Part shown: positions 1-64,000 of the stretch, in pieces
How the letters are laid out: the number at the start of each line of letters is the position of its first letter
Position numbering within the stretch: position 1 is the stretch's first letter
NCBI GenBank assembly: GCA_003693705.1
Contig: RBZT01000339.1
Span: forward strand, 1-64,000
Direction of reading: 5' to 3'
DNA from: Polymyxa betae A26-41
Lineage: Eukaryota > Protista > Endomyxa: Phytomyxea
Length of the DNA: 64,000 nt
Position numbers and translations under genes: made by a program
Notes under the pieces: generated by a model
What the model was told of the DNA's origin: nothing
Database searches by the model: none
What the model saw: only the letters and a program-made list of their open reading frames with translations

Positions 1-203
1 TGATTCGATCTTAGAGCTGATTGTGACCTCGGAGCGCCTTCCTCATCTGAGCCTTGATCAACGCTTCTGATATGGGTGCCTTCATCCACCGAGTCGGTCA
101 TGTCGCTTGTAATGTGATCATATTCATCTTCCTGTTCCCTGCGAGAGCGACGCCGACCGAAGCAGCGACTGAAAAAGTTCCGTTGAGCAGCAAAAAATTT
201 CAT
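1..203 (-). CDS. Small protein with CFGR N-terminus, 5' part only (runs off the window); probable paralog of 18045-18359
   Basis: Manual translation from ATG at 203, open to the window edge and absent from the ORF track: MKFFAAQRNFFSRCFGRRRSRREQEDEYDHITSDMTDSVDEGTHIRSVDQGSDEEGAPRSQSALRSN. Confidence 0.55.
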   Translation of the reverse strand, partial: MKFFAAQRNFFSRCFGRRRSRREQEDEYDHITSDMTDSVDEGTHIRSVDQGSDEEGAPRSQSALRSN

Positions 204-1373
204 TGTATTCTGAATCGAATCGGATGATGTGGATGGCTATCTCGACGAAGAATCGGCTTAGATCGAGCAGGGACCTGCGTCAGGATAGACATTTAGTCTG
301 AGACAGGACGATAGAAACGTGCCAAAGTGTGGCTGATTACCATTCAGTTGCTGCAAGTCGGTTACAAAACCAACTCTAACCTGATGGCCACACTGCAAAT
401 TGCTAAATGAAGCAGAACCAGTGCAGAGTGTTTCCTAGAGGCCGCTCTCAATCGGACCGAACCGATCCTACCACATGTATTCAGCGACTGGTCGGCCATA
501 TGCAGGCGGTCACAGGCCGACGAATGGCTACTGATGGGAAGGGAGGAACCTTCCATTCATGATTGAGGGCACCGCCATCACAATATCGAGGTGATCACCA
601 TCAATGGTCAAATCCTTCGACATTTGGCTTAGCCTAGAAAACTGAAGCAGCCAACGTTATCGGGCTCGCCCATCACGGGTAAAGCTGATCACATTGCTAA
701 GTGAACAGTTAAGCCTGCCTCGATCTCTTTCTGTTTCATGGCATCGTCATTAGATTCTTTTTCCGAACGCAGAATAGATCCATTGTTTGCTCGTATTTCA
801 GGAGATGGGTGTGACGACAGCGCCGAGTAAGCATTCGTCACTCGGTGCTTCGAAACCAACCAAAAGTATCGCATTGTTGTCGGTCTGAGGGGGAGCGCCC
901 GATCGTCTAGACGCCGAAGCTGCCATTGACGGGACCACTCATGTACAAACGGCAGAACGCCATCAGTCAAGGATATAGTAGCATCCTTCTCAATCTGATG
1001 CAGCTATTACTTGAATCAAGGCAGCTTTTTGCATTCTCCAGACGTGAGACCGCAAGCAGGGCGAAATTTGGTAATTTTTACAGCTGAATCACGAGCCGTC
1101 GCTTAAACAGAATCCGATGTGAATGAAGATGGGATTTTTGTGATCGATTCTCCCAACACATCATATGTAGCGGTTTCCACATTGTTTGCAGATGGGTTAT
1201 TGGTACATGAAGCATATGTGCTGTATCAGCTCATGGCAGTATTTTATTATGAATAAACTTTTCACTTTTTTTATCAATGGAAAGCATGAGTGAGACCTCG
1301 ACCTTGTGCACAAATGCTATGTAGCAATGGAACGGACCAGAAGCAAACCAAAGAAGATGATGATGATGTTTAT

Positions 1374-1664
1374 TCAAGCCCCAGTGTACTCCCCAAGGGA
1401 CTTTTTCTTATCAATTCGCATATCTATATGTATATCGGAAAGGACCCGAGTCACGTCTGCTTTAAGAACTTGCTCATGGCATTTTTTGATAATCATCATA
1501 ACGTCATCGTATTCGCCAGCGAGATTCGTGCCACTAGCATGCTGGTGGCATTCGACTTTCCCGCGCCCTTCACTTTTCAATACTTGCTGGCAGATGTCAG
1601 TGTATTTGCGGATTGAGACGCCACTCCCGATAGGGGACAGACGGAAATCGGCGACAATATGCAT
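1374..1664 (-). CDS. Thiamine-binding protein family (MTH1187/YkoF/Ecm15-like), intronless
   Basis: 96 aa ORF with family-typical motifs ADFRLSPIGSGVSIRKY, HASGTNLAGEYDDVM and RVLSDIHIDMRIDK. Confidence 0.85.
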   Translation of the reverse strand: MHIVADFRLSPIGSGVSIRKYTDICQQVLKSEGRGKVECHQHASGTNLAGEYDDVMMIIKKCHEQVLKADVTRVLSDIHIDMRIDKKKSLGEYTGA

Positions 1665-1965
1665 ACTCTGTGCAGAGAGTTAACGCCAATATAGGGTTTG
1701 ATGGTTCAACGGCGTTTAACAAAATGAATGTACAGATAGGAAGCAAGCCCCTTCCCAGATAATTAGAGAAATACTCGGAAGTTGATTTGTTCATCGGACT
1801 GAGTGGACCTGCCGTCATGCCGGCTGCAGGTGCGCGAATCATCCATTTATGTAACGTTAACTTGGTTGATGCCTAAAGGGGACACGGCGTGCGGCCTCTA
1901 AAGTCATCCATTCAAGACATTTAAATACGTTCTTGTCTGGCTTGTCATAAAGCCATATAACGGTG

Positions 1966-4900
1966 ATGGGAACATGGCAGCCGATTCGTCGCCCTGGCAA
2001 AGGTCGATTCGCTGAACTGATGTCATATTGTCGTCTTAACTAAGTCATCAGCAATCTATGCTTTTGAAGCTGATGGCGAGAACCAAGTTTCATTAGAGGC
2101 AGGGCTTCCTGTCTATGCTGAATTTGAACTCGGCGGATGGTATCGAGGTTTCGTTCAACAAGATGATAAAACGATCCCTGGTATGTTCCCTGTTTCCTAT
2201 GTTGCCTTAGCGGAAGGCTTCCCGAACAGATCTCCTCCCCGGGAGCGTTCAAGCTCTTTAGAAGTGCTTTCTGATCCACCACATATCGAAGCTGTCATTG
2301 TTAAAGACAGCAGAAGAAAGCTCTCAAGAGACTGGGCCAATGGAAAGCAGTCTGATGGCTTTTCTGATTGCCTCGTATGGAGTCTCACTGTTGCGAAACT
2401 TGAGCTAAAACAGATCGTGTACATAGAAGGAACCAGCATCTACCTCACCTGCTTCGAATGAAAGGCACGAAGTTGACGAACGCGTAAGCTATATAGGGGA
2501 GACCGTTTGTAAACAGAACGACCCGAATCCAGCACTCGACGATGGCTTTTCTGAGAGAGAGATGTCGCGCAGCCGATCAGAAACATCTACCCTAGTTGAC
2601 GAGATATCAATGGTTTGCGGATGTATCATTACGATTCGCTTTTTGAGGATAGTAGGCAATTCCCGGTTTTGAGAAGCAATTGAAGACCATGTTAGTCGAT
2701 GGAAATGTCAAAGGCTACGATGATATGAAACAGAAAATTGCCCAGTTACTGTCGATGCGTCGCCTCATAATGGATGCCGATGTCGATGATTCTGTTAGAG
2801 AAAATACTCGTAAGAAACATTTGGATCTCGAACTTCTGTACGAATCAACTTAGGCAATGAAATTATCGGCATTCTTGAAAGTTGCCGACGAACTACTCAG
2901 GGTCATATCTGCCCCCGAACACAGACAAACCATTCGGTTGCAAACGTTTCGAATACCCCAATTCGACAGCTGATTAAGCTCCACCAAGATATGTATTCAA
3001 TTGTTCAGCAGGAATCGTCATTCCTTTGGCATCAGAAAACAGTTTCGCGCCAGGTGCGGATGCTGGGTGAAGCCTCAAAATCTAGAAGCGCTTCCAGTAT
3101 TGATGCCAGAGAAATTGATTTCGACGGCAAGCTGCCCAAGACTTTGATGTCCCTTCGACTTGATGTTAAAGCCTGCATATTCTCTGTTGGAGAACCTACT
3201 CATGTGCATTTCTCTCTGTTCTCTGTTCAAAGACAGCAAGTTATCTCGTACGCGCTTCAATATACACTTTACGATTGCTTCTCAACTTACCTTTTTAGGG
3301 AGGAATATCTAGTAGCGCTTACAGCGGCTGGGATGCCCGAAGACATCAATCTATTGGGTAATTTTTATACAATAGAGTTGCAAGTAACCAACGCTAAATC
3401 CAAATAGGCAAGCTGCACGCTGAGTTCCGAGAGATCGAGAGCTCTATGCTTAAAGAAGGATTGTTCCTTGTTTGCCATATTTATCGGATCGGGCAACTTA
3501 AAGTCTCTCCGAAAACCACCCAGAAACGGCAGAAGCTCCCTCAGACGTATCGACGCCCTTTCGGATGTGCCATCATGAATATCAGCGGCTACAGCCCGCT
3601 TTTTGAACATATTGGGCAATGGACTTCGCCGCCGCATTTAACCATCTATCGAGCCAAAGACCCTCTGCAGTTCACTGATTTACACAATCTAATTATCCGA
3701 GGGGGATCCTCTATCGAAGCTGTACCTCAAACGAAAGGATTTGCTGTTGGACTTCTGCTCGATGAGATGAACGCTGTAGCTGTACGTTTCTTGATTTGCT
3801 TTCTGAGTAATCGGTCATCAATGCCTAGGATCCCAGCACGTGCGTCCAGATGTTACAGCTCTCGTCATTCATCAATCCTGCCGACGATCGCAATGATTTT
3901 TATGTGACATTACGGGGTGGCGATTTCCTTCAGGACAAGAAGAAGAGTTCGAAGAATATTGAAATTCGCATCCGCGTCTTCACTGCTGCTGGATTTCCTG
4001 TCCCAGATTGCATCTACCGCGGTGCTGGCCCTACCGCAATCCCAGTCACTGAATATTGCAGCACCGTGTATTACCATTGGAACAATCCGGTCTACAACGA
4101 ATCCGTCAAGTTGCGGATTTCGAAGCAGATCTTTACCCAATGCCATCTTCTCTTCACCATCTGGCATGTCTCATCAAATCCTGAGAAGAACCAGCTCTGC
4201 TCGTTCACCTTTCTTCCGTTGACGTGCTCCAGCGGCGCTGTCATAGCTGATGGCCTCCATGTTCTACCATGCTATAAGCCTCTAAAAAATCTTGGGCAGC
4301 AGAACGCCACATTACGATATCTGGATGCCATCACCCACTTCAGAGACGGCTCCAAGCAGAACTCGCAATCAGTATTGGTCAAGCGAAAGGAGGAGATATT
4401 CGTGGAAACTCTTCTGAGTTCTGTGAAAACCACTCAATTAGACACCTTACATGCTCTTTTCAATTGGAAGCAGTTGGACCTAACTCATCTAAAATCAGCT
4501 GTTGCTAAGTTTACAACAATTTCAGGTAGGTAATCTTTCTGTTATATCATTTGCTTTTTTGTTAAAGGTTTTCAAAGGGACAGAATTATCAAAATTCGTC
4601 AAGGAGGTTTTTGATACTCTCTTCTCTATTATGCAAATCCATCCGAACCAGAACGAGGAAATATCGAATTTAACTTTTATCGGGGTTCTGCACTCTATCG
4701 ATCAATTAACCACAAAGATGTGCAGTGTCACCGGCTCTATCGACGCCTATATTGCCGATGTTTATGCTTTCCCTGATGTTTACACACCGCTAATCTCACA
4801 TTCTCGTGCTGCTTTTCTCTACGCTATACAGCATACAACGTCACCGAATCCATCCATGTTCAAGCAGCTGACGCTTCTCTCGAAATGTTTCCAATACGTC

Positions 4901-7900
4901 GTCAGGCTCATTGTTCGTTCGGCGAGCTGTTCACAGGTGACAGATTCGGAAACGTTCCGACGGCAATTACAATGTCTCTTGGACGATATGTTTATGTTAT
5001 TAGCAATCCAAGGTGAGACATCATCTATCTTGCATACTCTGCTGTTAATAAGTTTCAGGTGGACCCAAAGATCTACTGATAGGCTGCAAAGCTTTCTTGC
5101 TGCGGTCGTTCAGCTCGGCTTTTAACGAGCTGCCAATGGTGTTTCCACCAGAGCAACTAGGCAACATTTGTATGAGCTTGCTGAATTCCGTTCCTTACCA
5201 TCCCGACAACAGCAAACTGTTTATCTATAAGCTACGAATGGTTGGAAGCATCGCCCAATCGGTTCTGGATAATGAGGTATTATTCACTATCCATACAACG
5301 AACTGCTACCAATTCGGTTCCAGAAATTATGCTGGAAGATGATACAATCGATCGTCATCGAATCCATTCATTTCCATCTCACAAACTGTCCCGATGAATC
5401 ATACTTATCTGTGGGAATTTTATCGAATCTGATTTCAACGATTCAATCCGGTAAAGCCCTGCGTCCCGCTGCTGCTCAGAATCTCAATTTGTTTTAGCTT
5501 CGTTACACAATGCTGCAGAGCTAGCTCCTTTTTATCGACTATTAGAGCCTTTGATTCATGTCCTCTCAGATTGGAGGAAGCGACCGATTACACCCTCACC
5601 GCAAGTACAACAATTGTGTACAGTCGATGTATTACTGGATACGTATTCTTTGTTCTACATTCTAGTTTATTCGATGGGTGCAGACATGCTGACGAAATGG
5701 ACAAAAAACAATCTGTCGTTATGTCACGAACTCATCGCTGTCTGTGAAACAGCTTTAAACAATTCTGTTTATCCTTCAACCTGGGTTGTTCTTCGTTCCT
5801 GGGAACTCACAGTTATCGCTAGAATTCTTATCAACATCGGATCACACTCCGCCACTTTAGACAAATCGATTATCCAAGACCTATTGCACAGTTTCGTTGC
5901 TTTCGATAAGCACAAAGATTTTCAAAATCTTAAGCAGGTAAATGTTTGCATCCATACTTTTCTTGGTTAGTCAGATGCGACAATAGACACAAATCAACTT
6001 CAACGAGATGTCTCCACTTCCAGCTTCGGTGAGGGCATCGGCCAGAGATGTCTGGAAGAATGCATGCGACTATTCAGATTTTGCTGTTTACTTCTTCACT
6101 AATCTCTTTATCTCCATGTTCAATGCGTCTAACGGCACAGAGGATTCTGGTACATAATTATTTTTTCTGTCTTCTCAAACAAATGCTGATCTTAATTTCA
6201 AAGAACTGACTGCTACACAAGAACTTGCGATTGAAATATTCTACAATTTGCTTTTGGAAGAATATTCCCGAACTGGAGAATTCTCAGAAATTAACCGCCT
6301 CACTGTGGAAGCCCTTGATACGTTCGCTCACGAATCTCAGCATCATGCTTCTGTTTTTCTGGAGGTCGGTTTACTGACAAGCTTCGTTCTAGCTTTGCTG
6401 ACCGCCTTCAAAGAGATTGGAGAAAGCGTTAACCGCTCGCATAAGCAACGAACGAGAATCTCTCCAGGCCTCGGTCCAATGCTTTGTGTCTCAGTTAGGA
6501 AACCTTTACGAACTGATGAACAGCCTTCTGAAAATTCCAAAAACCGACCTATTCGAGCACGAGCGAGCCAGTGTAGTTATTCAGTTACTAGAATTCTTAC
6601 TATCAGATTCCAATGTTGGGCGTCGGAAGGGAATGCTCTATCGGTAATTAACTGTTAGTTGCTGCGATAACCATCTTCTCATATGCTGAGCAGCTACTAT
6701 ACATATTTGATGGATTTAAACTGCTCAATTGGAGCATTCGCCGAAGCTGGCAACACAGTTTTGAGGCAGTTAAAGCTTTTGGATTGGTCAGCCCAAAGTA
6801 CATCAATATGGGAATCTGGTGACGCAACAACCTTCAAATCAGAAACAGAAGCAGAAAGAAAAGAATCCTTGTATCTGAAGGCGATCGATTACTTTGATCG
6901 GGCTGAACAGTGGGAGGCAGCAATAATGGTTTGCATACCTGCCGTGTGAAAGGGATCATGTTTGTTTACCTTCCAGCAGGCCTGTGAAGAATTACGAAGC
7001 TACTATCAACGGATAGGCTTTAATTACCAATCTTTGGCATCCATTCTTGAAAATGAAGCTACTTTCTTTCGCAAGATAATTTCTGAATCCCGTTTCTTTC
7101 CATCGTACTTTCGAGTGGTATTCTTCCATCAGAGGTAATGATTCCGTGTTGCCAAATATTTGCATTAAACAACCTTTGTTCAGCGAAAATCGTTTAGAAT
7201 ATGTTTATCGGGGTCTGAAACTGGAGTCGATCATGGACTTCACAGAACGTCTTCGAGCGAAACATCTTAATGCCCGTATCGTCATGAGCAGTGAAGATCC
7301 GAATCCAGATATTCTGTCCGCAAATGAACTTGTCATAACAGTTACTGCTGTCACCGTTTCAAGCTTCCAAGAATTGCAACAAAACGATAAATCTGAGGCT
7401 GAAGTTGTGCTTAAATTCCTGTGCTAACTGGAATCTGAATTTCCCTTAGAGCATTCCCAGAGAGATCCGTTTTGGCCAGTTACACCAGAATGCATCATGG
7501 TTTATGTTTTGCCGGGCAGAGAATCGATCTGCTGAGGTAACTCAAGACGTTTACTGCTAGTGTTTCATTGATTTGCTGAAGGCTCAACCATCTAATGAAT
7601 TCAAGGACCTATGGGTTAAGAAAACCTTCATTCGAACCGAAGAATCTTTTCCAAATCTCCAGAGGCGATTGTTAGTTGTGGACAGCGTTCAACGAAACAT
7701 AGATCCAATCGATACAGTAGGTGCATTTTTCAGATGATAACGCGATGCTCAAATCCAGGTTAGGCCTGTGAAACTATACAAAGGAAGAACGAAGAACTGA
7801 ATGCTACAATAACTGGTTTGCAACGGAATCTCAGCTCATCTCCAGACATTGGACCGCTAACAATGCAGCTAAATGGAATCATTGATGCTGCTGTCAATGG

Positions 7901-8120
7901 CGGAGCCAAGAAATATATCGAAGCTTTTCTAAGTTCCGCTTTAGAAGGAAAAGAGGATTCACAGAATCGACTAAAGCAGGCAATGAGGACTCAAATCCAG
8001 TTATTGCATTGTGGACTTGACATTTTCAAAGAGAAGAAAAATCCAGATTTAGACCCCTTATATAACCGCCTGAAAGAACTTCTCAAAAAAATGGCTGAAT
8101 CGTCCAAGGCCTTGGTTTAA
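1966..8120 (+). CDS. DOCK-family Rho GEF (SH3 + DHR-1/C2 + DHR-2), multi-exon
   Basis: SH3 (AIYAFEADGENQVSL...GWYRG...GMFPVSYV); DHR-1 (RNDFYVTL...KNIEI...STVYYHWNNPVYNE); DHR-2 (AIDYFDRAEQWEAAI, EYVYRG, LTMQLNGIIDAAVNGGAKKYIEAF). Confidence 0.93.
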
Positions 8121-8129
8121 TAATGGTTT

Positions 8130-9300
8130 TCACCGTCGGGGTGAGACAAGAGAAGACTTTGATATACTCAAGCACAACTCGGAAGACAAAAATCCAATGT
8201 AATCCGATTTCGTGGCAACTGGCGGCCCATTCTCTCTGTAACGTGGACCAGGACTCTGCATACTAAGGTGAATATTGATTATGCATCGCGTTGCTTGACG
8301 AAAAATAAAAAAGTACTTATTATGAAAGCTTGACAAAAATGAATGGCTCTTGTAAAAACGAGATCAGCGGGCTCCAGCCGGATCTCGAGCTCTGCGAATC
8401 GAATTCAAGCATATGGCAATATCCAAGCTTGATCGGCAGCAGCTGACAGCCTCGCAAAAGCAGATTTCCATGATGATTCCAGTTGCGTCGTCTCAGCAAA
8501 CGCTTGCGCTGCTACTCCAAGCTGAGACGAAATCAGGCATAACCAAGCTAGTTCCTACGAAACCCATCAAAAGGTCAGCTACATCGCCAATCGTAACATA
8601 CCGTTCATGGCTAGCGCGTTCAATAGCCAACATGGGATTGCCTATCGACGAATGCAGGTTGACCTCGTCGGGTCTACTCTTTCGCGAATGAACTCCGCCT
8701 TATACTGAGGAGCAATCGTAATCATTCCTTGGTCACGTTCGGAAAGCATGCGATCGACCGGCAAGACTCATTAATTCATTCAGCACATTTCCCGACAGCA
8801 AGATCATTGATCATACGGTCCACACATTGTCTTTCGAACGTATACCGCCGTTTTCTCGCTTCTTCGTTGTCCATGGTGAAAATAGCACGCCGCCGGGACA
8901 TCCATACCAGCAGTTCTTGGCCAGTCAGAGCTTCAAAACCGCATTGTTCTACGTCTTTCAGGCGCTGCACAATAACGTTGGCGACTCCCTGATCGGCGTC
9001 GAAATGCTCCTTCTCGGACAATAGATAGTATCTGCTAACAGTCAGCAGTGAGTCGCGGCTTTGACGGAGGGACTGTCCACAGGCTTGGTGCCTTACGCCG
9101 GGTGCTCCCAGAAACAGCGGGCATCCAGTTCGCAACGTTCTTGCGTTTCCTAGCCCGAGCTATTCGCGTTTTGATCAGGAGCTGCGATACAATCTCGTCA
9201 ATGCGACCGCAACGGGCCAGCGAACGAGCAATTTCCCAGCAATCGGGTTCAAGGGAACCGGCATCAGTCGGACAGCTATCTGATTCGAAAAATCATCGGA
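8130..9300 (-). CDS. Hypothetical multi-exon protein; boundaries uncertain
   Basis: Open minus-strand frames joined by plausible short GT-AG introns (e.g. ...ELDARCFWEHPA|YYLLSEKEHFDADQGVANVIVQRLKD...); no family recognised. Confidence 0.4.
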
Positions 9301-9558
9301 TTTCGTGCAATAAGCACAATTGGCACGTGCATTGCCATAAGACCCTTTGCAGCCAGAAAGAATACGGTCGGAGCTTGTTGTGGATCGACCGAAACGACAT
9401 CGGGTTTGATCTGAACGAAACCCTGTAGGTAGTTAGAAAGATTTATAAGAATCCATGACTTGGAGGTTTTGTAGCTGGAAAAGCGCTTTATATATTATTC
9501 AGTATCAACAGGATAGATTCATGCACAGCATGCAGAGTAGCAGCTGCTGAGAGTTGTT

Positions 9559-11886
9559 CTAAAGAAAATTCATTCTAACAAGAACATCGCGAAGCTCTAT
9601 GAAGATACCTTCACGTTGCTGCAGCCTTGTGTCAACTTCTGGCAGAATCTGGCTCTGCAAGCAACCCAATACGATGTCGCCATCTTCAAGACCAGCATCA
9701 TTTTCCACCGAATTGGTATTCGGTGCTCCAGATTTTGGCGGTTGGGTTTTCACTGCTAACGTAAAACATTATTAACTTGCGTTTCCAGAAGTGAAGTGAG
9801 TTATTACCTTCTTCTAACACTCGCTTCTTGATATCTCTGACAAGACTCGATGCACTTATATGCAGAATCGTATCGATTCCCTTCAATTGTTGCTCCAACT
9901 TCCCGCGAGCAGCAAACTGCTTCTGTCGTAGCCCAGTTTGAACCGCTTCACGCCTTGTTCTTTCAGCAGATGCTCTGTCGACAAGCGACTGGAGCTTAGT
10001 AAGTTCTTCATGCGCTATAACATCGTTTCGCAGCAACGCTGACGACTTTGAAATCGTGGATCCTACGACGTAGTCTACCATGTAGTTGAGGGATTCCTCG
10101 AGAGTCATTTGAACCATGTCCGGTTCAACCTGGCAACTAGATAAGCAGAATTCAAGGAATAGACCGTCAGTTGTTACCATAGGGGACATAAGTTCATCAA
10201 TTAGACTGATAGAATCGCGAAGACCTCGCTCCATCTCTGACTGTACAGCTCGCCCTCTCAATAGTCTCTGCAAAAGAATGCAGGCAGCTTCAGTAGCTGC
10301 TATCTTCTCCATATCAGCATTCTTCGTAATTGGCGTTGGTGGCCGAACGATACAGCCCGGCTTAGCATATAGCTCGGTGCTCGATGAAACCGGCTCGTTC
10401 TGTACTGCCGTGCTGGACTGAATGATGTCGTTGATCTTCTCGATATCATTAATCACGCCCTGACCCTTGCGCGTTTTCATCAAATTTGTGACAACCTAAA
10501 CGACGACTAAATCTAACGAATAGCGTCCAGGCACCTAGAAGAAACCTTTGCTGGTTTATGGACGTTGAATGTGAGACATTTGGCAGGAATAGAGGTCTCC
10601 AATGTGACAAGCGATTGATAGGTCTTTCCCATCGATCCAATCTGTTTCTGAACAATCTCGTTGATCGGCAATACAGGCACCTTTCCTTCGCGATCCAGAG
10701 GAGCGTAAATCTTCGATCCATGATTGCCATATTCTTCGATGATATCTCGGCCTGGGGGCGTCGTTATCTCATGCTTGATGCTCATTCGCTTCCTGATCAG
10801 AATGAAACATTGCAAATGCACAATGTGGTAATCCCTACATATTGATTTTCCGCATTGCATTGTAACGCCGGCGTTGGATTTTGTCGAGGACCGTTGCTCT
10901 GTTCAATTCATTTTCAGCTCGGATCTTGTCCATTCGTTCCGTTATTTGTTTTTGGAACTGCGCCTCCCTTTCTTCGATTGCCGTCATTATGGCGGCTAAT
11001 CTTTTCTTCTCTAGTTCAATGACATCATTCTCTTTATATTTGTAGTCCTGATAACGACTGTCAATAAAGATTAAGAATTGCCAAGCAGGCCACCTGAAAC
11101 TCCCTCTCCTGAAGCAATTTCATTCTATGGCGAAAATCGGCTTCGGTTTTTGCCGGAGGAATACCAGCTTGGAAAGCCCGACGTGCCTGTTCCCTTTCTA
11201 TTTGTTCAATCTCATGAAGTGAAATTCGTGTCAGATCAGCAGGGAGCCAATCTTTCAAATGAAAAAGTTCGGGAGGATTGTCCTTATCAGCATAAACGTA
11301 ATCGGGAGCATACGGCGCCGTTTGGCTGCTTTCTTCTCGGTAAACCGATTGCGTCGCAATTGTCCTGGTCTTGAGTTCTGCCGGTGCTTCCTCAGTGGCA
11401 TTGTAAAGATGGGGAGACAAAACTAGGCCTGTTGTGGCAGATTGCATAAAAGGAATTAGAGGCCTATTGAAGAACATATAACGTTCTTTCCCTGTTTATA
11501 GAAAAAATCAAATAAAGCTGATCAAGAGAGACAATTTAACCTCCTGCGTTGACGCTATGCAATCCATGGCTAAGATTATTTCTTAAAACCTCACTGAACT
11601 GTATTTGCGGTTGATTGTGCCGAGAGTCGAACCTGTACTGACAAGAAGGGAAAGTGCCGACCTCGGAGAAGAGGTTTTGCCAATTCGGGACCCGATGAAT
11701 AGAATTCGTCTGCGGTTCCAGTTAGCAAATTGTATACCAGCTCGAGCTCAAGCAGACCAGAGATTTCTGCAGCGCCCTCTGGTGATCAACCGCTGACGAA
11801 GCTGTATACACTGGATCGTAGACATGATCGTAAGGGCGACTAGGAGCGACCGTTCGAGCCGGCCTGCTCAGGACTGCATGGACCAT
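9559..11886 (-). CDS. CFAP91: Cilia- and flagella-associated protein 91 (FAP91/MAATS1)
   Basis: RPYDHVYDPVYT N-terminus, TQSVYREESSQTAPYAPDY motif, YGNHGSKIYAPLDREG and IQ-like LQRLLRGRAVQ. Confidence 0.88.
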
Positions 11887-12004
11887 GACGACAATCTCAG
11901 CTCTAGCTAATAGACGTCCATTGAATGAATGGTACTTGAGATCGACTCCAAAGATCTCATCGGGGCCTCCCCTTGAACTGTTGATGGCTACCGCTGTCAT
12001 GAAT

Positions 12005-12095
12005 CATGACAATGCTGGGCCTCTAATCAGTTGAGAATGGCTCACGACAGTGCTGGGCCTCTAATCAGTTGAGAATGGCTCATGACAGTGCTGGG
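12005..12095 (+). repeat. 38-bp tandem repeat, about 2.4 copies plus a degenerate tail
   Basis: catgacaatgctgggcctctaatcagttgagaatggct / cacgacagtgctgggcctctaatcagttgagaatggct / catgacagtgctggg. Confidence 0.9.
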
Positions 12096-12275
12096 TCGCT
12101 CATAGTAGACAGGACATTCGTGATAGTGCTGCTCCTCTTTTATAGCAAAACTGTCATAATCATTGCGATTCACTTCTAACAATCTTCAAAAGTAGCGACT
12201 TTTGACTTTGGTTTCATCGGCTGCATAGACGCAAGGACCGGGATGAAGATGCTTGACATTCGTAAACTTCAGAAA

Positions 12276-13208
12276 CTATGTACAGCTAAGATCACGGAAG
12301 TTATAGCATACAAAATCGGATAGTGCAGGCTCAGGTTGTTTGGCTTCTAATGGCTTTATCGCAAAGCAGGCAAGATGATCCTTATCAGGTTTCAAGAACG
12401 TAAACGTCCATTCATCCATAAGCACATCATCGCAAAGCAACCAGTATTTTGCCAGCATACAGTTTGGGAATGATTCTTCCATATCACAGCCATTATCCAA
12501 TACAACTTCCTGTCGCTGAAATTCTAATAGCTAACAGACATGATTGGAAACATTACTGTCAAATATATTCAGTTACCTGAAGCTCCATATGAAGCCCGAC
12601 CCCGATCGCCTTCAAATCTGCATTACCCAATAATGTAAGCTCAACAACGATATGCATCGCAACAGCTTACAGGCTTCTTTGAGAGCCCAGAGGGTCATAA
12701 ACTGAGCCAGGCGATGACGGCTATTTGGCCATGCATTAACCAACCGAATCTCATTTGGCTTTAAACAGTCGGCCATGGTCTTCAGCCATTGATCGGGATC
12801 GGTTGTCTTAGGAATGTCAACTAAATCACAGCCAACTTGATGCTGTAATGACGCTATTAAAATAACCCAGAATCCATGATGAGCGATGTTAAAGTCGACT
12901 GAAGGTTGTCGTTAACGCATCTGATTAAAACCTAAAAGTTATAACCGACCTGAAGACAGCGGAGCGATTAAGATCGGTCTTTGCAAAGGCGAGCGCCCAA
13001 GCTGCAAGCTATCAGGATTGACATTCAGAATTTGAGAAAGACATTTTCTAATCAGCAGGCGTCCGATCAGAGCGCGCTGCCGATCGCAGGCTTGGAGCAA
13101 TGACGAGATTCGGGTCTGTTCCTCTGGCGTGAGACTGCGAAGAACGCTTTCAGTATCGGCATCGGCCTCGATATCGTGAATGTTCGAGCCAAGCACGACG
13201 ATGGACAT
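12276..13208 (-). CDS. Sfp/Lys5-type 4'-phosphopantetheinyl transferase
   Basis: RALIGRLLIR...GRSPLQRP, FNIAHHGFWV, VGCDLV and WALKEA..KAIGVGL motifs across exons. Confidence 0.88.
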
Positions 13209-13598
13209 AAAGAGGGTTTAATAATGTAACATTACAAAGACGCATTGCAGAAGTGTCATAAGATGATGCTCTGCTTCCAATGCTGGGCCCTCCTTCCTTA
13301 ACCGATCGCTCTGTTGTCTGCAGATTTCAAATTGCTATCAAATCGAAAGAAACGTTTTCAGCTCGGTATGGTGAGCAAAAAAATAAACTTCAACTCAACA
13401 AGAAAAAAATCATCAAAACCATTTTTAAACTCAACTGCCTTAAATGAAAAGTGAAACTCAAAACAGAGACTGGAATGAACAGGGATCCATTGAGAGATTG
13501 GCTCACTGACTGTTTGTGCTATTGTAAAGAACCATCGTAAACCAAGACATCGCAATTCAGATTTATTGGCGAAGACCGTTACTAGAATTGATTCCAGA

Positions 13599-14905
13599 CT
13601 AAGATTGGACAACAGTTTGAAGAACGTCTTCGGAATAGGACTGATAAACTGACGTAATTGGAGCACAACTAATTTCGCTGCCAATCGAGCGCCTTTCAAA
13701 TGGGCTCAGGTTGTTCGTATGCACGGCCTAATAAAAGCATTAAGCATCTTCGACAAGCAATTGACAAAATGTGAATACCTTTCGGTGCTCGAGCAGGGCC
13801 CATCTGATATCGAATGCGACTTTAGCGGCCCAATCACCGGTCAGGCCGTAATCCTTGCACATCGACGAGGCGAAAAACTCCACTGAGATGACAGCCGTCA
13901 GCAAGAAAAATACGAAGCACAGAATCATGACAGACCCGACTCCGGGAACAAATACGGGTTCCAGCAGATTTCGTCGATCAGACGAAACCCATTCAGCGTA
14001 ATATCTATCTGAATAAAACAGCATCACTGCAGGAGTAGACGCAATAAATCAGAGGTCGTACCTTGATAACTATGAGACCCTTCAAAGAATCGGCCAGAGC
14101 AAGTTTTGAGTCCACATTCAGGACGCTTTGGTATTCGGTCGTCTGCCGAATAATCGACCTGGTGTGAAAAATCAGCAAAACGATGCGCTTGAAACGAAGG
14201 CGCTAGAGACCGTTTGATGGGTTCCTTAAAAATATTTTCAGGAAGACCGACATCTTTCAACAGCAGGATTGTGAATGTATCGGGAGTCAGACCCGGATTG
14301 TTGATGTCCCAGACGAACTCGTCCTGGTAGCGCATCGTCTTGAACGATTCGTCGATGCGGATCGGACAAAGCATGCCCTTCGTCCGAATCTGCTTCAAAA
14401 TCGTCCCGATTCTGATTAGAGCTGCGTTGTCAACATCGGAGTCCTAGGAGAAATATCATCTGAGCTTGTTGTTAAATCAAGGCAACAAAGATCCATTACT
14501 GTTGGAGCAGTATTGTTGGCAGAAATGGGCCTTTTTTCGGAGGGCATTGGTACTAAAAGGAAATCTGAGAATTCGACAAACGCGACGGGTTTGGGATTAC
14601 GGGGGATCGATTGTGATATCAGAGGGCTCCGAATCGGGAATTTCTGATAATAAGCGACAGTCCAATCATGGAGCTTGGCGGCTACCGTCTGATATTCAGG
14701 CTGCTATTTGGAAGCCATTTCAGGGCCGGGACAGCGAGGGCGCGTCCCTGCAAAGTCCTACCTGTGCCGAAGCCGGGCTCTGTAGAAACGCTGCCAACTG
14801 TGTCTCGTCGACTCTGGCATCACGAGCGAGATCTGATAGAGCCAGGCGGGTTCTTCGTATCAGATCGACTATGGTCTCGCGTAGTTCACCCGAGCTTAGG
14901 CCCAT
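13599..14905 (-). CDS. SNF5/SMARCB1/Sfh1-like chromatin remodelling subunit
   Basis: Repeat 1 CPIRID...YQDEFVWDINNPGLTPDTF; repeat 2 SVEFFASSMCKDYGLTGDWAAKVAFDIRWAL; gene ends approximate. Confidence 0.78.
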
Positions 14906-15614
14906 CCCTTCGTTAAGGTGAAAAACTGCGCTGTTGAAAATTCAAGATGACTATTCACTAGATATCGGATTCGGCTTTCAAGAAGCGATTGTTATCAAAA
15001 CAATCATGCGAATCTGGGTGGGTTGGAGTCGTCAGCACGACCAATCACATTGGCGTTGTCTGTTGGCATCGAAAAAATCTGTTATTGTCGAATCCGACTT
15101 TGGAATCACAAAGATTGCAGCCATTGCAAATTAGTGGGTAATTGAAGGTTGGGATATATTTCGCTATCTTAAAAAAACAACTGGAGCGACTGTGAAAAGC
15201 AGAAATGATTGGATCCAGATAGGCAAGCAATGTGGTAGAATGTTTAGATAAATTTATTACATATAATTAGAGTTTTTGGGGAAGAAAATCCTCAGAGATC
15301 GCAGTTGCAATTTCATGACGAAATCAAATTAGAGGTGTCAGATATTTGAGTTCATGCACTACTCATCATCGGATTTCGGGTCCATCGCGAACTGTTCCGA
15401 CCTAAACAGAAAGCGGTCAGAACCACCGAAGGTTGGAAGACGAAACAACGTCAAATAAAGCAGTGTATCAGAACAGAAAGTCGTCTCCAAGAACGCCGAA
15501 GCGCTATGTGGAAGTCAGACAGGGATAACTAATTACTCATCATAATAGCCAAACAAAGCGAAAATGAACATGCAATCATAATAGGAATTAGATGGGCTTA
15601 CATTATGGTCTTAT

Positions 15615-15664
15615 ACATGATTGCATCCAGTCCACGTCCACTTGTGGACTGGATGCAATCATGT
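15615..15664. repeat. Perfect 21-bp inverted repeat with 8-nt loop
   Basis: acatgattgcatccagtccac-gtccactt-gtggactggatgcaatcatgt. Confidence 0.95.
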
Positions 15665-16074
15665 TGATCGTGCACAAACACGATTAAAACAAGAATGAAG
15701 GTGGGCCAGGAGGCGATGCGATCCAAGCTCGACTCCGGATGCAGCCGGAATCCGTGACGGACTTACTTTTACTGATGTCAATAATGCCGATGATATATCG
15801 GCGTTGCCTTAATCTCCAGAAAATCTGCATAATTTTCACAATTGCGATAGATTTCCAGTTCCAGGATTTTGAACATGAAAGCTGACCTATAAAAGCCAGT
15901 CCGATCCGCATTCAAATTTCGTTTGATGCCCATACCAGATCGAAGCACTATAGTATTTATTGCCTTGGAGGTAATTGCCAGAACTTCTGGGCTACAATAT
16001 CGGTTCTGAAAAGGGAGCCGTGGTGACCTTCTACAATTGGCGTTGAGCAGCGTTTCAGTTGAACCAAATTGATA

Positions 16075-17717
16075 TCATACGAATGCTAATTGAGAATGGT
16101 CAAACTCATCGGTTCTCTTAAATCTCTCGTACCTAATAAATCACATCTTCATTTTCAATTAAAGGTCCGGTTCACAATACTCACGAATCTGTTTTCATCA
16201 GTTCGTAGATTTCGTCCTGTGCTCGACAAAGCAGTTCCGGAATCTGATCGAGGCATTGCAGTCTTAGCTTGTGATTTCGGCCGAAACAAGATCGAATCGC
16301 CAGCAGTAGATTGCTGTTGAGATTCACTTCGAACGGCGCCGACTCTGCCAGATACATGGCGTAGATACGATTGATGTTCATTTCCAGAGCAATGACCGCC
16401 GGCCCTTGAGCTCGGAACCTATTCGAATATTGTTCGGCAGGGTGCCTCTTTTTAAACTGGCTGAGACCTACCAATTCCTGTGGCCAGTCTCCAAACCGCT
16501 ACGACCCGCATGAGACGCTTTCCATCCACCATATTTCATTCGTAGATGCAGCACATCCGAGTAATATCTCCAATTCTCCACCTTACATCCGCGACAGTGA
16601 GTTTTTTGCAAATTCTCTTTAAAAAAACGTTACCGAGAACTCTTTCGTTAAAAAAGTGACGAAATCGTTGGCAATGCCGGTATTAGTATCAAGCATTCTA
16701 CGCAGGTCCACTGTTTTGTTTTTGTAAACGTCTTCGCGAGCGAGCGCGAGCGAATCCTGAAAGTCGCCGGCGTTTGCTGTCGAGGTCAACCCGACAACCA
16801 CCATCGGCATCGACATGACGTAACTCAGTTTCATATCTTTGTAGAGCATCATAAGAGGTCTTGCCAGGCTGACATGAATAGCACGAAGGGCGCACAGATT
16901 CACCGATAATGGCAGCCTGTGACAACATCAAATCAGCACCATGATACGGATTCATGCAATGACAGCCCGACATGATGATAAAGCAGCGGGTCTGCTCAAG
17001 GCTCGGGAACAGCACAGCGATGAACCAGAATGGGAAGGCGCCAATTAGCAGAGTGCCGCCCATCGTTATCAACTCGTTCTTAATCTCAAATGCATCGACC
17101 ACTAGGCGCATATTGTAAGACACATAGACAGCGACCGACAGCAGGCCGGCCAGCACGCCCGACACCCCGAAGAACCACAACCATGGTGATGTGCAGATGG
17201 CAGCCTCGGCTGGTCCCTCCCAGGAATTCTTCCAGCCATTAATCTCGATAAACAGTAGCCAACAGGCGATATGGCAGACGAACGATACCGCCAGGAATAT
17301 AGAGACGGCCCTGTCGGTGGCTAAATGTGTGTGGTTTAGCCACCAATTCTGGTCGTCCAGACTGGCATCGGCTTTCTGTGCACACAGAGCTTTGGAGACA
17401 TGCCAGTTGTATAATAGCAGCCAACTTCTTATCAGATACAGATCCAAAGTGAGCATGCCGAGGACCGAGTTCGTAAATAAAATTTGTGAGCAAGATGGAT
17501 AATGGCTCCATCCATCGTAGCCGAAAGATAATGTCGCTATCATGATTAGGAAATGGTTGACGAGAGCCCATTCGGCTCGTCTCGCTTTCAGCATCGGGTG
17601 CTTGCGCCATCGATAGTAGAACACGGCCAAGATGGGCACCGTTATCATGACAGTGAATATACAAATAACCAGAAGTGTTCTCTGGATCTCATAGATAATG
17701 TCTTCCGCTTGGCCCAT
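16075..17717 (-). CDS. 7TM receptor-RGS fusion protein, copy 1 (apparently intact)
   Basis: Seven hydrophobic segments followed by RGS box motifs FLTKEFSVENW, IYAMYLAESAPFEVNL and AQDEIYELMKTDSYERF; four short introns keep the frame. Confidence 0.9.
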
Positions 17718-18044
17718 CGCTCTACAGGGGAGACTGATAGAATATAGTGTGTACGTGTGCTTGTAAGAAGAATAAATCTCGGTCACCAGAATCCACATTC
17801 TTTATCCACGAAGAGACAAGCCCTGGCGTTTTTCGAGAACAATCGAGTTCTTCCATGATGCCATTCAACGTTCATTTACAGCCTCGATCATTACATCAGA
17901 TTGCTATTACAAACCTGGACCATAGTCGTCTGCAATTTGGACCTTCTGGGATCCCATCCAGCCACGTTGAAGCAACATCTCCTTAAAATTAGTAAGCCAA
18001 GTGACCGCCGAAAGCCTGAATACGACTAAAATTTTCAAAATCCG

Positions 18045-18359
18045 ATGCTGCAGCGATGGATCTTGCCGTGTTTTGGCCGACTGCGATATGTAAAACATAA
18101 AGACGAAGACGATGGCGAATCAGGGACTTATCAGCCTATACACGAGCATGGAGAAGAGACGAACGTATCGCCGAACACCAGCGGCCAATACAGCACAATC
18201 TCTGTCAAAAGCTGCCTGAAATCGAGGCGATTCTCAAGCGAAGGCCTGAGTTCGAAACTGAGCGCAAGTCGGCGCCACGTTCATTTCAGCGACCGCGTCA
18301 TAGTGGTCAATGTCGAGAAGCTCGTCCCGTTCGACGGCGAACACCGCTTGGTGATGTAA
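18045..18359 (+). CDS. Small protein with SILK-like and RVxF PP1-docking motifs
   Basis: 104 aa ORF containing PCFGR, an acidic patch, KSCLK and RRHVHFSDRVIVV. Confidence 0.6.
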   Translation: MLQRWILPCFGRLRYVKHKDEDDGESGTYQPIHEHGEETNVSPNTSGQYSTISVKSCLKSRRFSSEGLSSKLSASRRHVHFSDRVIVVNVEKLVPFDGEHRLVM

Positions 18360-18910
18360 TATAACCCATCCCAATAAACATGTAAAGGCTGTATACAACA
18401 CCTGGTTGCCACAAGATAAAGGGTTGCTCCATTGACTTGGAAATGAAGTGACGGTAGGACATCTTCATGCAGTTTACGTTACATGGCGGTGCCCATTGGG
18501 CTCCGAACGATATTCGAACATCAGGGCTTCGAGCAATCTTCAATCATTCACCCAACCCAAGCAAACAAGTTCTCGAATCTAGGTCACAGACTTCGTGATT
18601 CTTGAAAGCCATCTCAACTTGAGATCCACGCGGCCCAGATCGGCCCGAACTCAAAGGTGAGATTTACCAAGATATTCGATCGTGATCATTTAATACAGGG
18701 GTCAGTGAAGGGATTGAGGTGCGCTTGAGGGCCGACAGAGTCGCATGATTTTATCAGGCTGTCGCATTGGAACGGTGGAGCATCCCGGATCCCTTGAAAA
18801 GTAACGTTACCTCCTCACCGAATGTGAGAGTGATGTGAATTTGATAGCAGCAACTGGGTCATATTGTCCACCTGTCTGCCGCATTCATTCCGATCTAATT
18901 GCATTTCCCG

Positions 18911-19956
18911 ATGGTGGTTGGGTGCCAGGCTGGGCCTGGATTGTTCGCGCCGTGTCTCTGGATTGAATCGGGCCTGGCAGCGGCATTCCATGCCGTCGTC
19001 TATGTCGCCAATGACAGGATCGTGTCTTGTAAGCTGGGCGTATCGGGATGAAAAATTACATTGATTCGATTTTAATTCAGTGTTCTTTCCCAAGTATCGA
19101 CAATTGAACCAGCATGAAAAAACATCGTTTAGATCGAATATCGGATATCTATTCAATGCAGCCGTCTGTCTGGTCTCTATCATCCATATGCTAGTCTCGG
19201 ATTATATTGCTCTGGTTTCTCAAGGTATTTCGCACTCGTTTTGCTAATAGAGAGCATTTATATACGATCATGCAGATCCATTACATGCATATCCTCATTT
19301 ATTATCATATTATGGGCCCGCAATCTTGGGATTTTACGTTTTCAAATTCGTCGGTCAGTTGGCTTATGAAATCCAGTTATCGAATGCAACGGAGATTGTC
19401 ATGAAATCGGATGGAAGCTATAATCGCAGGGCGTCGATGGTTCCGTTAATCCGGCCGTTGCTCTTGTGCTTCATAATCATTCATTCTTTGCATTCGAAAC
19501 TATTCGGAATCTATGGTATCGCGTGGCAATGTGCTTTCATGTTTGTCGGTTTACATTTTGAAATAGGGTTCTTCATAGCGATCATTTCGTTTCAGGAAGT
19601 ATTCGAAGCAGGTTAGTTAATGGATCCGGGATCGTTAAATTCTGATATTCTTTCCAACAGTCACAATGCTATTGAGGTTGACTTTAAAGACAGCCTCTGA
19701 AAAGAGTCGCGTCTACCGAATCGTTAACGCTTTACAGTATATCACCTTCCCTCTGTTACGTTGGCTGTCTGGACCGTATTCCTCATATTTGCTTTGGCGT
19801 CACTTTAGATCGTTTGTTGAAAATGTTTCTTGGCCAGTAATTGCCGCCTACATGATGTCAATGTTTTATGAAAATCTGTACACATTCCTTTTCGGGATCC
19901 AGGCAGTCATCTACATTGTCAAGCCTGATTTCCTAAAGGTTCCTAATATTGATTAA
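18911..19956 (+). CDS. Divergent TLC (TRAM/LAG1/CLN8)-domain-like membrane protein
   Basis: Spliced: MVVGCQ...FFPKYRQLNQHEKTSFRSNIGYLFNA...EVFEAVTMLLRL...SRVYRIVNALQYITFPLLRW; several TM helices in a TLCD4-like layout. Confidence 0.6.
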
Positions 19957-20123
19957 ATGTGTATTACATACTTGGAAGAAAGTCGCAACTCAAATTAAAT
20001 ACCTCTCTACTCTTCATGCCCGAAGATAGATGTACATAGGAGGCCCGGCTGTTGCATCGTGTGTAACCGGCTGTATGACGATTAGAATCGATTCGAATCC
20101 ATTCTAGTGTTCAATTCGAAGCT

Positions 20124-20382
20124 ATGGAAGGCGATGATGTCGAAAAGGTTCATTTCTGGGTCACACTTGTGTTCGTTTCTGATACTTTGGTAGGCAGCTA
20201 TTGTCGAATCCGAGCACTTCGATGTAGTTCTTCCAAGAACTGGATTATTGTTTTCAGAGAAGGGCGATCTCACGGAGGTGCTGTGTAAGCCAAAAATTAT
20301 GGCGATCAAATCTGCTAGTCTGGAAGCGTTAGAACGAGCGGAGAGAGAATCGGCTCAAGGAAAGAACATTCAAAAATCTTAA
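20124..20382 (+). CDS. BBIP1: BBSome-interacting protein 1 (BBS18), two exons, missing from the ORF track
   Basis: Exon 20124-20147, intron 20148-20193, then AAIVESEHFDVVLPRTGLLFSEKGDLTEVLCKPKIMAIKSASLEALE; matches the BBIP1 pattern VLP..G.LF.E....VLCKPK....KS..LE. Confidence 0.88.
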
Positions 20383-20394
20383 TATCTACATATA

Positions 20395-23142
20395 TTATAA
20401 ATGCTGATTTGAAGGTAGAACTTCATCGATGATGTCAAAACCGGATTGAATCATCTTCAACCTATCTTGGACATACGCCCGGTCAGCCCTTTTCATAATG
20501 TGTGGCTCTCGGCATATCTGTTCTATCAGTTCTTCGAACTGATCGGCAGTTGTCAATGAGTTTGTTGGATTCGTCAGAACCGACACAGCTACAGCGGCAA
20601 CAGAAAATTGATAGAATGTCAAAAAAGGACTAGATTTTGCGCTTAATTGAACTCCAAGAAATATCACCCGAATGTCCTCTGGACGAGGACGTGGATCTAA
20701 CGATGACCAAATGGCAGAGAACCCATCAAGGCCGATAGCGATATCAGTTCGTGATATGATCCGGTCCCTGGTTCCAGAAAACGCTACAAACAGCTTCAGA
20801 AGTGTGTCATGATGCTTTCTCAAAGCTGCACGAATGTCAGTCTGTAGGCATCTTAGATAAAATAACTCGCCATTGCTCCAATCCATATAAGGCTGAACCG
20901 TCTTAGACGAGCCCGAACCAAATCGCCTCTTGCAAAATCTGGCGAATTTCTGATGGAACTGCAAAGACGACTTCTTGAAGGCAATTTGAGATGATTTCAT
21001 AATGACGGTGACGAAATCTTCGAAATTCAAGTGATCCGAAACCGTGATCTCCGGCAATAATCGCTCAATTGCAAACGGAGACAGCTTGTCAGATTCGATG
21101 ATGTGGAACTGAATCAGAAATCGCCAAAACTGATCTATGTGCAGACTATCAGATTCGTGCTCCAAATAGGACAGATAGACATCCAGTAGTACATGCAGCC
21201 ATTTCTCCATTCTCGACAGAGCCATGCTTAAATCGGGGACTTTCTGCCCCGACTGTTCCAATAATAGAGCCAAGACTGCTTCAAAGTTGTTCGATCTGAT
21301 GAGGGATTGGAACAGATCGGTTTGCCTCTGACGTATGTCTTGAAGAAGATCTCGAAATAAAACGGACTCAGCTGCAGCATAAGCCTCGTTTGAGATCACC
21401 GATTCAGCATTCATGCTGAGAAGCCGAATGGGATCAAGTTTGGCGCTCACCAGCCACGCCATTGCTGATCGAATTGACAGATCCGACCCGCATGCAATGT
21501 ACTCGAATACATCAGCGTCGAGATCGCTTATTTTCGGAATTGAGTCGTCGATAATACGGAGCTGAATCAAGCCATAGCTGATGCAGCGCTGGAAATACGA
21601 AATCAATTGCATTTGGCATTCTTTCGGATCGTTCCCGAACGATTGTGTTAATTGAGTATTGTACATATTACAGTCCGAATGACCAGGATCTGATTGACGA
21701 AGGCGTTGTGGAAAAAAGTTGTAACTTTTGACGCACTGCTCGAGTTCGAAAAGGCATGAGGTTTGAAACTGATAGCCATCGTTATAGACTTGTAATTGTT
21801 TTGCACATATATCATGCTTTCTTTGAGCGTCCACAAGCTGATACTGTTTTTCGTCTAGCTGCTGATTAAGAGATTTCTTCAGTCTTCTATTCTTGATCCG
21901 GATGGTCTCCGCTTGAGCCATTTCTGTCTCTAGCCGCAGGATCGATTCATGTGAAGCTTCCAGCTTCAGTTTCGCTGTGATCATCCTTCTTTCAACCGCC
22001 CAGGCTTTCCAGAATAACATCGTCGACTTCAGGCTGACTTTAGATTTGCGCGAAGCTTTGATACGGTCGAGGTATTTCAGCATCACGAGCCGTCGCCGTC
22101 GAGCTGAATCGGTGAAAGCATTCAGTTCGCAAAATACAACAGCCTTGATATGCTGTTGCCATTTTAGCACAACCTTTTTTGTCTGCAATCGCCACTTTTC
22201 TGAGCTTGATGTTTTTCGTTGAATTCTGGACAGGGTCTCTTTTCTGTCGCGAGAATATTGTCGAGCCAATACCGAGGCAGTTCGATTCAAGTCTAGCAGC
22301 TCTTGAAAATATGGCCGATAGCCAAGTGATCTGTCCAGTTGTAATCTGCCGGAGAATAACGAAAATCCAATCTGTTCAGCTAAATCTGAGAAACAATCAA
22401 CCGACGGCAGATATGTTGATGAAACCTGTATGACCTAGAAGGAATGATGACTGGCTATGCAAACTGCATAATCGAACAAGCATATCGTAGTAGACCCAAG
22501 CTATTAATTTGTGAGGCTTGCGTAACGATTCGGTAGCCATTTGTAGCTCATTCAAACGGAACAGAAATGACGACACAGACAGCTTCGACGATTTGACATC
22601 ATTTTGGTACTGCTGAATCCAATCCTGCAAATTGATCACGAATATATCGGAATCGATATTCTCCTCGAGCTGGAGGAACGCCAGCAGCTGGTCTGGACAT
22701 ATTTGAAATTATCGAATGGTTCAACTGAGACCTTTTTACCACTGAGAATCGTAGGTTCGACACGCTGATCTTTGTCTGGAATAGAAGTTGAGTCCCTATA
22801 CTTGTATATCTTATTAGAGATATACGGATCCTGTAATGTGGTAGCTGTTGAATGGTGTAAACTGAAAGGCTTGCAAATCGCATGCTTGGAGTGCACCCTA
22901 TTTTGTTTAATTAAAGGAAGTCCGGGAGTCGATGCTACTTTTGACAACTGCTTCGGACGAATCCTCTTCCATCTGTGTAATTCTGTATTGGTATTCGATC
23001 TAAGCAAAGTTTTCGAAGCATGGCAATGTAGTGCCTGAGCATATTGTAGTGTCTCACTTTCCGATGCTACCATCATAGACACAAGTATTATGCAACTGTA
23101 CTTCGACCTCAACAGAGTTTTATTACGAATACAAAAACCCAT
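20395..23142 (-). CDS. Large uncharacterised coiled-coil protein with C-terminal EF-hand-like segments; start uncertain
   Basis: 631 aa terminal ORF plus upstream exons; coiled-coil stretch; LNFEDFV and LTFYQFS EF-hand-like helices. Confidence 0.65.
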
Positions 23143-23159
23143 GATGGATCCAGAGCCTT

Positions 23160-24173
23160 TTACTTGCTAACTACAGGTATGCCGTCGAGTAACAGCTCGT
23201 GCAGCGGCGATCCCGAATCCATCATCTCTTCCGAAGACAACGAATCTGAATCGTCAAATGACGAGTGATCAGAACCTGAAGGCCGCAACCCCAATTCAGC
23301 ACTCTGCTGCGTAACGTAACTCATACAAGACAGACCTGCTGCTGATGATGATGGAGGTTGCCCCATGTAGGATCCTGACGTGTAGGCGGGACCTCCTGCA
23401 ATTGAGCCGCCGTATCCTTCATTCATCTTTGCTGTAGGTGATGTGTAACCAGAACCTGGGGTCAATGGCTGAGAGATATAGCTGGAGCCGGATGTCGATG
23501 GTGATGGTATCGAGCCAGAGCCAGAGTAGCCGGTGCTTCCGGTTGGAGACATGTAACTGGAACCCGAAGTCGACTTGCACGAGCTAGAATCGGAAGCAGC
23601 AGACTGATGACTGACTCGACTTGCAGTGGGAGCAGTATTGTAGGATCCAGCTTGGCTCGTTTGCGTTCCATACGAGGCAGAGCTTGGTCTAGCTTGGCCA
23701 TAGGACGCCTGCGATTGCGGAATGATCATAGGCTGAGATAAGGCACGATCTTCAATGATGTCGTCTACGACGTTGTCATAGATGCAGACCAATACAATGC
23801 CTGCGCCGTACTCGGAACCGAATTGTTGGCTACAATCGGCTTTGGCGCAACCGACTTTCTGGATGGCTTGAAAGCCAGATGGGTAGGCCTGATAGCTTCC
23901 CGCCGTCCTTACCAGAGCATTGCACGATTGACCCTCACCAATACTTGTCCCTGGTTTGGGACAAGTAAGAGCTAATTGCAACGCCTGGTTTTCCAGTTTG
24001 GGCGACCAAGATACGGGCGACATTCCCGCCTGTTGCCGACCCCGATTGCAGATGCTTAAAAGCTGCTGCTTCTCCATTCGGGTCGTGAGTACGACGTTTA
24101 GGGCAACATCGGCATCGTTCTGTGCACGATTTGAATGCATCAGGAAAACAGCGACCAGTAGCAATCGCAGCAT
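23160..24173 (-). CDS. Secreted CAP (SCP/PR-1)-like protein with Ser/Gly/Pro-rich tail
   Basis: Signal peptide MLRLLLVAVFL; LLSICNRGRQQAGMSPVSWSPKLENQA, KVGCAKADC and LVCIY; intronless 337 aa. Confidence 0.78.
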   Translation of the reverse strand: MLRLLLVAVFLMHSNRAQNDADVALNVVLTTRMEKQQLLSICNRGRQQAGMSPVSWSPKLENQALQLALTCPKPGTSIGEGQSCNALVRTAGSYQAYPSGFQAIQKVGCAKADCSQQFGSEYGAGIVLVCIYDNVVDDIIEDRALSQPMIIPQSQASYGQARPSSASYGTQTSQAGSYNTAPTASRVSHQSAASDSSSCKSTSGSSYMSPTGSTGYSGSGSIPSPSTSGSSYISQPLTPGSGYTSPTAKMNEGYGGSIAGGPAYTSGSYMGQPPSSSAAGLSCMSYVTQQSAELGLRPSGSDHSSFDDSDSLSSEEMMDSGSPLHELLLDGIPVVSK

Positions 24174-24454
24174 TTCGTACGAAAGTTTGAAAAAATTGGT
24201 TTGGGATAAAACGGTTGGTTTGAGATGTTAGTTCCATCTTCCGGTCATGATAAGAATATCAATACCCTTGTTTCGTGAGTCAACCTCGTTCCGGAACCCA
24301 GAAACGTTCCCTGACCGTTCCGATTTGATCGTTCATGACCACCGACTGTGGTCCGATCTGGAAGCCGTCGGTGGTCCAGATTGGTTGCTATCGGTTGCAT
24401 CAATTTGACTTTGGGAAGCTATGAGTGCTCGGAATATTCATAAGTTTTGTCGTA

Positions 24455-25249
24455 ATGCCATCGAATCCACGTCTGAAGCTAACGTATTTCGATATCAAGG
24501 CACGTGCCGAACCCATTCGCTTGGCGTTATTCATAGGCGATATCGACTTTGAAGATGAACGCATCACTTTCGAGCAATTTAAAGACGTGAAACCGAGCTT
24601 ACCGTTCGGGCAGCTGCCAATACTCAAAATCAATGACGACCTCGTTCTCACTCAGGTGAATTTATTCACATGTTGCTATAAAGTTGAAGATTTTTTTTGT
24701 AAATCACGATTAATTAAGTTATGTAGTGTTCACATTTTCGATTTAATCCATCGCTTACTGAAATCCTGAATTCTCCGAATATTGTTGAGATTGATAGATT
24801 TTTATTAGTCGTCGGCTATTGCTCGTTATTGTGCAAAACTGGCCAAGTTGTATCCAGACGATTCTCTTCAAGCCGCAAAAGTGGATGAATTCATCGGTGC
24901 CTGCGATGATTTCTCCGAAGAAATATCAAAATCCATCCATGTTGAGCATGAGCAGAAGCAGAAGATGCGACATGAATTCTCCAACAATTTCTACCCAAGA
25001 TGGCTCAACTATATTGAGAAGCTGTTGAGCCAAAACCGATTCGATTACTGTGTAGGAGATAGCTTGACATTAGCAGATCTCTATCTCTACACGCATATGG
25101 ACTATCTGGTCTCTGGCATCTTGGAACAAGTTCCAGGTGACTTAGCTTGCAAAAAGGAACAAATTCGTAAACACTTCGACATGATCAAGAGCAACAAAAA
25201 GATCTGCCAATGGAACGATAAGCATGCATCGAAGAGCCCCCAGATATAG
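24455..25249 (+). CDS. Glutathione S-transferase (sigma-like)
   Basis: KLTYFDIKARAEPIRL, LPFGQLPIL, TQ|SSAIARY and VGDSLTLADL; intron about 24656-24808. Confidence 0.93.
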
Positions 25250-25314
25250 ACGACATAATTGCTTGGTTTTGTTACAAATATAATGTGTGTGAACGATTCG
25301 TCAAACAATGTTGT

Positions 25315-26661
25315 TTATCGACGTCTTCGTCCATGTGAATGTCGCCTATCGTATCGTGTCGACTCTTTATCATTTTTATCATGATGAGAGCGGTCATAGG
25401 AACGTCGCCGACTGCGACTTCTTGAACGACGCCGATCATATTCACGTGAACAGCTGCGGCTTCTGTTCCCAGAGTAATGTTGCTTTGTGCCTCGTGATCT
25501 CGAACGAGACCGAGAATATCGTCTGTCTCGGCTTCTGCTTCTGGAGCGATCGCGGGTGGATTCTGTACACTCTTTGGAAACGGTGGGTTCAGGCTCAGGC
25601 ATGGTTGCCGCCAATTCTTCAGCCTCCAAATGTGCAGCTGCACTTTCGATCAATAACTGATGATCATCTTCGATTTCCTAAGACATCTTCAGCGAGATGG
25701 TAAAGCAGATTTAACATTTATGAGACCTTGAATGCGATTTTATCAGCATCGTTGACAGGAGTGTAAAATAGAGGCTTCTCATGATACATTTTAGCCATCA
25801 GTTTGCAAATGTGCAGTAGTTCGTCTTTACTGGAACCGAACAGTTCATACCAAGGCGGTGATTTCGGTAATGATAGCTGCAGCATGCGTGCTGCAAACAG
25901 AATCGATGCGGAAGCGATAGCTTCTGGAGAATACCTTAAGCAATCGACGGTAATTTCGAAATCATTAATTAAGTTCCAAGAAGTCTGCAGCGTATCACAG
26001 TAAGAACAAAATGAAGAACGAATCAACAGCTGACCTGAGCTAATTCTCGACCGCCGTTTAATCGCTGAATATACGAGAGAAGGAATTTATGTGGGTGGGA
26101 TGTGTAGACCATAAATCCTAATGTTGATAAAAGCAACTGTTCAGATGATAACATAGCCGATCTCCATCGAATATATTGCTAATAATGACAACTTGTTAGG
26201 CCGGACAAGCTAGCAAACAGCTACAAAGATGTACATTGGAGTTAATATCGAGTATGGAGTCTGGCAGCCCATAATACGAGTTCAGCAGCTTATGGAAAAC
26301 CGATAAAATGTCGCGAATCTTTCTTCTGGTCTCTTCGATCTTCGTGGCAAGAAACACGCAGGTCATTGTCATTATAACCAATGGATCGTGACCAGACATT
26401 GGAACTCTGCAATAATATCGATGAAGCAGAACCTAAGAATCTCATCACAATCCAATTTACTCTTGGAGATCTTCATACCTGAGCCGTAGCGCATGTCGCC
26501 CTTGGAAGCTCCAACAGTATACATGCATCGGCAATGATGAAGGCGGCCCAGCGTCGATTACTTGCTTCTGCTTCCGGATCGATGCCTTTCAGAACGCTCC
26601 GGTAAGTGTCTTCATCTAATGTCAGCTGCATCCGATCGAGCTCCATCGTCATGGCGACCAT
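25315..26661 (-). CDS. Cyclin L (cyclin boxes plus C-terminal RS domain)
   Basis: ATCATAQV, CVFLATKIEETRRKIRDI, HPHKF, SWNLIND, PEAIASASI and RSRSRS tail. Confidence 0.9.
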
Positions 26662-27054
26662 TGAAGCGATACACGCAGATACACAACAACAAATGCGATG
26701 AGTTTTTATATTGGTATTGAGCTACTCCTATTACAGTATTATCAGTCTTCAATTGTAACTCATCATATTCTCTTTTCCATAGGCTTCGGTCTTGTTGTAT
26801 GGCATTTCCACAGAAATTTATCTCTTGATGTTTGGTTGTGGTACAGGAAGGCAAGATTTAATGGCCATGAAACGACTAATCATAAATCATTTATGAGAAT
26901 CCAAACCTAGTTGGAATAAAAGTCATTATGTAATATGAAGCCGAAAAGAAAGCAAGAGCCGATCGAATTAGCTAAAAAGCCCTATATACTTATTGAAACT
27001 GATCGCGGCATTTCAACCTGGAAATCATTCATCTGTACTTATCTGGAGACAAAG

Positions 27055-27243
27055 ATGACCGCTCGAGGCACCATTGTCTTATCTGAGACCGAAATCGAAC
27101 TTATACTGGACGCTCTTGGGCCGCCAGAGAAGCCAGAATCACAAGCAGGAACTAGCATACCTGAACCGGCCGTTATGCTTCGAGAGCGGCTGGTCGCGCT
27201 ACTCCTACAAATACGCAAGGAAGCAGAAAAAAGATCCAAATAA
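27055..27243 (+). CDS. Small hypothetical helical protein (62 aa)
   Basis: MTARGTIVLSETEIELILDALGPP...LRERLVALLLQIRKEAEKRSK; protein-like composition; fills the gap between two genes. Confidence 0.45.
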   Translation: MTARGTIVLSETEIELILDALGPPEKPESQAGTSIPEPAVMLRERLVALLLQIRKEAEKRSK

Positions 27244-27291
27244 GTTCGAATTTTCGAACCATAAACAGTATTGTTTATTTCGACTGAAAGC

Positions 27292-29697
<2,406 letters not shown>

Positions 29698-30007
29698 TGC
29701 AAGACTGGTCGATGCCAATTTATAAAATATGTGATGGACGAGCAGCAGTTCAAGCTTGTTATCGTTACGTTATGTCGCACAGCACGCATCTTCAAGTTCC
29801 CAATTCTGTTAATGTTACCCTCAGGGATGACACTCGTTGACTCGGTTGAAAATCGATATTTATTGATAGCCATAAATGTCAGGTTTGAGAAAGGTAGATA
29901 TTGGTACTTTGCTGAGCTGCAGAGTATCTAGTAACCGGTCCAAAAACTGCTAATATTATTTGTGTTTGAGCACCGATTAAGGTTTTTTGTTTGACTATAC
30001 ACAAATG

Positions 30008-30726
30008 TTATAAATCCATTTCGATATCTTCGACATCAGAAAATTCTTCATCGAAATTGTCATCGACTACATCATCCTCGTGATGACCGGAATCGGCATT
30101 TGAATTTTGCTGTAGAGAGCATGGATCGGGCGCTTCCATAGCATATTTTTCGACGTATTCCCTTAATAAAACTCATAACTACTGATGTTAAACACCAAAA
30201 AAGCTAGTTCGTACCTAACTTTCTTCAGATACGCGTCTCTATCCTGAATATACAGCCCCCCGGCTTCGCCATTAAGCGGATCGTGAGCATTTGGATACAT
30301 CAATAATTGTGGCAAAAAGACGCTGAATATATTCACCAAATCTGCAAATATTGAGACAAAAAAAATGCAAAGCATAACTCATACCAAACATCGGGCTCCA
30401 GGTCTGGTTTATGACGTCCAGACAAACTGAGCCAGACTTGGCGTCAACATTTGGATGAAAGACCCGATTGCAGAAACCAATCGATGGTGATTTATAAGGG
30501 TATTCGGCTGGCAATGTCACATGAATCGTCCAAACACCTCCATTATAGGGACTATCAGCAGGCCCCTCCAGCTTCACGTAGAATTCGTTGGTTGAATCTT
30601 CGTCCCCTAATCGAACTTCGTAATCGGACATCATCCTAGAGATGGGTCAGAATCCAGAGGACGCTAGCGCTGGTCATACAGCTTCATGAGGTCCATATCC
30701 CGTCTCTTGGTGCTTGGTGAGGTCAT
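30008..30726 (-). CDS. UBE2H: Ubiquitin-conjugating enzyme E2 H (Ubc8)
   Basis: [49 protein letters not shown] and [17 protein letters not shown]. Confidence 0.94.
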
Positions 30727-31408
30727 GGTGATGGCAATGGCTCTGGTTAGGGAGTGAGCCCAACCTAGTGCACCCTTAAGGGGGGTATTTAGGGGAAAGG
30801 TCTGGTCACGGTGAAGGTCTGAGCTGACGACTGGTGCTCCTGTTACAATGCCGACGCGTCGCATCTAATAACCACTTGCTAACCTTCGTCGGTCACTTGT
30901 TAACAATTCTCCCAACAACTGCTTTGTGTGATGAAGGACGGCCGTTCCCTTGTTAGATCTCCATCCACATTCTGCATTTATTTCCGAATCTTAATAAAAA
31001 ATAAACTTCCGAATCGGTTTATGGTCCGCCGGGAGTCGTCATTTATCTATCGCAATGCACTGCGTTGGGTTTAGACAAAAAAAAAAGATCACCTCGTCAT
31101 CTACATCCCCAGGTTACTATTATGATTATATAAAATCTTTTGAAAGTTGTCTAACCATAGCAAACTGCAACCTCATTCGATGGCATTTGTGCTGTTATGG
31201 CATTAGTTTGAATTGTACTGTTTAGAGCTGATAGTCACTTAGAAGATTAATCTGGATAATGGCGGGATCGACGCACTCATATGAACACATTCATAAAGTG
31301 TTTTCCGTCTTGTACGTAAGGTAGCGGCTGGTTTCCAATTGTCGAGGCATCCTACTGCTTTGCCTATGATCGCTCTCGCTAACCAGATTGTGACGATATA
31401 ACTAATCG

Positions 31409-32801
31409 ATGTCGGCTGCTGACCCGCTGCTGGCCGGTGATTCCAGGCCTTGCCCATGTCAGTCGACAAATTTCTGGTGTAATCAGATGCGACCTTGCAT
31501 CATCTTTTATATCTTGCTTAGCTCTCTCTCCATCATTGTATTAAAATTCGTTAATTATCGGTGAGTCTTTGCAACAAATTGTCACTTGTCTCATCTCTTC
31601 TAGGTATGAATTAGTGCTGCCATTGCTATGGGCAATGATATCTGAAGCGACATTCATCATATCATTTCCCATGTTTTTTGCCTTTCGGCAGAAGGGATTC
31701 CTTAGGAAGTTCATGCCATCTGTTCGGATATTGTCTATATGTGCTGTGATAGGGCTTGGATATACCATTTCCAAATCAGCCATCTCGTATGCAGAAAGTA
31801 TTTTCAAACGCGAAACTTGCAGTTGGTCTGGCTTATATCGAATTAGATGTGCTTCCTGGATCAGTCTTCGCCATAATCTCTTCCTTGGATATTCTTTTCA
31901 ACGGGATTTTTAGCAGCATTATTCTGAAAAAGAGGCTCTCAAAGAGTAATAAGATTGCCATTCTATTTATACTCTGTGGAGTTTTGCCAAGTGCTATCTC
32001 CGATATTGTAATAGCACCAGAGCATCATGGCGCTGTTGATAAAGCCCAGAAAATCACTGGCCTGACCTTAGCGCTCTCGCTGCCTGTCGCCTTATTTGGC
32101 GTCGCTGAAGAATCGTTAAGTACCGTTTTCTCGTCGTACATCTTAAAAAAGCGATTCTTGGAGGAAGGCCATCTGTCCCTAGTGGATACGGCCGTATCAA
32201 TCGATTGTAAGATGAATTGTAATTTATACAGCATTTTTAGTGAAATATGGTTGCAGCATCTCAGCTAAGTGATGACAGCTGCACAGACAACATCTTGTTC
32301 ATAATTCAGTATTCCTCTTGGGTGTCGTTTTTCGCATTCACAGGCATGCTAATTCCGCTGGTTGCCTCCGGTGAAGCGAAGATTTGGAAATCTGTCCTGG
32401 TTTCAGCATGGACTGGTTCAGGATCTATCAAGCATGCTGGATTCGATGCAGTTATTGGTTTATCGTTAGCGGTTGTGGCCACTCTAGGCTCCCGAATCTA
32501 CATGCGTTGTGCCAAATATTATATCTGTTCGTTGAGAACAGCATTCACGTTTAGTGTCGTCAAACCATTGCCGAAAATTCTCGAAGTAATCGTTCTGTGT
32601 TTCGGGTTGGGTGAAGTCATAACGTGGCAGAAAGTATTCGGAATGGCCATGGCAGCTATCGGCTTTATCATACATGTTCGTGGAGAACAGGCTGAAATCA
32701 AGAAGTCGTATATCGATAGTGGATCGTCACCATGTCGATGCCATGAAGGTCACGAACCTCTTCTAACTAGTGTTGAACCCGATACAGATTTATTTATTTA
32801 A
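31409..32801 (+). CDS. DMT-superfamily transporter resembling plant purine permeases (PUP)
   Basis: About 10 TM; LPGSVFAIISSLDILFNGIFSSIIL, VSFFAFTGMLIPLVASGE and GEVITWQKVFGM. Confidence 0.7.
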
Positions 32802-32822
32802 GCAATACATATTATACAGTGT

Positions 32823-33469
32823 CTAGGACTCAGTCCTATCTATGCTATCTTTCTGATCGCGGAAATACTTTCTCATATCGTAGGCGTCTTCACCATCGGC
32901 ATAGTATTTCGTTTCGATATCGCGCTGGGCGTAGCCCAACGTCTTTGTGTACAGATGGAAGGCACCGGCGTTGCTCTTGCGAACATGAAGAGACACATAT
33001 TCAGCTTTGAAAACGTGCTCCATGGCGTGCTGAGCGGCCCTCATCAACTTGGTGGCAATTCCCATCTTACGATGCGTTCTTAGGACGGCCAGAGAAGTGA
33101 TGTGTCCATGCAATTCTTTAGAGTCCTCCTCCCTGAAGGTGATATCAATGCTACAGGCTGGCATTGACCAGATCAAATACATTTTGGCAAGAACGTAGCC
33201 GACGATCTTTCCGTTGAAATCTTCAGCAACAAATGGTAGCTGTGGCCATGACAGGATATGATAAAGGTAATACTTCATCTCTAAGCGAGAACCAATTCAC
33301 TTTCAATTAAATTACAAATAAGTATAAATACATACGATAGTTTTCTGGTAGGCATCTAAATTCCAATCATTAAAAACAGAAAACGTTAAAGAAACGCGTT
33401 TTCATACAGAAGATTGCAGTTCTGCATTTCGAGCAGATCATTGATAGTACATTGCCGAATGCACACCAT
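32823..33469 (-). CDS. NAA10: N-alpha-acetyltransferase 10 (NatA catalytic subunit, Ard1)
   Basis: MQNCNL.CLPENY.MKYYLYHILSWPQL, HGHITSLAV, VSLHVRKSN and KYYADGEDAYDM. Confidence 0.96.
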
Positions 33470-34585
33470 TCCTCGGACGATACGGTGTCACGATGAAAAC
33501 TCAGCAAACGTTCAGGGCGGATCCGAGACGCCAACGATTCGATCAGATCCAATAAGGACAACCCTGCAGGTTGTTGAATTCTCCGCGAACCGTGAGACGC
33601 TGCCGAAGACTGATCAAAGGTGCGCATTATTATAGATGGCTCTATATGGCTGGCCTGCCAGTACATACCATCCTCTTCCCATGGACGTTTGTTAATTGTT
33701 TCTGTATCTGGGGATCCAGCGAGAGCAGAGCTTCGTCTAGCTGATCGTCTTATTCATAGGATAGATAAATTCGTGGTTTGCTTTAGCAAGAGTTGCGTTG
33801 AGAATCGCAATCATTACCGAGACGATGACCGACCATTTGATTGCTTGTCTTTGTTACATTTGTGTTCCAGATAAAGCTGTATTGTTTTAATAATTGTCCT
33901 GATTTCGGTTATTCTTGCCGACCGTCCTATCCACATCAATGAGAGCACACTAAATCTGATGCTCAGCTCGGCAGTCGTCGGGCGGCCTGCCACAGTTACG
34001 ATGCTAGCGCTGTTTAGCTCAAATTTGTGAAGCCAAATCATTTCGATTGGTGCCCAGCTTCATCCCGTCTTTTTTACCAAATTTGCTATCAGTGGCATCC
34101 CTTCTGCATTTGTATCGCTTCAGTTTCTTCGCATTGTTCATGGCCGGAAAACTTTGGAACCATTCTCTTGATGAACCGTGGTCTCAACTTTAAGCTAGCT
34201 GGCTGCCATGCTGGATTGCGAAGTTCTGCTTGGAATGAGATCGAGTGAATGAGGAAATCAGCGACAGCAAATTAACCATCAAAGAGGCAGCGGCCTCCCT
34301 CATTGAAATGGCCCGTAACATCACCAAAAGTCATTTCAGGCTGCATGCTGTCGTGGATTGGTCACTTTACTAAGTAGGAAAGATGCCCGATTTGTCTTGC
34401 TGATTGGCGTTGGAGCCAAACAATCAACAGCATACCTCGTTCCCATCGTAACGCCGAGCGATGGATGTTTTGCAGCAATGGTCAAGATTGTCATAGATTC
34501 CGATCGATCAGCTCAATGATATTTAGAAGGTACACGTCGATGGCCGCCATGTGGACGTCTTCCAGTCGATCGTCTCCACGACATC

Positions 34586-36821
34586 ATGGAAAATGGTTCG
34601 GCACAAGATGTTATATATACCATTCAGGTGGCTTCGCTTTATGTATGCATTCTTTGTTCTATTTCCGTGTTAATCTTGTCGGTATTCTATTATCGTTATA
34701 GACGCCATCCAATGCTGAAAGCAAGGCGGGCTGAATGGTCATTAATATTTCAGTTTCTTATGATCATCACCATGAACCCCTATGCCTACGATGGATTGCA
34801 GCGTTATCCATGCTGTGCACAGATTCTCTATACTCATGTGGTTTTATCAACGCTTACCCTTGAAGCTCATATTGCCCGCTGTTGGCTTCTCCTGTACAAC
34901 TGGAACGTTTCCAAAGCGTTATGCGCCGTCCAATTTGAACAGAGAGAATCCGACAAGAACTGGTGGCTTCAGCATACTTATCTGGCTTCCAACAAGGTTA
35001 TGGCGATGGTCATGAGCATTGCAATCGTTTTCCATACTTGTTTCTGGCTGTTACTTTGCCGTCTCAATGGATGGGATCGATCTTTCCATGAGCCAGCACA
35101 ACTCTTAATTTGTACATCTCTGATGTTATTCATGTTTGGGGAACAGGTTGTGCTGGTTCTTCTGATGCTTCTTGCAATGTATCTTTCGTATAATATGCGT
35201 CTCATTGTCGACGTTTTCGAAATCAGAAATGAATTGATGGCTTCTGGGGGGATATGGCTGTATTTTGCAGTGCCTTGTTGGGTTGTTGCCGCTTTGTTTC
35301 CGAGCCTTATGCAGTATCCCAATTTCATCATCATGTATACAATACGCGCCTCGGCTTGCTTCACCTGATTTGTTCTGATACGTTCATAGGATGACATTAT
35401 CGGTGAACTTATCTGGTATTCGTGTGCTGTATTTAATCGTTGCTAAGCCTCTCATGATGATCTATGCAGAGACACGTGACCGCTTAAAAATGCTTGACCC
35501 GACAACTGCCGTGTTGGGACAGGTTCGACTGTTAATGAAGAAGACTCTTCTCCGGGAAGCATGAGATTGTCGTTCCATTCAATTAAGCGAAAGCATAAAA
35601 ATATTAAAGAAGTGGGACTTCGTAAGATGCTGGACACGAACACTGGCGTTGCCAAGGATTTTGTTAAGTTCTTGATCAAAGAGTTCTCGGTAAGTGATTG
35701 GCCGCAAGCCTGTGTAGAGCCATCAGCTAACCCTGATCGGACTCCGTGGTGGTATATATTATATACCACAACGATTTTTTGAGCGTTATTCGAAAAATAT
35801 TGGGGTTACGGAGAAATTTTCTAACGACAGAATGAAGAACAGGAAATTTCCTATCGAGGTATACCAAAAGTCGCACAAAAATGTTTATGGTTGCAATTAG
35901 AAACTCTGTTGATAATGACCATTTTCGCTCAATTTACCGCACGCACCTTTGTATGCGGCGGTGCGGCGGTATATATATTATATACCGCCGCTGGATAGAG
36001 AAAATTTCATGAAGAGTCCATTTTGGTCTCAGAAGCATACCCCAATCAACCTATTCATCCCCAGCCAAGTCATCATTGAAAAAGAGTCCAGGTTAGCAAT
36101 TACGTCAGAATCAGCCAACACACTTTAGTAATTAGAGGCACCTTAGCAATGAATGCCAGGTAAATTGGCCATGGCTAAAATATCTCATAAAAAATATTGG
36201 TGCAAAATTTCAGTGTCATTAATTTATTAGATTAGTCGTTATGATTGTCTAAAAATCAGGCTTTTTGCCTCGTGGCGGTATATACTATATACCGCCGGGG
36301 GGTTCGGTGATTTTTGGAAAATTGCGTGGCGGTATATACCGCCGCTCGGGGCTAAATCTTTTCTGAGGTTGAAAACTGGAAATTTTATTCGGATGTATTG
36401 CAGCTGCGTATTTTATATGGGGGGTGGAAGCATGCTGATTCAGGTTTAAGCGGTTTGGAATCAGGCCATTTAGATTGGTTCAAAGCACAAGGTTCAGCAG
36501 TGATTTCTTTGGAAACCAACATTAATCGAATCTATTCGATGTACCTTGCGGACTCGGCACCATTTGAAGTCAATCTGAACAGTCAACTGCTGAATATTAT
36601 TCGAATGTGCTTTGATCCAACAACGAAACTGAAGGCTAATTGTATCAATGACATTCCTGGATTATTATGCCAAGCACAAGATGCGATCTACGATCTAATG
36701 AGAACCGATTCGTACGTGCCTTTACCATTGCAATGGTTAATGAGCTTATATGGTTGCTTGACAGATACCCGAGATTTAAGCGTCGCCCGAATTCGACCAG
36801 GTTCAATTGGCATTAGTATAA
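34586..36821 (+). pseudogene. 7TM-RGS copy 2 with two apparent 1-nt deletions and an intronic mobile element
   Basis: Exon 2 read from 35391 meets TGA at 35562-35564, while the RGS half continues in another frame; second frameshift near 36780; could be assembly error. Confidence 0.65.
35731..36351. mobile_element. 621-bp non-autonomous piggyBac-like element (MITE)
   Basis: CTAA direct repeats at 35727-35730 and 36352-36355; CCC...GGG ends with imperfect TIR (ccctgatcgg vs ccccgagcgg); four internal GG(C/T)GGTATAT..ATATACC palindromes; removing it restores a 53-nt intron. Confidence 0.8.
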
Positions 36822-37163
36822 ATCAGCATTCCATCGCATGGTATTCCAGTTTCTGCTGTGACATGTTTAGAATTAAGGGGGTCGCTGATTTGAGATCGTT
36901 CGTTCTGGAACGAATGCCGATACAATGGCAGTCAGCAAACATGTTGTTGGTCATATTTTTCATGTGTAATGAATAAATCCAGATATCAAGAGGAGACCAT
37001 AGATTAGCGTTTTAATGTATTTTTTGAACCCAGAAATTCACACAGATCAGAGTTCTTATCTCTCTCCTATCTGACTATCTCGCTCATCTCTAGCGTTCTT
37101 TCTGTCTGTTCACTATTCTAACCCGTTGGGCACCACACTGGCTTATTCATGCAAATAGATGAA

Positions 37164-37420
37164 ATGCGCCTTTCTTTGCATACCGACGAACGACCATACG
37201 CCTGTAATTAGTGCAGCTAACAATTCAAAAAGCGCAAGGCAGTTTCGCTGGTCTTTTGAGTACTCGTATACCGGTGAATAAGAAGGCGGAAGTGGAGCTT
37301 GATTTTGGAAAAAAGTTCAACGATATGCTCGACCACATGTCATCGCTCTACCCGATGCGTTGTGATAAAAGTCCCTTTGAGCATAATTTGTACAAGCTCT
37401 CCATATACGTACTTCCTCTA
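37164..37420 (+). pseudogene. Decayed C2H2 zinc-finger array relic
   Basis: HTDERPYACN*CS*QFKKR at 37179-37235, then YTGE* and CDKS...LHIRT fragments in shifted frames. Confidence 0.55.
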
Positions 37421-37741
37421 TAAAGTTCTGAAATTTATATCACTTTCAATTAAAGCTTCATAGGTGTTAAAGATTGCGAGCCAGACTTATAAAGCGATTC
37501 ATGAGCACAGCTGACATCAGCCAGACTCAATCAGCCGCTGCACTGCTACTAGAAGCATATCCAGGCTCACTCTAGGCTAGCTGATTCATTGCGAACATGT
37601 ATTAAATATCATATCAAAGAATACAAAAGCGCAAGGCTCAGAGAAAGGTAATCGATTCACGTGACTTTGCATCCAGATCGCTTAAGATATTACTGGGCTG
37701 GTAGTAGATGCATGTATAGACAGGCTTAATCCTATCCACTA

Positions 37742-39361
37742 ATGGATGAATCATCAGGTGGGGATGTCATTTATAGTATCCAGAGAACGCTGATCGTCGT
37801 TATGGTCTTGATTATAACTATATCTACACCAATATTATCAGCCACATACTATTACTATCGTCGACATCCCATACTGAAAGCCAGACGGCCAAAATGGGCG
37901 ATACTGAATCAGCTGTTCGTCATGCTGGTTGCCATAACCTTTGGGTACGACGGCTGGCAACATTATCCTAGTTGTGCCAAAATCTTGTTTACAAGCTCGG
38001 TTGTCGCCATGGCGGGCATGGTAATGATTTCTGAAGATACAAAGCTACTTTCTAATGTAAAGAATGATTTCAGGATTCGCACATCATTCGTAGCTGGCTT
38101 CTGTTGTACAACTGGAACGTCTCGAAAGCGCTCTGTGCGATGAAATCAGAAGACGCCGAATCTGAGAAGTCCTGGTGGCTGAACAATACCCATCTTGCTT
38201 CAGATGGAGCCATGGCCAGTCTAATGGCTGCCCTATCATGTTCCATATAGGATATTTGGTTGTTACTTGCGGGGAGGCCCAGCCGATTCTGCCATTTGCA
38301 CATCAGGATGGTTATGGTTCTTTGGAGTCTGGGGTGCCATTTCCTGTCTCATGACCATCGCTCTCTATCTAGCATATAACTTGCGTCTTGTAGTTGATGC
38401 ATTCGAAATCAGGAGCGAGTTGATGACGACCGGGGCGATCTGGATCGTTGGCGCCATGCCGTTCTGGTTGGTTGCCCTGCTGTTCCCAGTCTCGAGGAGA
38501 ACCGACATTTTACGATCATGTCTGTATTGGTCTGCCATTGATTATCATTGTTTTTATCATTGTTCATAGGCTGGCTTTATCGGTGCCCATATGCGCTCTG
38601 CGTGTTCAATATCTATACGCGGTTAAGCCTTTGTTGATGATGGCTAATGAAATGAAACAACGAAGACAATTTGAAATATCAACTATCGCTGTCATTATTG
38701 GCTCTGCAACAACAGCGTCGCCTGAAGGCATCGCTCATAAATCGAATGGAACTGTCCGGGTTCGTGCTAAGGGAGCTCAGGTCGAGCTTCGAGAGATGCT
38801 GGACACAAACACCGGCATCGCTAACGCCTTCATCAATTTTCTGACGAAAGAATTCTCAGTGATTTTGATTAAAGCCAGTCTCGGTGTCCTGGACTGATAC
38901 GGTTTGCTAGGTTGAGAACTGGAAATTTTACTCAGAGATTCTACAGCTGCGAATGACTTACGGGGATTGGAAGGAATTAGATGCAGGCCTAAGCGGCCTG
39001 GATTCAGGACACCTGGAATGGTTCAAAACGCGAGGTCCTGAAATCGTTGCTCTTCGAGAGAGGATCAATCGAATCTATCTATGTATCTGGCGCAGTCGGC
39101 GCCATTTGAAGTTAATCTGAGCTCTGAGCGTTTGAAAACGCTTCAGCAATGCTTTGGCTCAGATCACTTGCTGAGGCCTGAACGCATGGACGATATTCCA
39201 GAAATATTATGTCGCGCTCAAGATGAAATCTATGAGCTGACGAGGACAGATTCGTACGTTATTGTTATGCGTGTTTGCCGCTGCATACTCAATGATTCAA
39301 TTAGAATGGGCGATTCAAGACTACAGCTGATTTCGATGAAGCTCAGTTAGCCCTGGTTTGA
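37742..39361 (+). pseudogene. 7TM-RGS copy 3 with several frameshifts and a deletion
   Basis: In-frame TAG at 38248-38250; INGWDQSW segment missing relative to copy 4; further 1-nt frameshifts near 38488 and 39306; private intron 38021-38073. Confidence 0.78.
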
Positions 39362-39850
39362 ATTGCTAATCGAGCTTATCTCCTCCGGAAGGTCGTCTCA
39401 TTTCTGGTTGCGAAGGCCAACGGAACTCATATTATTCAGCTAATTTTTGTATAAAAATGCTACCAACCGATGAAGCCTCCAATCATGTTAAAGTGTCATT
39501 TTTGCAGAAGGAGTATCTAACTTCTGAATACAAACAGGCTTTATACAGTGACAACTAAGTGAACCAAACGTTGAAAACTTTACAATTGTTCGATCCCACG
39601 TGTGATTTCAAGGTTTTATTGCAACGTTACCATGACAGAAAGGGGAGTCTCTGCAGGCAGCAACGAATACAGTAAAACAGTTACATTGGTTGGGCCTGGC
39701 TTCTAACGTAGACACAGTGTATAGGACCAGAAGCTCATCCTCATAATTGTAAGCCATAGATTTTAGAGGTATGTATGCAGAGATATTTATGTCCATACTC
39801 GTGACAAGAAAATCGCACACGTCGATTACGTTTGACATCTCCTACCAGAA

Positions 39851-41436
39851 ATGAATGGAGGCTCGATAGAAGAAATCATATACAGTACTCAAAGGATACT
39901 GATCTTGGCCTCGGTCTTGGTTATTGCAACCACTGTTCCTGTATTATCTGTTGCATATTACCGTCAACGTCGTCATCCCATATTGAAAGCCAGACGAGCG
40001 GAATGGTCACTATTGAGCCAACTCTTCGTGATGATTGCCTCGATCGCATATGGATATGACGGATGGCGCCATTACCCATCATGCGCCCAAATTCTGTTCA
40101 CGAATTCGGTCCTAGCGATGCTGGTGTTTGATAGCCACATTATCAGATGCTGGCTTCTGCTCTACAACTGGAATGTCTCCAAAGCATTATGTGCCTCGCG
40201 AACAGGAGACATGAATTCTGGTAGGAACTGGTGGCTCAGGAATACACATTTAGCTTCCGGCAAGATTATGGCGAAGGTGATGGGAGCTTTGACCTTGATG
40301 CATATTGGCTGTTGGTTGATCTTTATTGGTATCAATGGATGGGACCAATCATGGGGAGGCCCAGCCGATTCTGCCATATGTACATCGGGATGGCTTTGGT
40401 TCTTTGGAGTCTGGGGTGCATTAGCATGTATGATGGCAATCGCTATCTATCTCACATATAACATGCGTCTGGTCGTTGATGCATTCGAAATCAAGAACGA
40501 GCTGATGACGATCGGCGGGATCTGGGTCGTCGGTGCCATGCCATTCTGGCTGATTGCGCTTATTTTTCCGAATCTCGAACAGAGCCGATGCTACATCGTA
40601 ATGTCAGCTGTTAACCATGGTTAGCTATTTCAGCTCTTGATGTTGTCAACAGGTTGTCTTTATCGGTGACGCTCTGTGCATTGAGAGTGTTTTATCTGAG
40701 TTTGGCGAAGCCACTACTTATGATCAATCAAGAAAACAGGCAGCGCAAGTATCTTGAGCTCTCATCTGTGGCATTGGGAACGACTACAACGGAAGCATCA
40801 GATGGCATTATTCATGCAATTCCTGCTGTACGTGGCCATAACAATCTAAAAAAGGTCGACCTTCGTAAGATGCTGGACACGAACACTGGCATCTCGGGCG
40901 CTTTTGTGAACTTTTTAACAAAAGAATTCTCAGTAAGTTTTCTAATATCGCAAGGATAATTGCGACGTTCTTATACTTGTATCAGGTTGAGAACTGGAAG
41001 TTATATTCCGATGTGTTGCAGGTGCGAATGATATATGGAGGCTGGAAGGAATCCGATGCCGGCCGAAGTGGTCTTGAATCTGGCCATTTAGAATGGTTCA
41101 GAGTTCAAGAAGCTTCAATTACGTCTTTAGAGGAGAAGATAAATACGATCTACAATATGTATCTAGCGGAATCGGCACCATTTGAAGTCAATCTGAGCAG
41201 CGAACGGCTGCGGTGCCTTCGGCAATGCTTCGAACCATGTCATTTACTGAAGCCCGAATGCTTTAACGATATTCCAGAAAGATTATGTCGTGCTCAGGAT
41301 GAGATTTTTGAACTCATGAGATCTGATTCGTTAGTGATTCTCGCCGGTGTTGCTGTTTAGGACTGAATAGGTATCCAGGTTCGAACGATTCAAGAAGACG
41401 GCTGAGTTCGATCACGCCCAATTAGCATTGGGATAG
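39851..41436 (+). CDS. 7TM receptor-RGS fusion protein, copy 4 (apparently intact)
   Basis: Four exons splice in frame: 7TM region plus FLTKEFSVENW, YLAESAPFEVNL and AQDEIFELMRSDSFERF. Confidence 0.9.
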
Positions 41437-41890
41437 GGCACCGGTAGCTCATATATTCAGTTTTAAGATGCACCGGCCGGTTCAAGTATATACAAAACTA
41501 AATTTACGATTCGAATTTCCAGTGGCATTCACTGCCAACTGGAAATCAAGCGACATCTCAGGAAATAACAAAAGCACGATAAAATTCCGTTGGCTGTTCA
41601 CAAAACTGTTGTGATCAGATATATATTGCAAATCTTTTAATTAACCTTAAAAAAGCCCTATCATCTATATACACGCCAATTACCAATTTAAAAACCTCAT
41701 TGCAGTTTACAGTTGCAAGTCTACAACTGCAAGTTTAGAAAGAAATCGTTAAAATGAAACCCGCCCGGTTTAAACGCAGCCGTATCCCGTAGGACTCAAC
41801 CGATAGAGGCTCCGCCAACGGTGGGCTGCTCTCTTCAAGATTTTTTTTCCTACAAAGTTCAAACTCATTTTCGATTCTTCGATATGAGCA

Positions 41891-43820
41891 ATGACATGGC
41901 GTCTTGGCTGGGTTTGTAAGGAATGCACATATGCCAACGAAAATCCATCCGAGCCTATATGTGAAGTCTGCTCAGAGCCTGTACCTGGTACGAATGTCAT
42001 CCTGAGGTCCACTCCAGTGCGCGACAACGTACAACGACCTGAAAAAGCGTTGAAATTTACCAAACTATATCTGCCGATTACTGAAATTGATGAAGAGCAT
42101 TACGGAAACCTGAAACCGACATTATTGAAGTTATTTCTCTTGAGGAGTCCGACGATGAGGCTCCTAATCAGGAGAGTCCAACATTCAGACCAAACGACTA
42201 CTTGTAATGTGCGAATGTTGCCATTACCCTTTTGTTTATTATTGTTCTATCCAGGATGGCGAGCAACTCAAATGGCAACCGGGATACATCCCATAAATCA
42301 GCAATCAGCTTCAAGGTCTAGTTTTGCTATTAATCTCTGAAGTTCGCAATAACATCCTGTAAGGTTATCGAATTATCTGATGATGATGAAACCTGCCCCG
42401 TTCCTGTCAGTTGTCTCGTCCCTATCAACGAGTCTAAGACAGCAGCTGCTGCTAATTTTCGTAAAGAGAACAGTCCCGTGTATAAAGACCCCTCTGAGCA
42501 ACAGAAACGACCGACTTGTTCTGCAAGTAACAAAGTGGCCGCTAAAGAAAATAACCGAGTACAGACTTGTCTATATGCCCGATTTGTAATCTGAATCAGA
42601 CCCAGAGAAAAGCTGCCAAAACGGCGTTGAACAAAAGTCGAAGGCTTGGTAACCAGCGTCCTCTCTGTAGATTCTCTTTGTTGAAACTGAACAGGAGCGT
42701 ATTTTTGGAGTGAAGTTGTTGTGCATATACCAGAAACTGTTTGGAACAAATACGGCCCGTTTGTTAAGGAATCTATTGACCTTTTACATGGTATTTCCCC
42801 CTTTAATTGTTTATCGCTCGATCGTAAAAGCTCTGTTAGGGGATATAAATGTTTTCTCTCTTTGTGACCGTAAGAACTGGATTACTTGGGAAAGGAAACG
42901 ACTCGATGACGATCTCGAGCCCGAATGTTTCGATAAAGCTAACAATCGCCTAATGTGAGTCTCGCATTCAACTATCTGAGTACTTTTTTTAATGTCTCGA
43001 TTTTTCAGATTAAACGAAAATTGCCCGGTTTTATCTGAAATCGCCCAGTTTAGCGCTCTGTTTTACGAAGCAGCCGATTTCATTGCTGAGTATGAGAACG
43101 GCCAGATTCTGTCCCGTATCAGGTCGGCATTGCAGACGCCCGACGCCCGAATCGCGCTCGTGGCCTTCGACCTGCGCCGCATTGTTCGTCTCAGGGCCAA
43201 CAAGGCCATGCGGAAGCAGCTGGCTCAGTCATCGACAGGTATCGGTGTCCTCAAAGTACATCAGGTGTTCTGATTCCAACCGAGGTGTTTGTGACAGCAC
43301 CAAAAGCACAGGATTTTCCAGTGTTGGTGAGATTGACGATTTTGCTGCTTATCTCATTAATCAGTTCGACTGTCGCTGTTCCTTCTTGAACTTCGCCAGC
43401 CTGGGTGAAGTTGGAATGTTTCTGTCTCAGACTACTCGGCATATTGCTCAGGAGCCCTATAAACCCGACGCTACTTCGTCTTTAGGTAGAAAGGGTTTAT
43501 CTCATTATTTAGATTTTTGCTCTAAATTTCTTACAGGGTTCCGGCATCAAAATGTGATGAAATCAGCGGTCGTCGGCGGGATATTTACACCTGCGATGAA
43601 GGAATGGTTCAATGTCCTTATTCGTATTCCTGGCATATCACCGAAGCGAGCGGAAGGCGTCATCAAGCGATACCCATCGTGCGCATCATTGCTGTTAGCC
43701 TACCACAATTGTGGCTCGGACGAAGAGCGCAAACAGATGTTGAAGGACATCGAGGTTGAAGAAAAGAGACTGGGCCCTTCTGTATCCGCAACCGTATTTG
43801 ATTATTTATATTCGGTTTGA
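41891..43820 (+). CDS. EME1: Crossover junction endonuclease subunit EME1-like, with N-terminal RanBP2-type zinc finger
   Basis: WVCKECTYANE......CEVC; C-terminus WFNVLIRIPGISPKRAEGVIKRYPS..SLLLAY...RLGPSVS. Confidence 0.78.
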
Positions 43821-43855
43821 TTCCTCAGAAATGTAATTTAATTGCAAACTGTTTA

Positions 43856-45350
43856 TCATTGACCGAGTTGTTCTGCAAATGAGGTCATCTTCAGACATGA
43901 AGGCTCCCTGTTCGTAGACCGGCTGAACAAATTCGCACATGACGAGTGCATCGTGACATTGTCGTGTATAATCCAACTAGTTGCAATATGGCTGCCTTTA
44001 TGGCCATCATTGGCGTCGCAAATCAGATAGCAAATTTGACAAATGGGACCGATATCATTCGCGCTAATGGCTCCTTCATTCGGGCTGATTGCTCCTTCAT
44101 CAATGACCAGATTTCGTCTGATCGCCTGAATAGCGTGTCATTTACTTTCAAACCCTGTTACGGCGCTGCTTGCCTTAACAATCGAATCGGATCCTTCACG
44201 TTTTGATTGTATCCACCTGATCAGTTCCGATGCAGACTTTAAAGCTGTAGACAATAGCAAGAAAACCGGTGATGACGGCTTCAATGCGGCAATGTTCGGC
44301 AGTGAAGCTTGCAGCCGATACAGGACACGAATCATCTCTCTCCTGTTAATTCCATCTCAGCCCAACACCATCAAGTTTTGCATGACCATACAATCCCTGA
44401 CTGTACATTTGCACACGATGCAAAGTTGACGCCTGGGACCAGTAGGGACACTGCTGACGGTCAGATCTTTGGTTGGAACTGCGAAATTCATATTGCAGAC
44501 CTGTTTCTTGCAGGATCTCGAGCAGAAATCGATGATCGATTCGAAGACGCCGTACGACCGGGCCAGTTCGAACAGGACGTGCTTGATCATCTCAGTCCAG
44601 TGAATCTGTCTGGTCTCAACATCATGTGGGAGCAACCCGATCATCTGCCTGCTTCCCTAATCAACTTTTCCAGACCCCAAACCCCGACACACACCCCAAC
44701 CTGAGAAGGTCATGAGCTACTGCCTGTAGTCTGGCGGCCGCCAACAAATCGCTCTCGGCAATTTTCGCAGGCGGGTCCGGGAACTGTTTCAAGAACACAG
44801 GTCGATGATATTCTGGGACGAATTCGACCAGATCCTTCCATAATAATCGATTCGAGCATCGCCACCCATCCAGCTCGTCTTCCTGGCGGATCTTGATGGC
44901 ATCAATGAAGCGCTCCTCCGAGACCAGCAACACGACCTGGTCGTCGATGCAGTTGCGTCGGTCCTGATCGAGGTCTCCGATTAAATCGTTCCAAAGCGAA
45001 TCCAGATCTTGAGACAGGACTGCCGCCGTCTCCCTTTCCTGCGTGTATTCTGCATGTCCTGGATGGCGTCGATGTTTGGCTGGCGTTCCCGGCGAGACCG
45101 ATTGAAATTCACCGAAACAGCTGTCGAAAGCCCGGTCCAGATTATCGTTGATCAGGTCGTCGATCGACACCTTCCGCAGCAGCTGTTGCTTCTGGCCCGG
45201 ATTCCTATCCGCATTTGCTGGCGGGCTGGTCGCTTCCGACATCAATGACAAACCTGTTGCGGCTGCCATAACATGTCGATCTGAGAGATGAACCAGAGAC
45301 GGGCAACCATCATCCAGTGTCACAATACCATCAGAGATCATGATCCACAA
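43856..45350 (-). CDS. Protein with a synergin-gamma-like C-terminus; start uncertain
   Basis: Last exon GPICQICYL...WIIHDNVTMHSSCANLF resembles the CxxC...HxxCANxW tail of synergin gamma; acidic N-terminal region. Confidence 0.5.
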
Positions 45351-45640
45351 TCAAGATCCGCTATATTTTGGACCATCCTGCGTCTTCGTAAAGAACCGAT
45401 TTCGGTTAATAATTCTCTATGATAAAACTTCGCAAATCAGCTGTTATACTTGACAGGGTCGGGAAACGGTTTTAATTCTTAAGTATCGAATGAATCGATG
45501 CGGACAGAGTCTCGCTATAAGAATATGATGCCAGGTCGATAATTCATGAGCGAATACTCGGGTGAAATGCCAGCAATCAATACAGAAAATTACATTCCGA
45601 TCTAGATCGATTGCTAGTACGACTCCCATTGTGACACATT

Positions 45641-48600
45641 ATGGGATCTCGGCTGAAAGGCGCCGATAGCTCGTACCAGGAGTCGGACCAGCCGCGCCAG
45701 AAACGCAACCGAATCATCAAGCGCCTGCCCGGGTCCGTCACCATCTATGGCGCGGAGCGCTACCAGGAGCTCTTCAATATCATCTGCAAGGCGCGCGTCT
45801 CCTACTACCAGCGCTTTCTGCTCATGTATGAAGACTCGCTCGCCCATACCACCGTCGATATCGTCCTCGCTGTAAGTCCACCATCACCTCTTTTCGAATC
45901 GTTCAACCATCTGTTATGAGTAACGTGGCCATTGTTTTCTCTAAAACGGGTTTCCAGTTTGGCGCGACCCTCCCTGAGTGTAACGTGACCACCCTGTAGG
46001 CAGCTGGGCTGATGAGCACAGCTCTGTATATTGCCAGTACCTATTCAGACTCCAATACGATTCATCTCGTCGAGCTATGGCTGGCCATCTTCTTCGCCGC
46101 CGACTTCTTCATTCGGCTGTCGGCTAATGGCATGGCGTTCCTGCGCAGCGCGGAGGGCATGATCGACCTGCTGGCCGTCATCCCGTTGATCTCGTCGGCC
46201 GGCGAGTTTAATGTCGACCCGCTGGTTCGCGTTGCTCGTGTCAATATCACGGTCATGAGGCTGCTGAAATCTGCAAAAATCCTACGAGTATTTCGCCTTG
46301 TTCGAATCGTTCGCGTCTATCGGGTTATCCTGCTGATGAGGGACGGCATTAAGCAGCGCCTTTTGGTTCATTTCGCTATCGGCATCGCTATCGTTTTATT
46401 CTTCGGGGGCATGTTCCAGCTTTTGGAAGACACGTTTGCCACCGATGTCGATCGCGCCTTCCACGACAGCTGCTAGTAAGATAAGTGTCAACAATTCTAA
46501 TTTGTTTTCTGATATTATTTTTCCAGTTTTGCTGTGCAAACACTAACCGGTTTGGGGTATGGCGATGTCAGTATGATATCTTTGTGTACTGTGAAGATGC
46601 TGATACTCATATCAGGTTGTTCCATCTATCATCCCAAGCCAGATTTTAGCTGTGGTGATGGCGTTCCTTGTATGGGGCCTGGTCCCTATACATTGCGTAA
46701 AGATCATCAACATGGCACAGAGCGTCGGCTCTTGCGTCTTCCATTTCGTTCCGGGATCGCACCCACGCCAACATTGCGTCCTGGTCCTTCTGACCCATTG
46801 CACCGAACACGAAGTTGACGAATTCTTCCGCGAGTTTTTCCATCCCTGTCATGGTCCAACGCGGTTCCGGATCGCGGTGCTCGGACCTCGTGCTGTATTG
46901 GAAACGCTGGTGTCGAAACTGAGCAATAGAAATTATATCCGGCATGTGGATTTCGTTGCCGGATCGGTGTTCGACGATAACGATCTGAAACGATGCTGCT
47001 TGAATCTGGCTGCTGCTGTTTTCACCATGACTCATCGAATCTGTATTTCTCAGCAGCGCGGTATTGATGACGATAACCAGACGTTATTGGCAGCGATATC
47101 AATCAAGAATGTCTGCCCGGAAGTGCCGCTGTATTTGCAAGTTAATAGCCTGGGTTTGGAAGAACATATTTTATGGAAAACGCTGAACAATTTTGCGAAT
47201 ACTCAGCTGATTTGTGTTCGGCAATTGTCGCTGTCGTTATTGGGCCGCTCATGTTCATGCCCGGGAATGCACGTTCTCGTAGGTAATCTGCTACAATCTA
47301 CCCATTATGTTCCAGCTCATTATCCGAGCGATTCCTGGAAGGGAGAATGTAATGAAAGGAATTCGTATTTGTTTATCTGCAAAGCAGGCTGATTTTTGAA
47401 TAGATCATTGGGGAAACTGTCATTCCCTCTTCCCGACGGTTTTCGGCAAATATTTTGATGGAAAGAAGTTCGCCGACTGTATCGTCCCATTGTATGAGAG
47501 CCTCGGTGTCTTGCCAATCGCCATGTCGGGCCTAACATCCAGCTCGAAAATCGAGGTCGTACTGAACCCAAGCGAGCGGGTCATCAAAGCCGGCGATCTG
47601 GTTTTTGTGATCGCCATTAGCTTGGAGAATGCGGCGGCCGTGGCGAATTTCATGCCGGACCCGAACAATGGGATTGTATCGCAATGGCGCCATTCTGAAC
47701 GATTACAGACGAGCGCGCTGCGGCAAAAATACGACGCCCAAGAAGCGTTCCAGATGAAGACATGCTGCCCCAGCGGGATATCACTTCGTTCCGCACTTCA
47801 CTCGAATACTGGGACCAGCACGATGTCCAGGTCTAGTACGAAACCTTTCAATCGGATTCAGTTCGGCAACCACATTGTCATCGCAGGGTTTGTTGAAGAG
47901 CACATTTTCGAATTTATTTGGAACTTGAGAAATCAGGTACCTCAATGTGATCCTGCCCATATGGGTGTTTAACAAATTCCAGGTTCACACAGCTGATGTG
48001 CCCGTTGTGGTTGCAGTTCATGATGCCAATCTTTCTATGATGTGTTCATTGAGACGATTTTCTGGTGTCTACATAGAATCTGGGAGCCTGCAAGACGAGG
48101 CCTTCCTCGTTCGTATCAATCTGATTGCAGCCAGCCATGCCGTTCTGTTTTCGAATCCGGCTTATGCGTTCGACCCGGTCGTCATTGATATTTCAGCGAA
48201 ATCCGCCGAACAGCAGATCATTGATAGCGATCTGGAAACGATCACCAACCTCATTGCCGTTGAGAACTTTCTGGCGCGTTTTGGCCGCCTGAACGCCTCG
48301 AACTGCATCACGGAGTTCCAGTTCAGAAGCAATCTGGGATTTGTTCGGCCAAATTTCAATTCTCCGTCTAATGCTGCTTCTACAAATTTCCATCCGGATG
48401 CTGCCGATGCTAAAGGTAATTAGGACGTTTTTGCAATTCTCGCAGTTCTTTCTAATTAACGCCTCAGTTCACTTTGCTGAAGTTCCTCAGTCGATGGCTG
48501 CGTTAAGCTTCCACTACCCTCAAGTATTTAACGTCGTACAGGCTCTTCTATACGGCAACCGATTCGGCATTGAAGAGCCGGCAGGTTTGGAACGGCAAGC

Positions 48601-49126
48601 AGGTTCTGATCCCACTATGGTTATGCAACTGAATTTGGTCCGAGTTCCAGCCAAACTGGAGAATAAGCAGTATTCTGCTCTTCTGAAGCATTTTGCGGAA
48701 CAGCACGCCCATCTCTGCTTGGGACTGTTCAGAAGTAAATCACAGCGGAATGCCCCTATTCCGTATATTTTCGTGAATCCATCCCCGGATACCATTGTTT
48801 GTGAGGACGATCATGCATTTATCATTGCTCCTGTTTTGTTGAGCGAGCCAGGCCATGTCTATTCGATTCGAGATGAATCGAAAACAAAAGTTGTTACCTC
48901 CCTCTATAAGACCAGAATTCCGAATTTATCAAGCTGTTTACAAGAAATGCAAACAGACAAATCAGGAATTATTCAAATCAAAAGGCATGCCTCTGAGAGT
49001 GCAAGCACGCTGAGAGCACGGCTATCGTTGATGGAGAAACAAAGCAGAAGCAGCAAATCAGTATTGCTTCGGGGTCTAGACAGCACCGAGTCTAAACAGC
49101 AACCGACTGTCCAATCGCAACAGTGA
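45641..49126 (+). CDS. Slo/BK-type potassium channel with tandem RCK domains
   Basis: S1-S6, basic S4 (KILRVFRLVRIVRVYR), pore TLTGLGYGD, RCK motifs FFREFFHP, GSVFDDNDLKR, HIVIAG and IPYIFVNPSPDT. Confidence 0.92.
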
Positions 49127-49160
49127 TCTGCAAATGTCGATTCAAGGCGATCAAAATATT

Positions 49161-50026
49161 TTATGGGCGCTTTTGTCGTGGTTTAAGAGAGCCAAACCAG
49201 CGCTGAATCATACCGAGCTGCCCCAGATGCACGAAAACGATTGTGGATATTCGTAGAATTGTCCAGGAATTCACATTGCGTGATAATCGTTTGGTGGCTT
49301 GGCAAAACGTTTCAGCAGTCAAGGTATCTACAGCAAAAGGCAACGTACCAGATCGTTGCGACAGATTCATAAAGCGAAGATCACGTTGAATCGCTTCAAT
49401 ACGATGCAGTTTGGTTCCAATGGATGTTACTATGGACAGAAGACGCTCAGTATCCTCTGTACAACATGCTGAATTATTTGAGATTAGTCCCATTTACAAA
49501 TCAACCTGTTGTTGCATGTGGGATACGTGCTAATTCATTTTTGCCAGAGTTATTTCCATCAATGATAGTAAAACTGTTTTACAATTAGACATTGCAAGAG
49601 AAGCACTTTTTTGGTCCCGACCTGATCGCTCTGCTACTGGCAACAGGCCATGCTCGATATGTAAAGCAAACATCGTGAAAATCCGTTGTTGTGGCAGCGG
49701 CCGTACGTTCAATATGATGACCAGGTCCGAATGGAACCGAACGGTAGTAAATAGTGTATCCATCAGGCGATTTGATTCTCAGGTAAACCATGCCACGATG
49801 GTTTTCTTCTGAACGAACACTTTCATGTTTTTAGAGCGGATCCCATTGCAGTATAATTACTTTCAGGTGCTACTAAGGCTCGGAACTTGAATGGTTCCCC
49901 ATCAGTGAACTTTATTTGACAGCACACCTCCTTATTGGGCTCAATTCGAAAATTGTAAGTAAGATCAGTCGATGCAGTAGTAATAATAACTGCAGCTGCG
50001 AGCAAAAGGCCAGTGAGAAGATTCAT
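49161..50026 (-). CDS. p24/TMED (emp24/gp25L) cargo receptor
   Basis: Signal peptide, GOLD start LTYNFRIEPNKEVC, coiled coil, C-terminal TM and short cytosolic tail. Confidence 0.8.
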
Positions 50027-50189
50027 TGGTGACGTTGACAGAGTCCTTGGAACAAGTCAAGATGAATGTTCGCATTATCCTGCCGCAGATTCATCAAATA
50101 TTTGATTTCAACGATTACTTGATCAAGTCAAACAATTATCATTTCATGTTTTCCAACTGGCTAACTTTAATAAATAATGCCAATAAATA

Positions 50190-52873
50190 TTAGACTGTAT
50201 AACAGACTAAACTTCCGTCATAAGCACCAGAGACCAGAAATGGTGTCGTTGGGGAGTATGATAACGCAGAGATCACATCGCGCTGAGATCTTAACCTTGT
50301 TATCCAACGACCGCTATTTAGATCGTAAACATAGCTTTGCTGGTCTTCGGAGCCTGCAGTAATGAATCTCAAACAAGGGCTTAACGCCACGCCAACCTGC
50401 TTCTGTCTGTTCAGATGCCCAACGAACCTAAGGGTCGTTCAGTTTCAGTCAGCTGGCAATCTAAGTTAATCCTACCTTCGAACAGGTCCTTTCAGTCGAA
50501 TATCCCAGAGCCTGACGGTGTTATCAGCGGCGGCCGTACAGAAAAGATCTTGACGGTCCTCCGTCTGGTTGCGTAAACAGATCGAATGTATTGGACGATC
50601 ATGAGCGTTATTGGTGACCCTAATCAGAGATCCTCCAGTCCCCATATCCAAAACTGCAACAGATTATTAGTCGCGAAACTCAAAGCGTGTGGCTCACATA
50701 ATAGGTCTCGATTCCTGGTGGACGCCAGAACAATATGTGAATTGTCAGAATTATAACTAGCAATTTGAGTAATCGTTCCATTCGTCTCACTGTCGTGCCT
50801 GTAAGCTGCGACACGAGAGAACTTGTAATCTTGATATGGACGATTAAGCTCGCTAGAGGCTGTGCCCAATTTATATTTGAATAAAGCAATGTCATTCCGA
50901 CAGCAGAGCGCTATAAATTCGTCATTATGAAAGAACAGAGCGCCGTTAATTTCAGCAGAAAATGGCATATTGTCTTGGTTGGGTTTGCTTGAAAGGTTCG
51001 TAATAGAATGAGTGATACGACAAACAGGATCAAGACGAGGCAGCTGATAAACCGCCGCAGTCTGTATTACCATCAAAATTAACAGATTGCTGATTAGTAC
51101 CTGGAAACATTACCCGGTCGGCAGAGGCTGTTAGAATCAGTTTCGAGTCGCGGCTCCAATTGGCACTTTTTACGCTCGATGCATGTCCAGTCAAGATCTG
51201 ACTATTGACTGTTTTCAATCGATGGATTCGAACGCTACTGTCTGTTGAACTTGAAAGGAAAGAGTTTCCATGAGGGGCGAAGGCTACAGAGTTAATAGGA
51301 CCATTGTGTATTGGGCGCTCCCCTTCAAGAACCTGACAGGCCATGTCAATCACTGATAAATAACAATCAAAGCTTTTGAAAGACCTGGATACGATCTATG
51401 ATACGGCAACTGATGTCAAAGCTGAGAAGAAGCTCAAATACATAACAAATGAGAGCATTCACCTACGTGTTCACAGTTGGTGGTTTCGGTTGTTTGTTCT
51501 TGCTCGCTGATTTCGTTTTGATAGTGTTTTTGTAGAATAAAGAGTTAGTCTTCGAAGCTGGAGTCCCATATCCAGAGGATTTGACTTTTTTATGGAACAA
51601 AATGGGCTTGTCTAATGGTTTTTTCTTACTTGGGACCTTGGACTCTACAATAACATCAATGAAGTCGGACAATAAACCGCAAATGCAGTACTTTTCACAA
51701 ACGTCGATTTTAACAGAGGTGAAGAGCCAGGCAGCTCTACATTGGATATAAATGACATATCTATTCGACGGCTCAACTTGAATTCCGAAACATTAAACTC
51801 GAGCGCAGATGTCTGGTTCGAAAAAACGAAGGTCAGAAAGCAGACAAGACTTTCCTGTAAGGGAATGATACAGCAACTTTCAGGCGTTTCTATAGAGAAT
51901 CGGTGGACGAGATCCAGACTGTCGGCATGAACAATGCACACATCGGTTGATGTCACGACAGTAATGAAGTAACCGTGTTGTACGACATTCCAAGATAAAC
52001 CGATCAAAGACGTTGACTTTACCAACGTCTCAGTTTCACTTAAATCGAGTTCTAAAAATCGATATTCACCACAAGATTAAATGTTGATGAGGAGCTCCTT
52101 ACCATACTCAATATTTGTATTATCAATTCGTTCAAGCAGCTCCAGAATGTTGATTCTCCCCATATAACGACAGCCATCTTGCTCGGTATATTCAAAAACA
52201 AAAGTATACCCGTTGGATGAGGCAATAGTGAATCTTGGTAGATGAGGGTGAGCAGAGCTGGCTATTAAAGGAGACGCGCACAGAACAGAGGATTGATAGA
52301 CTAATTCTGAGTACGCCTCACCAGCCCACACTCGAAAGGTGCCATCTTCGCTAATGGCAATAAAAATATTAGCAAGAAATAAACACGAAGATGCCGACTT
52401 AAAATGCAGAGATTGTATAATTGCCCCGGAGCAGAAATCCACAAGAAGAATAGAACCGGACTCGTCAACAACTGCAAGAATTGTGATCGAGGTGGAAAAC
52501 GCAGCAAATCTAATAGATCTGGATGTGCCCAGAGGTAGAATCTTTCCAACCCTGCAACCATCAGATTCAATAATGACAATCTATTGGTTGATTATACCCA
52601 CTGGGAAGAGCTAATTCTCAGCTTCTGATCATCCAACTTCCAGAAAGTCAGAGCGTCACTGGAACACGTGCAAGCAAGATTAATTCGGGCAGAGATTGCA
52701 GTAGCAGTGATCGCAGCAGCATGGTCATTCCGCCCAAGGGCGTCGACTTCGTCGTCTAGGACGCTAAATATCCGGATCGAATGAGTCTGGCGGACGACGC
52801 CGATCGCCCAGTTGCCATCGGCGCTGAGGCAGGCCAACGCTGGACGGTGCCATGGCCGCCAACTCCATGGCAT
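50190..52873 (-). CDS. WDR27: WD repeat-containing protein 27
   Basis: DKPILFHKKVKSSGYG motif, WD40 repeats, and FVGHLNRQ..VGVALSPCLRFITAGSED. Confidence 0.82.
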
Positions 52874-53005
52874 AGATAGCCGATAAGTTAGACAAATGAC
52901 GATTTCATAAAAGGGCAAAACAGTCAAGGGGGCACCGCCACTGTGACTTCGTTACATTCATGTTGTTTATCACACCTCTATAAGGCTCTCTCTTTAAACA
53001 TTCGA

Positions 53006-53729
53006 ATGACGCCGGCGGCGAGAGCAGCGAGCCTTCGGGCGGCTCTTGGCCAGCCGGGTAACGATCGCTGCGCCGACTGTCGGGCGCCGCAACCGACCTG
53101 GGCCAGCTATAACATCGGCGTGTTTCTCTGCCAGGATTGCGCCGGAATTCATAGAAGCTTGGGGACCCATGTGTCGAAAGTTCGGAGCGTGACGCTGGAT
53201 GTTTGGGATCAGGACGCCATCGACAAAATGTTGTCGGCTGGAAATCGCAAGTTGGTATATTCGGAACTGGAAAAACGTTGTAACTGTAAACCTATTCAGG
53301 ATAAACTCGACAATGGAGGGTTTGTTAAAACCGCATGTTAAGTTATCGCTTGATGCGAATTCGCTAACACGAGGCGCCTATATTCGAGCTAAATACATTG
53401 AGAAGAGATTCGAAAAACTGCTTGCAGCTGAATCGAAACCTGCTGATTTATTTGCTGGTCTCAATGTGCTGCCAAGACCACAATTCAACCCTAAAGCGCC
53501 ATCCCCCGTGAATAGCCAACAATCTGGCCTACTAACCCTTGGATATTGTACTGAATTACCAACTGCACAGTCCGATTACTCCAATTCCAATCATTGTCCA
53601 AATATGTTCTCTTCATTTTCATTCATTAACTCCAATGTGGAGAAATCCACAAGAAATGTACGAAGTAATGGCACAGAATTGATCAGTGACGATTCATTAT
53701 TATCTTACGGCCTCTTTAACTTCAGTTAG
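53006..53729 (+). CDS. ArfGAP (SMAP/AGD5-like)
   Basis: GNDRCADCRAPQPTWASYNIGVFLCQDCAGIHRSLGTHVSKVRSVTLD and YIRAKY. Confidence 0.93.
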
Positions 53730-53787
53730 ATGGCACTAATTCTCTCTCGAATAACAATTTTAATCAGAGTGTAATCCATTTTTTGAA

Positions 53788-55636
53788 TCAATGGACTTTC
53801 GATATATTGTCATTAAAATCTTTGAAGTCGCAATTGTTCAAAGTCGTCCTCCTCTTGGCAATTGGCAAAATCTCTCGTCGTTGCTGGCCAATATACAACT
53901 GTCTCGGCCGACCAATCTTACAGTTAGGGTCGGCAATCATCTCCTTCCAATTAACGAACCAGCCGATGGTTCGAGCGACAGCAAACAGCACCGTGAACAT
54001 GGATTTCGGGATTCCCATGGCACGTAACATTACACCAGAGTAGAAATCGACATTGGGAAATAGCTTCCTCTTAATAAAATAATCGTCTTCGAGGGCGACT
54101 TTCTCCAACTTCCTGGCCAACTCCAGAATCGGGTCCGTTTCAATTTTCAGCTCATCTAAAACAGCATGGCAGACCTCTTGCATAATTTTTGCTCTCGGAT
54201 CATAGTTCTGGTAGACACGATGACCAAATCTAAAGAACGCGACAATTAGCGAAATACTTGACTGGATCTTCGAGTTACCCCATAAGGCGGAATGGATCAG
54301 ATTTATCCTTTGCTTTGGTTATGTAGAATGGAATACGATCTGCCTAAAGCAGAAATTAGCCACATAGAGAATGATACAGAAGTTGGACGAACAGTGGCGA
54401 TTTCTTCCAACATCTCCAAAACAGCTTGGTTAGCGCCTCTGATAAGACCGTTACAATCAATATTGACGATTATTAAATGAACTGACCCATGAGCTGCTCC
54501 CCAAAGCGTGGTGATACCACTTGCAATGCAGGCGAATGGGTTGGCGTAGCTGGAGCCGGCAATTCGGACAGTCGACGTCGAAGCGTTTTGTTCGTGGTCG
54601 GCATGCAGAATGAGCCAGACTTCTAGGGCATGCGTTAATACTGGATTCAGTTCGTAGGGCTCCGATGGCACAGAAAACATCATGTTGAGAAGATTCTCTG
54701 CATAAGACAGGCTGGTCTTTGGATAGACGAACGGCTGCCCGACACTGTATTTGTACGCCATCGCCGCAATGGTTGGCATTTTAGCGAGGAGGCGGTATGC
54801 GGCGCTAAAGCGATTCAGAGGGTTGTGAACGTCGAGATAGTCGTGATAGAATGCAGATAGCGCCCCAACTACACCAACGCAAATCGCCATCGGCTGCAAA
54901 CTGAATCAGTTCTGCTTGAAAGAAAATAAGTTGTCATACATGAGCGTCGCTCTTGAACCCCTGATAGAATTGTATAAGCTTCTCATGAACCATGGTATGC
55001 CTCTAATGCTTAGTTCAATGCAAGCAAATAAGAAGCCATGTAAGATGCACCTTTATCAGGTAAGTGTGAAGCTTCTTGGCCTTCTCATCAGGGAGATCAC
55101 CATACAAGAGTAAATACTAACAACCCTTAAGAAAAAGAGCGAACATTTCACAAGCAGCATACAGTGACATCCATAAAGTCGCATTTCTCAGCCAGTTCTC
55201 CAATATCATAGCCCTGAGATAGATGTTATTCAAGCCTCAAGTGTTGCATGCACAAACACGATAGCGAAGAAGCCCGTTAGGGCCATCAATGAACGTGATC
55301 GAAGATACGCCTATAAGCCATTCCTATCAGTGACGGTTTGCTCTCCATATAGGGTACAATACATGACGATGTTGACATAAACCCTGGGTCATGGGTAAAA
55401 TAACCGGTCTGAGCATACAATCCTCGAATATCAATAACCGGCGGTCCTTCAGTTCCCCTTAAGATCGGCAGCTGGACCGACTTCCTGGCCAGCAGTTAGG
55501 GCACACGAATCGGTGTCTGAATGTTGGCGTACCCATCCGGGAGCGTCACGGTCGCGCATTCCCCAGATTCAGGTGCGGTCGCTTTCGCCTCTTCATCGCA
55601 TTTGACGAACCTATCGGCTAGCGCACTATGGTCCAT
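53788..55636 (-). CDS. Citrate synthase, bacterial GltA-like type
   Basis: [43 protein letters not shown] and [10 protein letters not shown]; multi-exon; start tentative. Confidence 0.93.
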
Positions 55637-56201
55637 AATCGGCTGCTTTACTCAGGAGGGTTTCTGAGCGAAAGATCTGCGGGGGCACACTGAATCACGT
55701 GAGCAGTCCAGAAGCAGGCAGCTCTGAGTGCGATTAGGGTTTTGGTCAGTGAGAAGCCCAGATTGGTGAAAGGCGGCCTCTCAACCAGCAGTGAAGGTTT
55801 CCAGCTGACTGAGCTTCACCGAGAATCAAAAGAGGCGGTTGGAACTTTGTGCGGCCTCTCGCTTCCGATTCTCCATTCGTCTTCGTCATGTCAACGGCGA
55901 CCATCGCCCGAACGAATTGCAATTGTTGGCTGCGCTGGGACGTTTAGGCCACGCTGTAGTCTGTCGCCGTGGACGTCGTGACGGCAATAAACTCAGATTA
56001 GGAACAGCTTGATTGAGAAATTGGAATGGTCAATGAGAGATCGTACACAGGAGCAGGAGTTTAGCAGTTAGACTGTTGCAAATAAAACAATAGGCAAAAT
56101 TGCAATTTTTGTTGTGTTTAATTTGCCTGGAGACGTGCGCAGATTCGTATCTATTTTCGCTTTCGTCTGGATTTGGAGAGCTTGCTGGTCCACATATTCC
56201 G

Positions 56202-56758
56202 ATGTTGGATATGATTGAGATTTCTGCTGGCGAGCTGGTAGAAAGACTTCTAACTGCACCAGAGACAGTTGCAGTAGTCGACGTTCGCGATAGTGTTGGA
56301 TGGGAACCTCGTCTATAATAATATTCATTAACGATATTTGATAGGATAGGAGAGGTGGCCATATCAAGGTAAAGCTGATCAATCTGAAGTAAGAATGTGA
56401 ATGGGATTGTCAGGGCTCCATATCAGCTCCATCATCGTCACTGGCAGGGCCACGTCTTGCTGAGCTGATTGAGCAGCTGTCCGCTACCGAGCTGGTCGTC
56501 TTCCATTGTATGAAGTCGCAGATCAGAGGACCCAAATCCATGCAATTGTTCGCTCGAGTCGCCAGCCAGAGTGGCGCCAAAATCCAATGTGCTTTGCTGA
56601 CATTCGGTTTTGAAGAATTTATTCGGGTTGCTTGGAAACATGAGAAAGTATGGTTTTCAGCGTCGTTTTTATCCAACAATTTGACATGAGATTTTCAGGC
56701 TGATCTGCTTCTTGAAGCAGTTGATCCGTATGTATGGCCGCCATTTCTTCTAAACTAA
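56202..56758 (+). CDS. Cdc25-like rhodanese / Acr2-type arsenate reductase
   Basis: VVDVRDS, GGHIKGS and active site VFHCMKSQIRGP. Confidence 0.88.
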
Positions 56759-56867
56759 GCACCTGCCTTCTTGCAATTCGACAATGTCGTGCAACCGCTC
56801 TCTTGTTAACCCTTGCAACGATCATTACGCTGATCTTCGATTAGATTATCGTCAGTTTTCACGAACC

Positions 56868-56894
56868 GGGTTTAGGGTTTTAGGGTTAGGGTTT
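56868..56894 (+). repeat. Short interstitial telomere-like repeat (telo-box-like)
   Basis: ggg tttaggg ttttaggg ttaggg ttt, about 60 bp upstream of the PEX22 start. Confidence 0.75.
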
Positions 56895-56955
56895 GTGACT
56901 GCAACGAAGCTGAGCTGTTGCCTGCTTAATACGGCATAGTCTATTTGTATCTGGA

Positions 56956-57611
56956 ATGGTATCACCAATCTGGATATGGTGGGTTAGATTGCCCCGGCAG
57001 ATATCTGCCTATTACCAGGCTATCTTCACGATCTCTGTCGTCATCCTATCGCTCGTGTTCTACCGATGGCACAGGCGAGGACCTTCATCTGGTGTCGTAC
57101 AGCGATCGCCGCCCACTGAATCCTCAACAGCAAAAACTTCGTCATCGTGGATATCATCGCTTCGCGATGACCGCGAAGCGATCTGTTGCATCACCTTCGA
57201 TCTTCTTGAAAGAGAGGAGCAACAATGGATTGTCGAGCTGGCCCGCTCTTGTCGCTTAATTGTAATTGCTCGCGATACTGTCGCGAAACATTCGTGGGAT
57301 GTCGTAAAGCAGCTTGGTTTGGATCAGCTCGTTCCAGGTCATCGTTTGCTGCTTTGTCAGACGACCTCGGGGGTTTACAGCATAGTTAGGCAAATCGATC
57401 CCCGGTTATTTATAGCTGGTATGGGGTCACAGATTCTGCTGTGAAAACTGATATGGACGTAATCACAGGAGAAGATGATCTCGAGGCTTTGAGACGTCTA
57501 GAGCCGTTCTTAGCGGGATCGATTCTGATCTCACCGCATGATCGGTCACATATTTGGGGTGGAACTATACGATCAACATTGAAGGAGGCTCTATGCAGTT
57601 TGGTTAAATGA
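56956..57611 (+). CDS. PEX22: Peroxin 22-like (plant-type)
   Basis: N-terminal TM anchor, then HRLLLCQTTSGVYSIVRQIDP resembling the plant PEX22 motif KVLFCSTE.G..SFVRQLEP. Confidence 0.7.
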
Positions 57612-57715
57612 TATAGAATATATCTGTCCTACATCGTGACCTTCCGCTTCATTTGTTAGTTTAATAAATCAGAACAGAATGGACGAAGGTTAGACAGGTT
57701 TCTATCAATAACCTC

Positions 57716-58657
57716 TTAAAACACGTTGTGGCGCCAGTCCATCGTTAACCTTATGGCAGTCATAAACGAGAAGGATGAGATCGATCTATATGAGCACCTG
57801 GTCTTCCTAACGCCAGAGATCGCCTTGTGCCGAACGTGATAGCGACGCCAGTTGACTTCGTTCAGCACACTACACGGTTCCCATTCCTCCTTTCAGACTA
57901 TCATTCTATTCATTGGAGAATTTCCAGGAGTACAACTTGTATCTTGAACTTGGTTCAGGCAGGCGGCTGGCAAACGATAGAACCCTTCGCTAGTCGTTAT
58001 TCTCATCTGCTGTCGTGTTCCTGTCGTGACACCGGCTGTATAAACGGGTTCAGATCGCTAATAATCTGCCATTCTTAGAACGATTACTTAATCTCACCAG
58101 TATTCGTCCACGATCCATTTCATCTTCGGCCTTGGCTATGGTTTTAGGTGCTTGATTACATCAGGCCTGTCGCGTTCTTCGTTCACGTACCAATGACATG
58201 TCTGAAAGGTTCTCATAAAAGTTGTCGCTTCCCTTGACGTTAATGCACTCGCATGCCACTTCGAACAGGACGACGTGGCTCCCATAGAAGTCTGCAAGGG
58301 TATCACAATTGAGGGTTTTAAACAGCTTGCAGACATCGATGAGTCGCCAATCCGCCTTTGATTTTCTGAGCTGCAATTTGTCGTTTGAATAGTATTGAAT
58401 GGTCAACTCCAGCACATGAAGTGATATCCGGGGAACTCTTGAGCCTCTGCATCCGATCGTGATTCTTGCGCTAGGCTCGAGTACAACGGAAAGGCGTGGC
58501 GATCCAAACAAAGCACTTGGCGACTCTTTCGGCTCTAGAGGCGATACTCCCAACCATATTGAACCACCAGCTCCTCGATAAATGGAACAGTAGACTACTC
58601 TAGCGGTTGAAGTAGGGCGTCATCATGATTGGAGCCGTTTGGAGAGAGCAGCGACAT
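57716..58657 (-). CDS. Hypothetical multi-exon protein
   Basis: 130 aa ORF plus flanking exons with GT-AG introns; no secure family. Confidence 0.5.
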
Positions 58658-58818
58658 AATGGGCACAGAATTTTGGAATCCAGCGCATTCTACTTCTGAA
58701 GATAGTGAGCGTGCTCATTTCTCATTGCTTATATTCCTGTCAATGCTGTATGTACGTAGGTAGGTTCATAATTGATGGGATGTGCATTCTGTTGAACAAT
58801 ATGTAGAATGAGCTCATC

Positions 58819-59870
58819 TTACAACTTGGCTTTTCGCTTGATCTGTTGGTCGACTAAATCAGGACAGAATGGGCGAAGGTAGACACCCAGGTAAACATTC
58901 AGCGGGAAATACACTTTCCTCAACCGTCTATCAGCTGCATCGACAATCGCCTAAAAATCTTTATTGCATTCAAAGCTCTGTATACAGCACCAACCTTAGC
59001 ACATTCATATGCTGATATGGCATCGGGATTCGACGAAGGATGAGATAATTCTATATGAGCACCTTCGTCTTTCAAACTGTGATTGTTCAATGAGCGATCA
59101 ATAGGGATTACATCAACCTTTATTGGATACCAGTTCTTTCTAAAATTTGTACAGACAGATGGCGGGCAAACAATACAAATGTCAAGGCGATCGTCATCAT
59201 CTAATTCGGATCTTAACGATTCGAAAAAGCCTGTCACTGCAAAGCGAGAGGCACAAAGTGCAGTTCGATATGGAAGTCCTAAATCGGTTCAGAATATCAT
59301 AGCGTTCTTGACACGTTGAAATTTCACCGAGTTCGCCAGCAAGAGATGAGACAACCACAACCTGGCCACGAGACCCATCCGAATGGCGTACTAGATTCTG
59401 AAATGCCGCCTTCATCAAGTGTAAATACCCGAAAAAGTTGACGTTCATCAGGTCGTGATAGATCGCATCGCTTGTATTAACCCGGAACGAATGATGGCAG
59501 CCAACTCCAGCACATAATACCTAAATCATATTTCGAAGAGATAATAATGACCATGTCTAGAAACATACAACAATATCAATTCTACCGAATGTCTCCATAG
59601 TTTTTGCTATCAAATCATTGCATTGACTCTCGCTGGTAATATCACATGGTATAACAGCAACCTCACTCCCGAACGCTTTGCAGTTCCTCCCGGTCTCTTC
59701 GAGTTCCTGAACCCTTCTTCCTGTAAGAACCAATCTAAGAGCAAGGCCTCAGTTTTATCGACCCGGACAGCAAGCACCAACCTGCAGCGGCGAGGGGCAT
59801 AAACTAAAGCGATTTGTTTACCAATGCCTGAGCTTGCACCGCTGACTATTATAACACAATTATCTAAACT
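58819..59870 (-). CDS. Short-chain dehydrogenase/reductase (DHRS7-like) with PTS1 and altered catalytic motif; 5' end uncertain
   Basis: VSGASSGIG, MNVNFFG, VSSLAG, RTALCASRFA; C-terminus KRKAKL*. Confidence 0.85.
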
Positions 59871-60216
59871 TCAGACTGAATAGTCCATAATGTTGAGGTC
59901 AGAGCCAAAGCTCCAGAGCCAGATATTCCAGCAAGCATCATTACCTGTCCAATTCTTGGGGCGGCCACAAGGAAACAGAGCCTTTACATGAGGGACTCGT
60001 GTCGTCATAGCCTTGCCTACCTTTATGAACAGACAAAATGTAAAGGACAAGAGTCGTATGTTGGTTTTATTATGACAGTGAAGATCAAATGGAGAGGCGT
60101 GAACTTAAGCGAGTAGGAACTACACATGACATGACTGTTGCTATAATAGATTCCTAAAGCCGCCTATGACAAGACAACCGATCTTTATTTCACAACCCGT
60201 TTTACACAGAGAGATT

Positions 60217-60757
60217 TTACACAGAGAAAATTTTGCCTAACGCCGATCGTCTCAAGCTCAAATCTGATTCCAAGAAGCCAGAGTTACTCGGCATCTGGAA
60301 TGAAATTTGAGGAACGCCAACACAAACTGTGCTGTCGACAAGAGCTTCACCGTCCTGAGCTGGTTTCAATAGATTATCGTTAGATTCCTGCTACGAACCA
60401 AAATCTCCAGGTTTTCTCCAACAACGCAATGCTGGCCTACTTCTGCTCCGGCAGATAACGAAGCACGAGCTCGGATATAGCTATTAGACCCAATAGAGCA
60501 GGCAACAATAGCGCCGGTTTCAATCAAAGAGTTGCTCCCGATAGTGATGGAGTTCCTATAAAGCTGTCAACTTACATTTTCATTGATTATAAAGCCTACC
60601 TATCAGACTTAATCAAAGCGTTTTCTTGAACAATGACTCCGTCTTGCAGAAATATTGGTGCTATTGTACCGTCTATGATACAACCTGGATGTAGAAAACA
60701 CTCTTCGCCAATCTGGACATCGCCGATAACCTGGGCGTCCTCATGTATATAGCCCAT
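60217..60757 (-). CDS. DCTN6: Dynactin subunit 6 (p27)-like left-handed beta-helix protein, missing from the ORF track
   Basis: MGYIHEDAQVIGDVQIGEECFLHPGCIIDGTIAPIFL...ITIGSNSLIETGA hexapeptide repeats. Confidence 0.68.
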
Positions 60758-60886
60758 AATTTGGAATGGGAATCAGAAAGCACCACGGGAGACGCAAGCC
60801 GCAACCTTAGCTGTTGACAGCTTTATGCATTAGTACTTGCACTTGGAGGGCAAAGACAGAAGGCGATATTTCATTTGAATCGAGCT

Positions 60887-61640
60887 TTAAAACATCACGC
60901 ATGAGACTGGTAAGTTCATCTGGTGAGCGTCAACAAATTCTGGCATCGACCAGGCGATTTGGGAAGGTGTTGCAAAAGCTGATAAGTTTTCAGGACCTAA
61001 ACGACATTGCTCGTGATCGCCTTGGCCTCTTTCCCTTGAAGTGTTTATGTTGTCAGTAGCTGATGGTTGTTCAAGATCCAAACGGGATTGCTCGTAAACC
61101 TCTTGGCTTCTCTCTCCAGAAGAGTTTGGAATGTTAGCTAGTTGAACCGCAGGACTTGTTTCAGCAGCACTTTCATCTTTGTCTTTGCCAACAGATCCGG
61201 TACAATGTGGAAAGAGGTTTAATCCTGCAGGTTCATTGCAGGGCATGCTCACAGAAGCATCTAGTGATTTTTGTGGACATCCTCCAGAATAACCGATTTG
61301 CTCAATCTTGTCAGATGGACCTTCCCTGTGTGCTACGTCTTGACTTAAAATTGGTTCAAACCGGGTCAAATCTCCAGCTTCAACAAAAAATTTCGAATAA
61401 ATCATGACCCCATCGTCATTCACTAAAACACGCTAAATCAAACCGTAACTTGCATAATTACTCCCTACGATGCGGCAGGACGACAATTTCACCTTGGCGA
61501 CCTCGGCTCGATGACAATCGCTGGGACAGAACCTCAGGCATATCGTTATGGATGAAAATGAATCCAAAACTCCTCTCTCGTCCTTTACAGTGATATTGCG
61601 TTACCACAAATATGGCCTCTGTAGATGACAGACAATCATG
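60887..61640 (-). CDS. Hypothetical protein with an internal imperfect repeat
   Basis: 178 aa ORF containing ERSQEVYEQSRLDLEQPSA and ERGQGDHEQCRLGPENLSA; two small upstream exons are plausible. Confidence 0.45.
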
Positions 61641-61679
61641 CTTGAGCGGGTAATGAAGTCAGGAGAATTTCCCTATAGA

Positions 61680-61764
61680 GGGCTCATTGAGCTCTAAGAA
61701 TAATGTTACGTCTCATAAAGGGCCTCATCGAGCTCTAAGAAGTAATGTTACATGTCATAAAGGG
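61680..61764 (+). repeat. Two-copy 40-42 bp tandem duplication upstream of TAF6
   Basis: gggctcattgagctctaagaataatgttacgtctcataaa / gggcctcatcgagctctaagaagtaatgttacatgtcataaa. Confidence 0.85.
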
Positions 61765-61816
61765 TGACCAGCATATGTATGTGCGCAATTGATCGTCGAA
61801 CTCGTTTATAATCGGA

Positions 61817-63196
61817 ATGGCCAGCAATGAGGCGGCTTCCATGAATGGTGCGATCAGCAATCACGTGACCGCATCGAATGGCATTGATGGATCCATAATC
61901 CGAGCCGAGTCGGTCCGGGCGATCTGCGACCAATTCGCAGCTAATGATCAGAACACGCCGCTTCTCGATTTATCGCTCTGCGAGGCTGTTGCTGCTGAGG
62001 TTGAATACCGAATACGACAAATCGCTCAAGATGCATTGAAATTTATGTCTGCTTCTTGTCGAACCCGTATGACATGTGCTGATATCGACAGCGCGTTGCG
62101 ATTACGAAATGTCCCTGCATTATACGGGTTCCGAAATTCCTCATCGTCCACTTTCTGTTCTGTGGCTGGCTACGACGATCTTTTTTTTGTCAATGATCCC
62201 GTTTTGTCGCTTTCAAATATTCTGACGGCCCCTCTGCCTGCTGCCCCGGCAGATTCCACATTCTCGGTTCATTGGCTCGCTGTGCAGGGTATCCAGCCTT
62301 GCATTCCACAGAATCCAGCACCAATCCTGGCAGCCCCGCCAATTCACGAAAAGGATGATAAGAGTGCCCCTTCAACTGTTGTGAGGCCACCTGTCCGACA
62401 TGTTCTATCCAAAGAACAACAGATGTATTACGACCAAGTAACATTGGGCATTCGAAGCGGAGACGAGTCGCTCGAACGAGCAGTATTGCAATCAGTGTCC
62501 AGGGATCCAGGATTGCATCAACTGCTTCCTTACTTAGTCCAGTTTGTTGCTGACCAAGTGAATGCCCATCTGCGTGATTTGCCTCAGCTTTGGTCAGTGA
62601 TGCGTCTGGCTCAAGCTCTCATCTACAGCCCGCACCTTCGTATCGAGCCATATCTCCATCAAATCATGCCACCAATATTAACTTGTTTGGTCGGACGACA
62701 CCTTTGCTATGATTGCACCCAGGATCATTGGGCGCTCCGAGATTATGCTGCTGGTCTGGTAGCGTATATTTGTAGGAAGTTTGGGTCGTCATATCAAACA
62801 TTACAACCTAGAGTTAGCAAGACATTAGCCAAGGCTTTCTTGGATCCCGATCGTCCGCTGACTACACATTATGGTGCCATTCAGGGCTTGCAAGCTTTGG
62901 GCGACAATGTCTCTGGCTTGCTGATTTTGCCCTATGCGCGCCTCTTCTATAAAATGCTGCAACCAGAGCTGTTGAATGCAGCTAATCCTGGAAGACGACT
63001 TGAGGCTGAATATTGCCAAGGAGCTTTATTGCGAGCTTGTGGAACGTATGTTCGTAGTCAGATCATGTCCGAATCTGAATTGTTTATTGGGATCACGGCC
63101 ATGTCCACTCTGGACGATCTTGAAGACCTGTTTGGGGAAGCTCTACATCCTTTTCTGTTGAGCAGAGAGGATTTTTTTGTCACTGCACATATTTAA
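61817..63196 (+). CDS. TAF6: TFIID subunit 6, intronless
   Basis: Histone fold EVEYRIRQIAQDALKFM, HWLAVQGIQP.IPQNP, DPGLHQLLPY, HWALRD and THYGAI. Confidence 0.96.
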   Translation: MASNEAASMNGAISNHVTASNGIDGSIIRAESVRAICDQFAANDQNTPLLDLSLCEAVAAEVEYRIRQIAQDALKFMSASCRTRMTCADIDSALRLRNVPALYGFRNSSSSTFCSVAGYDDLFFVNDPVLSLSNILTAPLPAAPADSTFSVHWLAVQGIQPCIPQNPAPILAAPPIHEKDDKSAPSTVVRPPVRHVLSKEQQMYYDQVTLGIRSGDESLERAVLQSVSRDPGLHQLLPYLVQFVADQVNAHLRDLPQLWSVMRLAQALIYSPHLRIEPYLHQIMPPILTCLVGRHLCYDCTQDHWALRDYAAGLVAYICRKFGSSYQTLQPRVSKTLAKAFLDPDRPLTTHYGAIQGLQALGDNVSGLLILPYARLFYKMLQPELLNAANPGRRLEAEYCQGALLRACGTYVRSQIMSESELFIGITAMSTLDDLEDLFGEALHPFLLSREDFFVTAHI

Positions 63197-63481
63197 ATTG
63201 ACATTGAGTAAATTAATTTCTAAATTTATGTTAAGACGACTTTAGAACTGTACTTTAGCTTCAAACAAGTCGTATCTAACTTCACTTGCAAATTCCTCAA
63301 ATCCGGCATGCGGAACAGTTCAAAAAGCCACCCTTTTGACAACTAAACAACGTCAGCACATTTCTTAGCACTTATCCATTTTTCTCACTTGCTGTGGCGT
63401 GATTTCGTGTAGATATTTTGCAAATGAGGGATTCTGGTTTGAGTGAACTCTGATAATTAAAAAGATGACCATGCGCACGAA

Positions 63482-63894
63482 TTATAGATAAATTCTGTGT
63501 ATGTCTTTTAGGTTCAGGCTTGCATTGCAAGCAGGGCATCGATGGTGAAGTCGTACTGCTTTATGAATACAGGAATAGCAGAACTAAGTTAAAATGTAAT
63601 TAGAGGAAGCACCCAAATGTTTGAGGTTGAACTGACGACATGACCACAGAAAGAGCTTGCCATATCTTTCATCCTTACAAGACAAATTGGACACGACAAT
63701 CGCTCAAGGTGTTTGTCGGCAGAGCTGATCGACTTCTCATCTTCACTGGTCTCTGCAGTCAGATCAATTGTAGTTGCCCTTTTTGATAGCGGTTCAGCCT
63801 TCTCTTCGGTAACTCCAGCATCTTCGTCGTCATCACTCACGATTACGACCACTTCACTGCAATCTGAGAGCGGCTCGAATTCTGGACTGGACAT
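63482..63894 (-). CDS. SUMO-targeted RING E3 ligase (RNF4-like)
   Basis: SIMs VVVIVSDDDED and TIDLT; RING CPIC...CGHV|FCYSCI...CPAC; terminal IHRIYL. Confidence 0.85.
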
Positions 63895-64000
63895 GAAGAA
63901 ATCAATGGGAAGCACCAGACATTTGGTACGAATGCGACACAGTATAGATGAATGAATAGTAGAACACTCTGGCAGAATCACAAGAACAACTGCTAGAAAA

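Follow-up and report, generated by a model that had tools for sequence, protein, structure and literature searches.

Polymyxa betae transmits rhizomania of sugar beet. In a stretch of 64,000 nucleotides from its genome (henceforth called the window), an earlier note made from the sequence alone had described four paralogs, each fusing a seven-transmembrane (7TM) receptor to an RGS box, and had proposed that they form a diversifying chemoreceptor repertoire and are a candidate for an undescribed system. The questions raised by this locus are whether the 7TM and RGS parts belong to one protein, what kind of receptor they form, and whether the copies are diversifying.

Gene models and copy status

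Four paralogous loci (g1 to g4) are present at the positions given in the earlier note, two of them intact (g1 and g4) and two decaying (g2 and g3; Table 1). For g1 (17717-16075, minus strand) and g4 (39851-41436, plus strand), intact predicted reading frames of 476 and 477 aa, respectively, were obtained via short GT-AG introns of 49-55 nt, with exon phases in agreement at all junctions and exon totals (1431 nt in g1, 1434 nt in g4) that are each divisible by three; positions 16075 and 41436 were read from the sequence as the genuine stop codons of the two genes. Intron positions are identical in all window paralogs and in a fifth copy of the subfamily, which lies outside the window on contig C714, and the same positions recur in a 38%-identical homologue on the environmental contig L025. 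Excising the private intron of g1 restores W + FRAQGP.., colinear with g4. That the private introns (53 nt each) in g1 and g3 are copies of one mobile element was also considered but rejected, as their sequences are unrelated by eye.

The g2 copy carries two frameshifts, one in the last exon and one in the linker of exon 2, where the frame is broken at about 35515-35560 and a stop follows at 35562-35564. At least four frame-breaking lesions were counted in g3, one of them within the RGS box; alignment of its DNA with g4 placed in exon 1 a net deletion of 26 nt in TM4 with an in-frame TAG as well as a 1-nt deletion close to the 3' end.

Table 1 Parts of the four 7TM-RGS loci (window positions)
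Locus	Feature	Position	Strand	Remarks
g1	Exon 1: 15-aa N-terminus, TM1-TM6, TM7 start	16972..17717	-	ORF and translation; donor read from sequence; exon end in phase 2 (AT/GT)
g1	Exon 2: TM7 remainder, ~60-aa linker, first RGS helices (MLDTNTGIA..F..FLTKEFS)	16634..16916	-	
g1	Exon 3a: VENW.. and lineage-specific insert (YGGWK..SGLE.GH)	16472..16581	-	
g1	Private GT-AG intron, 53 nt, phase 2	16419..16471	-	Lacking in g2 and g4
g1	Exon 3b: RGS core (IY.MYLAESAPFEVNL ... AQDEIYELMKTDS)	16185..16418	-	Pfam RGS 25.5 bits
g1	Exon 4: YERFKRTDEFDHSQLAFV and stop	16075..16132	-	
g2	Exon 1 (TM1-TM6), open	34586..35334	+	
g2	Exon 2	35390..35689	+	300 nt; phases demand 3n+1
g2	Intron 2, 678 nt, with insertion	35690..36367		52-53 nt in g1 and g4
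g2	Exon 3: RGS core, open	36368..36711	+	Pfam RGS 27.5 bits
g2	Exon 4	36765..36821	+	1-nt frameshift past YPRFKRR; conserved EFDQVQLALV tail lost
g3	Exon 1 remnant	37742..38505	+	DNA alignment with g4
g3	Private intron, 53 nt, in exon 1 remnant	38021-38073	+	
g3	Exon 2 (TM7, linker, RGS start), open	38571..38858	+	
g3	Exon 3: RGS core, 1-nt frameshift near 39080	38911..39253	+	Pfam RGS 13.2 bits, below cut-off
g3	Last exon (..RFKTTADFDEAQLALV, stop), out of phase with exon 3	39304..39361	+	Start approximate
g4	Exon 1: N-terminus, TM1-TM6, TM7 start	39851..40602	+	AlphaFold; class C GPCR matches
g4	Exon 2: TM7 remainder (LSLSVTLCALRVFYLSLAKPLLM), linker, RGS start	40653..40932	+	
g4	Exon 3: VENW, ~30-aa insert, RGS core	40986..41329	+	Pfam RGS 24.6 bits
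g4	Exon 4: (S)FERFKKTAEFDHAQLALG and stop	41379..41436	+	

Seven-helix domain

Exon 1 of each paralog encodes an N-terminus of about 15 aa and then six hydrophobic helices, and the seventh helix is a 23-residue hydrophobic segment split by intron 1; the short N-terminus, the seven TM segments, and the conserved motifs described earlier are all found in the sequence. The first loop was taken to be cytoplasmic because it is rich in Arg and Lys, which puts the N-terminus outside the cell and the C-terminus inside; the motifs are R+HP.LKARR (ICL1), YP.C (ECL1/TM3), ICTS (ECL2), and VD.FEI+.EL (ICL3/TM6). In an alignment of 19 sequences, C78, C177, and E217 are invariant, and in a comparison of the family profile with PDB sequences, the Cys of ECL2 and the ICL3 segment R.V.D.F..E.K align to mGlu6, which supports the suggestion that the Cys pair (C78/C177) occupies the TM3-ECL2 disulfide position of GPCRs. 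A Venus flytrap-type ectodomain (with or without a Cys-rich domain) is absent, the N-terminus being only 15 aa long. Some orphan receptors of class C in animals, GPR156 among them, likewise have no large ectodomain, i.e., this feature is typical of the class and not strictly defining.

Exon 1 of g4, i.e., TM1-TM6 and the start of TM7, was modelled with AlphaFold on the 19-sequence alignment (pLDDT 84.3, pTM 0.82), superseding a poor model built from seven close sequences (pLDDT 59.6). The top Foldseek matches of the model were CaSR and GPR156, and the predicted helix-bundle geometry of the modelled region is of the class C type. Pfam 7tm_3 gave no match to the window proteins at E<=1; its cut-off of 33.5 bits is exceeded by homologues reached with the family profile (P0010, 39.2; P0017, 39.7; P0031, 44.0). 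The same profile gave E 9.6e-5 for C536, a bona fide 7tm_3 locus of this genome, and, among PDB sequences, a marginal E of 0.01-0.03 for mGlu6 and mGlu4. The sequence tie of the window proteins to class C runs via intermediates.

RGS box

When the third exon was tested alone against Pfam RGS (cut-off 23.9 bits), g1, g2, and g4 scored just over the cut-off (24.6-27.5 bits), and these low scores are attributed to the split of the domain over three exons. In an alignment, the whole RGS box known from relatives is covered by exons 2-4, with EFSVEN, F/QVNL, and DS.xR among the matched motifs and the end of exon 2 corresponding to the RGS N-terminus of 7tm_3-RGS relatives (alignment shown for g4). 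We take the three motifs to hold the RGS4-Gi-alpha1 contacts E87/N88, N128, and D163/R167. An insert of about 30 aa separates the VENW-bearing from the INRIY-bearing helix, presumably in a loop at the bundle end remote from the face that contacts G-alpha. A phmmer search of exon 3 against PDB sequences returned a chance match only. An RGS box C-terminal to the 7TM domain is thus present in g1, g2, and g4, which pass the Pfam cut-off, but the statement that every copy has a complete one fails for g3 with its frameshifted box, and g2 is damaged as well.

Conservation and selection

Among the copies, mean identity is 70% in ECL1 and 56% in ECL2 versus 25-31% in TM1, TM2, and TM4, i.e., the extracellular loops are better conserved than the helices that face the lipid; conservation is highest in the cytoplasmic loops (ICL3 81%, ICL1 60%). 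That the loops differ between copies, as had been pointed out, was therefore overstated. For g1 versus g4, dN is 0.2-0.4 and dS is saturated, i.e., the intact copies are ancient and under purifying selection; for g3 versus g4, dN/dS is 0.14-0.18.

As a separate observation, one g3/g4 tract appears homogenised, not diversified.

Genome-wide family and homologues

The search for RGS plus 7TM architecture recommended in the earlier note was run across this genome. In the genome, 37 or more RGS loci were identified, about 30 of which sit after a multi-TM ORF and fall into several subfamilies; 15 intronless multi-TM-RGS loci are homologous to the window family (hhalign 99.6%), and more than 15 paralogs hold TM and RGS parts within one uninterrupted ORF. 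An expanded repertoire thus exists at the scale of the genome and does not consist in the four window copies themselves. The genome also encodes about 9-10 G-alpha loci as well as about four canonical 7tm_3 receptors, two of them in open frames of ~1000 aa on contig C620.

A profile of exon 1 matched 31 proteins among 1.84 billion, and most of the scanned matches of 400-550 aa carry Pfam 7tm_3 at the N-terminal and RGS at the C-terminal end. Relatives were found in Mataza (Cercozoa), Ploeotia (euglenid), Basidiobolus, and Thamnocephalis, two of them being transcriptome-derived single ORFs, and every match with a named source (7/31) is protist or fungal. No annotated full-length orthologue was found, because word-based protein searches were nearly blank (g4 exon 1, a single fragment; g1 read-through ORF, zero matches; alignment A5, two known fragments only).

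Proposed function and alternative explanations

The initial reading of the genes as 7TM-RGS fusions of the receptor-GAP type is supported by gene structure and by homology to 7tm_3-RGS proteins. We regard it as probable, though well short of certain, that they belong to an intron-bearing subfamily, specific to plasmodiophorids, of 7TM-RGS proteins resembling class C, most likely receptor-type GAPs; GAP activity of the g1 and g4 products is predicted, and they may be under ligand control. The intact product would consist of a 15-aa extracellular N-terminus, a seven-helix bundle of class C fold, a cytoplasmic linker of ~60 aa, and the C-terminal RGS box. The 7TM domain would keep the RGS box at the membrane beside G-alpha subunits, where it would speed GTP hydrolysis and so hold G-alpha off. 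This brake may be released when a signal reaches the helix bundle or the conserved loops on the cytoplasmic side; candidate signals are a small ligand bound within the transmembrane pocket, phosphorylation, and endocytosis of the kind known from AtRGS1. It should be noted that half of the local copies are broken, and the cluster is hence not obviously under demand.

That both parts are joined into one polypeptide in the mRNA of g1 and g4 is strongly indicated by the gene models. Were the fusion an artefact of raw-DNA reading and the 7TM and RGS exons separate neighbouring genes, as the splitting of the L025 homologue in two by automatic gene callers might suggest, intron 1 would not be expected to interrupt TM7 itself; moreover, phases match at every junction with exon sums divisible by three, order, strand, spacing, and intron positions are kept in five paralogs and L025, and both the single-ORF paralogs of the same genome and the transcriptome-derived relatives argue for fusion, so that separate genes are extremely improbable. 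Very improbable, if less so, is an RGS box that serves as a non-catalytic scaffold as in GRKs and axin, the proteins being ordinary G-protein-activating class C receptors. The marginal Pfam scores (24-27 bits), the insert of ~30 aa, and the conservation of ICL2 and ICL3, the G-protein contact loops of class C receptors, would fit such a scaffold; however, the scores are explained by the three-exon split, the motifs with the G-alpha contact residues (EFSVEN, VNL, DS.xRF) are kept in paralogs and in distant relatives, and the insert presumably points away from the G-alpha face of the RGS fold.

We give little credence to a diversifying chemoreceptor repertoire in which variable loops read different host cues via ligand-controlled GAP activity. 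The number of multi-TM-RGS loci, about 30 and thus comparable to the 28 of Naegleria (PMC9283941), and the local birth and death of copies typical of chemoreceptor families would speak for it, but within the subfamily the extracellular loops are more conserved than TM1, TM2, and TM4, the intact copies are old and under purifying selection (dS saturated, dN 0.2-0.4), the g3/g4 tract looks homogenised, and the subfamily has just five members, two of them broken, with half of the local copies decaying. A diversifying array is therefore unsupported, as the extracellular loops are conserved and the intact copies old, and the sensing of host cues in zoospores or resting spores is pure conjecture. 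The most serious competitor, albeit an unlikely one, is a ligand-independent tethered GAP, or a dimer partner that supplies an off-switch to canonical class C receptors with large ectodomains, i.e., the GPR158/GPR179-RGS7 arrangement of animals in covalent form. It draws on the missing ectodomain, on the canonical 7tm_3 loci (including the two long frames on C620), on the cytoplasmic loops being conserved most, and on the restoration of an Aspergillus oryzae phenotype by the RGS domain alone (PMC13308352); the good conservation of ECL1, ECL2, and the invariant Cys pair would, on the other hand, be unexpected in a mere anchor.

Beyond the preferred reading of receptor-type GAPs, it is conceivable, though rather doubtful, that class C-scaffold receptor-GAPs are the main heterotrimeric G-protein input of this organism (~30 loci versus about four canonical 7tm_3 loci), each docking G-alpha in the manner of a GPCR and switching it off through its own RGS box. 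The strong conservation of the class C-type cytoplasmic loops would then imply such a dual role, and if true, each protein would be a covalent counterpart, perhaps an ancestral one, of the GPR158/GPR179-RGS7 complex of animals.

Comparison with known systems

The window genes are a real feature of a known protist, plant, and fungal receptor type, one branch of about 30 genes, and not a novel type of system: receptor-GAPs of 7TM-RGS form had already been published together with their expansions and their resemblance to class C, which contradicts the label "undescribed." Such proteins are known in plants and in Naegleria (28 copies), where selective GAP activity of the RGS boxes towards G-alpha was demonstrated (PMC9283941), as well as in Trichomonas, many bikonts, and early fungi (PMC3971589), and fungal class VI GPCRs are 7TM-RGS proteins, whose RGS domains in Aspergillus work through GAP activity (PMC13308352). 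The 7TM domain of AtRGS1 is reported to be structurally nearest to the class C GPCR mGlu1 (PDB 4OR2; PMC11580166), and class C GPCRs were proposed to descend from an RGS-bearing 7TM receptor (PMC4608122). The present analysis is a first gene-level account of G-protein regulators in the Polymyxa betae draft genome, which is unannotated. In this parasite, nearly all RGS genes are apparently fused to class C-like seven-helix domains, so that receptor-GAP signalling and how it relates to class C GPCRs can be studied in a compact natural system, an organism with a small genome; the window genes are candidates for the sensing machinery of plasmodiophorid zoospores.

With AtRGS1 and other plant 7TM-RGS proteins, the window proteins share the short N-terminus, seven helices, linker, and C-terminal RGS box as well as the class C-like 7TM domain (PMC11580166), and the proposed logic of a receptor-GAP holding back G-alpha is the same. 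In contrast, the exon 1 profile yielded no sequence link to plant RGS1 among its seven matches of named source, AtRGS1 is single-copy versus about 30 loci here, the window RGS box has the ~30-aa insert and an EFSVEN signature, and a glucose response, phosphorylation, and endocytosis are known for AtRGS1 only. The uncharacterised 7tm_3-RGS proteins of Mataza, Ploeotia, Basidiobolus, and Thamnocephalis agree in length and domain order, in the 7TM motifs (R..QPIKAR.P in ICL1, YPC, RCW, the ECL2 Cys, LR.VVD.F.IK.EL), and in those of the RGS box (EFSVEN, QVNLP, DSFPRY). They are, however, only 16-22% identical to the window proteins, meet or near the Pfam 7tm_3 threshold, which the window proteins do not, and are continuous ORFs where scanned, whereas the window genes are interrupted by three to four short introns.

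The 28 7TM RGS genes of Naegleria fowleri likewise form a large lineage-specific expansion beside a multi-gene G-alpha family (PMC9283941), but many of their products have large adhesion-type ectodomains (EGF, lectin, GPS), of which the window genes have none, and 79 further Naegleria RGS proteins fall outside the 7TM class, whereas nearly all RGS loci here follow a multi-TM ORF. Fungal class VI GPCRs (GprK/GprR, MoRgs7) have the same order of 7TM and RGS, and genetics places their function in the RGS domain via GAP activity (PMC13308352); they were reported from Ascomycota and early-diverging fungi, not from Rhizaria (PMC12842992). In animal GPR158/GPR179 with RGS7-Gbeta5, the RGS protein is separate and recruited non-covalently instead of being built into the receptor chain, and the large ectodomain of GPR158 has no equivalent in the window proteins; in both arrangements, a class C-type 7TM domain brings RGS to the membrane, where it ends, or in the window proteins would end, G-alpha signalling.

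Gene models of the window copies

The assembly analysed, in which the window is contig C931:1-64000, comprises 27,085,814 bases in 1001 contigs (~45% G+C, introns of ~50 nt); the published Polymyxa betae draft has 1,001 contigs, 27,085,946 bp, and 45.1% G+C (PMC6328671). The four paralogous loci that the earlier note had placed in the window (g1 to g4) were confirmed in the sequence at their positions, and a fifth copy (g5) lies on contig C714. In each copy, exon 1 is open over ~250 codons; its product starts with an N-terminus of 15 residues, followed by six long hydrophobic helices. Gene models of the two clean copies, g1 and g4, were derived by reading splice junctions. In g1, g2, and g4, intron 1 splits an ATG codon after its second base inside TM7, intron 2 lies immediately 3' of ..KEFS, and the last intron interrupts the Ser codon of ..DS, likewise after the second base. 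Intron positions were identical in g5 and in an environmental homologue (38% identical, 41% G+C) on ENA metagenome contig ERZ25039503:contig_29387 (L025), which a gene caller had predicted as two genes, one for the TM part and one for the RGS part. The models of g1 and g4 are well supported short of RNA. The exon order of the environmental homologue is also that of the window genes, and its source is presumably an unsequenced relative of plasmodiophorids.

Coordinates of the window copies, the fifth copy, and associated loci (G000, whole assembly; Cnnn, its contigs; Lnnn, additionally fetched stretches)
Feature	Position	Strand	Details
g1 locus	17717-16075	minus	
g1 exons	17717-16972, 16916-16634, 16581-16472, 16418-16185, 16132-16075	minus	sum 1431 nt, 476 aa
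g1 introns			55, 52, 53, 52 nt
g1 copy-specific intron	16419-16471	minus	53 nt, GT-AG
g2 locus	from 34586	plus	
g2 intron 2	35690-36367		678 nt
g3 locus	from 37742	plus	
g3 copy-specific intron	38021-38073	plus	53 nt, GT-AG
g3 ECL2-TM6 tract	38273-38497		
g4 locus	39851-41436	plus	
g4 exons	39851-40602, 40653-40932, 40986-41329, 41379-41436	plus	sum 1434 nt, 477 aa
g4 introns			50, 53, 49 nt
g4 ECL2-TM6 tract	40355-40580		
g5 locus	G000:C714:21000-25500 (L001)		
g5 intron 1 repeat	L001 ~1910-2390	minus	
Environmental homologue	L025 4001-5900		
Canonical 7tm_3 pair	G000:C620:73391-80015		124 and 129 bits, 5 kb apart
RGS cluster on C355	G000:C355:36000-98000 (L009, L010)		six RGS matches
RGS match past the window	G000:C931:87385-87735 (L003)		59 bits, 246-aa ORF

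Membrane domain

Searches and folding were run exon by exon. A Pfam scan of the window proteins found no 7TM family. Among 1.84 billion representative proteins, 31 matched a profile built from exon 1. Seven of them are close genomic fragments that lack annotation and evidently belong to related plasmodiophorids. Of the remaining matches that were scanned, most were 400-550 aa long and combined an N-terminal 7tm_3 domain (the Pfam family of the class C GPCR membrane domain) with a C-terminal RGS domain, and three of these relatives scored above the 7tm_3 gathering cut-off. Named sources were Mataza (Cercozoa), Ploeotia (a euglenid), Basidiobolus, and Thamnocephalis.

In a 19-sequence alignment, R48, C78, R99, C177, and E217 (g4 numbering) were invariant, and the motifs listed in the earlier note proved to be family-wide, i.e., R..(Q/H)P(I/L)KAR.P in ICL1, YPC before TM3, the ECL2 cysteine, and LR.VVD.F.IK.EL in ICL3/TM6. 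The only meaningful matches of the family profile among PDB sequences were mGlu6 and mGlu4 (E 0.01-0.03), in which the ECL2 cysteine and the ICL3 motif were aligned. An AlphaFold model of g4 exon 1 based on the same alignment (pLDDT 84.3, pTM 0.82) had CaSR and GPR156 as best Foldseek matches, with class A receptors close behind, and an ESM Atlas feature search likewise led to early-fungal clusters of 7tm_3 and RGS proteins. We conclude from these profile and model comparisons that the membrane domain is probably a 7TM bundle of a divergent class C type that lacks an ectodomain.

RGS box

Exon 3 alone reached a Pfam RGS score of 24.6-27.5 bits, which is low because the domain is split over three exons and carries an insert of ~30 aa. 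In the alignment with the relatives, the entire RGS box is covered end to end by the tail of exon 2 together with exons 3 and 4. The segments EFS|VEN, (F/Q)VNL, and DS.(E/P)R(F/Y) are kept; with reference to the RGS4-Gi-alpha1 structure, we take these to be the seats of the G-alpha contact residues, and the insert presumably forms a loop at the end of the helix bundle opposite these contacts. The claim that each copy has a complete RGS box held for g1 and g4 and largely for g2, and failed for g3, where the RGS exon carries a 1-nt frameshift near 39080 and the last exon is out of phase.

State and age of the copies

g3 is a pseudogene. In comparison with g4, it has a net loss of 26 nt in TM4, running into a TAG, a 1-nt deletion near the 3' end of exon 1, and a private intron. 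In g2, exon 2 measures 300 nt where the phases need 3n+1, leading to a stop at 35562; intron 2 is extended by an insertion (52-53 nt in the paralogs), and the conserved C-terminal tail is replaced through a 1-nt frameshift. Two of the four copies (g1 and g4) are therefore intact. Between these, dS was saturated at a dN of 0.2-0.4, so that the intact copies are old and under purifying selection. The dN/dS of g3 versus g4 (0.14-0.18) indicates that g3, too, was under constraint through most of its history. The ECL2-TM6 tract of g3 and g4 was 82% identical at the DNA level (dS 0.63), whereas identity was 61-64% (dS at least 2) elsewhere, which suggests gene conversion between the neighbouring copies.

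The copy-specific introns of g1 and g3 are both exactly 53 nt long and lie at different places. They were considered as one mobile element, but their sequences are unrelated by eye, and this therefore looks like independent intron gain. Intron 1 of g5 contains a tandem repeat whose translated unit, NVSFKHNAFFPL, occurs four to five times; g5 also has one additional intron in ICL2 and another in the RGS core.

Genome-wide repertoire

The whole genome contained 37 RGS matches. By a crude hydropathy measure, 4-8 hydrophobic segments are encoded at ~25 of the 30 RGS loci examined outside the window, either within the RGS ORF itself or in the ORF immediately upstream. At two additional loci, both on contig C355, a family-profile match lies upstream of the RGS box. 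Ten intronless ORFs were tested and had RGS scores of 29-69 bits, and 15 intronless N-terminal domains fell into one cluster. With hhalign, this cluster matched the window family plus 7tm_3 relatives at a probability of 99.6% (E 5e-24) and the window family alone at 92.7%. Including the five copies of the window subfamily, the genome total comes to roughly 30 class C-like TM-RGS loci, alongside about 9-10 G-alpha genes. Canonical 7tm_3 loci number about four, and two of them lie in ~1000-aa open frames.

Four of the six RGS matches on contig C355 belong to single ORFs (380-610 aa) whose N-terminal part is multi-TM; the intronless subfamily is therefore also locally clustered. RGS pairs were also seen on contigs C176, C868, C469, C71, and C620. 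The two canonical 7tm_3 matches on C620, in open frames of ~1000 aa, probably represent class C receptors that have a large ectodomain; three RGS loci share this contig. The RGS match 23 kb past the window has no multi-TM ORF upstream and is among the few loci that do not look membrane-fused.

Putative function

The best reading is that the window proteins would act as receptor-type GAPs, like AtRGS1 and the 7TM RGS proteins of Naegleria. The earlier proposal of a diversifying chemoreceptor array found no support for the window subfamily, as ECL1 (70%) and ECL2 (56%) were more identical among copies than TM1, TM2, and TM4 (25-31%). ICL3 (81%), TM3 (65%), and ICL1 (60%) were the best conserved parts, a pattern that suggests a conserved surface for interactions in the cytoplasm. 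The receptor-type GAP has a serious rival, in which the protein would be a tethered GAP independent of any ligand or would dimerise with canonical class C receptors.

Comparison with known systems

The 7TM-RGS architecture is known from plants, many bikonts, chytrids, filastereans, and ichthyosporeans, and independent RGS radiations have been described in rhizarians (PMC3971589). Naegleria has 28 7TM-RGS proteins with demonstrated GAP activity (PMC9283941), and fungal class VI receptors combine 7TM and RGS domains (PMC13308352). Both the resemblance of the 7TM domain of AtRGS1 to class C receptors (PMC11580166) and the idea that class C GPCRs originated from an RGS-bearing 7TM receptor (PMC4608122) have been published. 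Our literature search found no paper joining Plasmodiophora, RGS, and GPCR; one comparative-genomics paper on Plasmodiophora GPCR signalling was outside its reach. The window cluster is small and half decayed, and it is more notable that TM-fused RGS genes dominate across the genome. The feature in the window is real, and it is an unannotated new subfamily within the already described 7TM-RGS type.
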